Shown here: positions 1 to 64,000 of the stretch, in pieces | Numbering within the stretch: position 1 is the stretch's first letter | How the letters are laid out: each line of letters starts with the position of its first letter | IMG/VR virus record: IMGVR_UViG_3300021400_002728 | Span: 37,154-101,153 of that record | Reading direction: 5' to 3' (one strand) | DNA from: a virus | Taxonomy: Duplodnaviria > Heunggongvirae > Uroviricota > Caudoviricetes | Length of the DNA: 64,000 nt | Made by a program: the position numbers and the translations under genes | The notes under the pieces: generated by a model | The model's input: only the letters and a program-made list of their open reading frames with translations | Databases searched by the model: none | Told to the model about the DNA's origin: nothing

Positions 1-184
1 AGTTAATGCACTTATCATCCATAGTATTCCAAATAAGCGTATTAAACTCATTTAATAACTTACGATCTTCACAGTAATAAGATTCTTCTGAATTACATAC
101 AATTACTTTATTACCTTCGATACATATTTTTGTAGCTTCAACCATACATGAGTTATCATTTTTATCTTTAATTAATACTCTCAT
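1..184 (-). CDS. Hypothetical small protein, truncated by the window edge (ATG at 184, no stop before position 1)
   Basis: Own translation of reverse strand: MRVLIKDKNDNSCMVEATKICIEGNKVIVCNSEESYYCEDRKLLNEFNTLIWNTMDDKCIN...; GGAG 6 nt upstream of ATG; absent from ORF track because unterminated. Confidence 0.35.
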   Translation of the reverse strand, partial: MRVLIKDKNDNSCMVEATKICIEGNKVIVCNSEESYYCEDRKLLNEFNTLIWNTMDDKCIN

Positions 185-194
185 GAAAATCTCC

Positions 195-383
195 TTATCT
201 TGTACTAGTCTCTTTACATATCATTAAATTTGGTGTATCTTCACACATTGTAAAATGCTTTTTCATTTTATCTCGTGTATAATCCTCATCACGATTAGTT
301 TCACCTACATCACCTAAGTATTCATCGTCAGAATACATATAATGTTCTATTTCTCTATCTGTAATATTTTTAGACCTTGACAT
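195..383 (-). CDS. Hypothetical small acidic protein (62 aa)
   Basis: ORF track; GGAGG Shine-Dalgarno 8 nt upstream of ATG (tataatGGAGGtaaaaatATG). Confidence 0.5.
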   Translation of the reverse strand: MSRSKNITDREIEHYMYSDDEYLGDVGETNRDEDYTRDKMKKHFTMCEDTPNLMICKETSTR

Positions 384-396
384 ATTTTTACCTCCA

Positions 397-939
397 TTAT
401 ATAAATACTCTCCATATTAAATAACTTTTTATAATATTGATATATTCCTCGTCAGAGTAAAGCTGTAATCGATTTGAGAAACTGTTAAGATTTTCAAATG
501 CGCAATTACTTGCAGCTGTTACTGATGAATAAAAATTTTGATAGGTTATAGTCGACTTATCAAACTTACGAGCAATTTCGAACTCAGCTCTTTCAATAGA
601 CTTATTTAATCTGTCGACTTGTGTCAGTGCCTGAGCAGCTAACTTACCCATATAAGCATCTTCTTCATGAGCTTTTAGTTTTTCTGATAAAGCTGTAACA
701 TCTATCTTAGTAGTAAGAAGCTTGATATGAGTTTTTTCCGGTAAAAAATACTGTGCAGTAGAAATACCAAATCCAGCAGTTAATGCTACACCTATAATAA
801 TTGACATACCTGCTTTAAATATTGAAGCATCAAATAAACTTAATGCAATCAAACCAGGCGAATATGCTACTACTGCAACTCCGGCAATTACACCGGTTTT
901 AATTAAATACTTAATTAGCTTTTTAGTGTTATCATTCAT
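397..939 (-). CDS. Hypothetical membrane protein with coiled-coil C-terminal half
   Basis: ORF track; N-terminal hydrophobic segments (GVIAGVAVVAYSPGLIALSL..IIIGVALTAGFGI); preceded by promoter at 1019-1054. Confidence 0.55.
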   Translation of the reverse strand: MNDNTKKLIKYLIKTGVIAGVAVVAYSPGLIALSLFDASIFKAGMSIIIGVALTAGFGISTAQYFLPEKTHIKLLTTKIDVTALSEKLKAHEEDAYMGKLAAQALTQVDRLNKSIERAEFEIARKFDKSTITYQNFYSSVTAASNCAFENLNSFSNRLQLYSDEEYINIIKSYLIWRVFI

Positions 940-1018
940 TACACATATTTACCTCAACTCAATAATAACAAATGTCATTCTTACAATGACATTATCTAAA
1001 ACATTTTATTCAATTATA

Positions 1019-1054
1019 ACTATATCATGTTTTTATGAACTCGTAAATAGTTTT
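1019..1054 (-). promoter_or_regulatory. Promoter P-a: AAAAAACTATTTACG -N17- TGaTATAGT
   Basis: Family member upstream of 397..939. Confidence 0.55.
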
Positions 1055-1110
1055 TTGAGAAATTTCACAAATTAGGGAAAACATATTTCTATGCTTTCCC
1101 TTTATTTTTC

Positions 1111-1674
1111 TTACCAATACTTTACTATCTCATCATGTAGATTCTGATTGTTAGTATTCTGTGTGTCACTAGGACCCTTATCACTACCTGGATCTCCAAT
1201 AAAATCGTCATTTGCAACGATCATATTTCCAGTTAAGTAGTAGAACTGAATGTAAGGTAAACCAATTGCTTCAGCTCTCTGACCTACAACCGTATTATCT
1301 GTTTCAGTAGTGTCCATAAGTACTTTAGACTTGATATACTCAAATGTACTCTCTGCATCTTCTACACTATTGAATGTGTAGAATGTAATTGTCGGCATAC
1401 TGTCAAACGTATACTTATTTGCAGTAATTTCACCAAATTTTTCAGTTGACGATTTTCCAGCACTAATAATCTTACCTTTTTTCTGAATAGACTCTAAGGT
1501 CATAGCATTAGGATCAATATTAGGTTCAGATTTAGCTTCAGTAGTAGGTGCTGCAGCGTTTTCACTTACAGTACCTGATTTAGACTCAACTACTGCTGTT
1601 TCTTTGGCCGTACAGCCGGCTGTCATGGCTAGTACTAATACTAAAGCAAGGACAGCAATGACTTTGTTCTTCAT
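1111..1674 (-). CDS. Secreted lipoprotein (signal peptide + lipobox MTAGC)
   Basis: MKNKVIAVLALVLVLAMTAGC... typical Gram-positive lipoprotein signal; rest hydrophilic. Confidence 0.6.
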   Translation of the reverse strand: MKNKVIAVLALVLVLAMTAGCTAKETAVVESKSGTVSENAAAPTTEAKSEPNIDPNAMTLESIQKKGKIISAGKSSTEKFGEITANKYTFDSMPTITFYTFNSVEDAESTFEYIKSKVLMDTTETDNTVVGQRAEAIGLPYIQFYYLTGNMIVANDDFIGDPGSDKGPSDTQNTNNQNLHDEIVKYW

Positions 1675-1903
1675 TAGTATAATTTCCTTTCTTCGGTAGT
1701 TTCTCAGAGGTCTCAGGATGACCTCTGGGACACTTGTTAATAAGACATATATGTTTAATAATAGTGAAATAAATATCGATTATGTCTTAATCCATGAAAG
1801 AAATGTCTTACTTTCTTATGGGTTTCATTTCGTTCAACTAAATTCCTTTTAGCAAACTTAATATGCACAAATTTATTCTCCCTCCGTAAAAAGGCATCCA
1901 ATA

Positions 1904-1925
1904 GGGTATCAAATAATTGATACCC
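1904..1925. terminator. Perfect hairpin GGGTATCAA-ATAA-TTGATACCC followed by TATTTTTT on the plus strand (plus-oriented or bidirectional terminator) just beyond the stop of 1940..2215
   Basis: Seen in sequence; on minus RNA the stem is preceded by A-tract rather than followed by U-tract. Confidence 0.4.
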
Positions 1926-1939
1926 TATTTTTTACCTAT

Positions 1940-2215
1940 TTAATTGTTTCTAATAGCTTCGAGTCTAGCTCTACACTCTGCTTTCTGCTCTTCAGTCAAT
2001 ATCTTTGGTGCACGGAATGAAAGTAACTTTTTCGGAAATTCATATGTCTTAGAAAGTTCATCTTCTTTCACAACCTTATATGTATCAGGATATTTTTCTA
2101 CTAGAGCATCAAGCTTGCGCATGTACACAGGATCTGCAGTATAAACTGAGGCGATTTTAGTATCAGCATCGGTTGTAACTATCGTTTCCTGCTCACATCT
2201 TAATAAATGTACCAT
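1940..2215 (-). CDS. Hypothetical protein (start moved to Met36 of the track ORF; AAGGAG 6 nt upstream, translationally coupled to upstream topoisomerase gene)
   Basis: Track ORF 1940..2320 overlaps the GyrA-like gene by ~95 nt; internal ATG at 2213-2215 has perfect SD AAGGAG and follows the GyrA-like stop (2226-2228). Confidence 0.5.
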   Translation of the reverse strand: MVHLLRCEQETIVTTDADTKIASVYTADPVYMRKLDALVEKYPDTYKVVKEDELSKTYEFPKKLLSFRAPKILTEEQKAECRARLEAIRNN

Positions 2216-2225
2216 ACGCAACTCC

Positions 2226-4319
2226 TTACACTGAATGTACTTCAGTAATCTCTTCGTCTTTCTTAAGGCCGATAATTCTCTTTCCACCGGCTCCTCTTCC
2301 CTGAGGCTTACCCGCTTCAACTAATTCTTTACGACCCTTGTTTGTAGTAATTTCGATTTGTTCTTTAACATCTTTAAGAAGTTTAATTGCGATAATCTCG
2401 TCTGTGTCAGACTTAAGACCACATACTACTGCACCGTTGTTCTTACTAATAAGAAGTGATGACTTAACTTCACCCATCTTACCATAACCTTCCTTAGTAA
2501 CGAAGTATACGTATGGAAGATCAAGATCTTCAGTGTAGATAGCAATAATCTGCTCATCGTCACGAATATTCTTATTGATGTCTCTAATAGGTGTACCTGA
2601 AGCAGTAGGTAAGCACTTATCAATCTGGTTAGGCCAAATCTTGTACATGTTACCTTTGTTAGATACAACCACAAATCTATTGTTGCCCTGAACTTTAATG
2701 TTCTTTGCATCTTCTTCAGTCTGACGGAACTTCATAACGTCAATCTTCTTGAGACAATTCTCAGAAGTAAGAACAATCATGAACTCTTTCTTAGGCTTAA
2801 GTGATTCAGGCTTAGCGATCTTAGCAGGTCTGTTTTCATCTGAAGAGTTATCAATAACTACATCAATAACTTCAGTCTTACGTTCCCATGCGTATTTCTC
2901 GATAAGAGCATTGAATCTGCCAAGGAAGTATTTTTCCTGAGACTTCTTATTTACCATAAGATCTTCATTAAGCTTCTTCTGCTTTTCAAGCTGCTTCTTT
3001 TCGTCATGAAGCTTAACCTGCTCAAGATTAGCTAATCTACCAAGAGGTGTATGAACAATGTAATCTGCCTGACGCTCAGTGAACTTATATTTCTTCATTT
3101 CCATGATAGCGTGTTTAGCATCTTCCATTGATTTTGACTTCTTAATAGTAGCAATAATCTCATCAATGATTTCGAGAGCATTAAGTAAACCATCAAGTAA
3201 TTCAAGTCTAGAGTTAATCTCATCGAGATTATACTTAGCTTCTTTAATTACAAGAGCAATGTTACCCTTGACGAATGTTTCCATATAGTGCTGGAATGTA
3301 ACAAGCACTGGCTTACCAGATTCATCAACGGCTTTATGTTCATCAGAGATATTGATCTGAAGACAAGTCTTCTTGAATAACTGATCAAGTGTATATTCAG
3401 CAGTGCCTTCTTCACACTCAACGTCAATCTTAAAGCCCTTCTTACCGCACAAATTACTTACATCAGTAATAGTGTTTGCATTATTGCTAATATATTTCTT
3501 AACATCATCAATAAACTGCTCAGGATAAACCTGATAAGGAAGTGAGAGAATATGAATTGTATTACCCTCAATTTCAGTCTTACCTCTAAGACGAATAGTA
3601 CCTTTACCCGTTTCGTAAAGAGCCTTCATATCAGACTTATTTACAATAACACCGCCTGTAGGAAAGTCAGGGAAGATATTAGAACAATCAGTTTTACCAG
3701 TCTTAAGGTAATTCTCTAACTGTTCCTTGAACTCAAATAAGTTACCAGAACTCCAAGAGTTTGAAACAGTATAACCCATACCAGAAGTATTAGTAATGAA
3801 AAGAAGCGGAAGTAATGCCTGCCAATTCTTAAGAATAGGCTCATCTTCCTCTTCAAGATAGTTGAGACCCATGTCAAGAAGTTTTGTATTATAGAACAAT
3901 ACGTCTTCTGCAAACTTGGAAAGTCTCATCTCAGTGTATCTTGCAGCACCAGGTGTAGGACCACCAATTGCTGAACCAAATGAACCGTGTCCGTCAATAT
4001 AAGGAATATGGTAAATATAATCTGCTGCCATACGAGCAAGAGAACCATAAGATCCACCGTGAGGTGAGAAGGACATTACTTCACCTTCTACCTTAGCAGA
4101 CTTAGTATATGGCTTATTAGATCTACGACCATTTACCCACATTGCCCAAAGAGCATGTCCAGCGATAGGCTTAAAACCTGGAGCTAAATACGCAAATGCA
4201 CGATGTAAGTTAACTTCATTTGCATAGACAACGAAGTCCTTACTCATTTCATCTTTAAGATTCATCTGTCGTAACTTAAATGCAACAGGTGTATCTTCAG
4301 TATGTTTTACTCTTGCCAT
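2226..4319 (-). CDS. Type II DNA topoisomerase, A (breakage-reunion, GyrA/ParC/T4 gp52-like) subunit
   Basis: Catalytic Tyr motif GAARYTEMRLSKFAE (cf. GyrA AAMRYTEIRL); SFSPHGGSYGSLARMAADYIYHIPYIDGHGSFGS (cf. GyrA YHPHGDSAVYDTIVRMAQ..LVDGQGNFGS); 697 aa. Confidence 0.9.
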   Translation of the reverse strand: MARVKHTEDTPVAFKLRQMNLKDEMSKDFVVYANEVNLHRAFAYLAPGFKPIAGHALWAMWVNGRRSNKPYTKSAKVEGEVMSFSPHGGSYGSLARMAADYIYHIPYIDGHGSFGSAIGGPTPGAARYTEMRLSKFAEDVLFYNTKLLDMGLNYLEEEDEPILKNWQALLPLLFITNTSGMGYTVSNSWSSGNLFEFKEQLENYLKTGKTDCSNIFPDFPTGGVIVNKSDMKALYETGKGTIRLRGKTEIEGNTIHILSLPYQVYPEQFIDDVKKYISNNANTITDVSNLCGKKGFKIDVECEEGTAEYTLDQLFKKTCLQINISDEHKAVDESGKPVLVTFQHYMETFVKGNIALVIKEAKYNLDEINSRLELLDGLLNALEIIDEIIATIKKSKSMEDAKHAIMEMKKYKFTERQADYIVHTPLGRLANLEQVKLHDEKKQLEKQKKLNEDLMVNKKSQEKYFLGRFNALIEKYAWERKTEVIDVVIDNSSDENRPAKIAKPESLKPKKEFMIVLTSENCLKKIDVMKFRQTEEDAKNIKVQGNNRFVVVSNKGNMYKIWPNQIDKCLPTASGTPIRDINKNIRDDEQIIAIYTEDLDLPYVYFVTKEGYGKMGEVKSSLLISKNNGAVVCGLKSDTDEIIAIKLLKDVKEQIEITTNKGRKELVEAGKPQGRGAGGKRIIGLKKDEEITEVHSV

Positions 4320-4340
4320 ATTTATTCTCCTTATACTACT

Positions 4341-4376
4341 ATTATATCATAGTGTAATTTACAATTAAATAGTTTT
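4341..4376 (-). promoter_or_regulatory. Promoter P-b (variant -35 TTTAAT): AAAACTATTTAAT -N17- TGaTATAAT upstream of GyrA-like gene
   Basis: Family member. Confidence 0.55.
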
Positions 4377-4384
4377 AGAAAATT

Positions 4385-4414
4385 CTCAGAGAGACTTTAA
4401 CATCTCTCTGAGAT
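4385..4414 (-). terminator. Perfect 11-bp inverted repeat (TCTCAGAGAGA/TCTCTCTGAGA, 8-nt loop) flanked by T-runs on both strands; putative bidirectional intrinsic terminator after the GyrB-like gene
   Basis: Seen in sequence 6 nt after stop of 4421..6334; minus-strand RNA gives stem followed by AAUUUUCUA. Confidence 0.6.
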
Positions 4415-4420
4415 TTTAAC

Positions 4421-6334
4421 TTATTCATCGTAATCTGTACAATGATCTTCAAGATACAAACGTCTAGGTTCAACGTCAGCACCCTTGAATATTTCGAGAT
4501 ACTCATTGAACTCTTCCATATTGTCAGTTACAAGCTGAACAAGATCACGAGTTTCAGGATTTACTAATTGCTCATATGCTTCATCCTGTGTAAGTTCACC
4601 AAGTCCCTTAGCACGAGATAACTTATAGGGTTTCTTGTTATTCTTCTTGAAGTTCTCTAACTCAGCATCAGTCTGGAATATCTCGTATGTATCATCATTA
4701 AAGGTAACCTTAAACAATGCACCATGTACACGATAAATATGTCCGTTTTCAATGAGTTCAGGACACAACCAGTTGAATACAGTAAGAAGAAGCAATGCGA
4801 TATCATATCCATCAGCATCCTCATCAGTAGCAATAATGATATACTGATAACGTAACTTCTTAGGATCATAAATCAACTTACCAGTAGATTTATCAATATC
4901 AAGACCTAACGCCTTAACAATATTTGCGATTTCAGCATTACCAAGAACTTTATCAGGTGCAGCTTTCTGACAACAAAGAATCTTACCTCTAATAGGGAAG
5001 CAAGCCTGGAACTCAGAATCTTTAACTGCATTGATTGAAGATCCAGCAGAATCACCTTCTACTATATATAACTCACAACGAGAACGATCTTTCTTATTCT
5101 TAGGATATGCATCTGAAAGCTTAGAAGGAAGATCAACGAAAATAGATTTCTTATTAACCTTACCTGCGTCACGAATCTTTTCCTTAGCTTTCTGAGCAGC
5201 TTCTCTTGCACGTCTTGCCTGAAGAGCTCTCTCAACGATGATCTTTGCATCACCTGGATTGTTAATCAACCATGTAGCAAAATCACCACCAACTACTGAG
5301 TTAATGATCTTAGCATCAATATCATCGATACGAGATTTGTTCTGAGCATCATACTTAGCCGTTGTTGTAGTCATGTTACATACTACATAAAGACCTTCAG
5401 CAATTTCTGCATTATTGAAGTTTCTATCATTCTTCTTAAGAAGACCTACATCAGTAGCATACTTGTTAACTGCCTTAACGAAAGCAGTATGGAATGCTTT
5501 GATATGCTCACCTGCATCAGTAAGACCAAGATTTACATAAGCATCAATGCTTTCTGCATAATCTGAAGTGTATGTGATACAGATATTAAGTCTATCTTTA
5601 CCAATTGCGCGATCCATAACGAATCTGTTTGAGAAGAGTTCTTTACCTTTAACCTTACGATCAACATAAGCGTTGATACCACCAGGCTCAGAGAACTTCA
5701 TCTCTGTTCCATCCAAAGTGAACTCAATAGTAAGTTCAGGACAGAGCGCTGCAATTACTTCGAAATGTGATTTAAGTAAAGCATCATCAGGAATATTTTC
5801 CCCAAAGAACTGAGGATCTGGATGCCAGGTTACGATTGTACCTGAATCATGTTTTGCCTTACCAACTTTTCTCTTCTTAAAGATACCATCAACGAAGTCC
5901 AGTTCCTCAAACTGACCATCACGATAAGTAATAACATTAAGACTAGAACTCAACCAGTTAGTAAGTTTTGCACCAATACCATTAAGACCAAGTGCTGTAC
6001 CTTCGTAAACACCATCTGCAGAAGTCTTACCTGAAGTATTGAGCTTGTCAAAAGATCTCTGAAGAATGGTTTCTCCATCTTCATCAATACCAGCATTTAC
6101 GATGAATCCCTGACCATTATCTTCAACAATATAAGTATTTGTCTTTGTGTCGATAGTAATCTTTATCTTATTACCATGACCAATAGCATGTTCATCGACT
6201 GCATTGGCAAAGATCTCTTTAACGAGGTTAGTATTCTTCTTACTAGAACCAAGATAAGTACTTGGTACTCTTCGAGTAAATTCTCTCGGAGTTTCAGTAA
6301 CAATACTGTCTTCGGTATATAGATTTTTACCCAT
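4421..6334 (-). CDS. Type II DNA topoisomerase, B (ATPase GHKL + TOPRIM, GyrB/T4 gp39-like) subunit
   Basis: GLNGIGAKLTN (GHKL G2 box), TOPRIM ELYIVEGDSAGSS...PIRGKILC, IIATDEDADGYDIALLLLTVF (cf. GyrB [20 protein letters not shown]). Confidence 0.9.
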   Translation of the reverse strand: MGKNLYTEDSIVTETPREFTRRVPSTYLGSSKKNTNLVKEIFANAVDEHAIGHGNKIKITIDTKTNTYIVEDNGQGFIVNAGIDEDGETILQRSFDKLNTSGKTSADGVYEGTALGLNGIGAKLTNWLSSSLNVITYRDGQFEELDFVDGIFKKRKVGKAKHDSGTIVTWHPDPQFFGENIPDDALLKSHFEVIAALCPELTIEFTLDGTEMKFSEPGGINAYVDRKVKGKELFSNRFVMDRAIGKDRLNICITYTSDYAESIDAYVNLGLTDAGEHIKAFHTAFVKAVNKYATDVGLLKKNDRNFNNAEIAEGLYVVCNMTTTTAKYDAQNKSRIDDIDAKIINSVVGGDFATWLINNPGDAKIIVERALQARRAREAAQKAKEKIRDAGKVNKKSIFVDLPSKLSDAYPKNKKDRSRCELYIVEGDSAGSSINAVKDSEFQACFPIRGKILCCQKAAPDKVLGNAEIANIVKALGLDIDKSTGKLIYDPKKLRYQYIIIATDEDADGYDIALLLLTVFNWLCPELIENGHIYRVHGALFKVTFNDDTYEIFQTDAELENFKKNNKKPYKLSRAKGLGELTQDEAYEQLVNPETRDLVQLVTDNMEEFNEYLEIFKGADVEPRRLYLEDHCTDYDE

Positions 6335-6368
6335 TACTAATTTCCTTTCTACAATAAATTACTATTTT

Positions 6369-6404
6369 ATTATATCATGTTGTATATACTTTGTAAATAG
6401 TTTT
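6369..6404 (-). promoter_or_regulatory. Promoter P-c: AAAACTATTTACA -N17- TGaTATAAT upstream of GyrB-like gene
   Basis: Family member; -35 region overlaps stop codon of gmk-like gene. Confidence 0.65.
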
Positions 6405-6927
6405 ATGAAAAAACTGTCTGAGGTTCAATTTCTTTCTTATAATTAAGGATCTCATTTACAATTGTAGGAATATCTTGAGTAGCGTCAATAATAAGATCGC
6501 ACATACTATTGAAGTTTCTGAACATGTACCAATCATTATCAAGTCTACCTAAAATATCAGGTCCTTTATCACCTCTGGCTAACATTCTAGAAGCACAATC
6601 ACAAGGTTCAAGATCAAGACCAATTACCTTAAACTTCGTATATCCATTTTCCTTAAGAGTTTCAATACCGGCAGGATCTACAATATAGAAGTCACATCCA
6701 TCAAGCATTTCTCCAGTTACGCAGTAATCATAACCGTTGAAATGAGTATAAGCAACCTTATTAACAAGTTTATCAAACTCATCTATTGTAATGTAGGTAT
6801 GACCACCTTCGCCTGGATAACGAGGAGGCCTAGTTGTGTAACTGTCAGGTGATTTATATCCAAGCTTATTAAGCTCAGATACTACTGTACTCTTACCACA
6901 ACCACTTGGTCCAATTATACAATATAA
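6403..6927 (-). CDS. gmk: Guanylate kinase-like P-loop nucleoside monophosphate kinase (start moved to MLYCIIGPSG; AAGGAG 8 nt upstream)
   Basis: P-loop IGPSGCGKST plus guanylate-kinase signature YTTRPPRYPGEGGHTYITIDEF (T-T-R-x-P-R-x-x-E-x-x-G-x-x-Y-x-F). Confidence 0.75.
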   Translation of the reverse strand, partial: LYCIIGPSGCGKSTVVSELNKLGYKSPDSYTTRPPRYPGEGGHTYITIDEFDKLVNKVAYTHFNGYDYCVTGEMLDGCDFYIVDPAGIETLKENGYTKFKVIGLDLEPCDCASRMLARGDKGPDILGRLDNDWYMFRNFNSMCDLIIDATQDIPTIVNEILNYKKEIEPQTVFS

Positions 6928-6965
6928 CATACACATTTCTCCTTTTATTCGTAAATAGTCCTTCA

Positions 6966-7429
6966 TTAGATATAATGAAAACCTTTTAATGTTCTTAAGT
7001 AACAAGTCATATTAGGATGCTTAACTGAACTATCAAAAATAGGCCAATCATCACCTTCCTTGACTCTCATAATTGCAGCAGCGACGCCAGCACTACGTGA
7101 GACTCCGCCGTCACAATGAACTATAATATCTTCTACTTTATCATACCATTGAGCAATAAAATTAGCTACTTTATCACCATCCTCGAATGACATACAAAAT
7201 TCTTTACCATCAATAACATCTTCTTTTTCTACATCATCGAAAGATAGCGATAAAATAGCTAGTACTTTGTTTTGATCAGAAATAAAGACCTGCGGCATTG
7301 TCTTATCCCAACTAGACCTAATTGAAATAATTAATGAAGTTCTATCATGTTTCTTTGTACAATATTCTTCGCATTTTTTACGACTAAATATTTTGTACTT
7401 ATTTTTAACTTCCTTTGACAAAAACATCT
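6966..7429 (-). CDS. Protein tyrosine/dual-specificity phosphatase (CX5R)
   Basis: Active-site signature VHCDGGVSRSAGVAAA (HCxxGxxRS); start moved to MFLSKEV (AAGGAG-8nt-ATG at 7427-7429) immediately after FtsH stop. Confidence 0.75.
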
Positions 7430-7431
7430 CT

Positions 7432-9279
7432 TTACTCCTTAAATAGCTCTTCGATCTCTTTACCACTTAAAGTTTCAACTTCAAGCAATTTTTTAGCAAG
7501 CTTTTCTACTTTATCATAATTTTCTTTAAGTAACTTTTTACATTCATTATATCTGTCTTTTGACATATTACTAAGTCGTTTAGTAAGATCTTTACCATCG
7601 ACTAAGTGAGTTTTACTTAATACTGAAATATCAAGTAAACCAAAATCATCATCAAATCCAAGATTTTCAATATATTGAGTCATACAATCAGTAGCTTGTG
7701 TAATATCATTTGAAGCACCAGTAGTAATAGATTCAAATTTAATTTCTTCAGAAGCTCTACCTGCATAACAAATCATTATTCTATGTTCAAAATCTTGTTT
7801 GGTGAGAAATACTGTTTCTTTATCAGCATTAATAACTGCACCACCAACACCAGATACTGTAGACTGAATACTCGCTCTTGCAATTGGTTCATTAAGTAAA
7901 TAGCTCATAACTGCGTGTCCAGCTTCATGGTATGCAATAATTTCTTTATCTTTAAGAAATTTCTCTTTCTTAGATCTATTACCTTTAAACTGTTTCTTAT
8001 CAATTGCCTCTTCAATACATGCACGATCAATAGCATCTTTATCAGTCATAACTGCAATAATAGACGCCTCATTGCATATAGCTTCAATATCTGCGCCAGT
8101 AAATCCAGAAATCTGTTTACTAATTTCTTCAAGATCATCTTTTAACTTATCATCGATTGTATATCTCTTTAAGTGATGTTCGAATAATTCTAATCGTTCT
8201 TGCCAATTTCTTGGTGGCATTACAATTATCTGTCTATCAAATCTACCTGCACGAACTAATGCTTTATCTAATGCATCAGGTCTATTAGTAGCCGCAATTA
8301 TAAAAATTCCTTCTCTACCAGTAAAACCATCCATTTCTTGAAGTAAAGCATCTATAGTTTGTTCATGCTCTGAGGTGCCTTTACCATTATCTCTATCAGT
8401 ACCAACTGCGTCTATTTCATCAATAAACACAATACAAGGTGCATTCTGTTTTGCGAGTTTGAATAGACCACGAACATTCTTTGCACCTACACCAACAAAT
8501 CTATCAATAAATTTAGAAGCATTCTGATATAAGAATGGCACATCAGCTTCACCAGCAATAGCTTTTGCTAGAAGTGTTTTACCACATCCAGGTGGTCCAC
8601 TAAATAAAATTCCTTTTGGTAGTTGTGCTCCTATTTTATCACCTATCTTAGGATTCTTCATAAGTTTAGTAATAAATTTTAAGTCATCTATAATTTCATC
8701 GTGTCCAATGACATCTTCAAATTTTTTAGTGCTCGTTTGAATAATATCCTCAGGTTTAACATCAGTAAAAACAGTTGACTTTAACATAACTACTAATACT
8801 ATTATCCATATAATTGGAAACGCCACAGACATAAAGGTTTCCATAATTTTAATAACAGTGGTATCTTCATTAGTTACGTTTAGAATAACACCATATTCTA
8901 GCAAATTCATTCTAAAATTATCACCACCAGGATATAATACCTGACGTTTATCAGCATTGGTATAGCCAGTATACTCATCTCGTTCTTGAATTGACATTTT
9001 TCTAGTTTCATCATTATATAAAGTAAATGTCATCCATTTATTATTCTTATTATAATCTACTGTATCTATATCACCTGCTTCTAGATAGTCTAGAAATTCA
9101 TCATATGATACTTTCTGAATATTAGTTTGTTTAGAAGCATCAATTCTAGTATATATAAAAGAAATAGTGAGCATTAACATTGCTACAGCTAATATCCAAT
9201 TTTTATACTTATGTATAAATTCTTTAGCTTTTTTCAATATAATAGTCTCCCTTCTAACAAAATAAAAGAGAGCTAGCAT
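7432..9279 (-). CDS. ftsH: FtsH-like membrane AAA+ ATPase / zinc metalloprotease
   Basis: N-terminal TM helices; Walker A GPPGCGKT; Walker B/SRH region; zinc site HEAGHAV; C-terminal ITTGASNDITQAT characteristic of FtsH protease domain; possible TTG start with AGAAGGGAG SD. Confidence 0.9.
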   Translation of the reverse strand: MLALFYFVRRETIILKKAKEFIHKYKNWILAVAMLMLTISFIYTRIDASKQTNIQKVSYDEFLDYLEAGDIDTVDYNKNNKWMTFTLYNDETRKMSIQERDEYTGYTNADKRQVLYPGGDNFRMNLLEYGVILNVTNEDTTVIKIMETFMSVAFPIIWIIVLVVMLKSTVFTDVKPEDIIQTSTKKFEDVIGHDEIIDDLKFITKLMKNPKIGDKIGAQLPKGILFSGPPGCGKTLLAKAIAGEADVPFLYQNASKFIDRFVGVGAKNVRGLFKLAKQNAPCIVFIDEIDAVGTDRDNGKGTSEHEQTIDALLQEMDGFTGREGIFIIAATNRPDALDKALVRAGRFDRQIIVMPPRNWQERLELFEHHLKRYTIDDKLKDDLEEISKQISGFTGADIEAICNEASIIAVMTDKDAIDRACIEEAIDKKQFKGNRSKKEKFLKDKEIIAYHEAGHAVMSYLLNEPIARASIQSTVSGVGGAVINADKETVFLTKQDFEHRIMICYAGRASEEIKFESITTGASNDITQATDCMTQYIENLGFDDDFGLLDISVLSKTHLVDGKDLTKRLSNMSKDRYNECKKLLKENYDKVEKLAKKLLEVETLSGKEIEELFKE

Positions 9280-9309
9280 TCAAAGAATACTAGTTCTCTT
9301 CTTATATTA

Positions 9310-9322
9310 TTAAATAGCTCTT
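9310..9322 (-). promoter_or_regulatory. Conserved element 2 (minus-strand reading AAGAGCTATTTAAT) directly after the serpin stop codon
   Basis: One of 4 intergenic copies (9310, 14944, 27340, 60657), all within 0-6 nt after a stop codon; no sigma70 -10 at proper spacing. Confidence 0.3.
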
Positions 9323-9323
9323 A

Positions 9324-10712
9324 TCACAGACTATTAATTTTGCCAATGAATAGACATTCATGTGCCTCTGTATCATAGATCATAAATACAAATGGACGAT
9401 CAAGAATAATCTCATGTACTTCTGTATCTCTAACAGGTGCAGCACTCTTCTCAAGAGTAATAGCTGTTACTGCTGCAGCTTCTGTGCCTTCAGGATTAAC
9501 ATCTACATAAGTCATCTGAATAACATCTGATACAGAAAGTGGTGTATCACTAAGATATTCCAAATAATCAGTATTGCCAGATCTAAATGCAGGTGCTAAA
9601 CCATTGTTATAAAGTGCATTGAAAAGATGATTCTCATCAGAAATCTTAAACTGAGGAATACCAATATTTACTTCATATCCATGAACTGGATTAGAAAGCA
9701 TATCATCTATATCAAGATCATTTACTGCAAAATTAGCGTTTTCCTTAGGAAGAATACCAATAAATACGAGATTTGAGTCTTCATAAGGCTTCATAAAACC
9801 TTCACACCAATTACTTTCATAATAAGTAGTATAACCATAATCGTACATCATAGTAACAGTAGAAGTAGATCCATCTGCATTAGTAAATACTGCTTCTCTA
9901 CAATTATGATCATCGAATGGATTTGCCCAAGTACCAGAGAAATAAAGTGCATTAATAAGTAAACCATCATTCAATCTCAATACTTCAGGTGATATAATAG
10001 AAGGAATACATCCATCTGTTGCTCCATCACACCAAGAATTGATAATTTCTGCACTTGTTGCATCACTAAAATCAAGTGACTGTACTCTTCCATTGTAATA
10101 TGCACTAAGTACATCTACATATGCTGGTGCAGGAGTAACTCCAGTATTAAACCATGCAGAATTTGCTATTGACATACGACTATTAAGATCATCAAACAGA
10201 TAACGTGAAATAAGTGCATTATTTCTTGATCTAATTCTAAGAAAATCATTAGGATAATTACATCCATTAAGATAATTGATTAATGCGTTATATGATTCTG
10301 TATTATCTCCAGCACCTTCAAGCAAAAGAGAAAGAGCCATATTCAAACTTGTTTCACTAAGAATAGTATTCTCATTAACATTATCAGATTCATGTTCTAC
10401 ATAATCAAGAACTGTAGTAATATTATTCAGTGAATAGTCACTGTCAAAATCATACTCAGTATTAACAATGAAGTCATCAGAATCCTCAATTAGTCTAAAT
10501 CTCTGATCTGAATCATCGTGCTTGCTAATTTTGGTATCATTTTCTGTTGAGTCAATTTTGCTTGGATTGTCATCAGTTACATCTACAATACTTACATTAT
10601 TAAGTGGATGATCTGTAGGTATGTCTGGAGTAACTCGAGTATCACCACATCCAGTGAATACTGTTATAACCATTGCTGCACAGAGTGCAATTGACAAAAT
10701 ACGCTTTTTCAT
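9324..10712 (-). CDS. Serpin (serine protease inhibitor), secreted lipoprotein
   Basis: Signal peptide + lipobox (VFTGC); serpin motifs NALYFSGTWANPF, reactive-centre-loop hinge NPEGTEAAAVTA, C-terminal DRPFVFMIYD. Confidence 0.85.
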   Translation of the reverse strand: MKKRILSIALCAAMVITVFTGCGDTRVTPDIPTDHPLNNVSIVDVTDDNPSKIDSTENDTKISKHDDSDQRFRLIEDSDDFIVNTEYDFDSDYSLNNITTVLDYVEHESDNVNENTILSETSLNMALSLLLEGAGDNTESYNALINYLNGCNYPNDFLRIRSRNNALISRYLFDDLNSRMSIANSAWFNTGVTPAPAYVDVLSAYYNGRVQSLDFSDATSAEIINSWCDGATDGCIPSIISPEVLRLNDGLLINALYFSGTWANPFDDHNCREAVFTNADGSTSTVTMMYDYGYTTYYESNWCEGFMKPYEDSNLVFIGILPKENANFAVNDLDIDDMLSNPVHGYEVNIGIPQFKISDENHLFNALYNNGLAPAFRSGNTDYLEYLSDTPLSVSDVIQMTYVDVNPEGTEAAAVTAITLEKSAAPVRDTEVHEIILDRPFVFMIYDTEAHECLFIGKINSL

Positions 10713-10735
10713 AAATATCTCCTTTGGTTAACTAG

Positions 10736-11446
10736 TTACAATAAATTTTTATAATCACACCAATTAGGTGGATTTAATGGAGGAATAACAAGAGGAAAAC
10801 CATTGATATCTGAAATTTCATCAATGATATCCATATCTTTATTTGGAACTTCTACACCACAGGCAAGCTTAGCAATACGATCAACATATTCATTACCTTT
10901 TATATCAGTATGCCCATATACGTGTCTAAAAGAAATACGATAATCTTGATTACGAAGTTTATCTACAAAATTAGCATAACATTGTGTATAAGTCTTTTTA
11001 GCTGACCATACTTTATCTGCCCAATTAGCAATACCTTCATAATCGTAATAAATTATGATATCCTTATATTGTTTAATTCTAAGATATTTAAGTGTTTCAT
11101 AAGCAGCTCGAACTTCTCCTTCTACATTTCGACCTCCTTCTGTCATCTTAAATCTACCACAAATAATCTTTTTCTTATCACCATGCATTAAAAAAGAAGC
11201 ATATCCACAGGTTTCTTCAGAAGGATTATAACTACCATCTACATATACTATAATAGCATCAGGATTGGTTATGTCTGGTTTAACATGAGTTCTATTCATA
11301 TATGCTTCTGCATCTGTTGCACTAGTAAAAGATTTATATTCAGCACAAGGAAAGTGTTTGATCTGAGCTTCACATTCAAACCAACTAGTATATATTCCTG
11401 GTACTTTTCCAACTCTTACTGCATAAAATTTAGCCATATTTACCAA
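10736..11446 (-). CDS. rnhA: Ribonuclease H1 with N-terminal hybrid-binding domain (HBD)
   Basis: N-terminal KFYAVRVGKVPGIYTSWFECEAQIKHFPCAEYKSFTSATDAEAY (RNase H1 HBD pattern) followed by RNase H catalytic core (VYVDGSY..., EGEVRAAYETL, YYDYEGIANW). Confidence 0.75.
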   Translation of the reverse strand: MVNMAKFYAVRVGKVPGIYTSWFECEAQIKHFPCAEYKSFTSATDAEAYMNRTHVKPDITNPDAIIVYVDGSYNPSEETCGYASFLMHGDKKKIICGRFKMTEGGRNVEGEVRAAYETLKYLRIKQYKDIIIYYDYEGIANWADKVWSAKKTYTQCYANFVDKLRNQDYRISFRHVYGHTDIKGNEYVDRIAKLACGVEVPNKDMDIIDEISDINGFPLVIPPLNPPNWCDYKNLL

Positions 11447-11904
11447 TATTCCTTATTATCTTTAGATGTAATGAGATAATACTTATCTTCATCGGCTTGA
11501 TCTGAAAGTACAGAATTGATTACAAGATCTCCAGCTTCAAATACTGTTATAGTATATAGATCTGAAACCTTCTTAAACTCAGTTGAAAGAATTGACTCAC
11601 ACTTACTCTTAATATCATGTATAGTATAATTGTCATCAATTTCTTTTATTGCTGAAATGATTGGAGTAACTGTCACAGACTTAAGTGTACAGTTTACGAA
11701 TGTTAAAGTAATATCAGCATAATCTATACCATAGAATTCGTCATTAATAGTAATTGTCGCTTCGCCTCTTTTATTAGGTGTAGAAAAAGCTATAGTTTTA
11801 TTTGCAAAAATAGAATATGCTTTATCATAAGGAGTAATATCAATTTCAAGTTCTTCTTCTTTTTTATTTACTTCAAAAATAATTTTATTATTATGAATTT
11901 TCAT
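11440..11904 (-). CDS. Hypothetical protein
   Basis: ORF track; operon context. Confidence 0.5.
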   Translation of the reverse strand: MKIHNNKIIFEVNKKEEELEIDITPYDKAYSIFANKTIAFSTPNKRGEATITINDEFYGIDYADITLTFVNCTLKSVTVTPIISAIKEIDDNYTIHDIKSKCESILSTEFKKVSDLYTITVFEAGDLVINSVLSDQADEDKYYLITSKDNKEYW

Positions 11905-11918
11905 TAGTTTAATCCCTC

Positions 11919-12530
11919 TTATTTACAGTCGTCTTCGAATATGTTAAGAACCTGCCATTCGTCAAGTCCAGAAATATATTTACGAGATGCAACATAATCT
12001 GCTAGATGAATAAGTTTCTCAAAGTCAGTTCTAGGCTTAGAAAGTGCTTTAGCATTTCCATACTTATCAGTACACCATTTACCCATATGAGTATAAATAG
12101 CATCACAGATCATTTCAGTAGTAAGATCATCAATCTTTTCTTCAACAAGATGATTTCTTACAAAATCAGCAGCAAATCTAGGGTGTTCAAATTCAGTATG
12201 ATTAGAATAAGATCCGTCTTCAGCTACAGGTCCATGTTTAATACCATCATGGAAAAGTGCTGCAACTCTTGCAATATCTCTATTTGCAGAATTATCTCTA
12301 ACAAACATCTCGCAAGTAACAAGATCCATTGCACAAGTACAAACCATAATAGAATGTCTTACAAGACCACCATCTCCAAGATCACAGGCAGGATGATATT
12401 TTCCAGAAGAACTTGCAGCTACATGCCAAAAATAGTCAGGTAGATCTTTAGCCATTTTCTTAGCTACTTTCTTCAACTTATCATTTTCGATCTTATCAAT
12501 CTCAGCCATAAACTGCTTTTTCATGTCCAT
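11919..12530 (-). CDS. HD-domain phosphohydrolase
   Basis: HD motif ...VAALFHDGIKHG..., His upstream (KYHPACDLGDGGLVRHS). Confidence 0.7.
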   Translation of the reverse strand: MDMKKQFMAEIDKIENDKLKKVAKKMAKDLPDYFWHVAASSSGKYHPACDLGDGGLVRHSIMVCTCAMDLVTCEMFVRDNSANRDIARVAALFHDGIKHGPVAEDGSYSNHTEFEHPRFAADFVRNHLVEEKIDDLTTEMICDAIYTHMGKWCTDKYGNAKALSKPRTDFEKLIHLADYVASRKYISGLDEWQVLNIFEDDCK

Positions 12531-12561
12531 TTATTTTTTTCTCCTTTAATATTAGTTGTAA

Positions 12562-13104
12562 TTATGCGATCTTCGCAAATCCAGATCTCAGCTCACTTAC
12601 AAGATCAGTAACATACATATCAGTATACTTGCAAGTCTGTCCGTCATATTCATCAACATAGAGCTTAAACTTGTAGTTATCTCTAACGTTTCTGTTAAAC
12701 TCTTCTACGATATGACATTTCTTCTCTATATGTCTATTTGGACTACAAGAAATAATTCCAAGTCCAAAAGGATCTCTTGAAACAACTTCATATACCGGAA
12801 TGATGAATCTTACATTCTCAATTCCTTCAGACATAATTGACTGGCAGAGTTCATCACTAGTGATCCATTCACCGCTTTCAAGCTTATCCTTAACATCCTG
12901 GATAGAAATTTTCTTGAAATTATCGAGATAGATTTTATGCTGATTCCAGGTGAAGAACTTACCGACTTCATCTTCTCGAATAGTACGATCAAAGTCTCTA
13001 TAATGACCATTATTATTAGTCTGTACAGTTACCTTAGTACTGAACTCGTTGTTAGATCTCCAAACACTAATAACTTCATTGCCACAATCATATAAATAAG
13101 TCAT
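12562..13104 (-). CDS. Hypothetical protein (start moved to MTYLYD; GGAGG-8nt-ATG)
   Basis: Track ORF start overlaps its own SD; 5' UTR contains palindrome TAGTTACTGATAACTA. Confidence 0.5.
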   Translation of the reverse strand: MTYLYDCGNEVISVWRSNNEFSTKVTVQTNNNGHYRDFDRTIREDEVGKFFTWNQHKIYLDNFKKISIQDVKDKLESGEWITSDELCQSIMSEGIENVRFIIPVYEVVSRDPFGLGIISCSPNRHIEKKCHIVEEFNRNVRDNYKFKLYVDEYDGQTCKYTDMYVTDLVSELRSGFAKIA

Positions 13105-13147
13105 GTTATCTACCTCCAATAGATTAGTTATCAGTAACTATAGAGAT

Positions 13148-13183
13148 ATTATAACATGACTCTTATTGTTTGTAAATAGTATT
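13148..13183 (-). promoter_or_regulatory. Promoter P-e: AAAATACTATTTACA -N17- TGtTATAAT (sigmaA-type)
   Basis: -35 TTTACA, exactly 17-bp spacer, TG-extended -10; member of 18-copy family. Confidence 0.65.
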
Positions 13184-13215
13184 TTTACAGATTTTCATTA
13201 TATTCACACTTGGTA

Positions 13216-13434
13216 TTATAAATTAGATTCTTCAACTTTCATAGTTTCCTGATCAACCCAAGCATTTGGATTAAGCCATAGCATAGTTCCAGTATCAAGA
13301 TCTACAGCATTTGACTTTTCTCCATAACATTCACAAAATGGAGGTAGTTTCATTACATGTTCATCCTTATATGTAAATTTAGTACCCTGTTTAAGTTCAT
13401 CTATTGTAATATATCTTTCATCTGGACTAAACAT
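13216..13434 (-). CDS. Hypothetical small protein (start moved to MFSPDERY; GGAGG-8nt-ATG)
   Basis: Track start MEVIDM overlaps the SD itself. Confidence 0.45.
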   Translation of the reverse strand: MFSPDERYITIDELKQGTKFTYKDEHVMKLPPFCECYGEKSNAVDLDTGTMLWLNPNAWVDQETMKVEESNL

Positions 13435-13459
13435 ATCTATTACCTCCAAATATATTTAT

Positions 13460-13495
13460 ATTATATCAAAGATAACTATTTTTGTAAATAGTTAA
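13460..13495 (-). promoter_or_regulatory. Promoter P-f: ACTATTTACA -N17- TATAAT
   Basis: -35 overlaps stop codon of GGDEF gene; 17-bp spacer. Confidence 0.6.
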
Positions 13496-14547
13496 ATGAT
13501 TTTTACACCATTTCGTCCATGCTGTTTTACATAGTATAGCTGTTCATCTGCTATTTTAATAATATTATTGTAATCAGTAACTTCATCATACATACATCCA
13601 CCAATAGAAACTGTTACTTGATATGTAATAAGTTCAGCTTGTATAGCATCTTTTATTCTCATCGCAGTATCATATAAAATTTCTTTATTTACATTATTAA
13701 GTACTACTACAAATTCCTCTCCACCAAATCGAATAAGATAATCCTCTGATCTAATTGTATTATTTACAGTATAAGCTAATTTTTGTAGTATAACATCACC
13801 TACATCGTGTCCATAAGTATCATTTATCTTTTTAAAAAAATCTATATCTAATAATAAAATACCGGCATTATCAATAGTAAAAATATTTGTACCATTATGA
13901 CAAATAGTCTTGAATATATTTCTATTATATGCACCAGTTAATGGATCATGTAATAATACATGATTTAATTTAATATTTGAAATAAATTTATCTTCAAATA
14001 CTTTTTCTAGATACTGAATTAAAATTTCTGATCCAATAATAAGAAATATATGTAAGGCAATAATAGTTAAGAAATCATCATAATGAATAAATATATTAGC
14101 AATTATAATATCAACTATCATAAGTGAATGAAATATTGCAGAATAACGTTTTGGAGACGCTAATCCTAAGAATATAAAAATACATTCTATAACCATTAAG
14201 CCTTCATTAGCATGCATACGATTTTCTAAATGAAAAACTGCCCAAGACGTACAAAAAATAATTATGTGCGTCATAACATATGATGCTGAAATACAAAGCT
14301 TATAGTTATTTGATTTTCGCATAATAATTATGTATATAGCTAAGAATATAAAAATAGAAGCTCTAGCAAGTAGAGTTTCTAAAGCTATTCTACCATATAA
14401 CATACAATCAGTAAACCAATAAAAGAACGATGTAATACTAGCAGTTAGAATAATATAAAATACCATCTTCTCATAGTATTCATATTTAGATTGATAAAAC
14501 TCATCTTTACGTTCTTTTATGATACTATTAGTTATGTTTGGATTCAT
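13492..14547 (-). CDS. Membrane-anchored diguanylate cyclase (multi-TM N-terminal domain + GGDEF)
   Basis: Six-seven hydrophobic helices then DPLTGAYNRNIF...GHDVGDVILQ...RFGGEEFVVVL (GGEEF active site). Confidence 0.85.
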   Translation of the reverse strand: MNPNITNSIIKERKDEFYQSKYEYYEKMVFYIILTASITSFFYWFTDCMLYGRIALETLLARASIFIFLAIYIIIMRKSNNYKLCISASYVMTHIIIFCTSWAVFHLENRMHANEGLMVIECIFIFLGLASPKRYSAIFHSLMIVDIIIANIFIHYDDFLTIIALHIFLIIGSEILIQYLEKVFEDKFISNIKLNHVLLHDPLTGAYNRNIFKTICHNGTNIFTIDNAGILLLDIDFFKKINDTYGHDVGDVILQKLAYTVNNTIRSEDYLIRFGGEEFVVVLNNVNKEILYDTAMRIKDAIQAELITYQVTVSIGGCMYDEVTDYNNIIKIADEQLYYVKQHGRNGVKII

Positions 14548-14568
14548 TATTTATCACCTATAAAAAAT

Positions 14569-14598
14569 AACGGATAGATATGTTGCAATCTACCCGTT
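14569..14598 (-). terminator. Hairpin (AACGGATAGAT/ATCTACCCGTT, one G-U) followed by UUUUUUAU on minus-strand RNA; intrinsic terminator after 14623..14874
   Basis: Seen in sequence. Confidence 0.55.
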
Positions 14599-14622
14599 AC
14601 TTTCTTAATACTTTGTTAATTT

Positions 14623-14874
14623 TTACCATAAGTTCTTACATACATTTACAATCCACTGTCCGATTGCTAAGAAACTTGGCATGGTAATTCCGAAAATACC
14701 AAGAAGTAATCCAATAAGCAAATATCCAATTACTATTCTAACGCAATCAATAACTTTCTTTTTGAGCGCAACCTTCATAATAAGACAAATAATTACAAGG
14801 ATTACCATATTAGTTGGCATTGATATTGCAAATGCTAAAAGATTGTTCAATAATGTACTTACTATACCTTCCAT
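14623..14874 (-). CDS. Small two-TM membrane protein
   Basis: ORF track; two hydrophobic helices; preceded ~70 nt upstream by conserved element 2. Confidence 0.5.
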   Translation of the reverse strand: MEGIVSTLLNNLLAFAISMPTNMVILVIICLIMKVALKKKVIDCVRIVIGYLLIGLLLGIFGITMPSFLAIGQWIVNVCKNLW

Positions 14875-14943
14875 CTTTATACTCTCCTTTATATTGTATA
14901 TTTATCAAAACTTAGTATTTTTCACATTCATACTATGTTATAA

Positions 14944-14956
14944 TTAAATAGCTCTT
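14944..14956 (-). promoter_or_regulatory. Conserved element 2 (AAGAGCTATTTAAT) overlapping the stop codon of the GT-C-like gene
   Basis: See element-2 family. Confidence 0.3.
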
Positions 14957-16359
14957 TAGTTATGTTGGTAAACTGTATACATATTATCATCAAAGATTAG
15001 TGTCCAGTCATCTGTATTTCTATTCATAGTTCTATTAACATAATGATTTTTCTTAGCTACTACATACTCATAGTCATCAACTAAGGCTAAAATCTCATCA
15101 TCTTCAACTAATGAATACCCACCATCTGATTCAGCCCAATATCCTTGTGATAACGCGAAATAGTCTTCTAGAATATGTGGTACACCACTAATCTCTTCAG
15201 AAAAGGCTTCACATCGACTATCTATTTTGATCTTTGTACATCCATTATACTCTAACCAACCACCTAAATCCATGGCTACATTATATATAGGAGCATCCTT
15301 GTCTTCAATAGAATTAGCAACCTTACCATAGTCATATTTAATATCTGTATGATGTACAAATAAAAAACATACTGCTATACATATTAACGAGATACATCCA
15401 TACATATAAGTATTATTGAGTTTATGAAATTCATCTACACAGCAGATTAAAAATACTACTGGAATAAACATAATACTAATATGTCTAAAATTTATTAAGG
15501 CTAATATTGCAATAATGAACACATAGTAATTAACAAAATAATTAGACTTATGTTTATAGATATAGTAAATAGTAAAACCAATTATTAAGGTTAACTTAAC
15601 ACCAGCGTAATCTTTTATTGATATTGGCAAAAGCTCATTTATACTAATTACATTAAATGCATTTGACATAAATGTTCGTACAATATATAATGATCCATCT
15701 ATACCATAAGGTGTTAATAAACTACATGTCATAAATAATGGTGTAAAACATATTAATGTCCAATCTATAAATGGTTTTTCTTTTTTATAAAAATATGGAA
15801 CCATTATTAGACCATGATATAAAAATACTGCCTGATGCATATTAGCTGATAAAATCAATATGGGAAAAATAGGAAGTAAATATTTAATAGACTTCTTTTC
15901 CTTATATAATTCTAGGAATATTAAATGAGCTAATAAACAAATAACAGTTATAATCTGTGGCCTAATATTGATCATATAATCACTACATATCAATATAGCT
16001 GCAATAGATCCAATAAATGCCTTCTTTTTATCATGTGTCTTTATCATGATAAACGCGACAGATACAAAATATAACACTATATTCTGAACTAATACAAATA
16101 GAATATGTCCAGTTGTTCCAAATCTATCTATAATGGCTAAACAAACTGCATATAGCCACTGTTGAACCGTTATTGGAAAGTTATTTAAGTGACTAGCAGT
16201 ATGAAAATTTCCATTAAGTATATCTCTACCACTCATAATCTCAAAAAACATATCATTATCTTGAGATTTACGTAATAAAATAATGTATAAAATGAGCATA
16301 AATAGACACATCAATACAATAGGAAAGTATTTATTTATTTTGTTACATACATTTTTCAT
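14956..16359 (-). CDS. Polytopic membrane protein (about 11-12 TM helices + C-terminal soluble domain), GT-C fold glycosyltransferase-like (GtrC/YfhO/PMT-like)
   Basis: Hydrophobicity pattern only; adjacency to GT2 GtrB-like gene; no specific motif verified. Confidence 0.45.
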   Translation of the reverse strand: MKNVCNKINKYFPIVLMCLFMLILYIILLRKSQDNDMFFEIMSGRDILNGNFHTASHLNNFPITVQQWLYAVCLAIIDRFGTTGHILFVLVQNIVLYFVSVAFIMIKTHDKKKAFIGSIAAILICSDYMINIRPQIITVICLLAHLIFLELYKEKKSIKYLLPIFPILILSANMHQAVFLYHGLIMVPYFYKKEKPFIDWTLICFTPLFMTCSLLTPYGIDGSLYIVRTFMSNAFNVISINELLPISIKDYAGVKLTLIIGFTIYYIYKHKSNYFVNYYVFIIAILALINFRHISIMFIPVVFLICCVDEFHKLNNTYMYGCISLICIAVCFLFVHHTDIKYDYGKVANSIEDKDAPIYNVAMDLGGWLEYNGCTKIKIDSRCEAFSEEISGVPHILEDYFALSQGYWAESDGGYSLVEDDEILALVDDYEYVVAKKNHYVNRTMNRNTDDWTLIFDDNMYTVYQHN

Positions 16360-16363
16360 TTAC

Positions 16364-17509
16364 TCAATCCTTTTTAACTTTAATTTCTAGAATGCCTAAG
16401 AAAAAGCTACTAAACATAAGTTGTATTCCACATACCAGTAATACAAGCATTGGAATAGTTAATCTTAGCATTTTTGAAGCATCTAAGTTACCAAAATTTG
16501 TATTTGACCATATTACCAATGCAACAATAGATCCAATTAACCCAACTACAAATAGAATTGCTCCTACTAAAATTCCTCTATTCATAGTTAGTTTAACTAG
16601 AAAATTATCAATCCTACACATTGGTATAAATTTAGATATTGCTGCATATCGTTTAGTTATTACATAGAATAGTATTAACTGAAAACCAATGATTGTTGAT
16701 ACTGCTCCATATACCAATGTATTGACGTCAAATTTAATATTACGAACAATAATAGGATCTAAAATAATCTTAGTACTTAGTATAATTCCAGCTATATGAA
16801 ATAACAATCCTGGATATAAGAATAACCAATTTGGGGCATGCATAAGCAAGAACGTCAAATGTCTCCAACCATCATACCAACTTCTTAGGTGTGGTGGACG
16901 GTCACGACCATCTTTTTTGAGAGTAGTAGGAACTTCACATATTTTAAGATTATGCAAAGTTGCTTGAACTACCATCTCACTGGCATATTCCATACCAGTA
17001 GTATGAAGATTAAGATCTAATATACTCTGTCTATTATATCCACGAAGACCACAATGAAAGTCTTTAATAGGACTTTTATATAGAATTCGACCAATAGTAG
17101 ATAATACTGGATTTCCTAAGTATCTGTGAAGTAGTGGCATGGCACCTTTTTCTATACCACCTTTGAATCGATTGCCCATAACCAATTCATATCCTTCACG
17201 AAGTTTTTCTACAAAAGGCATTAAGTTATTGAAATCATAAGAGTCATCAGAATCTCCCATAATGACATATTTACCTAATGCAGCATGACTGCCGCCAATT
17301 AAGGCAGCACCATAACCTTTTTCTTCAATGTTTACTACTCTTGCTCCTGCATTTCTAGCAATGTCTTGAGAACCATCTATACTGCCATTATCTGCAATAA
17401 GAACTTCACCATCAATTTGATTTTCTTTGAGAAATGTCTGTGCTTTACTGATACAAGTTTCTAATGTTCGTGACTCATTTAAGCAAGGCATTAGAATAGT
17501 TAATTCCAT
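16364..17509 (-). CDS. Family-2 glycosyltransferase with C-terminal TM helices (GtrB/CsbB/ArnC-like polyprenyl-phosphate sugar transferase)
   Basis: ILMPCLNES...LIADNGSIDGS...MGDSDDSYD (DxD) GT-A fold motifs; C-terminal hydrophobic helices. Confidence 0.8.
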   Translation of the reverse strand: MELTILMPCLNESRTLETCISKAQTFLKENQIDGEVLIADNGSIDGSQDIARNAGARVVNIEEKGYGAALIGGSHAALGKYVIMGDSDDSYDFNNLMPFVEKLREGYELVMGNRFKGGIEKGAMPLLHRYLGNPVLSTIGRILYKSPIKDFHCGLRGYNRQSILDLNLHTTGMEYASEMVVQATLHNLKICEVPTTLKKDGRDRPPHLRSWYDGWRHLTFLLMHAPNWLFLYPGLLFHIAGIILSTKIILDPIIVRNIKFDVNTLVYGAVSTIIGFQLILFYVITKRYAAISKFIPMCRIDNFLVKLTMNRGILVGAILFVVGLIGSIVALVIWSNTNFGNLDASKMLRLTIPMLVLLVCGIQLMFSSFFLGILEIKVKKD

Positions 17510-18127
17510 TTAATCAATTCCCTTCTTTTTTAATAGAGCTACAAAATGAAGATTTGAATCAAAGAAGATATGACATAAAAATGTGTATAAGTCTAACTTA
17601 TCTGCATAGTAAACAATTTCAAGATTATTATCCTCGAACATTTTATTCCATTGTTCTTCTGTAAGATAATTGTAAGGTAAGCTCACATTGTATTGTCTGT
17701 TACCTACATAATCCATCATTTTTAACTTTATTAATGACCACCATCCATGAAGAATGTGATCTTTTATTATAATGTATTCATCAGTTACTCTAACAACCTC
17801 AGAAAATAGCTTTTCTGGATCATCTGCATGATGTAATACATCTATCATCATAGTTGTGTTTACTTCATTTGTATGATATGGAATTGTACGACCGTCATAT
17901 TCAAGTACTGGAATAAATGTCTTATCTCTAACTAAAACATCTATTCCAGTAATTTGAATGTTATTCTTTTTAATTAGAATACTATCAATTTTGCCATCAC
18001 CTGCGCCAATATCAACTATATTGTTAATATTAAACATATCTATAATAGTAGTTATCCACATACTAAGCTGAGACATTCGACGATCATATATAAACCAATC
18101 ATGAAATTTGCTTAATAATGTTTTCAA
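17510..18127 (-). CDS. Class I SAM-dependent methyltransferase
   Basis: Motif I VDIGAGDGK; Rossmann-like alternation. Confidence 0.55.
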   Translation of the reverse strand: MKTLLSKFHDWFIYDRRMSQLSMWITTIIDMFNINNIVDIGAGDGKIDSILIKKNNIQITGIDVLVRDKTFIPVLEYDGRTIPYHTNEVNTTMMIDVLHHADDPEKLFSEVVRVTDEYIIIKDHILHGWWSLIKLKMMDYVGNRQYNVSLPYNYLTEEQWNKMFEDNNLEIVYYADKLDLYTFLCHIFFDSNLHFVALLKKKGID

Positions 18128-18515
18128 TTATTCCACTCCATTTGTTCATGTATAAATATATCATACATGCTAATTCAATAGAGACCATTAAACAGATATT
18201 ATCCTTCTTGCTGATTAAAAGTTGTATGAATATTGGAAGTATACACACAATACCTATAGAAGACCTCAGGATGACTAAGGAGATACCTAGAGCGACTATA
18301 TAAATAATGTCTATAGGCTGATTTTTATATTTCAACAAGAGTAATCCTAGAGTTCCAAAAAGTAGTACTGGATGTACTAACATACAAAAGCTAATATAGT
18401 TTACAAGAATTAATATGAATGGTATTTCATTCTTTTTATAGTCATAAATTATAACAGCGATTGCAGTTAGTACAAATATTATACTACAAACAAGATTCGT
18501 CATGTTCACCGACAT
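18099..18515 (-). CDS. Small 4-TM membrane protein, possibly GtrA-like flippase
   Basis: Size and 4 predicted TM helices; position at head of glycosylation cassette; start likely internal (MTNLV). Confidence 0.4.
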   Translation of the reverse strand: MSVNMTNLVCSIIFVLTAIAVIIYDYKKNEIPFILILVNYISFCMLVHPVLLFGTLGLLLLKYKNQPIDIIYIVALGISLVILRSSIGIVCILPIFIQLLISKKDNICLMVSIELACMIYLYMNKWSGIIENIIKQIS

Positions 18516-19554
18516 ATACCTTTAGAGGAATTTTGCTCATCCAAATAGTATTGTCATTCATAAGTGCTCTATACTTCTTAGCATCGTCTGAAGTGAAATA
18601 ACCTTCATCAGTGTATTCATATTCACGATTACGATTATCTCTCATAAAACTCTTATAAAAACGATCAATTTGTTCTGCGAGTTTTTCCTCGTTTTCTTTT
18701 GAATAATCAAGTTGCAAATACTTCTTAGAAGCCGAATTTCCAGGACAAATGAGATAACCTTTATTGATAGTAGTATTAAGCTCATTTTCCATAGCCCACT
18801 TATACAAAATCATTGATCCAAGGTAACCATCAAATGTTACAGCTTCTTCAGTAGGATGACCTGTCTTATAGTCAAGAATGATAACATCATCTCCTCTATA
18901 ATCTACACGGTCAGCAACATATGATACTGCACAAGGAACGGTATAACCAATAGATTTAGCATAAAGATTTTCAGCTCTTCCTCTATGCTCAGTTACACAC
19001 TTAAGAGTTTTCTCATCAAGTTCTGATCTTGGATGAAGATAATCCTTAATGTCATAATAACCAGTAATATATTCATCAAGTTTAGTTTTGTCCATATCAG
19101 GATTTGATTCTAATACAGTCTTTTCAAGTTCCCAGAGTTTATCTCTATTTCTCTCTTCACCGGGAAGAAGATAATAATCTTCAAGAACTTTATGAAATGC
19201 TGTACCAATTGCAGTAGCATCATTTGCGCCTTCTTCAAAGAAATTCTGCATAAGACTAAGTGCAGGATTGCTTCTATAACCTTTCATAAATGAAGGTGAA
19301 AAATAATCTCCACTATATCGATTCAACAAGGACTGCAGGTTAGACCCGTAGCCCTTGTAAATAGCGAGATTGCGTGTTTTATGTTTATTATTATATGCCT
19401 TGATTATTTTTGCAACGGCTTCCTCAACATCTGCAAAAAGTGCTTTAGCATCCATAGTGCTATTATCAATCTTGGCAATGTAAGTGACTAAATAGTCCTT
19501 ACCATTTTCAGTAATGATTTCCATGTCAATCTCCTTAATACCTATCGAAAGCAA
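18484..19554 (-). CDS. PD-(D/E)XK nuclease, Cas4/RecB-like exonuclease family
   Basis: VIILDYKTGHPTEE (D-Y-K-T-G motif typical of RecB-family nuclease core). Confidence 0.55.
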   Translation of the reverse strand: MLSIGIKEIDMEIITENGKDYLVTYIAKIDNSTMDAKALFADVEEAVAKIIKAYNNKHKTRNLAIYKGYGSNLQSLLNRYSGDYFSPSFMKGYRSNPALSLMQNFFEEGANDATAIGTAFHKVLEDYYLLPGEERNRDKLWELEKTVLESNPDMDKTKLDEYITGYYDIKDYLHPRSELDEKTLKCVTEHRGRAENLYAKSIGYTVPCAVSYVADRVDYRGDDVIILDYKTGHPTEEAVTFDGYLGSMILYKWAMENELNTTINKGYLICPGNSASKKYLQLDYSKENEEKLAEQIDRFYKSFMRDNRNREYEYTDEGYFTSDDAKKYRALMNDNTIWMSKIPLKVYVGEHDESCL

Positions 19555-20506
19555 TTCTAGTTTTCATACTATTTGCTTCGAATGAGTCTGCCAAAAGCAA
19601 CTTTGTGAATGTAGTAGTGCTAGGCTTATAGATAAATGCACCAAGTAAATCAGGCTGTCTAAGGAATGATGTCTGAAGTGCAGAGAACTGTCCATCTCTC
19701 CATCTAGAAAGAAGTGCAATTTCATAAAATCTAGATTCAACACCTACATTTCCAATATTATCAATAATTTCCTGTATTTTTTCCTTAGCTGTTAAAATAT
19801 CCTTAACATCAGGAATCTTCTGCTCAAGTGTAACATTAACCTTTTCTGCAGTACCCTTATTCATAGAGTCAAGTGATGCTTGAGTGGCGTGCTCAGTAAT
19901 CATAAGTGTTGAATAAATACCAATATTCTTAGGTGTAAATTCAGTATCGTATGATCTTCTGTACATACCCGCACACTTCTTACAGAAATGTCTAATACCA
20001 TGATTACATGAGAGGAATGTTCTTACGTGGATCTTTCCTCTCTTAGGAATATCCTTATAATCCTCAACGTATTTACCAAGTTCCATTACCCAGTGATTGC
20101 GAACCTTGTAATTGAAAGTATCTTCATCAATAGGTAACTTCATTTCAGTTCCTTCACTTCCACAATCATCAATCTCAATAGTCATATCATCACATGAACT
20201 AATGAGTTTCTTGTAGAAGTAACCTGATTCTGTAATATCAGTTATATTAGCTGCAATAACTGACTGCATGAATTTCTTTGATTCCTGTTCAGAATAGTTA
20301 TTGTTACGTCTTGCAACTGACTTCTTAATATCATCAGTATTCTTTGTAAAAGAAGTGATCTTTTCGATCTTATCCATTGCTTTCTGATCATTATCAATAA
20401 ACGCAGAAGCAAAGTCACTAACTGTAGGTACCACACAGTGTTCAAACATTGCTGAACCTAATTTGTGATACTTTTCAACGTACTCTTTTCTTGTTAATGT
20501 CTCCAT
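19535..20506 (-). CDS. Multisubunit RNA polymerase beta-prime, C-terminal fragment (bridge-helix region)
   Basis: STLMITEHATQASLDSMNKGTAEK aligns with beta-prime bridge helix [22 protein letters not shown]; immediately downstream of beta-prime N fragment. Confidence 0.6.
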   Translation of the reverse strand: METLTRKEYVEKYHKLGSAMFEHCVVPTVSDFASAFIDNDQKAMDKIEKITSFTKNTDDIKKSVARRNNNYSEQESKKFMQSVIAANITDITESGYFYKKLISSCDDMTIEIDDCGSEGTEMKLPIDEDTFNYKVRNHWVMELGKYVEDYKDIPKRGKIHVRTFLSCNHGIRHFCKKCAGMYRRSYDTEFTPKNIGIYSTLMITEHATQASLDSMNKGTAEKVNVTLEQKIPDVKDILTAKEKIQEIIDNIGNVGVESRFYEIALLSRWRDGQFSALQTSFLRQPDLLGAFIYKPSTTTFTKLLLADSFEANSMKTRIAFDRY

Positions 20507-20931
20507 TATTTCTTCTCCTCAAGAATAATATTTGTTCCATCGTCATACTGTAAAGTTAACGTTGTGTCTTCAATTAACATATTTACATGAGTTTCGGTCT
20601 TAACTCCAGTAGTAGTATCTTCATCAGTGAAGGTAGCACTAAAGTTATTCTCTATATCATCTTTAATTTCTTCATATGTTCCAGACTGAACAACTCGATC
20701 TTCACCAGCATCTACAGCAACATCAACTTTATTGTTACTGTAGATTTCAACTGCGACAGTAAACTGCCCATAGTCTTTGGTGTAGATTTTACTAGTTGGT
20801 TTGGTGAGAAGGATGATAGTGAGAACAATAAGACCTACAATCATAACACCAAAGAAAATTAATGAAGGTGTGTCAATACTACCATTCTTTTTCTTCTTAG
20901 GCTTTGGTTTAGTCTCTTTTTTCTCTTCCAT
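20506..20931 (-). CDS. Hypothetical single-pass membrane protein inside the RNAP operon
   Basis: Lys-rich N-terminus then TM helix LIFFGVMIVGLIVLTIILL; acidic C-terminal domain. Confidence 0.5.
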   Translation of the reverse strand: MEEKKETKPKPKKKKNGSIDTPSLIFFGVMIVGLIVLTIILLTKPTSKIYTKDYGQFTVAVEIYSNNKVDVAVDAGEDRVVQSGTYEEIKDDIENNFSATFTDEDTTTGVKTETHVNMLIEDTTLTLQYDDGTNIILEEKK

Positions 20932-20937
20932 TTTTTT

Positions 20938-22173
20938 TTACACCTCTTCACCAATCAATGTTGCAACATATTCGAATTCTTCGAGAATACCATTTCTGAT
21001 ACTAGAGTTAGAACCTTCGATGTAGTTATTACTTGCAAGAAGTTTCTTAGCTTCCTCACAGGCTTCTTTAGAGTAAAGAGCAATAACATTAAGTGAGTCA
21101 CCATCAACGTCGGCAGCAAGTCCATCATATACAATAGGGTTTGCCTGAATAACAAACTGCTCCTGTTCTAACTTAGAAAATACAGGTTTCATAGCGATAA
21201 TTGACTTAGCACCAATGGTAGGCTGACGGTTAAACAATACTAAGTAATCTTCATCAGCTAATTCCTGATTGATTCCATCAATATCAGTATACCCATTCTC
21301 ATCTGTATACTTAGCAAACAGACGAGGATAAAGTGTAGGAATGAAGTAATATCCAATCTTAAGAGTATCTTCGTCAAGACTAAAGTTATTAGTCATAACC
21401 GCACGGATCATTCCAGTTTCAGACTGACCCTTAAGTTCGGCATCAATAATATTACGCTTATTCTTTGCAAGGATCTGGAATAACTCATGATAGAGTTTAT
21501 CAAGCTCTCTACAAACAATGAAACGAAGATTGATCTCATTGAAGATAGTAAGCTTACTATTCTTCTGAAGAGATTCATATCTATTGTTCTGACGAAGCAT
21601 ATTGATGTAGATAGTATTCAGATTACCGATAAAATATTTATCACCCTGGAAAGTAATCTGTCTGAATGAAGTATGAGGAATACTGATATTTCTGTGTACA
21701 TTCTCATTGTACCAAGATTCAGAAACTCCGATACTCATCAATGCGTCCTTACCAATCAGAATCTTCTTCTCATCATACTTAGAGAAGTCTGCCTTAAGGT
21801 CGAATTCTACGTATTCACCTTCATAAAGGAAACCTCTACTATTGAGAAGATTATCGATCATGGTCTTATCATAAGCACCATAGTTGATAACTCTGTTAGG
21901 AAGGTCGAAGTTAAACTTTATATAGAAGTTTGGAATGTTTCTCTTGTTGAGAACTCTGCAGTTACACTTAGGACAAATTCCAGGTTTTGTCTGCTCACCG
22001 CAATAACATTTACCAAACTTACCAAAAATCTTTTCAGAGAAAATTCCATCTTCATGAAAGAGGTAACGATCACCATCCTTAATCTTTCTAGCCTGAAAAA
22101 GCTTTTCAGACGTTACCTGATTCATAGGATTCTCTGTAATATGTACTGGTCTAATCGTCGCTTTCATCGGCAT
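20938..22173 (-). CDS. Multisubunit RNA polymerase beta-prime, N-terminal fragment (zinc finger + catalytic NADFDGD-like loop)
   Basis: CYCGEQTKPGICPKCNCRV (cf. [23 protein letters not shown]); LFNRQPTIGAKSIIAMKP (cf. LNRAPTLHRLGIQAFEP); AADVDGDSLNV (cf. NADFDGDQMAV). Confidence 0.85.
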   Translation of the reverse strand: MPMKATIRPVHITENPMNQVTSEKLFQARKIKDGDRYLFHEDGIFSEKIFGKFGKCYCGEQTKPGICPKCNCRVLNKRNIPNFYIKFNFDLPNRVINYGAYDKTMIDNLLNSRGFLYEGEYVEFDLKADFSKYDEKKILIGKDALMSIGVSESWYNENVHRNISIPHTSFRQITFQGDKYFIGNLNTIYINMLRQNNRYESLQKNSKLTIFNEINLRFIVCRELDKLYHELFQILAKNKRNIIDAELKGQSETGMIRAVMTNNFSLDEDTLKIGYYFIPTLYPRLFAKYTDENGYTDIDGINQELADEDYLVLFNRQPTIGAKSIIAMKPVFSKLEQEQFVIQANPIVYDGLAADVDGDSLNVIALYSKEACEEAKKLLASNNYIEGSNSSIRNGILEEFEYVATLIGEEV

Positions 22174-24403
22174 TGTTGTTTTTCTCCTTTTTGATTATAC
22201 TATTGAAGTTTTCCTCATCAAACTGATCATATACTGCCTCATCGGTAGTATCAATATCATCGATCTCATCTTCAAGAGTGAGTACATATCCAATAGACTT
22301 AAGAATTTCAATGAACTGCATTGAAAGCTTAGGATTCTTAGGAAGAGTACGTGTCTCTTCAATATCAGATACAAGTTTGTGAGAACCTACATACTTGGTA
22401 ATGGATCTAATACCAAGTTCCTTAAGGATAGCAGGACAATCATTAGCTACAAGATTAAGTTTCTCCATCTCACCGAAACGAAGAGTTCTTGTATAACCAT
22501 GATCTGCAGATGAACAACTAATCTTAGTTGATGCGTGGTGATACAATCTCATAATATGATTGATACCAACAGGAATGACGTTCTTGATTCCCTTATACTC
22601 AACAATAGAGTTCTTAGAATAAGTAGCCATCTGTTTCTTATACTTCTCAATCATAATTGAGATGTAGTCTTTATCTTCAAAATCAATTCCTGACGCTCTT
22701 GCCCAAGCTTCGAAGATCTGACCCAATGAACCACGTCTCATAGTTGAGAAACCTGAAATGATAACTTCCAGAGGACCTGCTTCCATATTACCAACTTTCT
22801 TTGTAAGTCTAGGCATCTGATCATCAGGAAGAATAAGACCTACAGTACCTTTAGCACCATGAAGATTGGTAATCTTATCACCAAGTCTAAAAGGAATTTC
22901 CCAATTAATAAATACACGAACATTGTTTACGTCAACATCATCAATCTTAGAAATTCTGACGTTCTCATAACCAAGTAATATTGCGAAGTTCTTAGTAGGG
23001 AATACGATCTGAAGTGTATCAGTATCAATCTCATTAGTAGTATCATAGATTTCCTTAAGTGCGAGGAATGTCTTAGACTTCTTATTGAGATATAAGATAG
23101 TTGAATCGTATGTTCTAAGTCTCTTTGCAAAAGATTCAGAAATAACGATTGAGTCTGCAGAAGTATAACCTTCAAGATCAGTAAAACCAACTCTGGCCTC
23201 AATACGATGAGTAATATCGTCAATTTCATCTGCAAGAGGCACTGCCTGTGACGTCATTTTCGCGTTCATCATGATTCTCTTAGGCTTATCATTATTACAG
23301 AAAGGAGATTCAGACAAACATGAAAGACGTTTTGCCTGAGGCATATCAACGTACTCATACATGTTATGCATTTCACCTTTATCATCGATAACCCAAAGTA
23401 ATCCGTCCTTAACGACTACATTATCAAGCAACAGTCTCTGACGACCTGCAGCTTTAGATGTAACAGTCTTGAACGAATCAAAGAATCCGTTTGTATCTTT
23501 GTATGTGAATGCTGGCTGGAAAGATCCGCCGCTGTTATAGATGTTTGCGCAAGTTCTGAAGTTTTCGAGTGCGAAAATCTTACTTTCAGAACGAACAAGA
23601 CAGCCTTCAAGATGTTCGCCAAGATCATTGTATCTCTTACTCTTACTTACAATGATTGTGTTTACACCTAAGAGAATTCCCTTAGTAGGCTGTGCGTATT
23701 TTCCAGACTTAAGAACTGCATCTTCGAAGTATTCAAGTCTAGAAAACTTGTAATTAAAAATACTATCTGAGTCGAACATAGGAAGCTTACGAAGTGCCTT
23801 AACAAAGTTTTCCTGAGTTAAAGGCTCGCCTAAAGAGGTCTCAAGTAACATTCTTGATCTAGGCTTAAGATGATTCGTAAAGATTTCTTCGATGGTAGGT
23901 TCAAATTTGAACTCTTCTTTAGTAACTACACATTCGAATTTGTCTTTAGTAATATCATACTTCCAACCTTCACCTCTAACAGTTTCATAATCGACCTTAC
24001 CTACACAATTGTAATAGTCTTTAACTGCAGTAACACGAGTCACATAATGTGATCTGTTAATAATCCAGCAAAGATCAATGGAAGGCGTAGGCATTGCTCC
24101 GATAAGGAGTGTCTTACCGCTGTAATCTCCATAAATATCAATACACATATTATGGAAATTCAACTTCAGCTTATAACTATTAGGTGTCTGTTTGTCGGCT
24201 TCTGCATTAAGAAACCCTAAATTGAGATTTTGTGCCAGCTTACATGGCTCTTTGGTGTTCCAGAAGCGTTCGCAGTCTTTATCGATTCCAGCTTGAATCT
24301 TTGCGAAATCATCTTCCTCATTGATTGGACTCACACCAAGAAACTTTTGATTTGCCTGCGTCCAATATGCAAGCTCATTCTTGTACAATTCCTGGATAGT
24401 CAT
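22151..24403 (-). CDS. Multisubunit RNA polymerase beta subunit, compact (750 aa)
   Basis: WIINRSHYVTRV (cf. FVINGTERVIV); NNDKPKRIMMNAKMTSQAVPL (cf. HNDANRALMGANMQRQAVP); LHGAKGTV (GRHGNKGV); MRRGSLGQIFE (SRMNIGQILE); RFGEMEKLNLVA (RFGEMEVWALEA). Confidence 0.9.
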   Translation of the reverse strand: MTIQELYKNELAYWTQANQKFLGVSPINEEDDFAKIQAGIDKDCERFWNTKEPCKLAQNLNLGFLNAEADKQTPNSYKLKLNFHNMCIDIYGDYSGKTLLIGAMPTPSIDLCWIINRSHYVTRVTAVKDYYNCVGKVDYETVRGEGWKYDITKDKFECVVTKEEFKFEPTIEEIFTNHLKPRSRMLLETSLGEPLTQENFVKALRKLPMFDSDSIFNYKFSRLEYFEDAVLKSGKYAQPTKGILLGVNTIIVSKSKRYNDLGEHLEGCLVRSESKIFALENFRTCANIYNSGGSFQPAFTYKDTNGFFDSFKTVTSKAAGRQRLLLDNVVVKDGLLWVIDDKGEMHNMYEYVDMPQAKRLSCLSESPFCNNDKPKRIMMNAKMTSQAVPLADEIDDITHRIEARVGFTDLEGYTSADSIVISESFAKRLRTYDSTILYLNKKSKTFLALKEIYDTTNEIDTDTLQIVFPTKNFAILLGYENVRISKIDDVDVNNVRVFINWEIPFRLGDKITNLHGAKGTVGLILPDDQMPRLTKKVGNMEAGPLEVIISGFSTMRRGSLGQIFEAWARASGIDFEDKDYISIMIEKYKKQMATYSKNSIVEYKGIKNVIPVGINHIMRLYHHASTKISCSSADHGYTRTLRFGEMEKLNLVANDCPAILKELGIRSITKYVGSHKLVSDIEETRTLPKNPKLSMQFIEILKSIGYVLTLEDEIDDIDTTDEAVYDQFDEENFNSIIKKEKNNNADESDD

Positions 24404-24494
24404 TCGCTCTGTCCTTTCATATTTGATTTTGGAATGTATATTAAAATACGGATAGTGGTGTCTCTTATAATTATATCTTACGATTTAATTTGAA

Positions 24495-25046
24495 TTACTT
24501 CTGTTCTGTTGCAGCTGCACGATCAGCCTCGCACTGGCGAACAATCGCATTCACCATATGAGCGAGATATGCATTAACTGCATCATGAGTAAAGATCATA
24601 AGTGAGCGGAACTTATCGATCGTCATACTAACGCCGATCTTAAGATCAGGGGAACCATCAGGTGCAATAGCACCGGTTTCAGTAATCTTACCTTTTCCGC
24701 GAGACATATTGATGAAGATCTTGTCCCCAGATTTGCCCAATGACAGAATTCTAGATTCAGGCTTTCCGTCATAGTTTTTGGAATTTTTTGAGCCACCCAT
24801 AGAGACAGTCTTCTGGCCAGCATCCAACTCTTTAATAAGACGTCCACTAGCCGCGTCAGTTGCAAGCAGCGCAACTTCCTCAAAGTCGAGATAACAGTCA
24901 ATAGACGTCTTATCCGCATAATTTGCATTCTGGAATCTTACCTTTTCAATTCCGAATGCGTCATAATATACGTTTGTAACTACCTTGTTGGTACTAGCCT
25001 TGGTGATTTTAGATTTTTCAAAATTATCTTTTCTATTAATTGACAT
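24495..25046 (-). CDS. Hypothetical protein, noticeably GC-richer than surroundings (start moved to MSINRKDNF; AAGGAG-6nt-ATG)
   Basis: ORF track; local GC elevation; Lys/Gly-rich middle region. Confidence 0.5.
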   Translation of the reverse strand: MSINRKDNFEKSKITKASTNKVVTNVYYDAFGIEKVRFQNANYADKTSIDCYLDFEEVALLATDAASGRLIKELDAGQKTVSMGGSKNSKNYDGKPESRILSLGKSGDKIFINMSRGKGKITETGAIAPDGSPDLKIGVSMTIDKFRSLMIFTHDAVNAYLAHMVNAIVRQCEADRAAATEQK

Positions 25047-25085
25047 ATTTTTCTCCTTAATCACCACTATCCGCAATATAATATT

Positions 25086-25121
25086 ATTATATACTGTTAC
25101 TATAAATTTGTAAATAGTTTT
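25086..25121 (-). promoter_or_regulatory. Promoter P-g: AAAACTATTTACA -N17- TATAAT
   Basis: Family member; only recognisable promoter upstream of the RNAP operon. Confidence 0.6.
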
Positions 25122-25146
25122 ATCACTATTTTATAAGAAAAAGATA

Positions 25147-25184
25147 AAATTTGCTAGGGTTATAAAAATAACTCTAGCAAATTT
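25147..25184 (-). terminator. 11-bp perfect inverted repeat AAATTTGCTAG...CTAGCAAATTT (16-nt loop) with T-runs on both strands; terminator immediately after 25187..26218
   Basis: Seen in sequence; stop codon abuts stem. Confidence 0.55.
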
Positions 25185-25186
25185 TT

Positions 25187-26218
25187 TTATTCATTTACTA
25201 CTGTAAAGTTTGAATTAGGATGAGTATTTAAGTATTCTACAAATGACGATTTCTTATTAAGATGAAGTACTACATTATTACAATCTATAAATAATGTTTC
25301 ATAAGCATTAATTTCATCTTCAGACGTATTGTCAGATATTTCTGCTACTGTAGCTGTAAAGTCTTTATTAGCATAAAAATCAGTAAGTGCGGTACATTCT
25401 CTGCAAAGTTCTTGATTTACTGATTCTACATTATTGATATTGAGACTAATAAGATTAGTACATCTAAAGAATACAATTGAACCAAGTGTCTTACAAGTAT
25501 CAGGAAGTTTAACTTCAGTCATACCTGCTGCAAAAAAAGCAGCATCTCCAATAGTTTCTACCTTAGTCCACTTTAATGCTGTAAGATTTACACATCCTTG
25601 GAAAGCATAATCTTTAATTTCAGTTACATTATTAAAGTCAACTTCTTTAATTGACGTACACCCAGCAAATGCGCCGTTACCAATTGTAGTAACTGTATCA
25701 GGAATTGTAATAACGCCTTTAGTACTACCAAATGTAGTAAGATATGTACATCCATTAAACATATTATCAGAAATATCAGTAATAGTATTAGGCCAATTCT
25801 TAATCTCTTCTACTCTAGAATTTGCAAATGATACGTTCTCAAGTTCTACATCAAGATTCATAAAATATACTGTATGAAGTAATGAATCTGATGGAATAAA
25901 TATATTTGAGATCTTAGTTACGTGTTCAGGGAAGATAAGATCCATTGTCTTACGACCACTTTCAGATAATCCAATGATCTCTGTCTTATTTTCATTCTTA
26001 TAAATGAAATCACCATCTTCTACAGGAATATCTGATATTTCGCTTTGTTCAACTTCTGAATCTGTTTCTACAGTAGTAGTTTCAGTTGGAGTATCAATAA
26101 TTTGCTTAGTATTTTTATTATTAAATACTATTACTGCTACAACTACAATGATACAAATTACAGCAATACTAATTGCTACTAATACTTTCTTTTGTTTGAG
26201 TATTTCTGTCAGCTTCAT
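25187..26218 (-). CDS. Membrane-anchored leucine-rich-repeat protein (BspA/LRR_5-type repeats)
   Basis: N-terminal TM anchor; repeats like ITIPDTVTTIGNGAFAGCTSIKEVDF / VTEIKDYAFQGCVNLTAL / VETIGDAAFFAAGMTEV. Confidence 0.6.
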   Translation of the reverse strand: MKLTEILKQKKVLVAISIAVICIIVVVAVIVFNNKNTKQIIDTPTETTTVETDSEVEQSEISDIPVEDGDFIYKNENKTEIIGLSESGRKTMDLIFPEHVTKISNIFIPSDSLLHTVYFMNLDVELENVSFANSRVEEIKNWPNTITDISDNMFNGCTYLTTFGSTKGVITIPDTVTTIGNGAFAGCTSIKEVDFNNVTEIKDYAFQGCVNLTALKWTKVETIGDAAFFAAGMTEVKLPDTCKTLGSIVFFRCTNLISLNINNVESVNQELCRECTALTDFYANKDFTATVAEISDNTSEDEINAYETLFIDCNNVVLHLNKKSSFVEYLNTHPNSNFTVVNE

Positions 26219-26240
26219 TTTAATAATTTCCTTTCTTTAT

Positions 26241-27254
26241 TTAGACACCAAACTTACGTTTAATGCTATCTACATCAAATGAAATATTTCTCTCTTTCTT
26301 AATTTGAGCCTTAGCTATTTCTGTAAGCATCTTAAGTGAAAGAGTATTATCTTTTCCTTCTATCCATTTATATAAGATTTGTTTTAGATCACTTATATGA
26401 ATGAGTTTTGTATGACATGAATACCATTCATCATCTCTTATAATTTCTACTGGAATATCACCTACAATACATACATATCCATCAATAGATTCTAGTGGAA
26501 TACCTGCATTAGCCATTACTTTACTCCAAATATGAGTAGATGGATGAACTTCAATAATTTCTTTACCTTTATCTGCGTCCATTACTACTCCATTAGAAAT
26601 CATTAATGTTTGACCATTTTTAACTTTAAGATTTTTAGCATCTACTACTAGAAGATGATTACCATATACTAATAATGTATCAGTATCAGGAATATAATCT
26701 TTTTCAGGTTTTACTTGTGGTTCATCAACACTTAAAGCATATTCTCTAATGACTTCACTAGGAGACATAATCTCAATGGTTAATTCATTTCCAAAATAAT
26801 CATCTGGGTTAACGTGAATTTTCATTCCGTTTGTATAGTAAAGGATTACCTCGTCACCAACCTTTTCAGCTTTACTAAAGTTGGCATTTGCTAATGAATT
26901 AACAAAACTAGCTTGACTAGTATCTTCAAACTTATATGCAAGACTAGCGAAAGCCACTAAACCATTAAGTTTGTCGTCATGTTTAATTAGTCGAGCTAAA
27001 TATTCACAGAGTTTTTCTTCACCTTCAATTCCAGCTTTAGTTTTAGAAATTTGAGCTTCAAGTTCAGGATCTTTCATCTCCCAATCTGTTTTACCAAATT
27101 CTCTACTATCTCGCTGTTCTTCAAGCTGCGCCAATGTTTGTCTTAAGCCCTCACCAGGATCTCCAATTACTCTATTACCTGCAACTAAATAGTTACGTAC
27201 ATTAATAGCTAATTGTTTATCCTCTTGGCGTATGCCGTTCTGATCTAGCTTCAT
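26241..27254 (-). CDS. Hypothetical protein, possible NERD-like nuclease-related domain
   Basis: GEEKLCEYLARL...GNHLLVVDAKN resembles NERD/PD-(D/E)XK pattern; weak. Confidence 0.35.
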   Translation of the reverse strand: MKLDQNGIRQEDKQLAINVRNYLVAGNRVIGDPGEGLRQTLAQLEEQRDSREFGKTDWEMKDPELEAQISKTKAGIEGEEKLCEYLARLIKHDDKLNGLVAFASLAYKFEDTSQASFVNSLANANFSKAEKVGDEVILYYTNGMKIHVNPDDYFGNELTIEIMSPSEVIREYALSVDEPQVKPEKDYIPDTDTLLVYGNHLLVVDAKNLKVKNGQTLMISNGVVMDADKGKEIIEVHPSTHIWSKVMANAGIPLESIDGYVCIVGDIPVEIIRDDEWYSCHTKLIHISDLKQILYKWIEGKDNTLSLKMLTEIAKAQIKKERNISFDVDSIKRKFGV

Positions 27255-27339
27255 AGTACATCTCCTTATAACTTACAAATAAGAATGTAATTGATCTAAA
27301 CAATCAACTACATCCTTTTGCTTCTATAAACTTATAGAA

Positions 27340-27352
27340 TTAAATAGCTCTT
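27340..27352 (-). promoter_or_regulatory. Conserved element 2 (AAGAGCTATTTAAT) 6 nt after stop of 27359..28132
   Basis: See element-2 family. Confidence 0.3.
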
Positions 27353-27358
27353 CGCTAA

Positions 27359-28132
27359 TTATCTGGATGTAAGTTCATTGAGTTTAAGCTGAAGCTGACT
27401 AATCTGACTAAAGGCAGAATCCATAAGATTAAGCAAATTATTAAGCTGAGAATTAAGCTCATCAAATTCGTCTTTATCTACTAAAACCTTGATATGTGTA
27501 TGGCCTTCAGCGTCAGTCATAACTAATTGAGAATAATTACTACTCTGAGATCTTGCTACAACCGTATTAAGTGGTTTAGGCTCTTCAGAAACCTTAGTAG
27601 GTTTAACTGCCTTAGCTCTTTCAACCTTAGGTTTTGCAACTTTAGGTTTATCTGTAGTAGGTTTCTTTTCATACTCGTACTTAGCAAACTTAGACTTACC
27701 TATTCTAAGAACATCACACATCTTAGCATAAGCATCTTCATTCATTTTACCAGTTTTGACACAGGCACCCACATAATTATAAGTATATCCCATCTTTGTA
27801 CTAAGTGTCTCCATGGACATCCTGATCTCTTTCAGATATGCCCTAAATGGATTCACTCTAAACTTTACTGTAGTATTAGTATTAGCTACCTTTGTACCTG
27901 TATGATACATATTATGTTCATCATCTACAGTAAGAATGGTTTCATCTGTGCCTAACATATTACACATAGTCTTATATGCATCTGCAGCCATTTTACCATT
28001 CTGCATACTAGTAAATAAATAACTGTCTGAATATCCAAGCATTTTAGACATAGCACTCATACTATATCCATTAAGCTCTAGATATTCCTTGACCTTAGTA
28101 GTATCTATATTAACGTACGTATAGGTTTCCAC
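27359..28132 (-). CDS. Putative DNA-binding protein with two tandem HTH-like repeats and C-terminal coiled coil
   Basis: Internal duplication (..YLELNGYSMSAMSKMLGYSDSYL..GKMAADAYKTMCNMLG / ..ETLSTKMGYTYNYVGACVKTGKMNEDAYAKMCDVLR). Confidence 0.4.
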   Translation of the reverse strand: METYTYVNIDTTKVKEYLELNGYSMSAMSKMLGYSDSYLFTSMQNGKMAADAYKTMCNMLGTDETILTVDDEHNMYHTGTKVANTNTTVKFRVNPFRAYLKEIRMSMETLSTKMGYTYNYVGACVKTGKMNEDAYAKMCDVLRIGKSKFAKYEYEKKPTTDKPKVAKPKVERAKAVKPTKVSEEPKPLNTVVARSQSSNYSQLVMTDAEGHTHIKVLVDKDEFDELNSQLNNLLNLMDSAFSQISQLQLKLNELTSR

Positions 28133-28145
28133 TAAGTTTCCCTCC

Positions 28146-29162
28146 TTACTTTGTCACTCTGCTTACATACTCAAGAATATCAGTAGACATAGCTAAGCTA
28201 TCAATAAGTTTATTAAACTTCTCTTCATCTACAAGTATATAAGACTTATTGTTAATAGTTACTTTAACTAAATCTATTTTCTCAGGAACTACTTCCTGAA
28301 AAATTTCGTCGCTTTTTACCTGCTCAATAGTATTAAATGCTTTTTCAGTTCTTTCCTCAACTGTAGAATTATCCTGTGCAGCATTTGCAAGCTGTACAAT
28401 CATATTATATACATTATCATTTAATAGATGATTAGTAGCAAGCTGTGCAGAAATATAACTCTTACTCATATTACACATAACTGAAATTTCAGACTGTGAC
28501 TTACCAGTTTGCTTAATAAGATCTTTAATTTTTGCCTTATATGCTTCATCGGCCTTTTCAGAATGATATACTCTTTTAGCATTATTCATAAGCTTTTCCT
28601 CTATTTTTGCTATATCATTATTAAGTTCTTTTATAAGTTCATCATAGAAAATCTTGTCCATTCTACAAGTCTGCATACAAGTATAGATATAACCAGCAGA
28701 TTTATTATGATTAATACAAAATTTAACTCTATTAATATTTGAATTTTTAAGTAATGTCTTAAGTTCATCTTTATTAAACTCAACAATACTACCGTCATTA
28801 ACCTTTGATCTAGTCTTTCTAACAGTTGTTTTATTCATATTTTTTACCTCTATATTATCCATAGGAGATGTTACTTTAGCATTAGCTGATAACTGATGTT
28901 CAACTTTAGTAGCTCTATTATCATCTTTTGCAAATACATATTTATCATCAGATGAAAATGTAGGATAGCCTATATTAAAAAAATCACATAACAACATATA
29001 ATAAGTCTTAGGCATAGTCTTCTTATCAAAACATTCGTCTAAGAAATTCTTATCTCTAAATAATGCTTTTTCACTAACAAACTCATGTGACAATCCAGCA
29101 GCTGCAATAACATTCTTGATAATTATAACATCAAGATTAACTAGGTACTCATTCTCAATCAT
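28146..29162 (-). CDS. Putative DNA-binding protein, paralog-like of 27359..28132 (start moved to MIENEY; GAGGAAA SD)
   Basis: HTH-like segment KQTGKSQSEISVMCNMSKSYISAQL; same architecture. Confidence 0.4.
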   Translation of the reverse strand: MIENEYLVNLDVIIIKNVIAAAGLSHEFVSEKALFRDKNFLDECFDKKTMPKTYYMLLCDFFNIGYPTFSSDDKYVFAKDDNRATKVEHQLSANAKVTSPMDNIEVKNMNKTTVRKTRSKVNDGSIVEFNKDELKTLLKNSNINRVKFCINHNKSAGYIYTCMQTCRMDKIFYDELIKELNNDIAKIEEKLMNNAKRVYHSEKADEAYKAKIKDLIKQTGKSQSEISVMCNMSKSYISAQLATNHLLNDNVYNMIVQLANAAQDNSTVEERTEKAFNTIEQVKSDEIFQEVVPEKIDLVKVTINNKSYILVDEEKFNKLIDSLAMSTDILEYVSRVTK

Positions 29163-29215
29163 TATTGTTTCCTCATAAAAATAAACTACATTACAAATAG
29201 GCAAAGACCAAGCCC

Positions 29216-31417
29216 TTAGGACTTAGTCTCTGCATAGAACATATTTCTAAGAGATACGATATCTCTAGGAATTAAATCTCTCTGCTCCTGATCATATGAG
29301 TTGTAAAGCCTCTGGCAGAAAGCATAGAAGTTATTTGAAAGCTGATTGGTAAGGAATCCAGTTCTGTTAAGCTTACCATACTTAAGAGTTGCCTGAGCAA
29401 CATGTCTCATGCACTTCCAGAAGTTGTAGTAAGCAAGCTTAACCTTAACCATATAACCTGCAGCATCTTCAATTACGAAACCCTCAATGATTCTACCATC
29501 AAATTCATAACCTTCAGCAGTTACTTCATTGTACCAGTCAAAGAACTCTGAGTAAGAATTGATAGTGTATGCCTTAGTCTTAGTCTTAATACCAAGCTCT
29601 CTACCAATGTTAACTACCTGATCATATTCATACTGAGCAAACTTAATATCATTCTTAATGATAGCAAGTAAGAAGAGCTCTGATTCAGGATATTCAATGA
29701 TGTGAGGATCACGCTTCATATCTACATTCTCGAATACGAAAGTTACCTTATCATTCTTTGCAATTTCCTTCATCTTTGCAATAGCTTCAGGAGTCATCTT
29801 AGCATCGATTGCTTCTCTTAACCATACTGAGAATTCACCTTCAGGATTTGACTTAGTAGTTACAAAGAGATCATCAGTTTCTTCATCATATGATACCAGA
29901 CCAAGATAACCATTTTCCTTGACATAACAGGTAACAGGGAAAGTAAGAGTATACTGGAGCATCTCTAACTTAGTCTCAGGTCTCTCATTGATATTGAAGA
30001 ACTTATTAAATCCTCTAGCAACTACATTCATAGTTCTAGTGTTAACATAAAGTCCTCTAGCAACTACAGTCTGGTTATTCCAGATCTTATCAAGGAAAGC
30101 ATCCTTAGTAAAGTTGAAAGATGAGATGTTACCAAACTTCTTCTCCATAATGAATCTGTTCTTTCTCATTGCTTCTACAGTGTCAATAACTGAAAGATCA
30201 AGAGACTGAGATTTTGCTTCAACTGCTTCAGGTTCAGCAAATACTGTGTTCTCAATTTCAACAATGTTGAAACCATTCTTATCGAGTTCTACAACTCTAA
30301 GATTACCACCATATTCAACCTTACCTTCAAGATCAAATACTCTATCTCTTAACTGAGTAGGATCAGTTTTAGTATTTCTGTGACCAAAGATCTGGTACTG
30401 ATTCTCATCAGTAGTAGCCATCCAAGTATCAGCTACCTGCTCATAGTCATTGTACTTACCTACACCATTAATCATCTGACAAGTAGCCATGAAAGTAAGA
30501 TTCTCAGGCATAGTAGCTACACCACCATGAGTAACAAGAATTTCTTTGTCACCATAAGTGTACCAAGCACACTGACCCATCTTTCTGTAAAGCTGACGAA
30601 TCTTTGAAGGATCGATGGCTGCTGCAACAAGCTGGTCCTTAGTCTTAAGTTCAAACTCTTCATTTCTGCTAATACCACCATTTGCATAGATCCAGAAAGA
30701 CTTGTCGTGATTACCTTCAAGAATAAGTACGTTCTTCTTCTGGCAGATATCAATCATGAAGTTCATAACTTCTGCATTTTCGATACCACGATCAAGAAGG
30801 TCTCCTAAGAAGATGTACATATAGTTGTCATTGAGTCCGTCCTTAAGATAAGTCTTAAGAGCAGTGTAACAACCATGAATATCACCAATGTGAATGATCT
30901 TCTCATAGTTAGACATATCGAATCTCTTGATGAACATCTCTTCAAAATGCTCAGGATCGATAACCTTGATACCAGAAGGAATCTTCTGATTCTCAAATCT
31001 TGCATACATCTTATCAATTACTTCTTCAGGAACTCTCTTATATTCATCACGAGAAGCATTGCGTCTCTTACACTCCTCGATAGGAAGCTTAGTAAAGTCA
31101 ATGATGAACATTCTGTAACGATACTGATCACACATCTCCTTATATTTGTTCATCTCTTCAGTCTTAGAATTAGTTGCATCGATTACAGTGAATTCACCAT
31201 GAGACATACGAATGTCAAGCAGCTTGAAGAGCATCTGCCATACATTCTTCTCGTTATTCTGTGAAATTTCAGTAGTACCATAAATATTCTGCTGTGCTGA
31301 CTGACACTGAAGTCTAATCTCATCAGCAGACAAAGCAAAAGGTCTAAGTCCATGCTTATCAATGAACGTAGACTTTCCACAACCAGGTGCTCCTCTGAAA
31401 AGTAAAAGTGATCTCAT
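29216..31417 (-). CDS. Polynucleotide kinase-phosphatase with C-terminal ligase-like domain (bacterial Pnkp-type RNA repair enzyme)
   Basis: P-loop LLFRGAPGCGKST (5' kinase); calcineurin-like phosphoesterase motifs IHIGDIHGCY, LGDLLDRG, GNHD; C-terminal nucleotidyltransferase-like CYVKENGYLG (K-x-N-G motif I). Confidence 0.75.
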   Translation of the reverse strand: MRSLLLFRGAPGCGKSTFIDKHGLRPFALSADEIRLQCQSAQQNIYGTTEISQNNEKNVWQMLFKLLDIRMSHGEFTVIDATNSKTEEMNKYKEMCDQYRYRMFIIDFTKLPIEECKRRNASRDEYKRVPEEVIDKMYARFENQKIPSGIKVIDPEHFEEMFIKRFDMSNYEKIIHIGDIHGCYTALKTYLKDGLNDNYMYIFLGDLLDRGIENAEVMNFMIDICQKKNVLILEGNHDKSFWIYANGGISRNEEFELKTKDQLVAAAIDPSKIRQLYRKMGQCAWYTYGDKEILVTHGGVATMPENLTFMATCQMINGVGKYNDYEQVADTWMATTDENQYQIFGHRNTKTDPTQLRDRVFDLEGKVEYGGNLRVVELDKNGFNIVEIENTVFAEPEAVEAKSQSLDLSVIDTVEAMRKNRFIMEKKFGNISSFNFTKDAFLDKIWNNQTVVARGLYVNTRTMNVVARGFNKFFNINERPETKLEMLQYTLTFPVTCYVKENGYLGLVSYDEETDDLFVTTKSNPEGEFSVWLREAIDAKMTPEAIAKMKEIAKNDKVTFVFENVDMKRDPHIIEYPESELFLLAIIKNDIKFAQYEYDQVVNIGRELGIKTKTKAYTINSYSEFFDWYNEVTAEGYEFDGRIIEGFVIEDAAGYMVKVKLAYYNFWKCMRHVAQATLKYGKLNRTGFLTNQLSNNFYAFCQRLYNSYDQEQRDLIPRDIVSLRNMFYAETKS

Positions 31418-31449
31418 TTAGTGACCTCCATAATATTTATTATGAGATA

Positions 31450-31485
31450 ATTATAACATGAATATAGAAGTTTGTAAATAGATAA
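31450..31485 (-). promoter_or_regulatory. Promoter P-h: ATTTATCTATTTACA -N17- TGtTATAAT
   Basis: Family member upstream of Pnkp. Confidence 0.6.
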
Positions 31486-31503
31486 ATATAAAAAATCTCA
31501 AAA

Positions 31504-31534
31504 GTAAAGCCGTCATATTTCAAACGGCTCTACT
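31504..31534 (-). terminator. Hairpin (AGCCGT/ACGGCT core, extendable to 10 bp) followed by U-rich tract on minus RNA; terminator after HflC-like gene
   Basis: Seen in sequence. Confidence 0.5.
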
Positions 31535-31558
31535 AATAAGAAACTTATATGTTAAAAA

Positions 31559-32434
31559 TTAGTTGTTGCCATAAAGCAGCTGAGCATATTCTGAATCTTT
31601 GTCAAGAATGATTGTAGAATCGCCATGTGCTAATGCTTCAAGTGAATCAAGACCTCTTACAAAGTTATAAAAATCTGCTTTTTCAGGATCATTATAAGCA
31701 TCAGACAAAATTCTCATGTACTCAGCTTCACCTTCTGCAGTAATCTTTGCTGCTTCAGCTTCAGCATCTGCGATTGTAATGGCTACCTGACGGTCAGTCT
31801 CATTTCTAATCTTACGAGCGTCTGCTTCACCAGTTGCAGTATATCCTGCAGCAATATTATTACGTTCAGAGATCATTCTCTCATAAACTGCATTTTTATT
31901 ATCATCAGGAAGATCAAGTGCTTTAATCTCAGCAAGATCGATTACAATACCATACTGAGAAATATCAGTATTTGCAGCAGTAGTAATCATATTAGTAAGT
32001 GTATTACCTCTTGCAGCAATAATCTCATCCTGAGTCATAGCCGAAATTGTATTCTTAGTTGCGTTATATACCGCAGCTTCAATTCTCTCTTCAGCTCTTG
32101 CCTGTGTAGCACCAACTGTCTGGTAGTACTTAACAGGATCTACTACTGACCAAATAACATAGTCATCAGCGATCATTGATTTCTTATCAGCAGTAATTAC
32201 ATCAGATGCAGGAATATCAAAGAGCATATCACCTGTGTAAACCTTTACAGTACTCTCAATGAATGGAGTATGTAAGTGAAAACCAGTATTTGAAACTACT
32301 TCTTTTGCTCTACCAAGTCGAACAATAATTGCTGTCTCATTGGTACGAACAGTGTACGCGGATGAAAATAACAAGATCAGACCAACGATGAAAAGTAAAA
32401 CTCCGCTAATGGTACCGATAATAAACTTCTTCAT
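31559..32434 (-). CDS. SPFH/band-7 protein, HflC-like
   Basis: N-terminal TM anchor then VRTNETAIIVRLGRAKEVVSNTGFHLHTPFIESTVKVYTGDMLFD...ITADKKSMIADDYVIW (HflC/prohibitin pattern). Confidence 0.75.
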   Translation of the reverse strand: MKKFIIGTISGVLLFIVGLILLFSSAYTVRTNETAIIVRLGRAKEVVSNTGFHLHTPFIESTVKVYTGDMLFDIPASDVITADKKSMIADDYVIWSVVDPVKYYQTVGATQARAEERIEAAVYNATKNTISAMTQDEIIAARGNTLTNMITTAANTDISQYGIVIDLAEIKALDLPDDNKNAVYERMISERNNIAAGYTATGEADARKIRNETDRQVAITIADAEAEAAKITAEGEAEYMRILSDAYNDPEKADFYNFVRGLDSLEALAHGDSTIILDKDSEYAQLLYGNN

Positions 32435-33423
32435 TAGTTTTCACCTCCATTAGTATAGGTATTTGTAGTAGTATTAGCAAATGAATCGAGAGGGTACATA
32501 GTAGATGTAGATCCATCAGTAATAATGATCTTACAATTAGGAAGTACCTCTTCCATCTTCTCATAGAACATTCTCTGTTTAGTTACGAGAGGATAAAGCT
32601 TATACTGCTCATACATCTGATTAAATCTTTCAACCTGACCATTTGCTTCAGCAATTCTTGCAGCTTTTTCAGCTTCAGCTGCCTGAATAACTGCATCGGC
32701 AGAAGCATCTGCAGCAGGAATCTCACTATTCTGATACTGTAATGCATTATTCTTTGCAGTATCTGCACCCTGCTTAGCAGTTTCAACAGATTTGAATGCT
32801 GCAATAATTTCAGCAGTTGGTGGTTCAGAGTCCTGAACTGTAATATTAACTACAGTAAGACCAATATTTCTTCTATCAAGTTCGTTAATCATTGCTTCCT
32901 TGATATCAGCCTGAATCTGACCTTTTCCAGTAGTCATTGCTTCATCAACAGTATAGTTAGAAACTACTGTACGAATATTTGCAAGAGCAATATTTGAAAG
33001 TGTTGTTTCAGGATTAGCTGAATTATAGACATAAGCAACTGGATCAGATACACGATATTCAAGATAGAAATCGATATTCAAAAGGTTGAAATCTGATGTA
33101 ATCATGATACCGTTATCTGTATCTGTGATATTCTGACCATCTTCTGAAACAATATAACCAATTCCAGTACCATGTGTCGTCATATCAACTTTCTTGACAG
33201 ACTGCCAAGGTGCTTTGAAGTAGAATCCAGCAGTATCAACTCTTACGATCGTACCAAACTGTGTAACGATGGCATTATGCTGCTCATCTACTGAGTAGAA
33301 ACATTTAAACAAACATATAATAAGGAAAAGTCCACCAATACATGCGAGTACAATGTTTCTTACTTTCTTTGAGGCATCAAGAACCTCTTTTTCATAAGAA
33401 CTCATTTCATTATTCTTACTCAT
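32434..33423 (-). CDS. SPFH/band-7 protein, HflK-like (start moved to MSKNNEM; AAGGAG-7nt-ATG)
   Basis: TM anchor, SPFH core (DEQHNAIVTQFGTIVRV...), Ala/Gln-rich coiled coil (AAEAEKAARIAEANGQ). Confidence 0.75.
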   Translation of the reverse strand: MSKNNEMSSYEKEVLDASKKVRNIVLACIGGLFLIICLFKCFYSVDEQHNAIVTQFGTIVRVDTAGFYFKAPWQSVKKVDMTTHGTGIGYIVSEDGQNITDTDNGIMITSDFNLLNIDFYLEYRVSDPVAYVYNSANPETTLSNIALANIRTVVSNYTVDEAMTTGKGQIQADIKEAMINELDRRNIGLTVVNITVQDSEPPTAEIIAAFKSVETAKQGADTAKNNALQYQNSEIPAADASADAVIQAAEAEKAARIAEANGQVERFNQMYEQYKLYPLVTKQRMFYEKMEEVLPNCKIIITDGSTSTMYPLDSFANTTTNTYTNGGEN

Positions 33424-33472
33424 CACTGTCTCCTTTACATATAAATACACTCATAATTGAGCATCTATCTAT

Positions 33473-33508
33473 ATCATATAATATATCAAAGAAATTGTAA
33501 ATAGTTTT
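33473..33508 (-). promoter_or_regulatory. Promoter P-i: AAAAACTATTTACA -N17- TATGAT
   Basis: Family member. Confidence 0.55.
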
Positions 33509-33523
33509 TTGATATGTTAATGC

Positions 33524-34249
33524 TTAGATACGTTCATATTTAGGCATAGGACTTACTTTGTGGAGATTAATTCTATGTCTACGTTCGATATTCTCTTTCT
33601 TATCATTATCATCAATCTCACCAGTTGCAATATAATGATCGAGTTCTGCATAAGTGAAACCGAGATTATCTTCATCAGTCTTGCCACAAAGACCATCAGA
33701 AGGTGTCTTATGTACAAGTTCTGCAGGAAGACCAAGTGCATCACCGATCTGAAGCATTTCAGTTACAGTGAATTCGCAACAAGGACTGAAATCACCAGCA
33801 GAATCACCAAACTTAGTAGAATAACCAACATAATCTTCAGAACAGTTACATGTATTGCACACTCTACCACCTTCAGGAAGAGACTGTGCAATAGCATAAA
33901 GAGTAGTCATACGAAGTCTAGGCGGAATATTTTCTTTGGTTGCTTGAGAAGGATTATCAAGCTGTCCTAAAAGACCCTTGTATGCGTCTGCAATGTTGAT
34001 TGTATAACTTCTAATACCTAACAGATCAATTACTTTCTGGCTATCAGAAATATCTTTCTGTTCTCCATTTGGCATCATAACACCAACAACACGATCTTTA
34101 CCAAGAGCATCTACAAGCAGTTTAGCGATGATTGTTGAGTCCTTACCACCAGAAATACCGATTACTGCACTAGCAGTAGGACCATTCTTTGTGAACCAGC
34201 TTCTTATCCAGCTCTTAATTTCACTAATTTCAAAATTTACATCAAACAT
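33524..34249 (-). CDS. nadE: NH3-dependent NAD+ synthetase
   Basis: PP-loop IGISGGKDSTIIAKL; size 241 aa. Confidence 0.8.
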   Translation of the reverse strand: MFDVNFEISEIKSWIRSWFTKNGPTASAVIGISGGKDSTIIAKLLVDALGKDRVVGVMMPNGEQKDISDSQKVIDLLGIRSYTINIADAYKGLLGQLDNPSQATKENIPPRLRMTTLYAIAQSLPEGGRVCNTCNCSEDYVGYSTKFGDSAGDFSPCCEFTVTEMLQIGDALGLPAELVHKTPSDGLCGKTDEDNLGFTYAELDHYIATGEIDDNDKKENIERRHRINLHKVSPMPKYERI

Positions 34250-34253
34250 ATTA

Positions 34254-35174
34254 TTATGCCTCCTTAAAATGAAGTTTGAGAATGTTTACCACATCTTCTG
34301 ATAATTTATACCATTTATGGTCTTTACCATATCGTTGTGCTATTTCTTTTAATCTATCATCTAATGTAGTGTCTTCTCCAGTTGGACTTACAGTCATATC
34401 GGCATAATTCAGAATAAGCCACTCATTAGTAACGGTAGGAGGAATAGTTCCATGATTTTCAATAAATTCACTATACTTCCAACCATTTAGAATTTCAGCT
34501 CCGACTTTCTCATGATGTTCAGGATCAAATTCATATCCCATATCATGATTCCATCCTAAAGCAAACATTGATCTTGCAAACTGCTCATCATAATCAAGAT
34601 CTTTTGCAGTTTTATATGCTTTACGTGCAACACCTATAATATGATGAAGTCGATCTTCAGTAATCATACTTCTAATGATACCTTTTTCTTCACAGTATTT
34701 ATAAAATGACAGTGCTAACAGATGACGATATTTTAATGGATTCTTACGAATCATGGTACCAGAAATGGGAATATCATTTCTATCTGCTACATAAAACTTA
34801 TGATTAGGATAGAGCTGTTTAATCTTTTCTTCATAAGAAGGTTCACCCATATACCATTTGCATTCAGAATTAGGATCAATACCTGCCTGATCAAATAGTT
34901 CATTACACCATACTCTCCAATTTTCAAGAGTAAATGTACCATCAAGGAAAAGTTTGCTATCATCAATAAGAACAATCTTAACTCGGTCAAACCCTCCAAA
35001 TTCCTGTTTAACTAGCTCATATCTAGTTCTAAAAGGAATGAAGTCTTTTCCTCGATCATTATCAAAGCCACAAACTCCAATGACTACTTCATCATTTTCA
35101 GCCAAGGCTTTGTATATCAATGAAGTATGACCTGTATGCATAGGTATATAACAACCAAAAGTTATTCCTACCAT
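34254..35174 (-). CDS. Nicotinate/nicotinamide mononucleotide adenylyltransferase (NadM/NadR-type) fused to a C-terminal HD-like domain
   Basis: (H/T)xGH motif CYIPMHTGHTSLI; ISGTMIR (SxTxxR) motif; C-terminal HHIIGVA...HDMGY. Confidence 0.7.
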   Translation of the reverse strand: MVGITFGCYIPMHTGHTSLIYKALAENDEVVIGVCGFDNDRGKDFIPFRTRYELVKQEFGGFDRVKIVLIDDSKLFLDGTFTLENWRVWCNELFDQAGIDPNSECKWYMGEPSYEEKIKQLYPNHKFYVADRNDIPISGTMIRKNPLKYRHLLALSFYKYCEEKGIIRSMITEDRLHHIIGVARKAYKTAKDLDYDEQFARSMFALGWNHDMGYEFDPEHHEKVGAEILNGWKYSEFIENHGTIPPTVTNEWLILNYADMTVSPTGEDTTLDDRLKEIAQRYGKDHKWYKLSEDVVNILKLHFKEA

Positions 35175-35183
35175 TTGATCTCC

Positions 35184-35690
35184 TTAGATTACATCTACCT
35201 GGAAAGTTTTCATTGCATCGATTGCAGTCTTGTGAGTATCAGGAGTTACACAAGCACAAAGTCTCTCGATTACCTTAACAGTAGTCTCAGGACAGAATGC
35301 TTTAGCAAGTGCTACATTGCTGATTACACAGATTCCAGTACATACACCACAGAACTCAACATAGTCGAAACCATTGTTCTTGATGTAGTTAGCGAGATCT
35401 ACACTACCGAAAGTAGGTTTATTGAAGATATTTGCATTTGCAGGAACATCGATTCCATCAACGATCTGCCATCCTTCAGTACCTTCAATACAGTGAACAA
35501 CTGGAAGCTTGCTACCTTCCTGAGTCTCCATATAGTTAGGCTGGTGAGTATCTCTTGTAAAAACTACTTCTCCGTCAAAATTCTTTACGTAGTCATTGAT
35601 ATCACCAACGATCTTCTGTGCTTCTGTATTTGCAAGAGCTCCAGTAACGAAGTCATTCTGCATATCTACAACAACTAAAAGTTTCTTCAT
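35184..35690 (-). CDS. pncA: Nicotinamidase (isochorismatase family)
   Basis: LLVVVDMQNDF N-terminus; catalytic Cys context FCGVCTGICVISN; Lys in middle. Confidence 0.75.
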   Translation of the reverse strand: MKKLLVVVDMQNDFVTGALANTEAQKIVGDINDYVKNFDGEVVFTRDTHQPNYMETQEGSKLPVVHCIEGTEGWQIVDGIDVPANANIFNKPTFGSVDLANYIKNNGFDYVEFCGVCTGICVISNVALAKAFCPETTVKVIERLCACVTPDTHKTAIDAMKTFQVDVI

Positions 35691-35722
35691 ATAAGTTTCT
35701 CCTTTATAATTGATTTTATATT

Positions 35723-35758
35723 ATTATAACATGCTACAATACACTTGTAAATAGTTTT
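35723..35758 (-). promoter_or_regulatory. Promoter P-j: AAAAACTATTTACA -N17- TATAAT
   Basis: Family member heading the helicase / NAD operon. Confidence 0.6.
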
Positions 35759-36063
35759 TAGTATCTAGATGCAATACCTGTTACTAACTCATCTAATTCT
35801 CTGAAGAACCTGTCTTGAGAATCTTCCCATTTATTTTCAAGCTGTTCTGAATATGTAGCAACTTCACCGCCACAATCATATTCTACATATATAAATACTT
35901 CACCAGTTTCTATACTAACTGCTACCCAACCATAATAAATACTTGGGAACTTAACACATTTTTCATATACTCGTTCTAACTCACCAGTAACACTACGATG
36001 CTCGTATTTGAAACCATGTTTAGTGAGTATATTATCTCTATTTTCTACACTTAATATACCCAT
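35758..36063 (-). CDS. Hypothetical protein
   Basis: ORF track; ATG overlaps stop of upstream zinc-ribbon ORF (TAATG). Confidence 0.45.
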   Translation of the reverse strand: MGILSVENRDNILTKHGFKYEHRSVTGELERVYEKCVKFPSIYYGWVAVSIETGEVFIYVEYDCGGEVATYSEQLENKWEDSQDRFFRELDELVTGIASRY

Positions 36064-36239
36064 TATTCTTCTTTCTCCTTTTTCATAATTTTACCACAAA
36101 CTGGACACTTATCTGGCCTAATTTCAGTTCCATGAGAATTTATAGGTGCGTCTGTTTTACATGAGGCACATCTATATCTATAAAAATCATTATCTCCAAA
36201 ATTTTTACAGTACTCTTCCCAATAACTAGTATTTTCCAT
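36063..36239 (-). CDS. Small zinc-ribbon protein (58 aa), below ORF-track size cutoff
   Basis: Own translation MENTSYWEEYCKNFGDNDFYRYRCASCKTDAPINSHGTEIRPDKCPVCGKIMKKEKEE; CxxC...CxxC; GGAG SD; TAATG coupling to next gene. Confidence 0.5.
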   Translation of the reverse strand: MENTSYWEEYCKNFGDNDFYRYRCASCKTDAPINSHGTEIRPDKCPVCGKIMKKEKEE

Positions 36240-36247
36240 AATATCTC

Positions 36248-37612
36248 CTATTTATGTTTAGCATAAAATTCCTTAAATCGTTCAAATGTACTATCCATAC
36301 ACATTAAGAACTTAACTATATCTGGATCTGTCTTAACATGTATGGCTCTAAGTTTTTGACCATTAACTGGTTGAATATAAATCTTTTCTAGAGTCTTACA
36401 TCTAGATAAAGCTACATACAATTGTCCAGGACTCCAAATTTCTGGAATAAGATTCATCTGATCATAAGTCTGTCCTTGACTTTTATGAATAGTAATTGCA
36501 TACGCTATCTTAAATGGAAACTGAGTAATAGAACCAATCTGCTTTTCAATAACTCTACCTTCAATTACTTCATACTCATAGAATTTCTGAGTAAAAGGTT
36601 CTACAGTAATAAGATTACCATTATCTAACTGTATTTCTACTTTTTGTTTTCTAGTATAGACTTTAGTAATAGTACCAAGTGATCCGTTGATATATGCATG
36701 ACTTTCATTATCATTTATGAGCATAACTACTCGTGCATTAACTGCATAGTTTAACTCATCTACAAATGTAGTTTGGCTCATATCAACTTTACCATATCTT
36801 TCGGCATAGTTAGTATGACTTCTTGCTAAACCTTTCATACATTCAAGATTCTTTTCTTCTGCAGTCGCATTAGTACCACATAACCAAATTCCATTAGGAA
36901 TAATTTCCTGAGCAGAATTAGAATTAAGATATGGAAGATCTTCTTTTTTACCAATTTTAATATTATCAAGTGCGTCGCAGAACTTAGAATCAGACTGTCT
37001 CATCTGCTGTCTAAGTACTAATGGAATAAACTTATATTCAGGCCAATAATGTGAATGGAAACAATATCCATTTCCCATATCTTTACCAGTAATCTTTTTA
37101 TATGTTGCTGCATCATCAGGTCTAACTACAGGTGGCAACTGACTAAAATCTCCAGCAAGAATAACCATAATAGGTTTCTTACCATAAGATTCTCTATATT
37201 CGTTAGCTCTCTCAATATTTGACATTACATTATCAAAGACATCTATTCTTGCCATAGATATTTCTTCAATAAGACACACATCTACATATTGTATCATATC
37301 AATACAATTGTCTTCTTGTTTATCGTCAAGATCTTCAGAAACGACATGAGTAGGAACTTTAAATAATCTATGAATAGTCATTCCACCAACATTAATTGCA
37401 GCCACGCCAGTAGGTGCAACTTTAACTAAGTTGATATTATTAAGTCTACAAAAATCAGACCAGGTTCTAATAAGATAACTTTTTCCTACACCAGCATCAC
37501 CAGTAATGAAGAAATGTCTACCATTATTATAACCCCAAAGCATCATATCAAAGATTAACGACTGATCATCATTTAATGTGTTGTATGTATCTGGGTACTT
37601 ATAACTTCGCAT
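36248..37612 (-). CDS. SF1B DNA helicase, Pif1/RecD/Dda-like
   Basis: Walker A FFITGDAGVGKSY; C-terminal ITIHKSQGQTYDQ motif typical of RecD/Pif1 family. Confidence 0.8.
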   Translation of the reverse strand: MRSYKYPDTYNTLNDDQSLIFDMMLWGYNNGRHFFITGDAGVGKSYLIRTWSDFCRLNNINLVKVAPTGVAAINVGGMTIHRLFKVPTHVVSEDLDDKQEDNCIDMIQYVDVCLIEEISMARIDVFDNVMSNIERANEYRESYGKKPIMVILAGDFSQLPPVVRPDDAATYKKITGKDMGNGYCFHSHYWPEYKFIPLVLRQQMRQSDSKFCDALDNIKIGKKEDLPYLNSNSAQEIIPNGIWLCGTNATAEEKNLECMKGLARSHTNYAERYGKVDMSQTTFVDELNYAVNARVVMLINDNESHAYINGSLGTITKVYTRKQKVEIQLDNGNLITVEPFTQKFYEYEVIEGRVIEKQIGSITQFPFKIAYAITIHKSQGQTYDQMNLIPEIWSPGQLYVALSRCKTLEKIYIQPVNGQKLRAIHVKTDPDIVKFLMCMDSTFERFKEFYAKHK

Positions 37613-37623
37613 TTATTCAACCT

Positions 37624-37905
37624 CTATTTCTGATCTCTACCTATATGATAACCAGTACAGTAAGCACATTTATATACACTAAATGGTGTACCAAATTTTC
37701 TTTCTAAGGCTTCTGCTGCTTTATAGGCAGTTTCTTTGGTATTATAGACTTGCTTATCTTTACCTACATTCTTATGCATATTAGTATGTGAGTTTATGCT
37801 AAAAATTCCAAGTGCATTGTGTGTGATAAATATATTTCGAAAAGCACCCTTAAGTCTAATTTGAAACCAAATAGCTTTAAACATTTCTTTTATTTTTATT
37901 TTCAT
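37624..37905 (-). CDS. Hypothetical protein with C-terminal Cys cluster
   Basis: ORF track; YKCAYCTGYH. Confidence 0.4.
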   Translation of the reverse strand: MKIKIKEMFKAIWFQIRLKGAFRNIFITHNALGIFSINSHTNMHKNVGKDKQVYNTKETAYKAAEALERKFGTPFSVYKCAYCTGYHIGRDQK

Positions 37906-37917
37906 TGTACATCTCCC

Positions 37918-38595
37918 TTAATAACCAAATACCTTGTTACAAATATCTTCGACTTTGTCAAGATCAAACCAGTTATCAGTTCTTACACCAGATTCCATAT
38001 CTAACCAGTAATCCTTTTCCCAAAGAATATCGATCTCTTCTTTCTTTTCAAGAATATTTTCTGGAGTAAGACCACCAGCAAAACCTTGATAGTCAACTCC
38101 TTCAAAATAGTCAAATTCTACCTGAAGTCCTTTACCACCAGAATTATCTGATAAAAAGACTATATTATCAAGATTAGCTTCTCTAAACTTCTCATATGTC
38201 TGTTTAGATTTAGGCTCACTTAAATTTGTCTGAATAATAATTTGTTTGCCACACGTATCAGTAATAAGATCTTTAAATCGTGATCCAACTACATTGAGTT
38301 GAATACGATCAAACATATCAAAATACTGATCAACAAACTTCTTAACTTCATCAAAATTACCTGATTGACATACAGATCTAGCTAAGCCACCACAAATATG
38401 TAATGACAAATTGATATTTTTATTTTTTAACTTCTGAAGTAAGATAAGAGACGGATATCGATTATTCTGATTTGTACCTGTTATAGAACTTGAACAAAGA
38501 AAACCAAATTCTGCTTCAGGATATTTCTCAGCAATCTTTAAAAGTCGATCAATATCTGTTTTCTTATCAATACCAATAAATGAAACTCGGATCAT
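37918..38595 (-). CDS. TrpF-like (phosphoribosylanthranilate isomerase fold) TIM-barrel protein
   Basis: MIRVSFIGID (cf. MVRVKICGIT), GGKGLQVEFDYF (cf. GGSGKTFDW), FAGGLTPENI (cf. LSGGLNPENV), LDMESGVRTD...KV (cf. VDVSSGVE...KD). Confidence 0.55.
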   Translation of the reverse strand: MIRVSFIGIDKKTDIDRLLKIAEKYPEAEFGFLCSSSITGTNQNNRYPSLILLQKLKNKNINLSLHICGGLARSVCQSGNFDEVKKFVDQYFDMFDRIQLNVVGSRFKDLITDTCGKQIIIQTNLSEPKSKQTYEKFREANLDNIVFLSDNSGGKGLQVEFDYFEGVDYQGFAGGLTPENILEKKEEIDILWEKDYWLDMESGVRTDNWFDLDKVEDICNKVFGY

Positions 38596-38604
38596 AAAAA
38601 CTCC

Positions 38605-39120
38605 TTAAATCTTAATTAACTTCGTTACATCACCTTTAAGTGCAAAGATAATGTAGTTCTCACCATCCCAGAAATTAGTAATCTGAGTAATAGTTTTCCA
38701 TCCATACTCACTTGCATTAGGGAATTCCATTCTATTCCACTGAGCCTCAAGTTTGTCTTCAGGAACATGTCTTCTACGAAGCCTATTACCTTCAAAACAC
38801 TTTTCCTTGGGTGCAGTTACCCATATACAATGATGGTCAAATCCATTGAACCATTCAATAAACTGACGTCTTTGACTAACAGTTAGTGCGTTAGTGGTAA
38901 GAATAACATCCTTATCTTCTAACATACTCTGATGTATATCTTGATATAATTTAATCCATACATCAAAATAATTAGAACGGTCACATTCATCACCATTAAT
39001 TAACTCATAATATTTATCAACATCATATATAACAAGATGTGGATTCTTTTTGACTATACGCTCAGTAAGTACAGTTTTACCTCCACCACTGATTCCACAT
39101 ACTAAATAAAAATTTGCCAT
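38605..39120 (-). CDS. P-loop kinase resembling nicotinamide riboside kinase (Nrk/NadR-RNK-like)
   Basis: FYLVCGISGGGKTVLTERIVKKNPHLVIYDVDKYY parallels Nrk1 FIIGISGVTNSGKTTLAKNLQKHLPNCSVISQDDFF; later EKCFEGNRLRRRH (cf. EECKRRRSTR). Confidence 0.5.
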   Translation of the reverse strand: MANFYLVCGISGGGKTVLTERIVKKNPHLVIYDVDKYYELINGDECDRSNYFDVWIKLYQDIHQSMLEDKDVILTTNALTVSQRRQFIEWFNGFDHHCIWVTAPKEKCFEGNRLRRRHVPEDKLEAQWNRMEFPNASEYGWKTITQITNFWDGENYIIFALKGDVTKLIKI

Positions 39121-39138
39121 ATCATAGTCTCTCTTTCA

Positions 39139-40005
39139 TTAATCAAATGCTTTATCATAAAAAGACAGATGATCTATTTTTGATAGCGCATATATAAATG
39201 ATAAAGAAAATTCGTAATCTCTGTTATCAAATCGGGATTCCCATTCTTTTCTCCATTCTTCTTTTGTCTTATTATTCTTTCTTATTATATCAGCTTTTTC
39301 TTGATATATACTTTCTGCATATTCATCAATGTCAGCAAATCCTTCTGCCTGGTATTCTTTTATAGCATTTCCATTTTCATCTAGTATCTTACATGAAAAG
39401 TTAACTGATTCTGTTGACCATGCTGTGGTATTGAGCTGCAATATCATATCTTTTGCATTTGCTCTTTTTAAGATGTCTCTAAATTCTTCCTTAAAGATGT
39501 TTAAATCAACATCTCTATAAATTAGTATATCACCAATTTGAATTTGTTTTCCATCTACCGCAAATCCAAAATCAGTAACAGGAGAATAACAGAATTGTTC
39601 TGTAATTTCTTTTAAGGAAGCTGTATTTTCTAACTCATATACAAATCCTTCTCTTATAATCAACTCTTTGAACCTATTATAAAATGCAGTGTAATCATAG
39701 AAATTATTATCTGGAATACGATCCTGGATATTCAAATCTTGATCCAAATACAAAAAATTAAAATAAAATCGTGCATTCTTCTGTGGAATACAACAGAGCA
39801 TAATATATTTTACGGTAGCTAAGTTCTTTTCTTTTATATGCCGCCATGTCATGTTTGCGTAAAATCCACCACATGATAGACAATCTTCGTATGTTCCAGA
39901 TCCTATATCAAACATAAAATACTGAGCATTAGTAAATATTTTGTCATTATCGTCATATTCAAGATATGTTCGTTGTTCATCATATTTCTTTTCTGTAATT
40001 TTCAT
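39139..40005 (-). CDS. Hypothetical protein
   Basis: ORF track. Confidence 0.5.
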   Translation of the reverse strand: MKITEKKYDEQRTYLEYDDNDKIFTNAQYFMFDIGSGTYEDCLSCGGFYANMTWRHIKEKNLATVKYIMLCCIPQKNARFYFNFLYLDQDLNIQDRIPDNNFYDYTAFYNRFKELIIREGFVYELENTASLKEITEQFCYSPVTDFGFAVDGKQIQIGDILIYRDVDLNIFKEEFRDILKRANAKDMILQLNTTAWSTESVNFSCKILDENGNAIKEYQAEGFADIDEYAESIYQEKADIIRKNNKTKEEWRKEWESRFDNRDYEFSLSFIYALSKIDHLSFYDKAFD

Positions 40006-40017
40006 ATTTGCTCCTTT

Positions 40018-40407
40018 TTATATCTTGAAATACTCAAAGAACTTGTCTTTATCTAATACATAAATATGAGATGACCAGTCATCATCTGTTGCATACTTTT
40101 GAACTGCTATAGGACATTCACATACAGCGTCAAAATTTTCTTTAAGCCAATCAAATACATACTGGTTGGCACCATTCCATATATACTTGACATATTCAGG
40201 CATAGGAAATTTAGTTGCTAAAACTTTTAGACATTCAAGAAGTGTAAGTTTTCCATAACCATGATGCTGATGATTCTTTTCAGTATACCAAGAAGAAATT
40301 GTCCATGTATCAAGATCTCTAGATATAGTACACTTACAAACTTCCTCATCATAGATATGAGCAGTTGTTGTAAATGAATTGTTGTTTTGATTATTAGAAA
40401 ACCACAT
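40018..40407 (-). CDS. Hypothetical protein, possibly GNAT-like acetyltransferase
   Basis: HQHHGYGKLTLLECL resembles GNAT motif A; weak. Confidence 0.3.
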   Translation of the reverse strand: MWFSNNQNNNSFTTTAHIYDEEVCKCTISRDLDTWTISSWYTEKNHQHHGYGKLTLLECLKVLATKFPMPEYVKYIWNGANQYVFDWLKENFDAVCECPIAVQKYATDDDWSSHIYVLDKDKFFEYFKI

Positions 40408-40438
40408 GCTATAATAACCTCCATTATTTTATAAGATT

Positions 40439-40474
40439 ATTATAACATGTGTTTTGATCTATGTAAATAGTTTA
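40439..40474 (-). promoter_or_regulatory. Promoter P-k: AAACTATTTACA -N17- TGtTATAAT
   Basis: Family member. Confidence 0.6.
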
Positions 40475-40482
40475 TAAGAAAA

Positions 40483-40498
40483 GGAGCTCTATAGCTCC
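40483..40498 (-). terminator. GGAGCT-CTAT-AGCTCC perfect hairpin followed by UUUUCUU on minus RNA; terminator after 40508..40783, abutting promoter P-k
   Basis: Seen in sequence. Confidence 0.55.
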
Positions 40499-40507
40499 AA
40501 TTCTTTG

Positions 40508-40783
40508 TTACTGATCTTCTGAATATATTGTTATATTACCATCTGTGTCATATACTGGACATAGGGTATGATTATACATCGAATCAAGATAATAATACAT
40601 CACCTTTGTGTCTTTGTCATATACTATATATAATGTTCCATATTCTGGATTATTTCTAGTTTCAATTACTACAAATTTATCATAAAATACATTATGATTA
40701 TCTGTATCTATAGTTGTTTTGCATCCAGTTAAAAAACAAAACAAGAAGCAAGTAATAATGATTGCAAACAGAGTCTTTTTCAT
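40508..40783 (-). CDS. Small secreted lipoprotein
   Basis: MKKTLFAIIITCFLFCFLTGC lipobox. Confidence 0.55.
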   Translation of the reverse strand: MKKTLFAIIITCFLFCFLTGCKTTIDTDNHNVFYDKFVVIETRNNPEYGTLYIVYDKDTKVMYYYLDSMYNHTLCPVYDTDGNITIYSEDQ

Positions 40784-40794
40784 ATATTTACCTC

Positions 40795-42030
40795 TTAATA
40801 AATAACTACGACTGTTCCAACTTCAACTGCATCGTATAATTCATAAGAAAAATCAAGTGGAAGGTTAATACATCCATGAGAACCATTTGTAAGATAAGTC
40901 TCAGGATTTTCAAAATCTGATGCAGGTCTCCAAGTAGCGTCATGAAGTCCATGTCCGCGCTCAGTAAATCGCATCCAGTTCTTTCCAGAAAGACCACCAT
41001 CAAATGCAATTCCATGAAACATACTAGAAATCTGATATACACCTATAGGTGTATCAGTTATATCAAGTTTTCCAGTAACTACTTTAGATTTAAGCTTAAG
41101 CTCTCCATCTACATAATACCAAAGATATTGATCTTTAATAGATATCTCAATAAATGTATTAGGAATTTCAAACATATATGGATGTGCGAGTTTATACTCT
41201 TTGAATTCCTCTCTATTTACAAATTCAGATTCATTATCTACAAGAAGAATAGGTACTCTATTTGTTTCAGACTTGAGTGAGCAAATCTTATCTTTGATAT
41301 AGAGATATTCTTTCTGAAAATCTACTCTATTTCCATAAGTACTTATACAATAGCAATCTTCAGCTGATTTTATATATACAAGACCATTAACTGGTGAGTT
41401 GAACTCCCATGTATTGTAGTATGTATTATAACTATCAGTCTTCTCTTTTACGATCTCTGCAACTTTTGCATTAAACTCATCTGAGGTAAAATCAGTTGTG
41501 ATGGTATTATCACTAACTGTGATGAAATCTTTTAGATCATAAATATTGATACACTGATTAGATGAATACTGAATGCTAAAATTAACATAAGGACTAATAA
41601 TTTCTACTAGTCTTTCATATTCAGATGAAGGACCATTATCAATTGACTTATAGTCTATTACGTCAATAGTAGACTTAGGTGTAGCAGCCTTAATAGCATT
41701 GTAAAGAGCGTCAATATCAATTTCATTACCATCCTGATAGTTAGTAACTCTTAATCCCGCATCATCAAAAACAATAGTAGGATAAATACTTTTACTTCTA
41801 CCAAGGTTGACCTTCTTAAGTTCTTCCTTAGTTACGGTATTCTTATCTATCTCAAATACATTATTGCCACTAACTACATTAACGGTTGTGCAGATAGGCT
41901 CAGCAATAACTTCTGATGCAGTATTTGGATTAGCACTAACATCTGTAGCACATGCAGCAATTGATAGAATGCCAGTAATGAATAAAATAATCATTATAAA
42001 AGGAAAAGCAAGTTTATTTATGTGTCTCAT
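40795..42030 (-). CDS. Lipoprotein with C-terminal L,D-transpeptidase (YkuD) catalytic domain
   Basis: Signal/lipobox (SIAAC); catalytic signature HG...NGSHGCINLP near C-terminus. Confidence 0.7.
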   Translation of the reverse strand: MRHINKLAFPFIMIILFITGILSIAACATDVSANPNTASEVIAEPICTTVNVVSGNNVFEIDKNTVTKEELKKVNLGRSKSIYPTIVFDDAGLRVTNYQDGNEIDIDALYNAIKAATPKSTIDVIDYKSIDNGPSSEYERLVEIISPYVNFSIQYSSNQCINIYDLKDFITVSDNTITTDFTSDEFNAKVAEIVKEKTDSYNTYYNTWEFNSPVNGLVYIKSAEDCYCISTYGNRVDFQKEYLYIKDKICSLKSETNRVPILLVDNESEFVNREEFKEYKLAHPYMFEIPNTFIEISIKDQYLWYYVDGELKLKSKVVTGKLDITDTPIGVYQISSMFHGIAFDGGLSGKNWMRFTERGHGLHDATWRPASDFENPETYLTNGSHGCINLPLDFSYELYDAVEVGTVVVIY

Positions 42031-42059
42031 CTTATCTCCTTAAAAATTATTATGGATTT

Positions 42060-42095
42060 ATTATAAACTAAATTTTTAATAATGTAAATAGTTTT
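42060..42095 (-). promoter_or_regulatory. Promoter P-l: AAAAACTATTTACA -N17- TATAAT
   Basis: Family member. Confidence 0.6.
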
Positions 42096-42319
42096 TACAA
42101 CCGATTATTCCAAAGTCTTAAAGCTTCCTTATTCAAATATTCTCTAATAATTTGATGCTCTTCTACCGATATACTAAATCCATCAATTCGTTTAGAAACA
42201 AGTGGACCTCGTGTATGGCACCTATTACATCTACCACTTGCCTTCATCTGATTATAAGATTCATTAAATTGAATTTTTACTTTATTGCTTCCACAGAATG
42301 GACAACTTAACTGATCCAT
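42095..42319 (-). CDS. Lar-family restriction alleviation-like zinc-finger protein (start moved to MDQLSCPFCG; AAGGAG-7nt-ATG)
   Basis: N-terminal CPFCGSNKV plus second CxxC (CNRCH), about 75 aa. Confidence 0.5.
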   Translation of the reverse strand: MDQLSCPFCGSNKVKIQFNESYNQMKASGRCNRCHTRGPLVSKRIDGFSISVEEHQIIREYLNKEALRLWNNRL

Positions 42320-42320
42320 A

Positions 42321-43040
42321 CTATATCTCCTTTTCATAATAAGGTGTCTCACCTGCCCAAAAATGTTCATCTATTGCAGATAAATCTATGGCTCCATTTG
42401 AAATTATCCAAGATTCTCTGTCAAAATCATATCTAAAACTGTATATTTCCATTTGATCTATAATTTGACCATCTTTAATCTTACATAGTAATACAGCCTT
42501 TCGTTCTAGTTCATCAATATATCTTTCTTTTGTAGCGACTGGATGAGTTATTATATATGATACATTTTCATCGTTAATAAATTTCTTAAGATTATCTATA
42601 TCAATAATACAACCACAATTAATAAAATTATATTCGTCGTCATCAAATATATCAGATATCATATATTCATGTAATCTATCACTAATAGTATCGTTATAAG
42701 TTTCTATTACTTTATCATATATGTGTAACTTCCAAAATCTATAAAATAACGTTATCATAGACATTATTGCATAACCAATAAAAATAATAGCAAATATTTT
42801 TCCTATAATACTAGGTATAGCTAATAAGAACATTCCGATGAATATTGATACCGTCGCATATATTGGATTATACCAACATAAATCATCATATGTATAATCA
42901 TATATTTTATCTCGTTTATTCTTTATATCTAACACTTCTTGATATGTTGGTTCTTTACGTATTTCTTCAATTCGATTTTTAGCAAGTTCTCTTAATACAT
43001 CAGGATCAGTTTTAGGCATTATTATTTTAGTAATTTTCAT
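42321..43040 (-). CDS. Hypothetical two-TM membrane protein (start moved to MKITKII; AGGAGAA SD)
   Basis: Track start lies inside terminator hairpin; internal ATG has SD. Confidence 0.5.
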   Translation of the reverse strand: MKITKIIMPKTDPDVLRELAKNRIEEIRKEPTYQEVLDIKNKRDKIYDYTYDDLCWYNPIYATVSIFIGMFLLAIPSIIGKIFAIIFIGYAIMSMITLFYRFWKLHIYDKVIETYNDTISDRLHEYMISDIFDDDEYNFINCGCIIDIDNLKKFINDENVSYIITHPVATKERYIDELERKAVLLCKIKDGQIIDQMEIYSFRYDFDRESWIISNGAIDLSAIDEHFWAGETPYYEKEI

Positions 43041-43059
43041 ATTGTATTCTCCTAGAAAA

Positions 43060-43091
43060 AGAGGCACCGCTTAAATGTAAACGGCACCTCT
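43060..43091 (-). terminator. 10-bp RNA hairpin (two G-U pairs) followed by UUUUUCU on minus RNA; terminator after pncB-like gene
   Basis: Seen in sequence (AGAGGUGCCG...CGGUGCCUCU). Confidence 0.55.
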
Positions 43092-43117
43092 ATAGTAAAT
43101 AGTAGATTGATAATTAC

Positions 43118-44335
43118 TTACTTCTCATTAGTAAGTCTCCAGTTGATACATCTCTTAAGATACTCAACATATTCAGGATTCTTGCACATTCCCTTGCCTT
43201 CAACATCAGAGATTTTAGCAACATCCATACCGTTACAAGCAGTAGTCTTCATTACGATATTGAGAGGTTCTACATCTGTATCGTTAGCGATGTAAGTACC
43301 AATACCGAATGCAACCTTTGCCTTTCCATTAAAGTGTCTTACAATCTTATCTGCCTTTTCGAAGTTAAGGCTATCAGAGAAGAGAAGTGTCTTGGTCTTA
43401 GGATCAATACCAAGTTTCTGATAGTGAGCGATCATCTTCTCACCCCATTCGATAGGATCACCAGAGTCATGACGAACACCACTAAAGAGAGTAGAGAATG
43501 TAAGATCAAAATCTCTAAGGAAACAATCAGTAGTGATTGCATCAGTAAGAGCAGTTCCGTTAAGTACTCCGTATTCCTTAACCCATGCGCTAAGCGCGTA
43601 GTAGTTAGAGTATGCCGGATTATGCTTATGATCTCCCTGACCTACACACATGATCCACTCGTGGGCCATGGTACCGACAGGCTTTACACCGAACTTCTTA
43701 GCAAGATATACATTAGAAGTTCCAACGAAGTGGCTTGCACTGTGCATTGTATCATTGAGGTGACTGAACTTCTGAATTGCAAGTTCCTGTGCCTCAGCAG
43801 AAAGTCTACGTCTAAGACCGAATTCAGAGAATACTCCAAGGTACCACTTACCGTGTTTTACATTCTCGAATTTCTCATCAAGACGTCTCTTAAAACTCTC
43901 AATGAGCTGATCATAATCGTAATTCATTCTGAAGTAAACTTCATTTACGATTGCGAGAGTAGGGATCTCATACATAGAAGTATTCAACCAAGTTCCCTTA
44001 GTTTCGATTGCAAGTCCACAATCAGCATCAGTAGTGATCTCGAAATCTTCAAATCTAGGCTTCCAGATTCTAAGGAAATCGATGTAGCTGCCCTTGAACC
44101 AAGGAATATTATCAAGATATTCAAGCTCATCTTCTTCAAATCGAAGATTACAATAAGCTTTGATCTGGTCCTTGATCTCCTGAACCATTTCCGGAGTGAA
44201 CTTTACGTCTTTATTTCTACATTTGAATGTCCAAGTAGTCTTATAGGATGGGAACTGATGGTAGATGGCCTGGCCCATAGAAAACTTGTAAAGATCAGTT
44301 TCGAGTAGACTTACGATAATTGGATTGAGTTTCAT
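43118..44335 (-). CDS. pncB: Nicotinate phosphoribosyltransferase
   Basis: N-terminus MKLNPIIVSLLETDLYKFSMGQAIYHQFP matches NAPRTase family start (TDxYKxTM); 405 aa. Confidence 0.8.
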   Translation of the reverse strand: MKLNPIIVSLLETDLYKFSMGQAIYHQFPSYKTTWTFKCRNKDVKFTPEMVQEIKDQIKAYCNLRFEEDELEYLDNIPWFKGSYIDFLRIWKPRFEDFEITTDADCGLAIETKGTWLNTSMYEIPTLAIVNEVYFRMNYDYDQLIESFKRRLDEKFENVKHGKWYLGVFSEFGLRRRLSAEAQELAIQKFSHLNDTMHSASHFVGTSNVYLAKKFGVKPVGTMAHEWIMCVGQGDHKHNPAYSNYYALSAWVKEYGVLNGTALTDAITTDCFLRDFDLTFSTLFSGVRHDSGDPIEWGEKMIAHYQKLGIDPKTKTLLFSDSLNFEKADKIVRHFNGKAKVAFGIGTYIANDTDVEPLNIVMKTTACNGMDVAKISDVEGKGMCKNPEYVEYLKRCINWRLTNEK

Positions 44336-44484
44336 TAAGCGTTCTCCTTTTCATTCTGCTTATTCATAAAAGTTTCAGCTTCTTTCTTATTGCTGAACTG
44401 CTTTTCACTAGGTCCTAACAAACTATCAGGATCACCATAAACCACATAGTAACTATTTCCTTCTGCATACATATAAGCTTTCAT
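44335..44484 (-). CDS. Small hypothetical protein (49 aa), below ORF-track cutoff, TAATG-coupled to pncB
   Basis: Own translation MKAYMYAEGNSYYVVYGDPDSLLGPSEKQFSNKKEAETFMNKQNEKENA; GGAGG-9nt-ATG; directly downstream of promoter P-m. Confidence 0.45.
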   Translation of the reverse strand: MKAYMYAEGNSYYVVYGDPDSLLGPSEKQFSNKKEAETFMNKQNEKENA

Positions 44485-44518
44485 TTAATAAATACCTCCA
44501 TCTGTATTTGATATATTT

Positions 44519-44554
44519 ATTATAACAAGAAATGTTTGCTTTGTAAATAGTTTT
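44519..44554 (-). promoter_or_regulatory. Promoter P-m: AAAAACTATTTACA -N17- TGtTATAAT
   Basis: Family member. Confidence 0.6.
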
Positions 44555-44586
44555 TATGTAGTCATTATAATTAGTACTATTACTAA

Positions 44587-45180
44587 TTAAATTACTTCTA
44601 TATGTTCAGATATTTCCTTTTTCATGGCCTCAATGTTTATAACTTCTTCAGTAGGATCAAGACCGTATTTTGCACAGTATTCTCCAGCAGGATCATCTTC
44701 AGTAACGTCATATATCTTTCCTTTTATTTCGTATTCACCTTCATTAAAAAGTGCACATTTATATTTAGCATTGATTGAATTTCCATAAGTAGGGAAATAA
44801 AGTCTTATCTTCTTACCATCATAGTAAAGAATACCAAACGTATCCATGTCACCGTCTGCTCCACCATTGAAACCATAATAAGTAAGACCATTATCAAGAG
44901 TATGAAAACCGGAGAATGTATCACAAAATGCACTATCTTCTCCAAAGAAATTCTCAAAATAGATGTGGTATTTCTGATCTGCCTCAACGGTAGGATCTTC
45001 ATGTATAATGACAAAAGCATACTCATCATAAGTTACACCTTCGTCGTCATCACGATAAGCACCACCATTATGTTTCATTGCAGTCTTCTTTATTTGAGCC
45101 TTAAGCTCATCAATGGTAATTCTAGGTGCTTTTCTACCATTAATCTTATATTTATAGTCATCGTTAATTATTCTTGCCAT
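44587..45180 (-). CDS. Hypothetical protein
   Basis: ORF track. Confidence 0.5.
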   Translation of the reverse strand: MARIINDDYKYKINGRKAPRITIDELKAQIKKTAMKHNGGAYRDDDEGVTYDEYAFVIIHEDPTVEADQKYHIYFENFFGEDSAFCDTFSGFHTLDNGLTYYGFNGGADGDMDTFGILYYDGKKIRLYFPTYGNSINAKYKCALFNEGEYEIKGKIYDVTEDDPAGEYCAKYGLDPTEEVINIEAMKKEISEHIEVI

Positions 45181-45209
45181 GATGTCGCTCCTTTGTTGTA
45201 TGTATAGAT

Positions 45210-45245
45210 ATTATAATAAGAAATAATTAAGATGTAAATAGTTTT
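45210..45245 (-). promoter_or_regulatory. Promoter P-n: AAAAACTATTTACA -N17- TATAAT
   Basis: Family member. Confidence 0.6.
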
Positions 45246-45247
45246 TA

Positions 45248-45691
45248 CTACATACTTTTCTCAAGTTCCTTAATAGAGTCTGAAAGTGTTTTCCAAGTAA
45301 TACTAAGATTTCTATTACCAGCACGCTTAAAGAATTTATATAATGTAGGAAGATTAACTTTTTCCTCATTACCTAACTCAGTCTTTTCTATTGCCTTAGC
45401 AATAATATCACAGTATTTACCTTCAAGTGTATAAGTTTTAGTTGATGTTAAGAACTCGACCATTGTAAGATCATAATCAAAAGCTTCAAGATTATCGTTA
45501 ACTGTGTCCATAAGTTTATTCATAATACCAATCATAGATACCGCATTGAAATTATCTAGTTTATTCATATATTCGACATAAGTATCATAAAAATCCTCAC
45601 CATAAGAAGCAGCAACTAATAATCGTAATTCATTAAACTTTTCAAATGTCATATTATGAGAGTTTCCATTTGAACAAGTAATTGTTATCAT
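45248..45691 (-). CDS. Hypothetical protein
   Basis: ORF track. Confidence 0.5.
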   Translation of the reverse strand: MITITCSNGNSHNMTFEKFNELRLLVAASYGEDFYDTYVEYMNKLDNFNAVSMIGIMNKLMDTVNDNLEAFDYDLTMVEFLTSTKTYTLEGKYCDIIAKAIEKTELGNEEKVNLPTLYKFFKRAGNRNLSITWKTLSDSIKELEKSM

Positions 45692-45700
45692 ATTGACCTC

Positions 45701-45946
45701 CTATAAAAGTCTATCTCGTATATCGTTTGTAGTTATTTTACACCTTCTAAGTGCATTTTTAATGGTAGTATTTTTATATTCAATACTAGCTTTTCTATCA
45801 CGTAAAATACTTACAATAGAAAATAACTGTATAAATCGTTCATCTTTATTATCAAATATTTCAAATTTACTTGGATCATCAGATAATAGATTGGTTTCAA
45901 TAGTTCCTTTATGAACAACTATTGAGAATTTATCATTAATTTGCAT
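45701..45946 (-). CDS. Hypothetical protein (start moved to MQINDKF; AGAAGGA SD)
   Basis: Track ORF overlaps upstream gene by 119 nt; internal start with SD reduces overlap to 11 nt. Confidence 0.4.
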   Translation of the reverse strand: MQINDKFSIVVHKGTIETNLLSDDPSKFEIFDNKDERFIQLFSIVSILRDRKASIEYKNTTIKNALRRCKITTNDIRDRLL

Positions 45947-46430
45947 CTTCCATCCTTCTATAATGCTGCCAACCAGTTTTTTCGCATTCAGCACAAAAAC
46001 TATATGAACTACTTGATACATGTACACATCGTCCACAATCAGGTTCTTCATCATCAGCAGTATAAATCTTCTGCTTTATTACATGTACATCTAGGTTATT
46101 GTCTCTAGCTAAGTTAATCATATGATTGGTACCTTTAGATGTACCATCCCAAAATGCAAATAATACATCCGCATACTTAGCCATTTGTTCGTTACGTAGA
46201 TATCCGGCTCTTTTTCCGTACTGATTCCAATCTGCAGGAAACTTAGCAAGCTTTAAACCATACTTCTCTGCAAACTGAATACCGAGTGTATCTGCGCCTT
46301 TAGCACAACCACTAACTATTTCTACATCTGCTCTATGAAGTCCATTGGCCTTAAAATACATCATTAGTTCATATTCAACTTTTTCAAAGTTAGTATAGTC
46401 TCTTGAACCTGCTACAATAACTTTTATCAT
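45936..46430 (-). CDS. SLOG-family (YspA/DUF2493-like Rossmann) protein with C-terminal zinc ribbon
   Basis: VIVAGSRDYTNFE...VEIVSGCAKGADTLGIQFAEKYG...FPADWNQYGKRAGYLRNEQM pattern of YspA/DprA-like SLOG domains; CGRCV...CAEC at C-terminus. Confidence 0.5.
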   Translation of the reverse strand: MIKVIVAGSRDYTNFEKVEYELMMYFKANGLHRADVEIVSGCAKGADTLGIQFAEKYGLKLAKFPADWNQYGKRAGYLRNEQMAKYADVLFAFWDGTSKGTNHMINLARDNNLDVHVIKQKIYTADDEEPDCGRCVHVSSSSYSFCAECEKTGWQHYRRMEDAN

Positions 46431-46460
46431 TTCATGAACTTCTCCTTTGAAACAACTGTT

Positions 46461-46658
46461 TTAACTAGGATTACAAACGCATTTTGCTCCTTCAATTTCT
46501 TTCAAACGCTCTGGAGAACCAGCAAATTTGTAATGATTACATGGCTCATTATCTACGCTAACATCAGCTCCATAGTGTTCGCCAAGACATCTTCCAAGCC
46601 ATTCTGACTGACATAACTGACAGTTGTGCATGTTCATTTCATGTGTAATGTGTGCCAT
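46461..46658 (-). CDS. Small Cys-rich protein
   Basis: ORF track; CQLCQ...C..C..C.C. Confidence 0.45.
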   Translation of the reverse strand: MAHITHEMNMHNCQLCQSEWLGRCLGEHYGADVSVDNEPCNHYKFAGSPERLKEIEGAKCVCNPS

Positions 46659-46731
46659 ATTTCATCTCCTATTAAAAATACTACAATAACTACAAACCAA
46701 GATACTCAATTATAAGTTAACGGCTATTTTA

Positions 46732-46767
46732 ATTATAATATAGAATAATTACTGTGTAAATAGTTTT
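46732..46767 (-). promoter_or_regulatory. Promoter P-o: AAAAAACTATTTACA -N17- TATAAT
   Basis: Family member. Confidence 0.6.
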
Positions 46768-46777
46768 TTAAACACAA

Positions 46778-46808
46778 AAGGAGACTGGTTCATAAACCAA
46801 TCTCCTTA
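46778..46808 (-). terminator. 13-bp hairpin (AAGGAGACTGGTT/AACCAATCTCCTT, 1 mismatch) then UUUUGUGUU on minus RNA; terminator after 46816..47595
   Basis: Seen in sequence. Confidence 0.55.
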
Positions 46809-46815
46809 GAGTACT

Positions 46816-47595
46816 TTACCAACCTACGTAAACATCAATTGTTCCGTAAGCACAACCACAGTCATATATCTTACCAGGTCTACCAAAAGGTGTATCAACT
46901 ATTGTACCTCTTGAAATATATTCAATATCTGCTGCAAGACATATATAACCGTCTTCGTCACATACAAAACCATCTTCATCGAGATGACGACCAGGAATAT
47001 CAAGTCCACCACCAGGAAGAACTTTTTCAGAATACCATGTCCATTTAGAACCATTCCATCTAAATGTACCATGATATCTTAACTCTTCTGGAGTATAAGC
47101 AGCTTCAGTAGTATCAACCTCACTTATAGCTGAAGTTTCTATAAACTGATCTTCTTCTGAATTGTGAAGAATTCCAGTATTTACTTCTTCAACTCTTTCA
47201 CTATAACGAGTTTCTTCTTCGACTTCGACTATTTCAGATTTCTCTTCTAATCCATTAGCCATTGCTTCATATACTGAATAAGGTGCGCCAGGAATAATTT
47301 CGAACTCATAACCATTTACAGCAACTATATTAGTATTGTCTGGACCATAAAGTTCACGATAATATGCTGCCTTATCTTCATAATCATTAGAAATAGGTTT
47401 AACTTCTAATTCCTGTGCGGCACTAGCTGCAGTACTAAATGCAATTTTCTTAGTAGTTTCTGTCATCTCTTGTGCTTCAGCATCTGCCTTAACTATACAT
47501 ACCATTATTATATAGGCAACGATTGTAAGTATAGTTAAATATACACGTTTTTGCTGATAAATTGATTTTATAATGTTTTGTAAATAATTTTTCAT
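46816..47595 (-). CDS. Membrane-anchored 3D-domain protein (MltA/YuiC/Rpf-like peptidoglycan lytic domain)
   Basis: N-terminal TM; C-terminal ...DEDGYICLAADIEYISRGTIVDTPFGRPGKIYDCGCAYGTIDVYVGW with conserved Asp triad pattern. Confidence 0.6.
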   Translation of the reverse strand: MKNYLQNIIKSIYQQKRVYLTILTIVAYIIMVCIVKADAEAQEMTETTKKIAFSTAASAAQELEVKPISNDYEDKAAYYRELYGPDNTNIVAVNGYEFEIIPGAPYSVYEAMANGLEEKSEIVEVEEETRYSERVEEVNTGILHNSEEDQFIETSAISEVDTTEAAYTPEELRYHGTFRWNGSKWTWYSEKVLPGGGLDIPGRHLDEDGFVCDEDGYICLAADIEYISRGTIVDTPFGRPGKIYDCGCAYGTIDVYVGW

Positions 47596-47674
47596 CTTTC
47601 TCTGTCCTTTTATACAGTTAAGAACACTCCTTCGAACGTAAGCTGTATTCTCTAGAGTGTTCTTTAACTCTTAT

Positions 47675-48607
47675 TTAGGCCATTAAAATCATGGTGTAAG
47701 CCTGATCAACAAGTGCACTGCCGTGAGCAATATACATGTAGCGGTTGATGTTACTATTCTTAGTATTTCTTCCTTCAACATGATCTGCGTAATCGGCAAC
47801 TGCAGAAATGAACTTGTATCCGGTAGATCCAAATTCGAACAAATCTTCTTTCTCAAGAAATACTGAAAGAAGCTGTCCTCTTCTGCATTCCTGATTTTCT
47901 TTCTGCTTATCAGTCATATCGTCATTGATAGGAAACAGACGATTGATGAACTGCATTACCTGAACATCAGAAATTTTGATAGACTGGAGAACTTCACATT
48001 CTCTGTTAAGAGCCTTCATGTAAGAAGAACCTGCAAGAAGAATTTCTCTTGCTTCATCGATCTTCTTCATAGGATCACCAGAGTGTACACATCTCCAATG
48101 TCTAGACTGATCTCTTAAAGGGATATTAAGTGCATTTGAGCACGCAATTCTCTCAGGGACGATCATACATTTGACTGATCCTGTGCCATCGTGCGAGTTC
48201 ATAAAGATCAGATAACAATCAACTTCATCACCGAGGATAGAATACTGACCAGAAATCTTAGCTTCAAGCCACGTAGAAGATCCACCACGATAAGATCCAC
48301 CACGGATGAACTCAATCTCCTTTGAATTATAGATCGATTCAGTAAACGCGAATGCATCTACATTATTTACGATCTTATACTTATCAGAGACTATACCGAG
48401 AGGTTTTTCATCAGCTTCCCTAACAATAATGTTAGAACCGGGAACCTCGATCTGCTTACCATTAACTTCAGTATATACAGGATGTGCAGAAACAGTCCAA
48501 TTAAGACCAGCCTGTGCAAGAACATCATCATAAGACTTTGCATCGACGATTTTCTCACCGAAACCTGTATGCAACTTTTCTTTCTGTAAAAAACTAAGAT
48601 CTGCCAT
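47675..48607 (-). CDS. DUF932/DUF945-family phage/plasmid protein
   Basis: Size and motif LIFMNSHDGTGS (NSHDGS-like). Confidence 0.5.
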   Translation of the reverse strand: MADLSFLQKEKLHTGFGEKIVDAKSYDDVLAQAGLNWTVSAHPVYTEVNGKQIEVPGSNIIVREADEKPLGIVSDKYKIVNNVDAFAFTESIYNSKEIEFIRGGSYRGGSSTWLEAKISGQYSILGDEVDCYLIFMNSHDGTGSVKCMIVPERIACSNALNIPLRDQSRHWRCVHSGDPMKKIDEAREILLAGSSYMKALNRECEVLQSIKISDVQVMQFINRLFPINDDMTDKQKENQECRRGQLLSVFLEKEDLFEFGSTGYKFISAVADYADHVEGRNTKNSNINRYMYIAHGSALVDQAYTMILMA

Positions 48608-48661
48608 ATCAATACCTCCTTAAATAAATCTGCGTTTATTGTTTCTTTATTTTATGGTATT

Positions 48662-48697
48662 ATTATAACACGATCTTAGATAAATGTAAACAGTTTT
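48662..48697 (-). promoter_or_regulatory. Promoter P-p (variant): AAAACTGTTTACA -N17- TGtTATAAT
   Basis: Family member with C to G change in upstream element. Confidence 0.55.
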
Positions 48698-48718
48698 ATT
48701 AAATTTTTTGAAAACTAT

Positions 48719-49657
48719 TTAAACGATCTTAGCAGAAAGAAATTGCTCCTTTGTCATATCATTGATGTCTTTACAGTCACCATAGCATGAATAATCAATT
48801 TCTTTAATAATTTTATTGGTGACGTTTTTACGAAACTTTTCTCTAGCTTTCTTACCAGCATCATCATTATCTGTTGCAAGTATTAAATATCTTAAGTCTG
48901 ATTTCTTAATAAGATCATATTGATGACTAGATCCAGTTCCATTCAACGCAATAGCATATTTACCATGAGACCAAATAGCAAGTGCATCTAACATAGACTC
49001 ACATACATAAACCTCATTTATTTCTACGCCTTTACGTCTTTCACGATAGATTTCATATAATCCATAAACTGGCTTATCCACACCTTCGGGATAATGAAAG
49101 TATTTATTCTTAACATTACGTGTAGCAATAAAAAGAATATTACCGAATTCGTCTTTATTTGGAAATGTGATACAGTCATGCTCCTTATCATATCCAATAT
49201 CGAACTTACGAATAGTATCTAAATTAAGTTTTCTTTCGAACATATATGGATGTGTAAATCTATACGTCTTGAGTATCTCTTTGTCTACAAATTCTACCGT
49301 CTTCTTTTCTCTCGATGGCAGATTAAATTTGACTTTGCGCTCTTCAATAGCACTTCCGTCAAAGTTCTCTAATAACCATGATCGCCCGTTTACTTGTAGA
49401 CAATAAGTTACCACATCTGCAAGGCTATGTGTTTCCTTACAGCCGAAACAATAGAATAACCCGTCAGTTAGTCTAAACTGTGCTGACGGATGATTCTCTT
49501 GTCCGAATTTATGATATGGACATTGAACGGACAAATATCCGTTTAGTGTCTTATATCCTTTTAAAAAATACTTATTACCACTCTGACGACAATCTAATAT
49601 CAACTTATCGATTATCTGTTGAGTAGTGGTATTGAGATTAAGATCTCCAACTTTCAT
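48719..49657 (-). CDS. DNA primase (zinc-binding CHC2 + TOPRIM, DnaG-like)
   Basis: CPYHKFGQENHPSAQFRLTDGLFYCFGCKETH; TOPRIM VYVCESMLDALAIW, ILATDNDDAGKKA. Confidence 0.85.
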   Translation of the reverse strand: MKVGDLNLNTTTQQIIDKLILDCRQSGNKYFLKGYKTLNGYLSVQCPYHKFGQENHPSAQFRLTDGLFYCFGCKETHSLADVVTYCLQVNGRSWLLENFDGSAIEERKVKFNLPSREKKTVEFVDKEILKTYRFTHPYMFERKLNLDTIRKFDIGYDKEHDCITFPNKDEFGNILFIATRNVKNKYFHYPEGVDKPVYGLYEIYRERRKGVEINEVYVCESMLDALAIWSHGKYAIALNGTGSSHQYDLIKKSDLRYLILATDNDDAGKKAREKFRKNVTNKIIKEIDYSCYGDCKDINDMTKEQFLSAKIV

Positions 49658-50982
49658 TAGATTGCCTCTCCAACGTCATTGCTGAAATTATCATCAGCAT
49701 TTGTATCAATAGCAATACCATCTTTAGGATTAGCTGTATAAGTAAATGTACCAGTATTAATGTCATACTGATAGAACAGATGCTGTCCTTTCTCACCATA
49801 TCTATTTTTGCTAAGATACAATTTGACAATATCTTTTGCTTTATATACAGAGATTGCTCTTGATGCATTATGAGAAATACCATCAGAACCACGAATTGTA
49901 TCAAGCTCAGGTGATTCAGTACTTACTTCACCATCTGAATCTCTTGCACCGGTTCTGTTTGCCTGCATAACTGCTACAATAGGAATTTTCTTTTCCATAC
50001 TAAGAAGCATTAAATCTTCTGCAATATCAGTAAGGTTTTCAGTTGTATTCTTACCTCTATGACCTCTCTCATTTGTGAGATATGTAAGACCATCAATAAC
50101 AATCATCTTAAGATCGAGTGCTTCAATCCAACGTCTTAATTCAGTAACTGTAACTCTCTTATCAGGAAAGTCAAGCGGTGTTACTACATTGAAAAGAGGT
50201 CTGTCTTTATTTGCAAGAGTATTTACATACTGCTTATATTTAGTAGAGTCATAAGTTCCATCTGCTCCAGTAATTCCATGATTATCGAAATTCTTGAACA
50301 GAGTATCGAATCTATAACCAATTTGTTCTGCACTCATCTCAGGTGAGAAGAATCCAACATTTGCACCCTTACCTGTAGGTTTACCATTTTTATCCTTTGG
50401 ACCAGCCCAAACTTCAACTGCTAATTTCTCAGCAATCCAAGTTTTTGCATTATTTGTACGAGCATAGATAACAACTAACTCTTCACCTCTTCTTAATCCA
50501 CCATTAAGGATCATATCAAGCTCAGTAAGGTTAGTGCTGAAGATATACTCTTCTCTATCAGTTAACTTATCAATCAAACTATCATATCTTGTAGGAGCAG
50601 TTTTAATAATATCTACACCATAAGATCTATTAGGTTCCTGAATAGACTGAAGTTTTTGAATAATCATATCCTTCGTCTTAACTGCATCCTTTGCCCATTC
50701 AGTCTCACTATTGTTGATTGTTTCTACACAGTCATTATAGACATACTCTTCATATAATCTACGTTCGAGATATGTAGGTGATTCTGATACATCAAGTGCA
50801 GTAAAATCAGGAAATGCGTCGAGGACTGAAGCAACATCAGGAATATTTTTATATGTTCTGAAGTGTTTCAAAATAAAATTGTACTGATCTTTATAGTTAA
50901 AGTAGTACTTATCATCAAACTTTGTAAGGAAGTCGACGTCTTTCTTACTGATGATATAATTCAATGCCTGCAACTGTATCAT
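49657..50982 (-). CDS. Replicative DNA helicase, DnaB family
   Basis: RecA-like C-terminal domain: LVVIYARTNNAKTWIA (Walker A variant), MIVIDGLTYL (Walker B), IVAVMQANR. Confidence 0.8.
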   Translation of the reverse strand: MIQLQALNYIISKKDVDFLTKFDDKYYFNYKDQYNFILKHFRTYKNIPDVASVLDAFPDFTALDVSESPTYLERRLYEEYVYNDCVETINNSETEWAKDAVKTKDMIIQKLQSIQEPNRSYGVDIIKTAPTRYDSLIDKLTDREEYIFSTNLTELDMILNGGLRRGEELVVIYARTNNAKTWIAEKLAVEVWAGPKDKNGKPTGKGANVGFFSPEMSAEQIGYRFDTLFKNFDNHGITGADGTYDSTKYKQYVNTLANKDRPLFNVVTPLDFPDKRVTVTELRRWIEALDLKMIVIDGLTYLTNERGHRGKNTTENLTDIAEDLMLLSMEKKIPIVAVMQANRTGARDSDGEVSTESPELDTIRGSDGISHNASRAISVYKAKDIVKLYLSKNRYGEKGQHLFYQYDINTGTFTYTANPKDGIAIDTNADDNFSNDVGEAI

Positions 50983-51644
50983 AATTTTCCTCCAGCTCTA
51001 AAGTCATCAGACTTAAACTCAATGACTTTTGAACCATTAAAGATTCTACTTGCAAGTCGTCCACCTATTTGATTTTTCAGAGTTTCATAGTCTGTAATGT
51101 TGCTTGTATAGATATTACTCTTATCATTAGCAATTCTGAAATCGATAAACTGAAGTAACTGTTCATGTTCATAATCAGTTAATCTACCAAATGCTAAGTC
51201 ATCCCATATAACAAGATCTGCTTCTTTAATTCTGTTAATATATTCAGGAATTGCATCAAACTTCTTAATATCTAACAAGAAGGTTGGTACATTTACAAAT
51301 ACCCCTCTTGGAAAATCATAACTACCTTTCCAAGTCTGATCTAAATAACGAAGCATTATCTTTGCTGCCCAGGTAGTTTTAGCATTACCACATGTTGTAG
51401 AACATATATAGAGGCTCTTTCCTGACCTCACGAAGTTAACTACTTCTTCGCCTTTATATTTATTTAACTCATCATATTGAGCCTCATCTGCGTCAACATG
51501 GTAAATCTGGAATGGTTTCTTGTACATACTTGGAAGGTTACTCAACTCCAACTGATTGTTGAAAAATCTGTAACGTTCACAAGATGCTGAGCACGGAGAT
51601 GCTTTACATACCTTACTATGAAAACAATCTTTCATCTTAGCCAT
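50979..51644 (-). CDS. DnaC/DnaI-like helicase loader (AAA+)
   Basis: Walker A CSTTCGNAKTTWAA, Walker B ADLVIWDDLAF; N-terminal Cys cluster. Confidence 0.65.
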   Translation of the reverse strand: MAKMKDCFHSKVCKASPCSASCERYRFFNNQLELSNLPSMYKKPFQIYHVDADEAQYDELNKYKGEEVVNFVRSGKSLYICSTTCGNAKTTWAAKIMLRYLDQTWKGSYDFPRGVFVNVPTFLLDIKKFDAIPEYINRIKEADLVIWDDLAFGRLTDYEHEQLLQFIDFRIANDKSNIYTSNITDYETLKNQIGGRLASRIFNGSKVIEFKSDDFRAGGKL

Positions 51645-51647
51645 ATT

Positions 51648-52424
51648 TTAATAAGTTCCTTTCTTACCTTCTGCGTCTAATGCTTCAGCACGTTCTTTAA
51701 TCTTCTGAATATCTTCTTCTGTATAAGAACCACTAGAAATCATAGTCTTATCAAAAGTTGCATGAGACGAAGTATTTACTTTCTGTTTAGGTTCTACCTT
51801 AGGCTGATTTCCGACTCTCTGGTCTACAAACTTGAACCATTCTCTGTCAATTGAGTTCTGAATACATGTTATCATATCATCATCACTCATCTTAAAACTT
51901 ACTAAATCATTAATCTTAGCTCGAACTACATATCCATGAAGCGCATCAGCGTCAGCAAATCTTCCACGTCTATTCATCCAAGTTTCAAAATACTGAATTA
52001 GTAAGTTGGTGATCTTCTCATTGAAATTATAACTATTGATAAGACCAACCATTTTCTCATAAGCGTTAAGAACCTTAGGCTGTTCCTGAACTGTGTTCTT
52101 AAACTCTTCAACCTGTGCTTCATCGATCTTTTTAGCGACAGTCTTTTCATTCTGAGTCTTAATAGCAAATTCAGCTTCACCTTTTTTATTGATTACAATG
52201 TAACCAATTTTAATAAGTTCGTCGAAAAAGGTATCTAACTCTTCTTTCGTCGATGTAGATACCTCTGTAAGCTCTTCTAATGAAGAGATACTGGAAGAAC
52301 TGTAATATAACTGAGCGTACAATCCTTTTGCTCCGATGGATAAACGCTCGTCTTCAAAGATTAGTGCTGGAAGTACCATAAAGTCTCTATTCTTTGGTTT
52401 CTTAACAAAATCTTTTCTCGCCAT
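51648..52424 (-). CDS. Replication initiation/replisome organizer protein, DnaD-like
   Basis: N-terminal LPALIFEDERLSIGAKGLYAQLYY (replisome-organizer N domain pattern) and C-terminal DnaD-like segment. Confidence 0.6.
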   Translation of the reverse strand: MARKDFVKKPKNRDFMVLPALIFEDERLSIGAKGLYAQLYYSSSSISSLEELTEVSTSTKEELDTFFDELIKIGYIVINKKGEAEFAIKTQNEKTVAKKIDEAQVEEFKNTVQEQPKVLNAYEKMVGLINSYNFNEKITNLLIQYFETWMNRRGRFADADALHGYVVRAKINDLVSFKMSDDDMITCIQNSIDREWFKFVDQRVGNQPKVEPKQKVNTSSHATFDKTMISSGSYTEEDIQKIKERAEALDAEGKKGTY

Positions 52425-52427
52425 ATC

Positions 52428-52805
52428 TTAGTTACTCCAATTCTTTAATTCTTGTGTGAGCTTAGACTTTTCACAGTCTGTAGGTGAAATATTCTCGTTT
52501 CTCAGATTTCGTATTATAGCACGATTAGTACTAACATAGTAAGTTTTATTATTATAGCTAGCTACATACTTCAAATGATCCATATAATACTTTATGAAGT
52601 TATTGTTCATTTCATAATCAAAATTATCTACACAATCACAAAATATTGCATATCGATCATTGATATCCTCGAAAATTTTATATCCGCACTTGAAGACCCT
52701 ATGCCACACATACATATGATCTCCAATTGATAAGGCTTCGATGATATCAGCCTGATCATTGGTATCTTTCTTCATGCTACTCTCCTTACTATTCGAAATA
52801 AACAA
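52428..52805 (-). CDS. Hypothetical protein
   Basis: ORF track. Confidence 0.45.
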   Translation of the reverse strand: MFISNSKESSMKKDTNDQADIIEALSIGDHMYVWHRVFKCGYKIFEDINDRYAIFCDCVDNFDYEMNNNFIKYYMDHLKYVASYNNKTYYVSTNRAIIRNLRNENISPTDCEKSKLTQELKNWSN

Positions 52806-52840
52806 TACAATCTAGAACGAATTCTAGACTGTATTGTGTT
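52801..52840 (-). terminator. Long AT-rich hairpin (about 16 bp incl. UCUAGAA-UUCG-UUCUAGA core) after 52852..53841; U-rich on both strands
   Basis: Seen in sequence; stronger T-run on plus strand. Confidence 0.4.
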
Positions 52841-52851
52841 ATTTTTGGTTT

Positions 52852-53841
52852 TTATCCCTGATTCAAGATATGAATACCACTTCCGTGCTGAGACACAAGG
52901 TAGAATTTTGGTGACTTAAGGAACCAAGCATTTCCACGAGTCTCAACCCATTCGAAACCAGTTTTATTGATCTCAGGGGGTTCTGACGTATTCTTTAATG
53001 TTAATGAGCCGTCATTCTCATCACACTCATATTCATAGGCATTGATAAAGCTAAATGCACTCTTGAAGTCATTGATTGCAAGTATCTCATCAATGTAGTT
53101 AGGATCTGGACTAATTAACTTAGACAGATGCTTTGCTTCTAACTTAGAGAACTTAGTAGTAATTCTTCTGCCCATAGCTTCAGAAATCATATCCAACCAA
53201 AGATATGAAGGAATTGAAAGTGAAGTCTTTTCAGAATCACCAACAATATATCCATATCCAGCAATATGCTCAGTAGCAAATCTGAATAATCCTAAAGGCA
53301 TAGAAATAATAGGAAGATTGATCTCGAACTTGTTACCAAATTCCTTAGGTGAAATCACAATAGGAATATAATCTCCCTTAAACTTACCTTCTGCTCCACC
53401 CTGTACAATATATTCTTTATAATCAAGTCCATTACCAGAATTAGATGCACTTTCCTTGGCAAATCCTAATGCTGAATATGAACGAATTCTATTTGTACCT
53501 TTTCCATGACTTGCATTCCAGTTAACTAAAAGAGCAAAGAATAAGTCATTACCAGTAATACCACCATCTAAGGTATTTCCAGTAATACTACAAATTGCAT
53601 CTAAGAATGTAAGTGCAGTGGTAAGTCTACGTAACTGATCATCATTGATATCTTTAGTAAAAATACACTCAGTAATAACTGAAAGTATATTCTTATCAGC
53701 TAAAAGCTTATCTAAAGCAGCTTTCTTCTGTTCCTCATTACTAGAGAAGAATGAATAATAGATACCATTATCCTGATCTCCAGAACTTACATGAGTTAAT
53801 TCAACTTCATTAATATCGTAATTATATCGTTTTCTAGGCAT
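52852..53841 (-). CDS. Hypothetical protein
   Basis: ORF track. Confidence 0.5.
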   Translation of the reverse strand: MPRKRYNYDINEVELTHVSSGDQDNGIYYSFFSSNEEQKKAALDKLLADKNILSVITECIFTKDINDDQLRRLTTALTFLDAICSITGNTLDGGITGNDLFFALLVNWNASHGKGTNRIRSYSALGFAKESASNSGNGLDYKEYIVQGGAEGKFKGDYIPIVISPKEFGNKFEINLPIISMPLGLFRFATEHIAGYGYIVGDSEKTSLSIPSYLWLDMISEAMGRRITTKFSKLEAKHLSKLISPDPNYIDEILAINDFKSAFSFINAYEYECDENDGSLTLKNTSEPPEINKTGFEWVETRGNAWFLKSPKFYLVSQHGSGIHILNQG

Positions 53842-53881
53842 AACTATAGCCTCCTTTCAAATTTGAATGGAGCACTACGTA

Positions 53882-54049
53882 TTAGAATCCGAGAAAATCA
53901 AGAACCTCTTTGCGATCTTCCTTCTCCTCTTCAGTAAGAGCTCCGGTCTCCACGCGATGAATGTATTCCTGCAAATTTTTATCTGCCTGGAAAGCTGCTA
54001 CTTCATCACTTACTTCATTGTTCTTAATTTCCTTGCTAGTGTCTGCCAT
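53882..54049 (-). CDS. Small acidic hypothetical protein (55 aa), below track cutoff
   Basis: Own translation MADTSKEIKNNEVSDEVAAFQADKNLQEYIHRVETGALTEEEKEDRKEVLDFLGF; AAGGAG-7nt-ATG; locally GC-richer. Confidence 0.4.
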   Translation of the reverse strand: MADTSKEIKNNEVSDEVAAFQADKNLQEYIHRVETGALTEEEKEDRKEVLDFLGF

Positions 54050-54068
54050 AATAAATCTCCTTTTCTGT

Positions 54069-54635
54069 TCACTTTTTCTTAATAAATCCTGGTTCTATGG
54101 TATCATAGATTTGATCCAGAATTTTATAAGCATTTGTGTTTTTCTCACTAACTGTTGCTTCATAATCTACATCATAGATCGTATCTGCACGAATACCATA
54201 TGTCCATGTGGACTTTCCAGTAAACATACTACAATTTAGTGCATTCACTCTATTAAATATAAATAGCTCTTCATTATGCATGTAGATTATTCGGTCATAA
54301 AAATTGTTAGGCAAAAATAATTTCTCATTAACTGTAGTTTTAATCACTCCAGTTAGTTCTCGTAGACCTATAACCATATGATCAGCATGATAACCTTCTA
54401 TGTTGATGATATGGTACTTTTTACCTTTTTCTTTATCACCGACAATATAAACATGGATTTGTTTGGATACGATCACGATAAACTTTGGATCAAAGAAATA
54501 TTTCAAGAATGGATATTCAGGATGTCCTTTAGGTCCATATTTACGTTCATCTGATATTATATGAGCAGCTCTAAATAACTTTTCAGCCTTTGGATTGATA
54601 CTAAGAACCGCCTCTGTCACATCTTGAGCTGTCAT
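54069..54635 (-). CDS. Hypothetical protein
   Basis: ORF track. Confidence 0.5.
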   Translation of the reverse strand: MTAQDVTEAVLSINPKAEKLFRAAHIISDERKYGPKGHPEYPFLKYFFDPKFIVIVSKQIHVYIVGDKEKGKKYHIINIEGYHADHMVIGLRELTGVIKTTVNEKLFLPNNFYDRIIYMHNEELFIFNRVNALNCSMFTGKSTWTYGIRADTIYDVDYEATVSEKNTNAYKILDQIYDTIEPGFIKKK

Positions 54636-54659
54636 GTCGCAAATCTCCTTATTTAATTT

Positions 54660-54695
54660 ATTATATCATAGATCAAACAAATAGTAAATAGTTTA
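54660..54695 (-). promoter_or_regulatory. Promoter P-q (variant): AAACTATTTACT -N17- TGaTATAAT
   Basis: Family member. Confidence 0.55.
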
Positions 54696-55160
54696 TTTAG
54701 CTTTCAAGTACAATAATTTAATAGGTTTCATCTTTTCTGCAAAGAATGTCTCTTCTCTAAGGTAGTTACAAAAATAATCTACTACAATACATACTTGCTC
54801 TGCCCAAGGTTCATTATATGTCTTAATATTATATTTAGTCACTAAATTACCATATACAATATTCTGAATAGTAATAGATGATCTAAAGTTCCAAGTACCT
54901 ATACACTTGAGCATTTCATCATATATGTCAGATAAGTACTCTACTAAAAAATCTACAGTTACGTCCGAGTTAGATGTCAAGAAGTTAAAATCAACATTAT
55001 TGACTAACTCTGCGATAAAGAAACCATTTGGATTATGTGTACACGTATCATGTTTAAGTAGTGCTACGTCTCTTCCTTTATATGTATACTTAGGTTCTTC
55101 TTTTGATACAACTATACGATTACAATATGGGCATTTAGTAAATTTACAATTTGCAAGCAT
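54693..55160 (-). CDS. Hypothetical protein with N-terminal Cys pair
   Basis: ORF track; CKFTKCPYC. Confidence 0.5.
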   Translation of the reverse strand: MLANCKFTKCPYCNRIVVSKEEPKYTYKGRDVALLKHDTCTHNPNGFFIAELVNNVDFNFLTSNSDVTVDFLVEYLSDIYDEMLKCIGTWNFRSSITIQNIVYGNLVTKYNIKTYNEPWAEQVCIVVDYFCNYLREETFFAEKMKPIKLLYLKAK

Positions 55161-55177
55161 TTTTATTTCCTCGTTAT

Positions 55178-55636
55178 CTATACTTCATCTTCATCACCAT
55201 AACGATCCAATAATTCTTTCATTCTCTGAAATGTAGGTTCATCTACTATATAATAGTTTTTACTACTAGGACCAAAACTAAATACTACTGCAGTATGATC
55301 TTTTTTCATATAGATAGATTCTTCAAGGTTCTTAGTAAACCAACTTTTCTTAACTGAAAAGCTTTCTTGATCTTTAACACATGTTTTACATTCAATAAGC
55401 CAATTCTGGTCAGTTACATCGCCTTTATTATAAGGGGTAGCACCACTATTTGCAACCACCTTTGCACCTACTGCAGCTGCTACAGCTGTTTCCTGTTTCT
55501 TAGAAAAATATCTAGTAGGTTTCTTTTCTCCAGTATCTTTATGTTGTCTTAAAGAACTATTACTAGTTGTAGTAGTGTCTTTATGTTGTCTAGATTGACT
55601 GTCAGTAGAATTATCTTTACGCTGTCTAAACTGCAT
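55178..55636 (-). CDS. Putative PD-(D/E)XK-type nuclease (possible Holliday-junction resolvase-like), with N-terminal RQHKDT tandem repeats
   Basis: GDVTDQNWLIECK resembles D...E-x-K nuclease core; placement next to RecA-like gene; weak. Confidence 0.3.
   Translation of the reverse strand: MQFRQRKDNSTDSQSRQHKDTTTTSNSSLRQHKDTGEKKPTRYFSKKQETAVAAAVGAKVVANSGATPYNKGDVTDQNWLIECKTCVKDQESFSVKKSWFTKNLEESIYMKKDHTAVVFSFGPSSKNYYIVDEPTFQRMKELLDRYGDEDEV
55536..55633. repeat. Three imperfect direct repeats of TCTTTAYGYTGTCT (spacing 42 and 36 nt) inside 55178..55636
   Basis: Seen in sequence; encode RQHKD(T) peptide repeats. Confidence 0.5.
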
Positions 55637-55639
55637 ATA

Positions 55640-56104
55640 TTACTCCTCTATCTTAAATGCATCAGGTGATTTAATAAGAGTTACATTGTAATCTCTATAC
55701 ATTCCTAACCACTTATATCTACGAACTTCAAGATGAGGTTCTTCATGAGTAATTGTGATAAGAGTATCTTCCGTTACCTCTACATCACCCTTAAGATAAG
55801 TTACTGTCTGATTTTCAGTATCACACTTAATAATATCAGAAGTACTAATTACCTCAAACTTTGATTTCTCATTGCTAGGTGACATTGCTTTATATGGAAT
55901 AGTAAGCATAATTATACAAATACATCCAATAACCACAAATGTACCTATAAATGTAAGTATTCTCTTTTTATCAGACAAGCCCATAATTTTATCTTTGAAA
56001 TTGAAGAATAATGCTGCTGTTCCAGCTATCAATACAATCACAATAAAAATTGGAAAGTAAATACTGATGCTTGACTGCATGTTTGCATAAGAATATGGAA
56101 TCAT
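55640..56104 (-). CDS. Hypothetical two-TM membrane protein
   Basis: ORF track; hydrophobic helices. Confidence 0.5.
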   Translation of the reverse strand: MIPYSYANMQSSISIYFPIFIVIVLIAGTAALFFNFKDKIMGLSDKKRILTFIGTFVVIGCICIIMLTIPYKAMSPSNEKSKFEVISTSDIIKCDTENQTVTYLKGDVEVTEDTLITITHEEPHLEVRRYKWLGMYRDYNVTLIKSPDAFKIEE

Positions 56105-56143
56105 TTTATAAAATCTCCTTTAGTACATTTTTAGAAATAGTAG

Positions 56144-56162
56144 GAGGGGAATCGCACCCCTC
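56144..56162 (-). terminator. GC-rich hairpin GAGGGG-AATCGCA-CCCCTC downstream of RecA-like gene
   Basis: Seen in sequence; weak U-tract (CUACUAUUUCU). Confidence 0.4.
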
Positions 56163-56214
56163 AAGTTGTTATCAACTTCAATGGCTAAACTTCATTGCTA
56201 CCAAAAAATTCTAT

Positions 56215-57549
56215 TTAGAAGTCATCATTAGAGTCTTCATCTGACTTAGCAACAGGTGCGTAAGCAGTATAGCTTACATCATTTCCGTCACCAAAATCAG
56301 CATCTTCTTTTTCAGGCTTAGGCTCATCTGTAGTCTCTTCTTTTGTTTCGTCCTTCTTTTCATTAGGAACATCATCTTCATTCTCAGGCTTGAGTTTGTT
56401 GATAGAATCTTCAACACCTTTTTCTGCTTCGAGAATTGACTTAAGATCTTCTTCATCGATAAGAGAAATATCCTTACCAGTCTTATTGATGTATGCAGAA
56501 ACGGCTTTCTCATATTCAGCTCTGAATGCAGGATGTGTCTTGATATAATCAACCATCTTACCCTTACCTGCGAACTGAAGTTCTTTACCATCTTCATCTT
56601 TATACATCTCGTCAGTACCAGGCTTTACAAGTGCCCATGTAACTGTCGAAAGTCTCTTAGCGATTTCATACTTAGTAATGATTTCGATAAGGTCAGTAAG
56701 TGTATCAAGTCCAGTTTCAAATCTGAAAATGATCTTTGCACCATTACGGTTAAGAGCACCAAGTCTGTTCTTTGTAACGGAAAATGTTGCTACAATACCA
56801 TCAGTCTCAGCATCAGTCTGTGAAGCTGAAAGATCGAGGTTATCTCCCTTTGTGAACTTACGATTTGCGAATCTTACCTTGATACAAGGATAGAAATTAA
56901 GTGCATATCCACAAGGCTCAGTATAGATCTTAGCACCAGTAAATGTAGTACCAGCTACACGAGTGTGGTTAATGATAAGAAGAGTGTTTCCAGCCTTTGC
57001 GATAGCAGGAACCATAAACTTGAGGAACTTACCCATTGATTTAGCAATGGAAGCTCTCTGACCATTGTCCTTAGTGATGTCATTATCAATATCAGCCTGT
57101 GAAAGTAACATAGGAGCTGAGTCAATAATAATCATACCAATGTTATCTGCTTCCTGAATTTTGATGATATCTGAGAAGATTTCCTCTGCAGATTTACCAG
57201 AGCAATCATATCTCATAAACTTGTTAGGATCAAGATCCAAACCAGTCATCTTACAGAACCATTCCACCTGACCAACAAGGGTCTCCTCTGCATCTACATA
57301 TACACAAGTTCTGTCAGGATGCTTTTTCTGATACTGTGCCATTGCTAAGCATGCAAGTAATGACTTACAAGATCCAGATTCTCCGGCATATACTACCAGT
57401 TTTCCTTCAGGAAGTCCACCATACAATGCATAGTCTGCTGACATTGTACCCATTGAAAATCTTGCACATTCAGGAATTACATCTCCTGGTGTAAGAACTT
57501 CAGATTTCCACGCTTTGTTAATTTGTTTTGCGATTTCTAAAACATTCAT
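56215..57549 (-). CDS. RecA/UvsX/RadA-family recombinase
   Basis: Walker A VVYAGESGSCKS, Walker B MIIIDSAPML; acidic C-terminal tail ...DEDSNDDF. Confidence 0.8.
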   Translation of the reverse strand: MNVLEIAKQINKAWKSEVLTPGDVIPECARFSMGTMSADYALYGGLPEGKLVVYAGESGSCKSLLACLAMAQYQKKHPDRTCVYVDAEETLVGQVEWFCKMTGLDLDPNKFMRYDCSGKSAEEIFSDIIKIQEADNIGMIIIDSAPMLLSQADIDNDITKDNGQRASIAKSMGKFLKFMVPAIAKAGNTLLIINHTRVAGTTFTGAKIYTEPCGYALNFYPCIKVRFANRKFTKGDNLDLSASQTDAETDGIVATFSVTKNRLGALNRNGAKIIFRFETGLDTLTDLIEIITKYEIAKRLSTVTWALVKPGTDEMYKDEDGKELQFAGKGKMVDYIKTHPAFRAEYEKAVSAYINKTGKDISLIDEEDLKSILEAEKGVEDSINKLKPENEDDVPNEKKDETKEETTDEPKPEKEDADFGDGNDVSYTAYAPVAKSDEDSNDDF

Positions 57550-57592
57550 TTTTCTTTTACTCCTTTAATTTTATATCTTACAATTTATATTG

Positions 57593-57916
57593 TTACCCGA
57601 TTCCAAAGTTACTAGCGTGCGTTAACTCAGGCGGGGTATCAATCTTTTCATAACCGCACTTTTGTTCATTCCACTTATAAACAACTCTAGCTAAGTCTAC
57701 GGTTAAAATACCCGGTTCCATTTCCTCGATAATGGCATAATCATAAATACCATCTCTCATGTCGCTGAAGTTGTTCTCTACTGCGCAGTTAGCTTCATCA
57801 AAACAGTCAAACCAGCCCACACATCTACGTTCACCAAAATCGTAGATATGCTGACTGGCTAGAGAAGTGTTATGACTGATTTTCTGAAACACCGTCACGG
57901 TATAGATTCTCTCCAT
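57593..57916 (-). CDS. Hypothetical protein, GC-richer; overlaps end of upstream gene by 47 nt with its SD (AAAGGAG) inside that gene
   Basis: ORF track plus SD check. Confidence 0.4.
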   Translation of the reverse strand: MERIYTVTVFQKISHNTSLASQHIYDFGERRCVGWFDCFDEANCAVENNFSDMRDGIYDYAIIEEMEPGILTVDLARVVYKWNEQKCGYEKIDTPPELTHASNFGIG

Positions 57917-58403
57917 CCTCTCTAACTCCTTTCAGTTTATTTTCAGCGTTTTTACTAATAAGGACGTTAGAAAGAATATTCACAATTCGGTGAGCTTCAT
58001 CCAACTTTGATTTCATGTTATTGGCTACTGCACTCTGAATCATTGCTACAACTTGCTTATCCATTGACTCAATTACTGCCTGATTGCTTCGAACTGCCTG
58101 GGTTCCTGCTGTGCCGTTAAATATATCGGCCTGTGCACCTTTCGATAATGCTATTGCACATTCTTGCATAAGCAGTGACATGTCCTTGCGTTCAGCAAAG
58201 TAATATAACTCAACAGAGAGCTGCAGCATATAATCCTGCAACTCCTTATTAGTCAAAGTAGTTAAATTTTTCTTGATCTTGTCAATAATAGAGTCGATCT
58301 CTTTTGTATTTCTGTCAACAGTTTCCTTTACAATTGGCTTAAGCGCGTTGTAGACTTCTGATACTTCCTTTTTCGCAGCATTTACCTTGTTAATATCTAC
58401 CAT
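57870..58403 (-). CDS. Hypothetical coiled-coil protein
   Basis: ORF track. Confidence 0.5.
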   Translation of the reverse strand: MVDINKVNAAKKEVSEVYNALKPIVKETVDRNTKEIDSIIDKIKKNLTTLTNKELQDYMLQLSVELYYFAERKDMSLLMQECAIALSKGAQADIFNGTAGTQAVRSNQAVIESMDKQVVAMIQSAVANNMKSKLDEAHRIVNILSNVLISKNAENKLKGVREDGENLYRDGVSENQS

Positions 58404-58900
58404 TACATACTCCTTACATTTTCCTCTTTCGAGGGCTTATTATATCTTACATTTTGAAATTCAGAAAACTGAATAACATTCTGATCATTATGAGACCTAA
58501 ATGAATTAGAAATTTCCATCATTCTTTTAAAGTTCTCGTCTCTACGCTGTTGTTTTTTAGCAAGTTCTTTCATTTCTCTTTTGTACTCAGCATACGTAGC
58601 AGCATTCTTAAGTCCATACCAATTAAAATCCCAGATACACCAAATATGCTCATGTGCTTTTACTAGATACTTAACTGTAAACATTTCACTAAGCATTGAT
58701 GATACTAATAAACCTAAGCAAACTATACAGCCGATAAATGAATTATTTCCATAAGGTTCTGGTGCATCAACTCCAGAAGCACAGAAAACAAATCCAATAA
58801 GGCCTATTGCCAAGCTTACAATCTTAAAAAATGAAAGTACAACAACTGTGTTACTTCTAACTTTTGTTAAAAATTCCTTTGTAAAAACCTGTTCCAACAT
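58403..58900 (-). CDS. Hypothetical two-TM membrane protein
   Basis: ORF track. Confidence 0.5.
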   Translation of the reverse strand: MLEQVFTKEFLTKVRSNTVVVLSFFKIVSLAIGLIGFVFCASGVDAPEPYGNNSFIGCIVCLGLLVSSMLSEMFTVKYLVKAHEHIWCIWDFNWYGLKNAATYAEYKREMKELAKKQQRRDENFKRMMEISNSFRSHNDQNVIQFSEFQNVRYNKPSKEENVRSM

Positions 58901-58930
58901 GATAAATACCTCCTTAATATTTATAGTTAT

Positions 58931-58966
58931 ATTATATCAAGGAGGTATTAAATTGTAAATAGTTTT
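58931..58966 (-). promoter_or_regulatory. Promoter P-r: AAAACTATTTACA -N17- TGaTATAAT; spacer contains AATACCTCCTT complementary to downstream SD AAGGAGGTATT
   Basis: Family member. Confidence 0.6.
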
Positions 58967-58988
58967 ATATTAAAAACTAACAAAATTA

Positions 58989-59915
58989 TTAACGTCCAGG
59001 ACGCTTATTTGTATTAGTTATTGTATTATCTGACTTATCCTTGACATCATCTTCAATAGTCTCTTCTTCAACTACTGGTACATCAGTATCTCCAGTATCT
59101 TCAACCTCATCAGTATATAATGCATCATCTTCTGTATTATACATTGAGGTAAATACATTCATGATATAATCTTCATAGTTACCTGCTTCAGCCTCTTTTA
59201 CATCATCAGGAATTACTACAGGATTTGTATCAAGAGTCATGAATAAATAACCAGCCTTACCAAATTCAGTTGCATCATCTATCTTTGAACCTGCAGCAAT
59301 AAAGTTAAGATCTTTATCAAAGTAATAGGTTACAGTAGTCTGCTCATACTCATCACCATCTTCATATGTAGCTGCAATATATTCAGTACCATTAAGTGTC
59401 TTAAGCTCGATTACTGTATTTTCAGGGAAAGTCTGATCCTTAATAGAATCTACATCATCAGTAACTTCAAGGCTTCCATCATCAGTAGTATATTCATCAA
59501 CAAACCACTGTTCCTTTACTGTATCATAATAATAAATTGTATCATCAACTAAGTATGCTTCAATAAAATTAGCTACATACGTATAAGATACAGTATCACC
59601 TTTAGCCATTACCATATAAATGTCATCATCAGTATAAGCGTCAGCTTTAGCAGATATATACATCTTCATAGAAAAATTCTGGCTATCCTCAAACTGAGTC
59701 TGTATAGCGGCCGAAAGATCTGCAATGTTTGGAAGATCATTACTTTCAGCAGGAGTAGGCTCTTCAGTAGGTTCTACATCCTCTGCTACGACTTCCTGTT
59801 TAGTAAGCTGATCTGCTGCCTGCTTACCATCCTTGTCAGTCTCAGTTTTTCCACAGGCGGCAAGCATTGATACGCATGAAAGAACTAAAAGTGCACCAAT
59901 AAGTTTCTTTTTCAT
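58989..59915 (-). CDS. Secreted acidic lipoprotein
   Basis: MKKKLIGALLVLSCVSMLAAC lipobox; Asp/Glu/Thr-rich. Confidence 0.6.
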   Translation of the reverse strand: MKKKLIGALLVLSCVSMLAACGKTETDKDGKQAADQLTKQEVVAEDVEPTEEPTPAESNDLPNIADLSAAIQTQFEDSQNFSMKMYISAKADAYTDDDIYMVMAKGDTVSYTYVANFIEAYLVDDTIYYYDTVKEQWFVDEYTTDDGSLEVTDDVDSIKDQTFPENTVIELKTLNGTEYIAATYEDGDEYEQTTVTYYFDKDLNFIAAGSKIDDATEFGKAGYLFMTLDTNPVVIPDDVKEAEAGNYEDYIMNVFTSMYNTEDDALYTDEVEDTGDTDVPVVEEETIEDDVKDKSDNTITNTNKRPGR

Positions 59916-59991
59916 AATTTCTCCTTTATGTAACGAATGTTTTGCAATTTATATTCAAACGGACTTATTTCCGTAGAATATTCAATAAAAA

Positions 59992-60022
59992 TTGGAGCTA
60001 TATAATGACTATATAACTCCAA
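59992..60022 (-). terminator. Hairpin TTGGAG-cTATATA...TATATAa-CTCCAA followed by UUUUUAUU on minus RNA; terminator 6 nt after stop of 60029..60616
   Basis: Seen in sequence. Confidence 0.55.
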
Positions 60023-60028
60023 CTTAAA

Positions 60029-60616
60029 TTACTTAGATGATTTCTTGCTAGAAGACTTCTTAGTTGTAGATGACTTCTTAGATGTAGACTTGCTAGCAGT
60101 AGATTTACTTGCAGACTTAGAAGTAGACTTGCTAGAAGACTTCTTTGCAGGTGCCTTTTTAGGTGTTGCTGCGGTCTCTGTAGCAGGATTAACTGTCTTT
60201 TTCTTGACAGTAGACTTAGTACGAGGGAAAACTTCCATAATCAACTTCATATCTTCCTGATATACTTTATTGCCAAACACATACTTAAGAGCTGCGATAG
60301 CAAGACCTTTCTCATAATCAAATACATCATCTGGACCGCATTTAGCAGTAGTCTTTGTTCCATCTTTCCAGAAGATAACAACTGCGGAATCCTGACAAAT
60401 TACATTGTCAATGAAATCTGTAAGCTTAGGCTCATAATGTTTAGATTTGCAACATGCAGAACATTCCTTAGCAGTCTCAGCCACTTTCTTAGCAGTCTTC
60501 TCAGCGGTTTTGCCTACAGTCTTTCCTACCTGAACTACTCGTACAGGAACACCAGAAAGCATACTCACCAGACTGCCAATTGCTTCATTGAACATTTCTT
60601 CTTCTCTTTTAGACAT
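60029..60616 (-). CDS. Hypothetical protein with Lys/Ser-rich low-complexity C-terminal tail (start moved to MSKREEEMF)
   Basis: Track start overlaps upstream lipoprotein gene; tail ...KKAPAKKSSSKSTSKSASKSTASKSTSKKSSTTKKSSSKKSSK. Confidence 0.5.
   Translation of the reverse strand: MSKREEEMFNEAIGSLVSMLSGVPVRVVQVGKTVGKTAEKTAKKVAETAKECSACCKSKHYEPKLTDFIDNVICQDSAVVIFWKDGTKTTAKCGPDDVFDYEKGLAIAALKYVFGNKVYQEDMKLIMEVFPRTKSTVKKKTVNPATETAATPKKAPAKKSSSKSTSKSASKSTASKSTSKKSSTTKKSSSKKSSK
60045..60170. repeat. Low-complexity tandem repeats (AGACTTGCTAGAAGACTTCTT-like units) encoding the K/S-rich tail of 60029..60616
   Basis: Seen in sequence. Confidence 0.5.
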
Positions 60617-60656
60617 TTTCGTACCTCTTTTCTTAAAGATTTGAACATCTGTATAA

Positions 60657-60669
60657 TTAAATAGCTCTT
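60657..60669 (-). promoter_or_regulatory. Conserved element 2 (AAGAGCTATTTAAT) 2 nt after stop of 60672..60944, about 45 nt upstream of ATG at 60616
   Basis: See element-2 family. Confidence 0.3.
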
Positions 60670-60671
60670 CA

Positions 60672-60944
60672 TTAACGATCTTCAGGATGTGAATCAACCA
60701 TAATGGTTCCGTCTGAATTATATCTTACAGTAATACCACAACCTTCATATCCATCATATAGCAAATAATGAACACCAGTCTCAGGATCTACATAATCTGA
60801 AATTTCATCATTTGCATAATATGTGAGCTTACTATAATAATCTGCGTCATTCCAAGTCTTTTCTTCAGATACACCACATCCAGTTAAAACACCTGCTACA
60901 ACTGCGATACTAGCCGCTGCAATAAGAACTTTAGATTTATTCAT
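60672..60944 (-). CDS. Small secreted lipoprotein
   Basis: MNKSKVLIAAASIAVVAGVLTGC lipobox. Confidence 0.55.
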   Translation of the reverse strand: MNKSKVLIAAASIAVVAGVLTGCGVSEEKTWNDADYYSKLTYYANDEISDYVDPETGVHYLLYDGYEGCGITVRYNSDGTIMVDSHPEDR

Positions 60945-60968
60945 ACTTTCTCCTTATCATAGCCTAAA

Positions 60969-60998
60969 CTGATATAGAGATTTATTTCTCTATATCAG
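60969..60998 (-). promoter_or_regulatory. Perfect 12-bp inverted repeat CTGATATAGAGA-N6-TCTCTATATCAG in the 5' UTR of the lipoprotein gene (between P-s -10 and SD)
   Basis: Seen in sequence. Confidence 0.45.
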
Positions 60999-61016
60999 CT
61001 TATGCATTATTATGTT

Positions 61017-61052
61017 ATTTTAACACAATATATTTATTTTGTAAATAGTTTT
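61017..61052 (-). promoter_or_regulatory. Promoter P-s: AAAAAACTATTTACA -N17- TGtTAAAAT
   Basis: Family member. Confidence 0.55.
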
Positions 61053-64000
61053 TTAGAAATCGTCTATAGTATATGATAATGTAGTAGATTGAACTGCCCC
61101 ACTTACTGGATTAGTATATGTAATAGTACAAGTATAAGTTCCATTAGATGTAACTTCAATACTTTGTGAAGTTGAACCAGTATTCCAACTATATGTACTA
61201 TTTGATACAGATGAATTTATTGATAATGTAGCTTTGTTAACACCAGTAGTTACTCTACTCATAGATACATTAACTTCTACATCATTTTCAGAATAACCAC
61301 AACCAATTCTTGGAACCATTTCAGTATAAGACTCTACGTGTGAAATAGTTCTACTTGAGAAATTACTTGGGTTATTCATATCTTGATCAAATGTACTAGG
61401 TGAAGAATATGTAGCAACAGTAGTCATTCTATTTTCTAATCTACCATCAGGTGAAAGTCCACCAGTAGACGGATCTATCGACCAACTACCGCTCATAATA
61501 ATTGGATTTTCGATTCTATCTGGTGCTCCATTAACAAAAATAGATACATTAGTATGCTCATTGAAGATACCATTCTCATGCATCTGACAATGACTTGAAG
61601 ATCCTTTAGCTTGAATAAATACTACCCAGTCTTCATTCCAGTTACGTAATATACCGTCAGTTTTATGATATGGTGTATAAGGTAAACACTGATGTATACA
61701 TACTTCATCAATTATTTCTGGTACTAACACATAACAAGAATCAGTATGTACATGCTTTACTTCATACATTGGTATAGCATTTACTACATGATGTACAGAT
61801 TCAAGAATATTATTACATCTATCACACTTAGTAACTACATCATAAGACCCTCTTGAACTTGGACTAGGTGAAATATTATTCTGAATTGAAATTACATTAT
61901 GGTGTCCTAATGCATTAGTATAACTATCTACATATGAATCACCACATCTTGAACAAGTATGTGTTGTATAACCTTGTTTTACACAAGTAGGATTAGTAAC
62001 TACATTATTATAATCATGTCCAAGTGCAGCAATATCTTCTATCTTAGTTCTTCCACAATACTCACAAGTATAAGCAGTCGATCCACTTTCAAGACAAGTA
62101 GCAGTTTTAATAACTCTACCAGTTGACCATTTATGCTCTACAGCAGGAACTTCATTAATAATTGATCTATCTCCACATCTAGAACATACATGTTCAGTAT
62201 ATCCAGCATGTTCACAAGTGGCTTTAATTATAGTATCATGATAATCGTGTCCTAAAGCAGGCACTTCAATTTTCTCATCGTTAGATACAGTTTTACAATA
62301 AGTACAATAAGTAATCTTATGGTAATAACCAGGTGTGTCACAAGTAGGCGCCTCTTCTGCTTTTTCTATTGTATACTCAGTAAACTTACAGCCACCTTGC
62401 TCATCATAGAAAATAGCCTTATCTAAAGCTTTTAATGTATCTACTAATTCAATAAATGACATATCACTAGTAACCGTGAGTCCTGCTCTTGAAAGAGCTT
62501 CACTCTGTGTCGCTATAGCGGTTACTAGCTTTTGTTTACCTATAGCTACACATTGAAAATTTTCATCTAACTGCTGATGATAAATATTTAGTTCAGTTTG
62601 ATATTGAGTAAGTAGTGCTAAGATTTCTTGATCATTATCATAATTATTCTGAGCCAATAACTCATACTGCTGTTCAAGTGTTAAGTTTATATTATTAAAC
62701 TTAGTATCAAAATTTGTACCATTTGTAGTTAACTGACCATTTAATCCTTCAAATTGACTAGCAATAATATTATTTTGATTAGCAATATTAGTATCTACGT
62801 TAGATGTAAGTGTCTGACTCATAGTGTCCATCTTATTAGAAAGTCGCTCATTACACTGTTCTACTTGATTACCTAAATTAGTAAATGATAAAGAAATATT
62901 ATTAGATAAATTACCAATAAGTTCAGCATAATCATTCTGCATAGCAGTTAAGCTATTTACTAAACTTGCTTTATTTGTAGAATTTACATTAATTAAGTTA
63001 TCCTGGACACTAGTAAGCTTAGTAATTGTTGCATTATACTCTTCAGCATTCTGAAGAGATAAATTAACAATTAGTGTATTAATGTCATTTAAAGTCGTAT
63101 CAAAATGAATAGTAATATTTGTAAGAGTAGTCTGTAAGTTATCAAATCTATCTTGAATATCAGCTAATTCATTCTCATTTAATGTATTAAGAAGATCTGT
63201 AATCTCAGTTTTAGCACTAGATACATCAGATGAAATATCATCTAAGCTACCTAAAATCTCAGTTTTAGATCCTTCTATTGCTTGATTTATTGCTTCAAAA
63301 TTAGTTGTTAATGTATTATTAAGGTTAGTATCAAATTCATTAATATGATTAGTTAATGCAACCTGAAACTCAGTCAGCTGATTCTGTGTAGCAATACTTT
63401 GTTCAGTCATAGCTGTTTCTAAAGCATCAAAATTAGTTTCAAGTGTAGTTAAACTTTCATTAAGATTATCATATCCTGCCTGAAAATCTTCTAACTGACC
63501 TTCATGTGTTTGTTCTACAAAATCGATAATATCCTGTGTAGAATTTAAAAGTTGTGTAGATAAATCATTAATATCAGTAGTAATTGATGATGTAGAATCA
63601 TCTACATTTGTGTTTAATGTATCAAAACACTCTTCTATATAAGCTCTTTCAGTTTCATCTGTTTCTTTAAGATACTCATCGAGTTTATCAGAAAATGTTT
63701 TAATATTTTTAGTAACGTCTTCATATTGTTTTTTACTATCTTCTTGAAGAGTATTTACTTCTGAATTTACATTATTCAATTTTTCAATAATTGCAGTGTA
63801 CTTATTAAGTGAATCAGCATTCTGAGTCTCATTTATAACTTCCATAGTTAATGCTAATGCTGCTTTAGTCTCAGTAATCTGTTTCGAAAGTTCACTTGTA
63901 TCTACAGTAATATTATTTACTGTAGTATTTATATTTTGGTGTAAGTCGTTAAAACTAGTTGAAATTGAATCATCTTGTTTAGTGATATTTGTATCAACAT
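61053..64000 (-). CDS. Giant (>980 aa, N-terminus beyond window) coiled-coil protein with tandem Cys-rich modules (C-x-x-x-G-Y-T-x-H-x-C-x-x-C-G) and C-terminal beta-rich Ser/Thr domain; putative virion fibre/surface protein
   Basis: Track ORF 61053..63845 has no in-frame stop upstream to position 64000 (own translation continues ...VDTNITKQDDSISTSFNDLHQNINTTV...TMEVINETQ); at least 5 Cys modules; N/T/S-rich. Confidence 0.65.
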   Translation of the reverse strand, partial: VDTNITKQDDSISTSFNDLHQNINTTVNNITVDTSELSKQITETKAALALTMEVINETQNADSLNKYTAIIEKLNNVNSEVNTLQEDSKKQYEDVTKNIKTFSDKLDEYLKETDETERAYIEECFDTLNTNVDDSTSSITTDINDLSTQLLNSTQDIIDFVEQTHEGQLEDFQAGYDNLNESLTTLETNFDALETAMTEQSIATQNQLTEFQVALTNHINEFDTNLNNTLTTNFEAINQAIEGSKTEILGSLDDISSDVSSAKTEITDLLNTLNENELADIQDRFDNLQTTLTNITIHFDTTLNDINTLIVNLSLQNAEEYNATITKLTSVQDNLINVNSTNKASLVNSLTAMQNDYAELIGNLSNNISLSFTNLGNQVEQCNERLSNKMDTMSQTLTSNVDTNIANQNNIIASQFEGLNGQLTTNGTNFDTKFNNINLTLEQQYELLAQNNYDNDQEILALLTQYQTELNIYHQQLDENFQCVAIGKQKLVTAIATQSEALSRAGLTVTSDMSFIELVDTLKALDKAIFYDEQGGCKFTEYTIEKAEEAPTCDTPGYYHKITYCTYCKTVSNDEKIEVPALGHDYHDTIIKATCEHAGYTEHVCSRCGDRSIINEVPAVEHKWSTGRVIKTATCLESGSTAYTCEYCGRTKIEDIAALGHDYNNVVTNPTCVKQGYTTHTCSRCGDSYVDSYTNALGHHNVISIQNNISPSPSSRGSYDVVTKCDRCNNILESVHHVVNAIPMYEVKHVHTDSCYVLVPEIIDEVCIHQCLPYTPYHKTDGILRNWNEDWVVFIQAKGSSSHCQMHENGIFNEHTNVSIFVNGAPDRIENPIIMSGSWSIDPSTGGLSPDGRLENRMTTVATYSSPSTFDQDMNNPSNFSSRTISHVESYTEMVPRIGCGYSENDVEVNVSMSRVTTGVNKATLSINSSVSNSTYSWNTGSTSQSIEVTSNGTYTCTITYTNPVSGAVQSTTLSYTIDDF

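Follow-up and report, generated by a model that had tools for sequence, protein, structure and literature searches.

The -35 elements of the early promoters of phage T4 are of the GTTTAC type, as are those considered here. T4 early promoters are read by host sigma-70 holoenzyme and are present in many host-type copies that join an A/T-rich UP element, a -35 element, a TGn extension and a consensus -10 hexamer; they hold conserved positions beyond the host consensus and lie ahead of pre-replicative genes (PMC2988021). The promoter-early stem-loop cassettes (PeSLs) of the T4-type phages RB49 and phi1 are strong sigma-70-like promoters that recur in AT-rich intergenic DNA, with a stop codon upstream of them and a Shine-Dalgarno sequence downstream; they are frequently paired with stem-loop terminators, and the repeats mark the limits of gene-cassette indels that distinguish relatives (PMC2839356). 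In the jumbo phages phiKZ and AR9, which have split beta/beta' subunits, an injected virion polymerase transcribes the early genes and host polymerase is not needed (PMC5312081, PMC7598289). Promoters in these phages are short single elements, namely AAATATATATTAT-(6N)-G for AR9 early, AACA-(6N)-TA/G for AR9 late and TATG for phiKZ late (PMC5312081).

The window analyzed here, 64,000 nucleotides long, comes from a huge rumen phage that has not been cultured; a 332-kb IMG/VR contig is its closest relative. The features listed above for T4 early promoters and for PeSLs recur in it. This phage differs from T4 in its likely host, a Gram-positive clostridial bacterium, and in having genes for a multisubunit RNA polymerase. 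The difference from PeSLs is that a stem-loop accompanies only about a third of the copies and is found upstream of the promoter, not within it. As in phiKZ and AR9, the polymerase is split, and it is divergent: the genes for beta (22151-24403) and for the N-terminal (20938-22173) and C-terminal (19535-20506) parts of beta' lie in an 11.6-kb unit behind a promoter at 25086. Their products match bacterial RNA polymerases and, weakly, also the AR9 (7S00) and phiKZ (7OGP) subunits. The repeated promoters, however, are bipartite and host-type rather than short single elements.

We found exactly 18 sites matching AAAACTATTTACA-N17-TATAAT in the window, about one per 3.5 kb, which we refer to as class I promoters. 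All are intergenic and on the minus strand, and all 18 have a 17-bp spacer, so that the preliminary description of this DNA was right about the sites, their positions and their spacing. The -35 hexamer is of the TTTACA type, with TTTACG (1019), TTTAAT (4341) and TTTACT (54660) as exceptions, and the -10 hexamer is of the TATAAT type, with TATAGT, TATGAT and TAAAAT occurring once each. When a weight matrix made from the 18 sites was scanned over both strands of the window, they stood clearly apart, with leave-one-out scores of 22-42 bits and no further site above 8 bits anywhere on either strand. With up to one mismatch allowed, CTATTTACA-N17-TATAAT had 16 matches, where shuffles that preserve dinucleotides predict 0.07; for the 13-mer, at two mismatches or fewer, 25 matches compare with 7.65 expected.

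A TGn precedes the -10 hexamer in 13 of the 18 sites (one fewer than the 14 first reported), the exceptions being those at 25086, 33473, 42060, 45210 and 46732. There is an additional conserved C or T at -17, and CATGn is common. The seventh base past the -10 hexamer is an A in 16 sites, mostly within ATA, and this A is the expected transcription start. At the third -35 position every copy carries T where the consensus has G, and there is a nearly invariant C at -38; the information content of the 13-mer, about 19 bits, is above that of a typical -35 element. Likeness between copies ends at about -44 and +3, and spacers and flanks are unrelated. The A-tract of the copies, at -42 to -39, falls inside the proximal UP subsite, which spans -45 to -37 (PMC2613000). 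For the upstream AAAACTA, which had been ascribed either to UP-element-like enhancement or to a phage-specified factor, we favor an UP-element-like or extended -35 contact; a phage-specified factor appears unnecessary. Placed in this way, the A-tract would be contacted by the alpha C-terminal domain, the extended -35 (CTA+TTTACA) by sigma region 4, the (C/T)(A/T)TGn element at -16/-15 by sigma region 3, and the consensus TATAAT by sigma region 2, with an exact 17-bp spacer and an A start presumed 7 nt downstream in an AT-rich discriminator.

Every site lies in an intergenic gap or overlaps a stop codon by no more than 4 nt; about 6% of the window consists of gaps of 25 nt or more. The distance from the end of the -10 hexamer to the start codon, which has a Shine-Dalgarno sequence, is usually 21-34 nt. 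Many of the sites had been said to follow a hairpin terminator; this is convincing at six, each with a G+C-rich hairpin and T-run no more than about 40 nt upstream, and weak at a seventh (58931..58966), so that it applies to only about one third. The first of the six, 1019..1054 (AAAACTATTTACG-N17-TATAGT; 27.5 bits in the leave-one-out scoring), precedes ORF 397-939 by 79 nt and has its hairpin at 1074..1101 (z = -5.2). The others are 4341..4376 (AAAACTATTTAAT-N17-TATAAT; hairpin just upstream at 4384..4413), ahead of a gyrA-like gene (2226-4319); 25086..25121 (hairpin 25146..25185), which heads the polymerase unit and has orthologs in L118 (9290) and L119 (9257); 31450..31485 (hairpin 31503..31534, z = -8.2), ahead of a polynucleotide kinase-phosphatase/RNA ligase gene (29216-31417); 40439..40474 (hairpin 40483..40498); and 46732..46767 (hairpin 46778..46807), ahead of a 65-aa ORF (46461-46658). 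All of these hairpins are on the minus strand. Stem-loops overlapping the -35 element were seen in other IMG/VR contigs that bear the motif (L016, L084).

The remaining promoters lie upstream of a variety of genes. The site at 6369..6404 precedes a gyrB-like gene (4421-6334), while those at 13148..13183 and 13460..13495, with orthologs in L118 at 21197 and 20907, precede ORF 12562-13119 and a 72-aa ORF, respectively. Promoter 33473..33508, with the TATGAT hexamer, heads a cassette of two SPFH genes, and 45210..45245 heads a single-gene cassette (44587-45180). Genes for an isochorismatase-family (nicotinamidase-like) protein (35184-35690), an L,D-transpeptidase-domain protein (40795-42030) and a DUF932 protein (47675-48607) are preceded by 35723..35758, 42060..42095 and 48662..48697 (AAAACTGTTTACA), and a small ORF and a NAPRTase gene (43118-44335) by 44519..44554. 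The last two sites are 54660..54695 (TAAACTATTTACT) and 61017..61052, which has the TAAAAT hexamer.

We compared ten orthologous promoter pairs between the window and the 332-kb relative. Identity was 0.89 at -42 to -36, 0.97 in the -35 hexamer, 0.86 at -17 to -13 and 1.00 in the -10 hexamer, but only 0.46 for the upstream flank, 0.54 for the spacer and 0.56 for the downstream sequence; the 17-bp spacing was unchanged. The same promoter architecture, in several co-oriented copies, is found in many IMG/VR phage contigs of 7-55 kb that have little or no likeness to the window proteins.

At least 120 stretches of bacterial genomes also contain the exact motif, and most of them are clostridial (about 80% of those with listed titles). 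The motif is intergenic at 89 of 121 bacterial sites, and TG at -15/-14, which the search left unspecified, is present at 58 of the 121. The gene directly 3' of the motif is rpsO in 15 loci, and rpsD, hpf, PEPCK (pckA), rubrerythrin, tRNA-Sec or tRNA-Arg in others. One of the rpsO cases (L132) is in the Clostridia MAG SRR873606_bin.120; its run number is adjacent to those of the source runs of the window, SRR873598 and SRR873599, which may point to a shared project. Unselected strong promoters from the same bacterial loci have an A-tract at -44 to -40 and TA at -37/-36, followed by TTGACA or TTTACA. The identical AAAACTATTTACA-N17-(TGn)TATAAT thus occurs at clostridial housekeeping sigma-A promoters, but there it is sporadic and TTGACA is also used, whereas the phage has 18 copies of a single fixed version within 64 kb. 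The host rpsO leaders are about 100-140 nt long, in contrast to the phage copies, which sit at Shine-Dalgarno distance.

Clostridia of the gut and rumen have this sequence in front of genes for tRNAs and ribosomal proteins, so host RNA polymerase is most likely its reader, as had been proposed despite the polymerase genes of the phage. From the sequence, clostridial holoenzyme evidently uses the 13-mer with N17 and TATAAT without any phage factor. The proposal of sigma-70/sigma-A-type promoters likewise agrees with the architecture, exact spacing, TGn, intergenic location, co-orientation and start-codon distance. We therefore read the 18 sites as probable early (pre-replicative) promoters for the sigma-A holoenzyme that a clostridial host supplies in unmodified form, a reading to which we give a probability of roughly 0.8; the host assignment is based on motif sharing and environment. 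Points that can be set against reading by host polymerase are the phiKZ/AR9 precedent, a small sigma-like protein in the close relative, and excess stereotypy. As regards the last, the third-position T and the C at -38 show only weakly in sampled host promoters, so the phage motif is more stereotyped than host preference alone predicts.

One possible source of this uniformity, compatible with promoter function, is that the copies are mainly PeSL-like mobile promoter-terminator cassettes, kept alike by spread and gene conversion and not by selection acting on the individual promoters. Two gene cassettes that run exactly from promoter to promoter (P33473 with its two SPFH genes and P45210 with ORF 44587-45180) distinguish the window from the 332-kb relative, where both are missing. 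At each, the relative has a single chimeric promoter, with an upstream flank like that of the upstream copy and a spacer and downstream flank like those of the downstream copy. Six or seven copies are paired with terminators, and PeSLs are known to act in such a manner (PMC2839356). However, the likeness that stops at about -44 and +3 indicates that there is no extended mobile unit, stem-loops accompany just one third of the copies, and a third indel, a Dda-helicase block, has no promoter boundary on one side. Orthologous copies also keep lineage-specific spacers, which favors purifying selection on each site over frequent conversion. We consider it doubtful that recombination is the primary cause of the stereotypy, though recombination among copies (concerted evolution) could add to it.

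Alternatively, a specificity factor encoded by the phage, whether a small sigma or a sigma-appropriating pair like T4 AsiA/MotA, could guide host core or phage polymerase to the 13-mer, and the stereotyped AAAACTATTTACA would then be its binding site. The high information content of the 13-mer would suit such a factor, and the 332-kb relative encodes a 166-aa protein similar to sigma region 4 (phrog_351, E = 3.5e-5; RpoS/SigA chains, E = 3e-4) that retains R-E-x-x-R in the -35 recognition helix. But this protein can be made only after class I has fired, since its gene follows a class I promoter (L058 position 9296), and no sigma-family domain was found among the roughly 70 ORFs of the window. 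TGn and TATAAT need primary-sigma regions 3 and 2.4, for which a 166-aa two-domain protein would be an unlikely source, and the -35 element is at the canonical 17 bp, compared with about 12 bp for the MotA box (PMC2988021). Since the exact motif is conserved ahead of rpsO and other chromosomal genes in many Clostridia that lack such a phage factor, none is needed, and we regard its involvement as improbable. A second motif, GAGCTATTTAAT, has the CTATTTA core of class I, which could also speak for a factor; this separate motif looks more like jumbo-phage polymerase promoters than class I does. That the sites are promoters of an injected phage multisubunit polymerase, as for phiKZ/AR9 early genes, is very improbable: a divergent split beta/beta' with weak AR9 and phiKZ matches is encoded, and known phages of this kind are independent of host polymerase (PMC7598289), but their promoters are single AT-rich elements at the start site rather than a bipartite -35/17 bp/TGn-10 (PMC5312081), bacterial chromosomal genes use the class I motif, and the only beta/beta' set in the window is itself behind a class I promoter.

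Beyond transcription, the near-identical 36-45-bp copies, often beside terminators, act as cassette boundaries and probably as crossover points for gene-cassette gain and loss. The promoter feature is genuine and of an already familiar kind. Under the reading as early promoters for host sigma-A holoenzyme, near-optimal elements in 18 copies would beat host promoters as soon as the DNA has entered. The genes driven by them would be those for replication, nucleotide/NAD metabolism and host takeover, together with those for the split multisubunit RNA polymerase of the phage. That polymerase, the small phage sigma seen in the relative, or both would then serve later promoter classes, an early-to-late handover with the same temporal logic as in T7.

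All 18 class I promoters, the minus-strand copies picked out in the window by the preliminary description, have one layout in common: a 13-mer, a spacer of exactly 17 bp and a TATAAT-type hexamer. With at most two mismatches allowed, a search for the 13-mer by itself (AAAACTATTTACA) gives 25 matches in the window, where 7.65 were expected. We built a weight matrix from the 18 sites, spanning -47 to +4, and scored both strands with it in a leave-one-out fashion. The 18 sites scored 22-42 bits, while every other position on either strand scored 8 bits or less. Because matrix scores elsewhere never exceed 8 bits, the original list of 18 sites is correct and complete. Chance or low complexity is excluded by this score gap and by the count of a shorter pattern, CTATTTACA-N17-TATAAT, which has 16 matches with at most one mismatch against 0.07 expected. 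Three other positions (15766, 21606 and 47579) carry the 13-mer with one or two mismatches, but they have no -10 at 17 bp and score below 8 bits, and we rejected them as further members of the class. A scan with a generic sigma-70 pattern revealed no general excess of promoter-like sites (78-114 per 20 kb, versus 95-117 in shuffles); since just the top-scoring class is real in such a scan, its weak matches were set aside. Extending the left end by 10 kb added two class I sites and one site of a second motif, GAGCTATTTAAT. No record was found for the 930-aa protein at the window's right end. The feature is real and complete, and it had been interpreted correctly in the main.

Approximately 19 bits of information are located at -42 to -30 of the aligned copies, about 5 bits at -17 to -13 (mostly C-A-T-G-n) and about 9 bits in the -10 hexamer; the 18 copies show no conservation upstream of approximately -44 and none inside the spacer. 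The -35 is TTTACA, which matches TTGACA at five of six positions, in 15 sites, with four of six matches in the other three, and the -10 is TATAAT in 15 sites, with one mismatch in the other three. With a -35 near TTGACA, a -10 near TATAAT and a spacer of exactly 17 bp in every copy, and in the orthologs as well, the sites do have the sigma-70-type architecture proposed for them. An extended -10, with TG at -15/-14, is present in 13 of the 18 sites rather than in the 14 counted earlier. The A-tract at -42 to -39 (0.8-1.3 bits per position) falls within the proximal UP subsite, which spans -45 to -37 (PMC2613000). In the region of the distal UP subsite (-58 to -45) there is no conserved information upstream of approximately -44, and orthologous upstream flanks are 46% identical. 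The third position of the -35 is T instead of G in all 18 copies, and a C at -38 is near-invariant in the phage copies, a preference that is weak in the host promoters sampled. It is possible that the T and the C reflect selection of a single optimum, avoidance of over-tight binding, or homogenization by recombination.

Comparison with related phages was based on IMG/VR contigs. A megablast search of 50,697 phage records with 8 kb of the window gave no match, and tblastn with the beta subunit of the phage's RNA polymerase retrieved remote matches in Vibrio and Salmonella jumbo phages and nothing else; with no close phage match, the phage is not a described isolate. The exact beta protein was found on the SRR873598 and SRR873599 assemblies, including contigs of 0.2-1 Mb, and on the records SHIW14-1 and AUXO01..., which we take to be a sheep-rumen metagenome series. 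Ranked by beta amino acid identity, the IMG/VR relatives are contigs of 332 kb (91%), 29 kb (a fragment; 88%), 290 kb (71%), 467 kb (67%) and 89 kb (67%). In the 332-kb relative the motif is present in five or more separate parts of the genome, and for ten orthologous promoter pairs between this relative and the window we calculated identity per region. Identity was 0.46 in the upstream flank, 0.89 at -42 to -36, 0.97 in the -35 hexamer, 0.54 in the spacer (-29 to -18), 0.86 at -17 to -13, 1.00 in the -10 hexamer and 0.56 downstream. This pattern is the footprint of purifying selection on each promoter element, the upstream extension included. More distant relatives keep the architecture and vary in sequence near the -35. 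In two of these, L121 and L122, TATTTACA or AGTTTACA comes after an A-rich run, and in the 290-kb relative (L120, at 9916, 21771 and minus-strand 485) GTATACA replaces TATTTACA at the -35 with TGnTATAAT unchanged, a lineage-specific variant that may reflect a different host.

The window is 93% coding, with every substantial ORF on the minus strand. The 18 sites all lie within the 6% of intergenic DNA, or overlap a stop codon by 1-4 nt. Each is upstream of genes in the same orientation, and the end of the -10 is typically 21-34 nt from a start codon with a Shine-Dalgarno sequence. Bases 7-9 past the -10 are mostly A-T-A, and the predicted transcription start is an A at the seventh base in 16 of the 18 sites. 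Hairpin terminators, which had been said to precede many of the promoters, are convincing at six sites and weak at a seventh; the terminators thus stand, but "many" does not at six or seven of 18. The genes served include those for gyrase A and B, a Dda-like helicase, a DnaB-like helicase, a primase, a RecA-like protein, RNase H, a polynucleotide kinase-phosphatase/RNA ligase, four NAD-salvage enzymes, FtsH, a serpin, a GGDEF protein, two SPFH proteins and a split multisubunit RNA polymerase. Rfam and ARAGORN detected no RNA genes in the window, so no class I promoter drives a known RNA.

Several features of this gene content deserve mention in their own right. The NAD-salvage genes (33524-35690 and 43118-44335) encode an NAD synthase, a cytidylyltransferase-like/HD protein, an isochorismatase-family nicotinamidase-like protein and NAPRTase, and the four may constitute an NAD-replenishing counter-defence set. 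Cargo that is unusual for a phage is encoded at 7432-10712, 13492-14547, 25187-26218, 31559-33450 and 40795-42030: an FtsH protease, a serpin, a GGDEF diguanylate cyclase, a BspA-type leucine-rich-repeat protein, two SPFH/Band-7 proteins and an L,D-transpeptidase-domain protein. A perfect TTGACA-17-TATAAT lies at 15663-15691 within ORF 14956-16359, on the plus strand, which is non-coding there, and could be an antisense promoter or a chance occurrence. A 265-nt gap at 1675-1939 has neither promoter motif and no Rfam match, and contains stable plus-strand hairpins followed by T-runs at 1710-1731 and 1900-1929.

To see where the same sequence occurs in cellular organisms, we scanned bacteria and archaea, each species represented by one genome; the exact pattern matched at least 120 stretches. 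Approximately four-fifths of the 80 matched stretches with listed titles are from Clostridia, mostly of the gut and rumen (Eubacteriales, Oscillospiraceae, Ruminococcus, Christensenellaceae, Lachnospiraceae, Clostridioides difficile, Clostridium tertium and C. homopropionicum), and AT-rich groups outside the Firmicutes are nearly absent among the matches listed. Among the 121 bacterial sites listed, 89 are intergenic, 78 have a same-strand ORF start within 250 nt, and 58 have TG at -15/-14, which the pattern left unspecified. To judge by these properties, the bacterial sites behave as promoters. The gene for ribosomal protein S15 (rpsO) lies directly downstream, at 102-139 nt, in at least 15 loci; those with the exact 13-mer and 17 bp are L132, L136, L142, L170, L182, L186, L188-L190, L200, L204, L206, L215, L226 and L240. 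One of these S15 loci belongs to a Clostridia MAG that was binned from SRR873606, whose number lies near those of the window's source runs. The S15 proteins are 60-100% identical to the S15 probe from L142/L206, while the promoter spacers differ, which points to unusually strong constraint on -42 to -30 in the hosts themselves. Also directly downstream of such sites are genes for ribosomal protein S4 (rpsD), a ribosome hibernation factor (hpf), PEP carboxykinase, rubrerythrin, a copper chaperone, tRNA-Sec in C. homopropionicum and tRNA-Arg in a Bacillota MAG. At the same bacterial loci, unselected strong promoters have an A-tract at -44 to -40 and TA at -37/-36, followed by TTGACA at 14 sites and TTTACA at 8. 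The phage 13-mer is thus one particular, frozen form of the clostridial housekeeping promoter sequence.

Host holoenzyme evidently uses this promoter sequence without a phage protein. The presence of the same sequence ahead of rpsO, rpsD, hpf and tRNA genes lends indirect support to initiation at class I by the host primary-sigma holoenzyme. Several co-oriented copies of the class I architecture also occur on many IMG/VR contigs of 7-55 kb that resemble the window little or not at all in their proteins (in L008, one such contig, TTGACA takes the place of TTTACA), which agrees with reading by host polymerase. If polymerase parts are assigned to promoter elements as described (PMC2988021, PMC2613000), the A-tract in the proximal UP subsite would contact the alpha C-terminal domain, CTA plus TTTACA would contact sigma region 4, TGn sigma region 3 and TATAAT sigma region 2; these four recognition elements are stacked at canonical positions in the class I sequence. 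T4 early promoters are a direct precedent: they are excellent matches to all four elements and have "additional regions of consensus" (PMC2988021). Class I likewise combines the four host elements with extra consensus, in many copies ahead of genes of pre-replicative type (gyrase, helicases, primase, RecA-like protein, RNA ligase, NAD salvage and RNA polymerase). We infer that class I promoters are early promoters that would capture host polymerase at once and express replication and takeover functions along with the phage's own polymerase, which would later transcribe other classes.

An alternative is that a phage sigma factor or an appropriator reads class I. No sigma-family domain was found by Pfam in the approximately 70 ORFs of the window; the 332-kb relative encodes a 166-aa protein (L058 9355-9855, contig ~24.3 kb) that resembles sigma region 4 (phrog_351, E = 3.5e-5; RpoS/SigA chains, E = 3e-4). 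Cultured jumbo phages are reported to lack the pairing of a sigma-like protein with a multisubunit polymerase (PMC7824862). A phage factor is not needed, however, and fits poorly, as a class I promoter lies immediately upstream of the sigma-like gene itself, and the presence of TGn and TATAAT implies a primary sigma. An appropriator is further at odds with the spacing: in T4 middle promoters the -35 is replaced by an activator box whose centre is near -30, some 12 bp from the -10 (PMC2988021), whereas class I has no such MotA/AsiA-type box and instead has a hexamer at the canonical -35 with a 17-bp spacer.

The other rival is a virion multisubunit polymerase in the style of phiKZ and AR9, and the phage does encode a highly divergent split enzyme on the minus strand (19535-24403). 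It comprises beta (22151-24403, 750 aa), the N-terminal part of beta' (20938-22173, 411 aa), a 141-aa ORF and the C-terminal part of beta' (19535-20506, 323 aa), and matches to the bacterial, AR9 and phiKZ enzymes are confined to the catalytic cores. The class I promoter at 25086 heads the 11.6-kb unit in which these genes lie. AR9/phiKZ-type enzymes, however, use short single elements, for example AAATATATATTAT-(6N)-G (PMC5312081), while class I is bipartite and host-type and is not a single short AT-rich element by the start site without -35 and -10.

The second motif, (G/T)AA-GAGCTATTTAAT-WW-TAWA, is a candidate for a promoter read by the phage polymerase or by a phage sigma. The window contains four exact copies of it (9309-9320, 14943-14954, 27339-27350 and 60656-60667; 0.02 expected), all on the minus, coding strand. 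These are located at or just past a stop codon, in gaps without class I, 30-90 nt before a start codon. The motif is kept at orthologous places in relatives and was also found at L245 15687, L119 7095, L052 7208 and L014 3193 and 10270. It shares CTATTTA with class I; inspection found no -10 box 17 bp downstream of GAGCTATTTAAT, so it is not a class I variant.

The 332-kb relative is collinear with the window, and two differences between them are exact promoter-to-promoter cassettes that are present in the window and absent from the relative. The first consists of the class I copy P33473 and the two SPFH genes and ends at P31450; the second consists of P45210 and ORF 44587-45180 and ends at P44519. 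For each cassette the relative has one promoter, whose upstream flank is orthologous to that of the upstream copy and whose spacer and downstream flank are orthologous to those of the downstream copy, as judged by eye because small indels defeat ungapped identity figures. These chimeric flanks place the junction inside the 13-mer in both cassettes. A third indel is the Dda-helicase block (approximately 36350-40783), seven genes including that for the Dda-like helicase; the 332-kb relative lacks this block and keeps just the final 34 codons of the helicase gene. The behaviour of the two promoter-to-promoter cassettes is that described for the PeSL cassettes of T4-type phages (PMC2839356). PeSL units, however, each have a promoter and a stem-loop terminator, whereas a convincing stem-loop accompanies six or seven of the 18 class I sites. 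PeSL indels are bounded by repeats; in the single relative compared here, two cassettes are clean and the Dda block lacks a promoter copy on one side. On other IMG/VR phage contigs with the class I architecture, L016 (e.g. 11192 and 11546) and L084 (e.g. 5297 and 11830), a terminator hairpin has the -35 hexamer in its loop (AAAGCCG-TTTACAAAAA-CGGCTTTTT is one case), an overlap of terminator and promoter also seen in one PeSL subclass.

Altogether, the strategy behind class I, the use of strong phage early promoters of host type, is well known, and this uncultured huge phage provides a fresh example of it. What is unusual is that a phage multisubunit polymerase is itself under host-type control, that the promoters are exactly identical to clostridial rpsO-type promoters, and that they form cassette boundaries; these aspects lift the interest above routine without making class I a new kind of element. 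The promoters provide a clean, testable operon map of 64 kb of the phage, and their identity with the promoters of rpsO, rpsD and tRNA genes in Clostridia of the gut and rumen is a host clue from sequence that is independent of CRISPR spacers. A word search of PMC7481178, on metagenomic RNA-polymerase-encoding Caudovirales (mReC), gave nothing on promoters or a clostridial host. The 45-bp element is also a candidate strong, portable promoter for genetically difficult Clostridia, and the promoter-bounded indels carry the PeSL idea, regulatory repeats as shuffling points, past T4-type phages.

The phage could mimic the strongest host sigma-A promoters, those of rpsO type, so that host polymerase would transcribe early genes including the split beta/beta' enzyme and a minimal sigma, with a separate compact element, AAGAGCTATTTAATWWTATAA, serving as the promoter of the phage enzyme. 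If true, this would be a T7-like relay from host to phage polymerase with a multisubunit enzyme and a sigma factor, a combination reported absent in surveys of cultured jumbo phages (PMC7824862). We regard it as rather unlikely, at roughly three chances in ten, that this rumen and gut huge-phage lineage of approximately 290-470 kb is the first group of multisubunit-RNA-polymerase phages to start infection without an injected polymerase. The class I promoters do suggest that at least some polymerase-encoding huge phages, unlike phiKZ and AR9, still need host polymerase at the start of infection.

Follow-up and report, generated by a model that had tools for sequence, protein, structure and literature searches.

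A candidate giant phage-like element of rumen Lachnospiraceae carrying genes for a divergent FtsH-type protease and a host-type HflK/HflC pair

The ftsH and hflK-hflC loci

The window, the whole 64-kb stretch of DNA analysed in this study, encodes FtsH-, HflK- and HflC-like proteins on one strand, with ftsH and the hflK-hflC pair 22 kb apart (Table 1). All genes of the window run in one direction, no tRNA gene was found in it, and its GC content is 33% (27-38%).

Table 1. Features of the window discussed in the text, in window coordinates
Feature	Position	Strand	Basis
ftsH-like gene, membrane-anchored AAA+/M41 zinc protease (longest ORF, 615 aa)	7432..9279	-	Pfam, TIGR01241, AF2 model
hflK, single-pass SPFH protein, 329 aa	32434..33423	-	TIGR01933, 190.9 bits (cut-off 159.4)
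hflC, single-pass SPFH protein, 291 aa	31559..32434	-	TIGR01932, 158 bits (cut-off 134.4)
VanZ remnant, 30 aa	1773..1862	-	tblastn, 63% identity to VanZ of relative L104
sigmaA-type extended -10 promoter, TTTACA-N14-TGnTATAAT, heading the ftsH unit	13148..13176	-	motif match
Promoter of the same sigmaA-type class, heading the hflKC unit	35723..35751	-	motif match
Weaker promoter-like site immediately ahead of hflK, TTTACA-N17-TATGAT	33473..33501	-	consensus match only

The true start of ftsH is probably the TTG at 9237, which is preceded by the Shine-Dalgarno-like GAAGGGAG and would give a product of 601 aa, similar in size to the FtsH proteins of relatives (600-602 aa). The initial annotation had described a full-length FtsH homolog, and the protein indeed has an extracytoplasmic domain and two transmembrane helices, seen as hydrophobic stretches at 28-46 and about 145-170, together with an intact AAA+ domain and an M41 domain with the HEAGH site. 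Confirmation by profile search had been proposed for both loci; the Pfam families AAA (7.7e-44) and Peptidase_M41 (1.2e-33) matched the FtsH ORF, as did AAA_lid_3 (7.2e-11) and FtsH_ext (1.2e-7; 32.3 bits, above the Pfam value of 25.5), and Band_7 matched the HflK ORF (1.6e-22). TIGR01241 aligned to the FtsH ORF from end to end (34-609) with 463.9 bits, which is below its equivalog cut-off of 600, and the element protein belongs to a divergent subfamily rather than being the housekeeping equivalog. In the AF2 model (pLDDT 81), the first transmembrane helix, an alpha/beta extracytoplasmic domain, the second helix, the AAA domain and the M41 domain follow one another, and the top PDB match of the model was the full-length E. 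coli FtsH model (621 columns).

Walker A (GPPGCGKT), Walker B (IDEID) and the SRH arginines R343/R346 are kept in 25 members of the clade formed by the element FtsH and its close homologues. The pore loop (F/Y261-V262-G263) is invariant or conservatively kept in these 25 sequences, and the zinc site (H451-E452-A-G-H455, E511 and D525 of TGASND) is invariant, so that the element FtsH is predicted to be catalytically intact. The dN/dS of ftsH (about 0.23-0.28) indicates purifying selection; the fastest-evolving regions are the exposed and transmembrane parts, and the extracytoplasmic domain also contains many clade-invariant residues. This domain is lineage-specific. In a sequence search against PDB, the N-terminal 164 aa matched no FtsH, and the domain has no similarity in sequence to any solved FtsH periplasmic domain. 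In E. coli, HflK Arg191 contacts FtsH residues 62-64. Because the N-terminal 164 aa matched no FtsH in PDB, the E. coli HflK-contact loop cannot be mapped onto the element FtsH; on the HflK side, R151 of the element protein aligns near Arg191, with an inexact numbering match, and is invariant in phage and bacterial HflKs.

Both SPFH proteins exceed the respective NCBIfam equivalog cut-offs, in agreement with the HflK- and HflC-like architecture first ascribed to them, and the alternative that they belong with flotillin-like SPFH proteins was not borne out by these scores. HflK has a transmembrane helix at 20-46, and its top PDB match was E. coli HflK (1.1e-34, aligned to residues 85-358), while that of HflC was E. 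coli HflC (8.2e-29). The ATG of hflK at 33423 is preceded by an AAGGAG Shine-Dalgarno sequence. The two genes share one base (TAATG), a GGAGG site lies within the 3′ end of hflK, and hflC is predicted to be translationally coupled to hflK through this overlap. Purifying selection is indicated for hflK (dN/dS 0.07-0.14) and hflC (0.09-0.19).

The sigmaA-type motif occurs 13 times in the window, always intergenic and on the coding strand, against 0.15 copies expected by chance. As judged from promoter positions, the copy heading the ftsH unit would drive transcription from 13176 to 6403, covering a 185-aa ORF, HD, a 154-aa ORF, RNase H, serpin, ftsH, a DSP-like phosphatase and a P-loop kinase, with the next copy downstream at 6369..6397. 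The copy heading the second unit, from 35751 to 31559, would drive a pncA-like gene, NMNAT-HD, nadE, hflK and hflC, and the next copy downstream (31450..31478) lies ahead of pnkp/rnl. Transcription of both modules is thus likely to start at host sigmaA-type promoters of a single class.

Origins and linkage of the FtsH, HflK/HflC and SecY/SecE genes

At least 120 clade FtsH homologues with 57-95% identity were found, many on metagenomic contigs of 220-441 kb. Identity to named proteins was just 33-47%, and 33-45% for FtsH of cultured phages or bacteria. All 20 of the nearest 50%-cluster representatives sampled were metagenome proteins, and the ten nearest representatives scored 377-484 bits against TIGR01241, all below 600. 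The closest named homologue is WP_013282610.1 (46.7% over 99% of the length), encoded by megaplasmid pCY360 of Butyrivibrio proteoclasticus B316 (NC_014389.1), which has the extracytoplasmic signature and the catalytic motifs in common with the element protein and comes from the same host family and habitat, Lachnospiraceae and rumen. A difference is that pCY360 is a plasmid that encodes a replication initiation protein and is typed for mating-pair formation, and its first 31 kb share only RNase H with the element besides FtsH. FtsH-like proteins of unknown function are also carried by the Pseudomonas jumbo phages MIJ3 and PA5oct, and the PA5oct gene is transcribed throughout infection (PMC6892783, PMC7318152). 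FtsH of this type is annotated as ftsH in several GenBank records, but its identity of about 36% over 69% of the query indicates an independent lineage, and hflK/hflC or SecY are not reported for these phages. Taken together, the comparisons suggest that the element FtsH comes from an old lineage that moves with mobile elements and that its gene has long been part of the core of this clade.

The hflK-hflC pair compares differently. HflK and HflC are 74-77% and 70-71% identical, respectively, to the products of chromosomal genes of Lachnospiraceae bacterium XBD2001 (FPAN01000002.1), which have the same operon order in a plainly bacterial neighbourhood, and the element HflK was nested among Lachnospiraceae HflKs in a neighbour-joining tree. 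The SPFH domain of HflK is 80-85% identical to bacterial copies, within the range seen between bacteria, and only 2 phage-specific fixed substitutions were found when the SPFH and coiled-coil parts were compared with host genes. The window copy differs from the XBD2001 pair in lying in a phage-like array with nadE on one side and pnkp/rnl on the other, in its divergent N-terminus and transmembrane helix, and in the one-base overlap in place of a 10-nt spacer. Close relatives carry hflKC at the same nadE/pnkp site, indicating vertical inheritance, while more distant relatives carry it elsewhere; it occupies two different sites in the clade relatives L004 and L006 and is also present on three other large Firmicute phage-like contigs (L005, L010 and L011). 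These patterns point to a younger cassette captured from Lachnospiraceae, with SPFH and coiled-coil parts that are indistinguishable from host genes. A tblastn search of GenBank phage records with HflK- and HflC-like proteins found no genuine phage HflK or HflC, and there was no Butyrivibrio record among the ten plasmid HflK matches listed. Lone phage SPFH/prohibitin proteins (phrog_200; Fusobacterium phages Fnu1, FNU2 and FNU3; RaK2-like phages) are likewise phage-borne and membrane-anchored with the SPFH fold, but each is encoded by a lone gene rather than as part of an HflK/HflC pair and shows about 28% identity, and they would be expected to fall below the HflK/HflC equivalog cut-offs.

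Another linkage of ftsH was seen in relatives of the element. L104 and L099 carry an intact VanZ-SecY-SecE cassette close to ftsH, immediately downstream of the neighbouring topoisomerase II genes, and L012 carries SecY/SecE; FtsH directly adjoins SecY/SecE in all three. The VanZ remnant in the window (Table 1) marks the loss of this cassette. When the lengths of the longest contigs were compared between homologue lists, FtsH and SecY coincided 7 times, and FtsH and HflK once. FtsH thus travels with phage-type SecY/SecE, which lie a few kb away in sister genomes. These SecY/SecE are as old as the clade FtsH and element-specific.

The trio of FtsH, HflK and HflC recurs on a 401-kb relative (ERZ28653698 scaffold_18; hflK at 30,005-30,997 and FtsH at 55,081-56,883). 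A single-protein search of IMG/VR with FtsH gave no match. The 2.9 million IMG/VR contigs were also scanned for clade-invariant motifs; 6 had this type of HflK, 1 had the clade FtsH and none had both, though these contigs may be incomplete. A 615-aa ORF on a 467-kb contig with hflKC was considered as FtsH by its size and rejected, being a PgaC/PgaD-like glycosyltransferase.

Phage or plasmid

The genes were originally called phage-encoded. Part of this stands, as the element has a phage-type core comprising a split multisubunit RNA polymerase, UvsX, Dda, its own replisome and one-directional arrays, and its relatives are found in viral collections. The split RNA polymerase beta genes match PHROG, and the window and relatives encode a UvsX-like recombinase, a Dda-like helicase, DnaB/DnaG/DnaC and a T4-type Pnkp-RNA ligase, with HNH endonucleases in relatives. 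The NAD-salvage genes match the set described for gut jumbo phages (PMC11662467). The part that did not find support concerns the virion: PHROG and Pfam searches of the window ORFs and of selected large ORFs of the relatives' loci, with about 15% of the roughly 400-kb genome visible, found no capsid, terminase, portal or tail gene. Because no virion gene was seen, we infer phage identity, and infection as the word is used below, from the other genes.

The same absence would be expected if the element were a giant plasmid-like extrachromosomal element of Lachnospiraceae, called viral by pipelines in error and carrying the genes as plasmid cargo. The location of the closest named FtsH on a megaplasmid favours such an origin, and there is a precedent in the 'Hodor' megaplasmids, which carry a SecY-SecG-SecE operon and which geNomad and VirSorter2 wrongly called huge phages (PMC12934698). 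Like the present clade, these exceed 300 kb, belong to gut Bacillota, have their own Sec translocon genes and were called viral; they come from the human gut, carry Rep_3, ParAB, T4SS and sortases, and are not reported to have FtsH or HflK (PMC12934698). The present clade differs in its rumen habitat, its GC content (33% versus 44-47% in Hodors), its phage-type replisome and its split RNA polymerase, which gave a single match to plasmids, an unrelated Pontibacillus record. Rep_3, ParA/ParB, T4SS and sortase genes were not seen in the annotated ORFs, which cover part of the genome. The strictly one-directional genes over 64 kb, the recombination, replication and RNA-repair genes, the jumbo phage-like NAD-salvage set and the scant overlap with pCY360 also argue against a plasmid, and we consider this origin quite improbable. 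We favour the view that the window is a piece of an uncultivated phage-like element of rumen Lachnospiraceae that is very large (about 400 kb) and whose host is probably of the Butyrivibrio/Pseudobutyrivibrio type; this identification is included in the figure given below for the preferred reading as a whole.

Candidate roles of the two modules

The reading that we prefer, at a probability of about 0.5 for the whole, is that the element carries two modules of different age acting on the same host machinery. The first would be an old FtsH-type membrane protease with its own extracytoplasmic domain, from a lineage found on metagenomic contigs and a megaplasmid, and the second a more recently acquired hflK-hflC operon of Lachnospiraceae origin, whose exposed domains are still of the ordinary host type. 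Once inserted in the host membrane, the FtsH hexamers would degrade membrane and regulatory proteins or pull them out. The additional HflKC would form SPFH enclosures, with host HflK/HflC as probable co-components, that surround FtsH and restrict which membrane substrates it can reach, and the element HflKC should fit host FtsH. On this account, the element would expand and re-tune the quality control of membrane proteins over a long infection in which many of the element's own envelope proteins fill the membrane, and would bring no sealed, self-contained holoenzyme. E. coli FtsH-HflK/HflC (PDB 7VHP, 7WI3, 9CZ2) offers the nearest model, with the same three families, the same domain orders and a coupled hflK-hflC operon. 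It differs in that identity is only 25-31%, that the extracytoplasmic domain of the element FtsH cannot be aligned by sequence and its gene scores below the equivalog cut-off, and that the genes studied here are borne by a mobile element with a Gram-positive host, as partners of differing age in a putative complex.

A more ambitious possibility, rather unlikely in our view, is a private insertion-and-degradation pathway of giant Lachnospiraceae viruses, in which virus-specific SecY/SecE and FtsH would be joined in some lineages by captured HflK/HflC cages. If true, neither an FtsH-HflKC holoenzyme nor a Sec-FtsH axis would have been described from a virus before.

The initial annotation had proposed one dedicated holoenzyme, in which the element FtsH, HflK and HflC would assemble among themselves, replace the host complex and retarget proteolysis. 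Its genetic basis holds, in that the three intact genes share one replicon, one strand and one promoter class, and the trio is found again on the 401-kb relative. Strong purifying selection on hflKC (dN/dS 0.07-0.19), its presence at two sites in the clade and on three further contigs, and the clade-invariant residues in the FtsH extracytoplasmic domain, as expected of a binding surface, point the same way. Repeated capture of hflKC in an FtsH-bearing clade could equally mean that HflKC was wanted for the element's own FtsH. Co-evolution of the three did not find support: the modules differ in age and origin, hflKC loci vary, HflK is host-like with no remodelling relative to host HflK, the exposed and transmembrane parts of FtsH evolve fastest, the genes form separate transcription units 22 kb apart, and hflKC and FtsH contigs do not overlap in IMG/VR. 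We therefore regard a dedicated viral complex as unlikely. The accompanying analogy to the control of lambda CII/CIII stability found no support. The host belongs to the Firmicutes, and the window ORFs scanned gave no sign of lysogeny control, with no Pfam or PHROG match for integrases, repressors or CII/CIII-like proteins, a search that short CIII-like peptides would escape.

The host-like character of HflK and HflC in every exposed domain would also suit a decoy or brake, in which additional host-type HflKC sequesters or throttles host FtsH and shields element proteins, while the divergent element FtsH escapes and works independently. The E. coli complex encloses FtsH and modulates the degradation of membrane substrates such as SecY, restricting the access of FtsH to them (PMC12048511). 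The unlikeness, by sequence, of the element FtsH extracytoplasmic domain to solved FtsH periplasmic domains and the occurrence of hflKC on large phage-like contigs with no detected clade FtsH are further points in its favour. Against it, there is no sign that host FtsH attacks any element product, and open E. coli HflKC assemblies promote rather than block the degradation of membrane substrates (PMC12048511). A decoy and the two-module reading cannot be separated by sequence data alone, and we rate the decoy as improbable.

Least probable of the functional alternatives, and very unlikely, is that the SPFH pair acts apart from FtsH as a membrane scaffold, in lipid-domain organisation, respiration control or stabilisation before lysis. 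Large phages such as the Fusobacterium and RaK2-like phages carry lone SPFH/prohibitin proteins with no FtsH, hflKC occurs on contigs with no detected FtsH, and the roles of E. coli HflKC are described as FtsH-linked but broader, for example in aerobic respiration (PMC12005517). These points are opposed by the nature of the present genes, which are true equivalogs in a canonical coupled pair and not a lone SPFH gene. Every host cell, to our knowledge, also supplies an FtsH, and the presence of FtsH and SecYE in the same clade points to membrane-protein turnover. A role in a defence system was rejected, as PADLOC found nothing for HflK, HflC or the serpin, and its matches to IetA and TRIP13 reflected no more than generic AAA similarity.

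FtsH-HflKC is the central machine for the quality control of membrane proteins in bacteria and organelles, and the way in which HflKC tunes FtsH is a matter of continuing debate. In the two-module reading, a mobile element has long kept its own FtsH lineage and repeatedly added host HflKC, with SecY/SecE in its sisters, and the same proteins are functionally linked in E. coli. The natural mix and match of an old FtsH with host HflKC would amount to a ready-made specificity experiment. The pCY360 homologue in the cultured B. proteoclasticus B316 offers a practical way in. Should the parts prove not to act together, the element would simply join other large elements that carry auxiliary host-like genes. 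If they do act together, giant phages would remodel membrane proteostasis, a layer of host take-over that has not yet been described.

The element FtsH and its relatives

The window carries three intact genes under selection, one each of the FtsH, HflK and HflC families, with distinct origins, a promoter motif upstream of both clusters, and linkage of ftsH to secY and secE in relatives. The initial annotation had placed these genes correctly, and they are genuine. In Pfam, the ftsH ORF matched AAA (7.7e-44), Peptidase_M41 (1.2e-33), AAA_lid_3 and FtsH_ext, and it aligned end to end with the equivalog profile TIGR01241 (463.9 bits, below the cut-off of 600), bearing out the claim of a full-length homologue. 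The product has two hydrophobic helices, and its AF2 model (pLDDT 81.2) contains a helix, an alpha/beta domain, a helix, AAA and M41 in order, with the full-length E. coli FtsH model as best PDB match (621 columns). Walker A, Walker B, both SRH arginines, the [F/Y]VG pore loop, HExGH, E511 and the TGASND aspartate were invariant or conservatively kept in an alignment with 24 relatives. Translation probably starts at TTG 9237 and not at the annotated ATG at 9279, because the TTG is preceded by GAAGGGAG and the 601-aa product fits the 600-602 aa of relatives.

Sequence comparison indicates that ftsH is old and resides on mobile elements. Homologues at 57-95% identity number more than 120, many of them on 220-441 kb contigs, and the exact window protein was found on sheep-rumen metagenome contigs; FtsHs of bacteria and cultured phages are only 33-45% identical. 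A profile search against 1.84 billion cluster representatives returned full-length matches of ~600 aa; all 20 that were looked up were unnamed metagenome proteins, and the ten representatives scored with TIGR01241 gave 377-484 bits. The closest named homologue (46.7% identity, 99% length), on megaplasmid pCY360 of Butyrivibrio proteoclasticus B316, a rumen isolate, has the extracytoplasmic signature of the clade (Y..EF, YMT..L.N, D.R..LYPG..FR..LLE) and the ARxSIQ..SGVGG block; it points to the likely host group.

Within the clade, identity to the window FtsH was 60-92% in AAA and M41, 38-61% in the extracytoplasmic domain and still lower in the TM helices. Between the window and the 441-kb relative, FtsH is 69% and the adjacent, fast-evolving serpin (dN/dS 0.43) 66% identical, against 97% for the nearby GyrB-like gene, with dN ~10 times higher. 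The serpin adjoins ftsH in the 401-kb and 441-kb relatives and not in the 413-kb one; the DSP-like phosphatase is missing from the position downstream of ftsH in the former two.

The hflK-hflC cassette and transcription

The proposed HflK- and HflC-like pair was confirmed, as both ORFs scored above their equivalog cut-offs (HflK, TIGR01933, 190.9 bits against 159.4; HflC, TIGR01932, 158 against 134.4) and best matched the solved structures of E. coli HflK and HflC, respectively. The two genes share a single base (TAATG), and a GGAGG site lies upstream. Judging from its affinities, the pair is a younger cassette of host origin. Named Lachnospiraceae proteins are among the best HflK matches (72-79% identity), and the chromosomal copies of Lachnospiraceae isolate XBD2001 are 74-77% (HflK) and 70-71% (HflC) identical, its HflK lying in an unmistakably bacterial setting (GH9 and GGDEF proteins, AsnS, PcrA). 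In the NJ tree, the window HflK group is nested among Lachnospiraceae-type bacterial HflKs. Identities to bacterial HflKs (80-85% in SPFH, 68-80% in the coiled coil) both fall inside the bacterium-to-bacterium range, and the phage group shows fixed differences at no more than two positions; nothing in the sequences suggests that HflK has adapted to a diverged partner.

In close relatives, hflKC occupies the nadE/pnkp site as in the window, with identities (89/88%, 78/76%) similar to those of its neighbours, and vertical inheritance is therefore indicated there; dN/dS is 0.07-0.19. More distant relatives (L004, L006) carry hflKC at other sites, and large Firmicute phage-like contigs (L005, L010, L011) also have it. 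GenBank phages yielded no HflK/HflC, only lone prohibitin-like SPFH proteins, and the searchable literature mentions phage FtsH (MIJ3, PA5oct) but not phage hflKC. The 250-kb IMG/VR contig L010, a large Firmicute phage-like element with captured hflKC, also has an intein-split GyrB-like gene and SpoIID and YkuD homologues; the 467-kb L006 encodes a PgaC/PgaD-like synthase.

Thirteen copies of the sigmaA-type extended -10 motif TTTACA-N14-TGnTATAAT were counted, each with no more than one mismatch (0.15 expected by chance) and all of them intergenic and on the coding strand; this suggests that much of the region is transcribed by host RNA polymerase although the element has its own split enzyme. 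From these positions we infer that the transcription unit from 13176 includes ftsH and that the one from 35751 includes hflKC, which appears to form the tail of the NAD-salvage unit; a weaker promoter-like site lies near hflKC at 33501.

Features of the window and, where named, of related contigs
Feature	Position	Strand	Remarks
P-loop kinase-like protein	6403-6930	-	weak guanylate-kinase similarity; downstream of ftsH
DSP-like small protein	6966-7427	-	DSPc 1.6e-6, below Pfam cut-off; directly downstream of ftsH
ftsH, annotated ORF	7432-9279	-	
Serpin	9324-10712	-	directly upstream of ftsH; Pfam 9.6e-66; lipoprotein-type signal peptide MKKRILSIALCAAMVITVFTGC
GGDEF diguanylate-cyclase domain protein, membrane GT2 glycosyltransferase, YkuD L,D-transpeptidase homologue	13492-14547, 16364-17509, 40795-42030	-	envelope/signalling cargo
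Split multisubunit RNA-polymerase beta-like set	18484-24403	-	411-aa and 750-aa pieces; PHROG 'RNA polymerase beta subunit' matches
Pnkp-Rnl fusion, 733 aa	29216-31417	-	polynucleotide kinase (AAA_33), metallophosphatase, T4-type RNA ligase 1
hflC	31559-32434	-	
hflK	32434-33423	-	
NAD synthase	33524-34249	-	NAD+ salvage
NMNAT-HD fusion	34254-35174	-	NAD+ salvage
Isochorismatase/PncA-like	35184-35690	-	NAD+ salvage
NAPRTase/NAMPT-like	43118-44335	-	NAD+ salvage
930-aa protein	61053-63845	-	
Topoisomerase II, both subunits			
Dda-like helicase, DnaB/DnaG/DnaC-type replisome, UvsX-like recombinase			
Promoter motif	6369-6397, 13148-13176, 13460-13488, 31450-31478, 35723-35751, 40439-40467, 44519-44547, 45210-45238, 46732-46760, 48662-48690, 54660-54688, 58931-58959, 61017-61045	-	
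VanZ-SecY-SecE cassette	L104 (401 kb) 16966-18989; L099 (441 kb) 16973-19000		
SecY and SecE, no VanZ	L012 (290 kb) 6190-7686		between topoisomerase genes and ftsH
Metallo-beta-lactamase-fold protein	L099 19756-20664		precomputed Pfam match to anti-Pycsar Apyc1
GyrB-like gene with intein	L010 17149-19563		Intein_splicing 3.7e-13
PgaC/PgaD-like synthase	L006 16798-18645		
FtsH homologue, pCY360 (L105)	NC_014389.1 14194-16020		

Identity and cargo of the element

The window is tiled by ORFs of 100 aa or more, all on the minus strand (coverage 91%), and GC is about 27-38%. A PDDEXK nuclease adjoins the split RNA polymerase set, of which neither GenBank phages nor PLSDB plasmids have a close homologue. 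The 733-aa fusion, whose conservation in the 401-kb relative is 95%, resembles a tRNA-repair enzyme made as a single protein. The YkuD homologue was identified through a 72%-identical match in L093, and the full NAD+ salvage set corresponds to the gene content described for the 'NAD-jumbo phage' (PMC11662467). The 930-aa protein gave no PHROG match and only weak Pfam matches of coiled-coil type (Apolipoprotein-like), all sub-threshold; it may be a scaffold or tape-measure-like protein, and nothing else in the window hints at a structural gene.

IMG/VR contains relatives, as do ENA/Logan contigs of 290-467 kb, with no close ones among GenBank phages. Searches of ORFs in the window and in the relatives' loci yielded no gene for capsid, terminase, portal or tail, which matters because 'Hodor' megaplasmids of gut Bacillota, carrying SecYGE, have been mistakenly classified as huge phages (PMC12934698). 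The clade and the Hodors differ in GC, in habitat and in the type of replisome, and also in that the clade has an RNA polymerase of its own, for which no plasmid homologue was found. We infer that the element is, with good probability, a giant phage; a non-viral giant element is unlikely, a judgement separate from the functional question.

Linkage of the three genes and proposed function

The 401-kb and 441-kb relatives have topoisomerase genes next to ftsH, followed closely downstream by a VanZ-SecY-SecE cassette. The SecY of relatives passes TIGR00967 (295 against 253.6) and makes up a separate lineage of 29 clusters at 44-100% identity, with Lachnospiraceae SecYs at most 40%. All that is left of the cassette in the window is a 30-aa VanZ fragment (1773-1862), a scar implying its deletion there. 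Seven longest-contig sizes are common to the FtsH and SecY match lists, and one to those of FtsH and HflK. No report of phage-borne SecY/SecE was found. In the 441-kb relative, a metallo-beta-lactamase-fold protein is encoded near SecY/SecE. SecY is a classical FtsH substrate in E. coli, and its degradation is modulated by HflKC. The current structural view of the E. coli FtsH-HflKC complex is given in PMC12048511.

As the best explanation, with a probability of roughly 0.5, FtsH and host-type HflKC would together re-tune membrane-protein turnover at a time when the membrane is being flooded with envelope proteins of the element. The element FtsH would insert in the host membrane as an active hexamer, and the extra HflKC would join or supplement the host HflKC enclosures around FtsH, serving host FtsH, as its sequence conservation suggests, and possibly the element FtsH too.

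The complete phage holoenzyme proposed at first goes beyond the evidence, and an exclusive pairing of the viral proteins is unlikely. The three genes share one replicon, one strand and a common promoter class, and the trio recurs on ERZ28653698 scaffold_18 (hflK ~30 kb, FtsH ~55 kb); however, they differ in age and origin, and ftsH and hflKC are 22 kb apart. Two IMG/VR scans with clade-invariant FtsH motifs matched only 3300032167_003270 (290 kb), which is not among the six IMG/VR contigs with window-type HflK, and the motif scan saw no clade FtsH on the 467-kb hflKC contig; as these negatives depend on scans for motifs and on contigs that may be incomplete, they leave co-inheritance unproven rather than disproved. 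The lambda-style CII/CIII reading likewise outruns the data. Somewhat less probable than the exclusive holoenzyme is that HflKC, so close to host copies, acts as a brake on host FtsH which the viral FtsH escapes, and an HflKC scaffold independent of FtsH is improbable.

The combination of a mobile-element-lineage FtsH with host-derived HflKC, and SecYE in sister genomes, appears undescribed in the searchable literature and collections. B. proteoclasticus B316 being a cultured rumen bacterium, its pCY360 homologue offers an experimentally tractable proxy for the element FtsH.

Follow-up and report, generated by a model that had tools for sequence, protein, structure and literature searches.

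Middle promoters of phage T4 combine a MotA box with a sigma-70 -10 element and rely on sigma appropriation by AsiA and MotA; lying inside early units, they give expression by read-through together with expression from the internal promoter. The T4 late promoters (TATAAATA, with gp55) and the promoters that depend on phiEco32 gp36 consist of a single extended -10-region element recognized by the host core polymerase and a phage factor, T7-type promoters consist of a binding region of about 13 nt followed by TATA and a purine start, and the Q-binding element of phage lambda sits in the spacer between the -35 and -10 elements. The promoters of jumbo-phage virion RNA polymerases are extended, AT-rich and highly conserved, with the transcription start 6 nt downstream, and the AR9 virion polymerase promoter has the form AAATATATATTAT-(6N)-G+1 (PMC5312081, PMC7598289).

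The window (the whole analyzed stretch of 64,000 nt of Caudoviricetes DNA, from a giant gut phage) contains four exact matches to AAGAGCTATTTAAT where 0.01 are expected, and none of 100 shuffles reached four. All four are intergenic and located on the minus strand, the one that carries all genes of the window (table 1), which bears out the first-pass annotation in its view of the element as real and intergenic. The annotation had also found the right four sites, but as 13-mers whose low-end coordinate is one base out; on the gene strand the full element is longer and comprises 21 nt, AARRGCTATTTAAT-WATA-NN-R. When up to two mismatches to AAGAGCTATTTAAT were allowed, nine matches were found in the window versus 2.7 expected. 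The string CTATTTAAT-N0-3-TATA occurs four times versus 0.15 expected, with TATA located 0-2 nt past each of the four copies. Apart from ribosome-binding sites and -10 strings, the element and the main promoter are the only recurrent intergenic strings of at least 10 nt in the window.

Table 1. Copies of the element, hairpins, excluded look-alikes and associated genes in the window
Feature	Position	Strand	Description
Copy 1	60649..60669 (14-mer 60656-60669)	-	AAGAGCTATTTAAT + TATACA + G; begins 2 nt after the stop of the DUF6440 gene, ends 39 nt before the ATG (60616) of the K/S-rich protein gene
195-aa gene with K/S-rich tail	60029..60616	-	Downstream of copy 1
Look-alike, excluded	54258..54271	-	AAGAGCTATTTATA in ORF 54069-54635; encodes E-E-L-F
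Copy 2	27332..27352 (14-mer 27339-27352)	-	AAGAGCTATTTAAT + TCTATA + A; begins 6 nt after the stop of the HTH-like gene 27359-28132, ends 84 nt before the ATG (27254) of the 337-aa gene
Leader hairpin after copy 2	27281..27317	-	15-bp stem; relB keeps the stem, loop replaced
337-aa gene	26241..27254	-	Downstream of copy 2
Split multisubunit RNA polymerase genes	19535..24403	-	Candidate reader of the element
Beta-like subunit	22151-24403	-	
Beta'-N subunit	20938-22173	-	Catalytic AADVDGD
Beta'-C-like subunit	19535-20506	-	
Copy 3	14936..14956 (14-mer 14943-14956)	-	AAGAGCTATTTAAT + TATAAC + A; overlaps the stop of the 467-aa gene by 1 nt, ends 68 nt before the ATG (14874) of the 83-aa membrane-like protein gene
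Weak 6-bp hairpin after copy 3	14913..14935	-	TAGTAT…ATACTA + GTTTTG
83-aa membrane-like protein gene	14623..14874	-	Downstream of copy 3; followed by a terminator-like hairpin, then the GGDEF gene
Copy 4	9302..9322 (14-mer 9309-9322)	-	AAGAGCTATTTAAT + AATATA + A; begins 1 nt after the stop of the serpin gene, ends 71 nt before the likely TTG start (9237) of FtsH
Leader hairpin after copy 4	9266..9300	-	AAGAGAACTAGTATTC…GAATGCTAGCTCTCTT, then T-run; conserved in relA
FtsH-like gene	7432..9237	-	AAA + Peptidase_M41; downstream of copy 4
Look-alike, excluded	7438..7451	-	AAGAGCTATTTAAG, one mismatch, in the FtsH reading frame

A fifth copy had been reported at the end of FtsH. The string is indeed in frame there, but it is a coding look-alike that encodes …E-I-E-E-L-F-K-E-stop, and its mismatch, its coding frame and the absence of TATA after AAGAGCTATTTAAG rule it out as a true element. 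The near-copies inside ORFs of the phage family, including one in a relative (L048:6617), lack TATA, and because all three of them encode E-E-L-F they are regarded as coding coincidences. Intergenic and gene-edge copies in the family that have at most two mismatches and a TATA are all on the gene strand. The gene downstream of copy 2, labeled "NERD-like" in the annotation, has no family in Pfam or PHROGs, and the label is left without confirmation.

The main promoters are of the sigma-A type, AAACTATTTACA-N17-TATAAT, and those of more distant relatives read (A/G)TTTAC(A/T)-N17-TATAAT, in line with recognition by host sigma-A. The CTATTTA core that the two motifs were said to share is real in this window. 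In relatives with a beta'-N subunit of 67-70% identity, GCTATTTAAT is kept in the second motif and the CTA of the main promoter is found in one of the nine listed; the main promoters are generic, the second motif is clade-specific and the common core is a lineage-specific trait. The copies do lie immediately after stop codons (stop-to-motif distances of -1, 1, 2, and 6 nt), but the functional weight given to this position is not warranted: at least six main promoters begin within -5 to +1 nt of a stop codon, and the adjacency therefore reflects genome compaction.

Across the 22 tabulated sites, motif positions 15-18 read W-A-T-A in a fixed register (the TATA register varies in four sites), position 21 holds a purine in 20 sites (A in 17), and no conservation was found past position 21. 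A -10-like hexamer, AATWAT (AAT-TAT or AAT-AAT, with A at 2 and T at 6), occupies positions 12-17 in 18 of the 22 sites. The statement that the motif lacks a properly spaced -10 is thus correct for a spacing of 17 nt, and a conserved -10 is absent at 16-18 nt past the motif, but an AATWAT/TATA box adjoins it. Such AATWAT or TATAAT-like boxes could belong to a weak constitutive "-10 only" promoter of host sigma-A, in which case the 14-nt identity would stem from recent duplication or common descent. This account also draws on site L123, where a perfect TTTACA and TATAAT are separated by exactly 17 nt and the motif forms the spacer, and on the use of CTATTTAAT as the -35 region of a genuine main-type promoter in the window (at 4364-4372). 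It is nevertheless the least probable explanation considered here: the block of 11 invariant bases that precedes the -10-like box persists where the polymerase is only 67-70% identical and the neighboring DNA has diverged, sigma-A needs no such block, and the window copies carry neither a TG extension nor a -35 at 17 nt. The box is not a normal sigma-A -10; in 12 of the first 15 sites tabulated, the hexamer that begins with TATA does not end in T (the scanned main promoters have TATAAT). The element cannot be a -35 either, since the distance from the end of the motif to the start codon is as short as 23 nt (L125, NUDIX gene) and 29 nt (L331), and this interval also holds the ribosome-binding site.

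All four window sites have orthologues that preserve the core GCTATTTAAT fully or almost fully while the flanking intergenic DNA has diverged (six out of seven orthologous comparisons; the seventh reads ACTATTTAAT). At the site of the K/S-rich protein gene, (A)AAG(A/G)GCTATTTAAT(T/A)ATA is kept in four lineages and the remaining spacer has diverged; the orthologues of copy 1 were found in relA (L068), relB (L144/L141), L145, and relC (L146/L147), the last being an AAGGG variant behind a different upstream gene. The orthologue of copy 2 is exact in relB (L133), again behind a different upstream gene, and an AAGTG variant in relA (L333:4433). In relA, the orthologue of copy 3 is degenerate (AATGACTATTTAAT + AATAAT) and that of copy 4 reads AAAGGCTATTTAAT with a nearly identical leader, FtsH itself being deleted. 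The motif and the downstream gene are retained in relB and relC despite the different upstream gene; the element is linked to the gene downstream of it. In a 332-kb relative, all ten copies are located in one arc of ~180 kb with replication and accessory genes and the remaining ~150 kb contain no exact copy, a distribution that makes the suggested "late" timing unlikely. The density of the element is ~1 per 16-18 kb.

The gene content of the relatives changes exactly at the motif (upstream in relB and relC, downstream at FtsH), and L123 carries two GCTATTTA units 17 nt apart, which would suit a protein-binding or recombination site without promoter activity of its own, either an operator for the HTH-like proteins at 27359-29204 or a boundary of cassette exchange. 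Such a site is very unlikely. No other promoter is near enough to any of the four window copies for an operator, the site is asymmetric, the end-points of the FtsH deletion do not coincide with motif copies, 14-21 nt is short for homologous exchange, and promoter-plus-gene units that move together explain the mosaic boundaries equally well.

Each of the four window copies lies inside an operon, downstream of a main promoter and without a terminator in between. The motif had been described as having no adjacent hairpin, but three of the four copies have a terminator-like or leader hairpin 8-22 nt further downstream, and several family sites (the copy at 9322, L123, and L136) have a terminator-like hairpin within 10-35 nt past the motif. 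The hairpin of the copy at 27352 begins 21 nt after the motif, the one at 14956 is weak and replaced by a different stem in relA (GTAAG…CTTAC), and an alternative fold of the leader of copy 4 sequesters the FtsH ribosome-binding site. This arrangement is compatible with a signal that acts in the operon transcript, as a nut-like loading site for read-through or as a cleavage site that leaves a protective 5' hairpin; as a lead only, GCUAUUUAA is one base off GCUCUUUAA, the boxA core of E. coli rrn and lambda. A signal of this kind is nonetheless improbable. In relD (L143) and relA (L123) the motif begins directly after a strong canonical intrinsic terminator, so that little upstream transcript would contain it, a placement that fits a promoter and not a read-through signal. 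There is no terminator between motif and gene at the copy at 60669 and its orthologues, or at L125, L129, and L331; leader hairpins follow main promoters as well and are not specific to the motif; the motif forms no conserved structure and the window has no Rfam match; and the fixed-register W-A-T-A plus purine and the strong AT-richness are features of DNA melting.

The first-pass annotation had left a promoter, a processing or antitermination site, and a regulator-binding site as candidates. Conservation, linkage to the downstream gene, placement relative to terminators, proximity to start codons and the W-A-T-A plus purine favor the first of these, and the element is likely to be a promoter of some kind. 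The preferred, still tentative, explanation is a compact promoter of ~21 nt inside long operons that are headed by sigma-A-type main promoters. Transcription would start a few bases past the motif, with the conserved purine 7 nt downstream as the best candidate, and would provide the genes for FtsH, the 83-aa membrane protein, the 337-aa protein, and the K/S-rich protein with a second, separately timed source of transcript besides read-through. The 14-nt block would be read by a factor specific to the phage clade, most likely the phage's own split multisubunit RNA polymerase.

The phage-encoded RNA polymerase named in the annotation is indeed present in the window, as a single multisubunit set; by tblastn its beta-like protein shows 24-44% identity to phiKZ-type subunits over 10-28% of the length. 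Its genes are headed by a main promoter, and the enzyme would therefore act after the earliest phase. Every carrier contig tested has the polymerase, most contigs having been found via the polymerase. The low copy number means that the element cannot be the sole promoter class of a phage polymerase, and the published promoters of the non-virion polymerases of phiKZ and AR9 are short, poorly conserved and unlike this motif. A hairpin within 10-35 nt would furthermore stop the transcripts unless the reading enzyme ignores it. An identical 18-mer is found in a promoter-like position in Clostridiales MAGs, before the first gene of a Tn916-like conjugation module, and these genomes have no such phage polymerase.

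The 18-mer site in Clostridiales has only the host polymerase and element-encoded factors to read it, and the main rival to the phage polymerase is the host core polymerase with a specificity factor encoded by the phage or mobile element, a somewhat unlikely reader. The factor could be a truncated sigma on one extended -10-like element, in the manner of T4 gp55 and phiEco32 gp36, or an appropriator or activator of the MotA-AsiA kind, with AATWAT (positions 12-17) as the -10 and the 11 nt upstream as its site. The hexamer is readable in a fixed register in 18 of the 22 sites, which makes a sigma-like factor on the host core possible, a start ~7 nt past the hexamer would coincide with the first bases of the leader hairpin in L048 and at the copies at 9322 and 14956, and the copies lie inside early operons as T4 middle promoters do. 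Against this reader, the match in the conjugative element is a single event amid about 100 hits at chance level, Pfam identified no sigma-like or MotA-like protein in ~60 of the 74 ORFs of the window, which is part of a genome, the site is not palindromic, and the only known activators at the position of the block (about -23 to -13) are MerR-type regulators or Q.

Compared with known systems, the element resembles lambda nut and qut sites in that some copies lie inside an operon ahead of a terminator-like hairpin and in that the motif of L123 fills a -35/-10 spacer, but a conserved boxB-like hairpin is lacking, many copies are without a terminator and some come after one, and no -35/-10 pair surrounds the window copies. 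It shares the succession of specificity block, TATA and purine with T7-type promoters, but no single-subunit polymerase gene was found in the window, TATA and the purine are 3 nt further apart than in T7 and the TATA register varies in four of the 22 sites. As in T4 late and phiEco32 gp36 promoters, one extended -10-region element occurs without a -35; unlike them, the element is much longer (14 + 4 nt) with a G/C-containing 5' half, its copies are not in front of structural genes and no such sigma-like factor was identified. In common with T4 middle promoters, a phage-specific element replaces the -35, is combined with a -10-like box and occurs inside early transcription units, but the MotA box is centered at -30, 11-13 bp from the -10, where the present block abuts or overlaps the -10-like box, and the window yielded no homologue of MotA or AsiA. 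In contrast to the virion-polymerase promoters of AR9, phiKZ, and phiR1-37, the sequence of the element is unrelated, the polymerase is only remotely similar to the phiKZ type, no virion-packaged set is known for this phage, and the many sigma-A-type promoters, one of them ahead of the polymerase genes, indicate that the phage is not host-independent like phiKZ and AR9. It shares with those early promoters a contiguous, AT-rich motif 13-18 nt long that hardly varies from copy to copy, is present in tens of copies per genome, lies directly upstream of the start (published at 6 nt, predicted here at the conserved purine at 7 nt) and is detectable by bioinformatics alone in a phage that encodes a split multisubunit polymerase. 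As a candidate second promoter class in a jumbo phage, the element is thus a real and conserved signal of a familiar kind.

A total of four exact copies of a 14-mer (AAGAGCTATTTAAT) were identified in the window where 0.01 were expected, all on the minus strand (see table), which upholds and extends the observation of the first-pass annotation that an intergenic element recurs in this DNA. When intergenic 10-mers were counted, this second motif and the main promoter, the sigma-A-type -35/-10 class that heads the operons of this phage, were the sole long words to recur besides ribosome-binding sites and -10 boxes. Counted from the upstream stop codon, the copies begin at -1 (83-aa gene), 1 (FtsH), 2 (K/S-rich gene) and 6 nt (337-aa gene), and TATA follows within 0–2 nt in 4/4; the pattern CTATTTAAT-N0-3-TATA has four matches in the window against 0.15 expected. 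Aligned in fixed register, 22 sites (the window plus six related contigs) define an element of 21 nt, in which positions 1–14 read AARRGCTATTTAAT, positions 15–18 read W-A-T-A and position 21 is A in 17/22 and a purine in 20/22 sites; the alignment contains no sequence information beyond position 21. Positions 6–14 are invariant and positions 1–5 almost so across the 22 sites in seven contigs, and since the search pattern for most of these sites already contained the core, it is the orthologous sites found by synteny that support the core independently.

Positions of the features in the window and in related contigs (L-numbers denote loci from relatives)
Feature	Position	Strand	Details
Exact 14-mer, FtsH	9309-9322	minus	71 nt before FtsH start (TTG 9237); copy lies 5 genes downstream of operon's main promoter 13171
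Exact 14-mer, 83-aa protein gene	14943-14956	minus	68 nt before gene start; copy lies ~12 genes downstream of operon's main promoter 25109
Exact 14-mer, 337-aa protein gene	27339-27352	minus	84 nt before gene start; copy lies 3 genes downstream of operon's main promoter 31473
Exact 14-mer, K/S-rich 195-aa protein gene	60656-60669	minus	39 nt before gene start; copy lies 1 gene downstream of operon's main promoter 61040
Proposed fifth copy, FtsH C-terminus	7438-7451		one mismatch
E-E-L-F look-alikes	54258-54271; L048:6617 (a relative)		in frame
Main-type promoter	4364-4372	minus	ahead of gyrA-like gene
Hairpins after motif copies	9266-9300, 27281-27317, 14913-14935
Terminator-like hairpin, GGDEF gene	14548-14622
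Gaps with leader hairpins after main promoters	940-1110, 60945-61052
RNA polymerase beta-like	22151-24403	minus
RNA polymerase beta'-N	20938-22173	minus	catalytic AADVDGD
RNA polymerase beta'-C-like	19535-20506	minus
NAD salvage/synthesis set	33524-35690, 43118-44335
Unusual cargo	9324-10712, 31559-33450, 40795-42030, 25187-26218
Third motif, window	24471-24481, 57571-57581, 58440-58450, 60718-60728	minus
Third motif, relatives	L332:7709, L333:7699, L336:12658, L059:1991

The in-frame fifth copy proposed for the FtsH C-terminus did not hold up, as translation in the FtsH frame gives E-E-L-F-K and no TATA follows; together with the two other in-frame E-E-L-F look-alikes it is a coding coincidence. 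A functional role or a recombination scar at the 3' end of ftsH was likewise rejected, because the sequence encodes E-E-L-F and the deletion of FtsH in the related contig relA does not end at the motif copies. Furthermore, the main-type promoter ahead of the gyrA-like gene has CTATTTAAT as its -35 region (AAAACTATTTAAT-N17-TATAAT), so that this 9-mer by itself does not identify the second class.

Related contigs were found by pattern and protein scans, and only IMG/VR contigs with several copies or homologous genes were used; lone 14-mer or 18-mer matches in other contigs were given no weight, as 10–70 chance matches were estimated. The relatives comprise relA (a 332-kb IMG/VR contig with 70–88% DNA identity to the window), relB (28.9 kb), relC (two pig-gut-type contigs), relD (467 kb, beta'-N subunit 67% identical), two further contigs with 69–70% beta'-N identity and a more distant group at 41–48% identity. 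Reading covered about one third of relA and small portions of the remaining contigs, and the exact-pattern scans miss degenerate copies. The site before the K/S-rich gene, (A)AAG(A/G)GCTATTTAAT(T/A)ATA, is kept in four lineages while the spacer to the ribosome-binding site has diverged, and in relC it follows a different upstream gene. At the 337-aa gene, the exact motif is present in relB behind an unrelated upstream gene and the 5' part reads AAGTG in relA. The FtsH site of relA (AAAGGCTATTTAAT) is followed by an almost identical leader although FtsH itself is deleted: a comparison of window positions 7432-9237 with L117:17430-17535 shows that relA has retained the motif and leader hairpin as well as the ribosome-binding site and the final ~12 codons. 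At the 83-aa gene site, the copy in relA is degenerate, AATGACTATTTAAT-AATAAT. Six more sites (five exact, one AAAAG variant) lie elsewhere in relA, whose ten copies are at 1.9, 7.4, 163, 171, 197, 210, 216, 224, 283 and 303 kb; a complete scan of relA for the exact 18-mer found none between 11 and 163 kb. Three copies were found in relD and one in each of the contigs at 69–70% identity. All TATA-bearing copies are on the gene strand and lie between genes or at a gene edge.

The adjacency to stop codons described in the first-pass annotation is real, but it finds no support as a clue to function. A stop-codon-tied function was rejected because at least six main promoters likewise begin within -5 to +1 nt of the stop codon before them and because the distance from stop codon to motif varies among orthologues; a promoter that has no terminator before it is merely packed against the upstream gene. 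All four window copies lie within operons headed by a main promoter, with no intervening terminator. The main promoter, AAACTATTTACA-N17-TATAAT with a frequent TG extension, is present in 14–16 copies by word and pattern in the intergenic DNA of the window, and the CTATTTA core that it was said to share with the second motif was confirmed in the window, relA and relB. In the relatives at 67–70% polymerase identity the main promoters are mostly (A/G)TTTAC(A/T)-N17-TATAAT, with CTA kept in 1/9 of those listed, and in the 41–48% group they have this form without CTA throughout, a form generic to host sigma-A promoters. The second motif retains GCTATTTAAT down to 67% polymerase identity. As the main promoters lose CTA while the second motif keeps its core, the two signals are independent and the second is clade-specific.

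Functions at the level of the RNA were considered as alternatives. A 3'-end signal or terminator of the upstream gene was rejected because it is the downstream gene that the motif accompanies where relatives have another gene upstream. In folds the motif is unpaired or inconsistently paired, with no consistent structure and no conserved hairpin adjoining it; only at L059, in a distant relative, does it form an arm of a terminator hairpin, which no window copy does. No known RNA family was found in the window. The earlier statement that no hairpin is adjacent had to be corrected, as hairpins follow 3/4 window copies. Those after the FtsH and 337-aa copies are conserved in relatives, the second with its stem kept and its loop replaced in relB. 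Similar hairpins follow main promoters, and they are a general feature of the leaders of this phage. Three terminator-like hairpins, including the two conserved ones, abut the ribosome-binding sites of the GGDEF, FtsH and 337-aa genes with no promoter between, which suggests that hairpins in leaders are widespread 5' stabilizers or sites of regulated read-through.

A nut-like RNA site is unlikely. A nut/qut antitermination site fits poorly, since a canonical terminator directly precedes the copies at L143 (relD) and L123 (relA) and since several copies lack a terminator between motif and gene. A Q-like antitermination cassette (promoter, short RNA, terminator) was set aside, as it fits L123 and L136, in part the FtsH and 337-aa copies, and not the others. 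At L123:740-920 (relA 7.3–7.5 kb) and L136:1869-1950 a strong terminator lies ~30–50 nt past the motif, and at L123 near-duplicate terminators flank the motif on both sides and the spacing from TTTACA to TATAAT is exactly 17 nt. These two loci may be explained by a duplicated terminator module, a short non-coding transcript or a Q-like cassette.

The element was also compared with promoters of the ordinary sigma type. The first-pass annotation had stated that it has no properly spaced -10; none is found at 16–18 nt, but TATA lies directly beside the motif in every window copy, and the statement is unsupported in that form. The hexamers at the -35 position, 16–18 nt upstream of TATA or AATWAT, match in only 1–3 of six positions in the four window copies, and consensus scans found no -35/-10 pair at 9.3, 14.9 or 27.3 kb. 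Among the relatives, TTTACA at 17 nt upstream occurs at L123 only. Among the first 15 sites tabulated, 12 have no final T in the hexamer that starts at TATA, where the scanned main promoters have TATAAT; the other fixed register gives AATWAT (A2, T6), a weaker -10-like hexamer, in 18/22 sites. No TG extension was found among the 22 sites. Overall, the element is unlikely to be a standard sigma-A promoter because it has no properly spaced -35 and no TG extension and mostly lacks the final T, and since AATWAT can be read in a fixed register a sigma-like reader is possible. The motif does not act as a -35 element itself, as there is no conserved -10 16–18 nt after TTTAAT and as the start codon can be only 23 nt (L125) or 29 nt (L331) past the motif, with the ribosome-binding site between.

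A scan of GTDB for the exact 18-mer (185,579 species genomes, 596 Gb) gave 107 scattered matches in many phyla, approximately the chance level, mostly one per genome; two genomes have two each, on separate contigs. The scan, which is insensitive to degenerate sites, found clustered copies in no genome outside a conjugative element, and it gives no sign of a host regulon as far as exact 18-mers reach. The sole recurrent locus is a Tn916-like conjugative element in Lachnospiraceae/Clostridiales MAGs (L228:331, L290, L316:7424, L321:1424). Its 18-mer, AAGAGCTATTTAAT-TATA, comes after a terminator; downstream of it lie a conserved hairpin, a ribosome-binding site and the first conjugation gene, of 110 aa, behind which an FtsK/TraG-like coupling protein gene gives the locus the look of a Tn916-like conjugation module. 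The match may be a coincidence, or it may reflect a shared promoter type or a host enzyme that uses such a site with an element-encoded factor. A literature search for the motif string returned unrelated primer matches only.

The window is part of an uncultivated jumbo phage, since it has no close match among GenBank phages (which also contain no near match to the motif) and its beta-like subunit matches phiKZ-type phage subunits only remotely (24–44% identity over short stretches). ORFs of any length are all on the minus strand, the G+C content is ~33% and the ribosome-binding sites are of a strong Firmicutes type. The genes include gyrase A and B, FtsH, a serpin, RNase H, a GGDEF enzyme, a Pnkp-like kinase-phosphatase-RNA ligase, PIF1 helicase, DnaB, primase, a RecA-like protein, NAD-salvage enzymes and one split multisubunit beta/beta' RNA polymerase set, which lies in an operon headed by a sigma-A-type promoter. 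The NAD set consists of NAPRTase, NAD synthase, an NMNAT-like cytidylyltransferase and an isochorismatase/nicotinamidase-like protein, and a NUDIX gene downstream of a motif copy in a relative (L125) is additional to it. Unusual phage cargo consists of the serpin, two SPFH/Band-7 proteins, an L,D-transpeptidase (YkuD) and a BspA-type leucine-rich-repeat protein.

A third conserved motif, AAAT[C/T]GTAAGATATAA[A/T], was observed on the minus strand. Exact copies lie 20–70 nt upstream of the starts of the polymerase beta-like, RecA-like and 57870-58403 genes, and a fourth lies within the DUF6440 ORF. The copy before the polymerase genes is kept in relA and relB, and the motif is also present in loci of two further relatives (L336, L059). 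Like the second motif it consists of a specific ~11-mer and then a TATAA box, and it may represent a third promoter class; with one mismatch allowed, its seven matches against 5.1 expected are not above chance.

Of the candidate functions listed in the first-pass annotation, a promoter class is the best-supported reading of the second motif. The genes downstream of the copies encode FtsH, a membrane protein ahead of GGDEF, a NUDIX enzyme, a ParA-like protein, a coiled-coil paralogue and the K/S-rich protein. The accessory nature of these genes and the lack of exact copies from a 150-kb arc of relA favor an early or middle class over a late one. The published promoters of jumbo-phage virion polymerases are single, extended, AT-rich and almost invariant, with a start 6 nt downstream, as in the AR9 promoter AAATATATATTAT-(6N)-G+1, whereas those of non-virion polymerases are short and hard to predict (PMC5312081, PMC7598289). 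Because the element has the anatomy of the former, the phage polymerase is favored as its reader, a preference that stays somewhat short of an even chance. That a sigma-A-type promoter heads the polymerase operon speaks for a non-virion enzyme; such an enzyme would be made after infection and would need promoters of its own. Next in rank, and rather unlikely, is host core enzyme that carries a sigma-like or appropriating factor encoded by the phage; AATWAT would suit it. Pfam detected no sigma-like protein among the ~60 of 74 window ORFs scanned, but the window is one fifth of the genome. With such a factor as reader, the element would be an ordinary middle-type promoter.

More tentatively still, the element could be the promoter consensus of an uncharacterized lineage of phage multisubunit RNA polymerases in jumbo phages of gut/rumen Firmicutes, a lineage with 24–44% identity to phiKZ-type subunits over short stretches. 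On that reading a hybrid program can be proposed in which host sigma-A promoters would drive the early genes, including those of the polymerase, and the few near-invariant 21-nt promoters within these operons would afterwards be used by the phage enzyme. If the element is a phage-polymerase promoter, it offers a ready template for reconstituting and dissecting a divergent multisubunit RNA polymerase of uncultivated gut jumbo phages, and would imply that such phages are able to combine host-dependent with self-encoded transcription. The motif is a sequence tag for a regulatory class of accessory genes across the phage clade and can be used to recognize clade members in metagenomes. Phage-specific promoter classes are of a familiar kind, and the value of this one is as a possible handle on a divergent phage multisubunit RNA polymerase.

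Among known phage systems, no gene for a T7-type single-subunit polymerase was found by Pfam in ~60 of the 74 window ORFs, including every ORF large enough. The T4 MotA box is centered near -30, 11–13 bp from a sigma-70 -10, whereas the conserved block of the element lies 0–2 nt from TATA and overlaps AATWAT. The element resembles the early promoters of virion RNA polymerases in that an extended, AT-rich, near-invariant motif is repeated upstream of genes (four copies in 64 kb, 10 in the 332-kb relative). The start of those promoters is fixed ~6 nt downstream; here a purine 7 nt past the motif in 20/22 sites is the putative start. If the hybrid program is true, this phage would possess a non-virion jumbo-phage polymerase with promoters that are predictable from sequence, unlike phiKZ and AR9.
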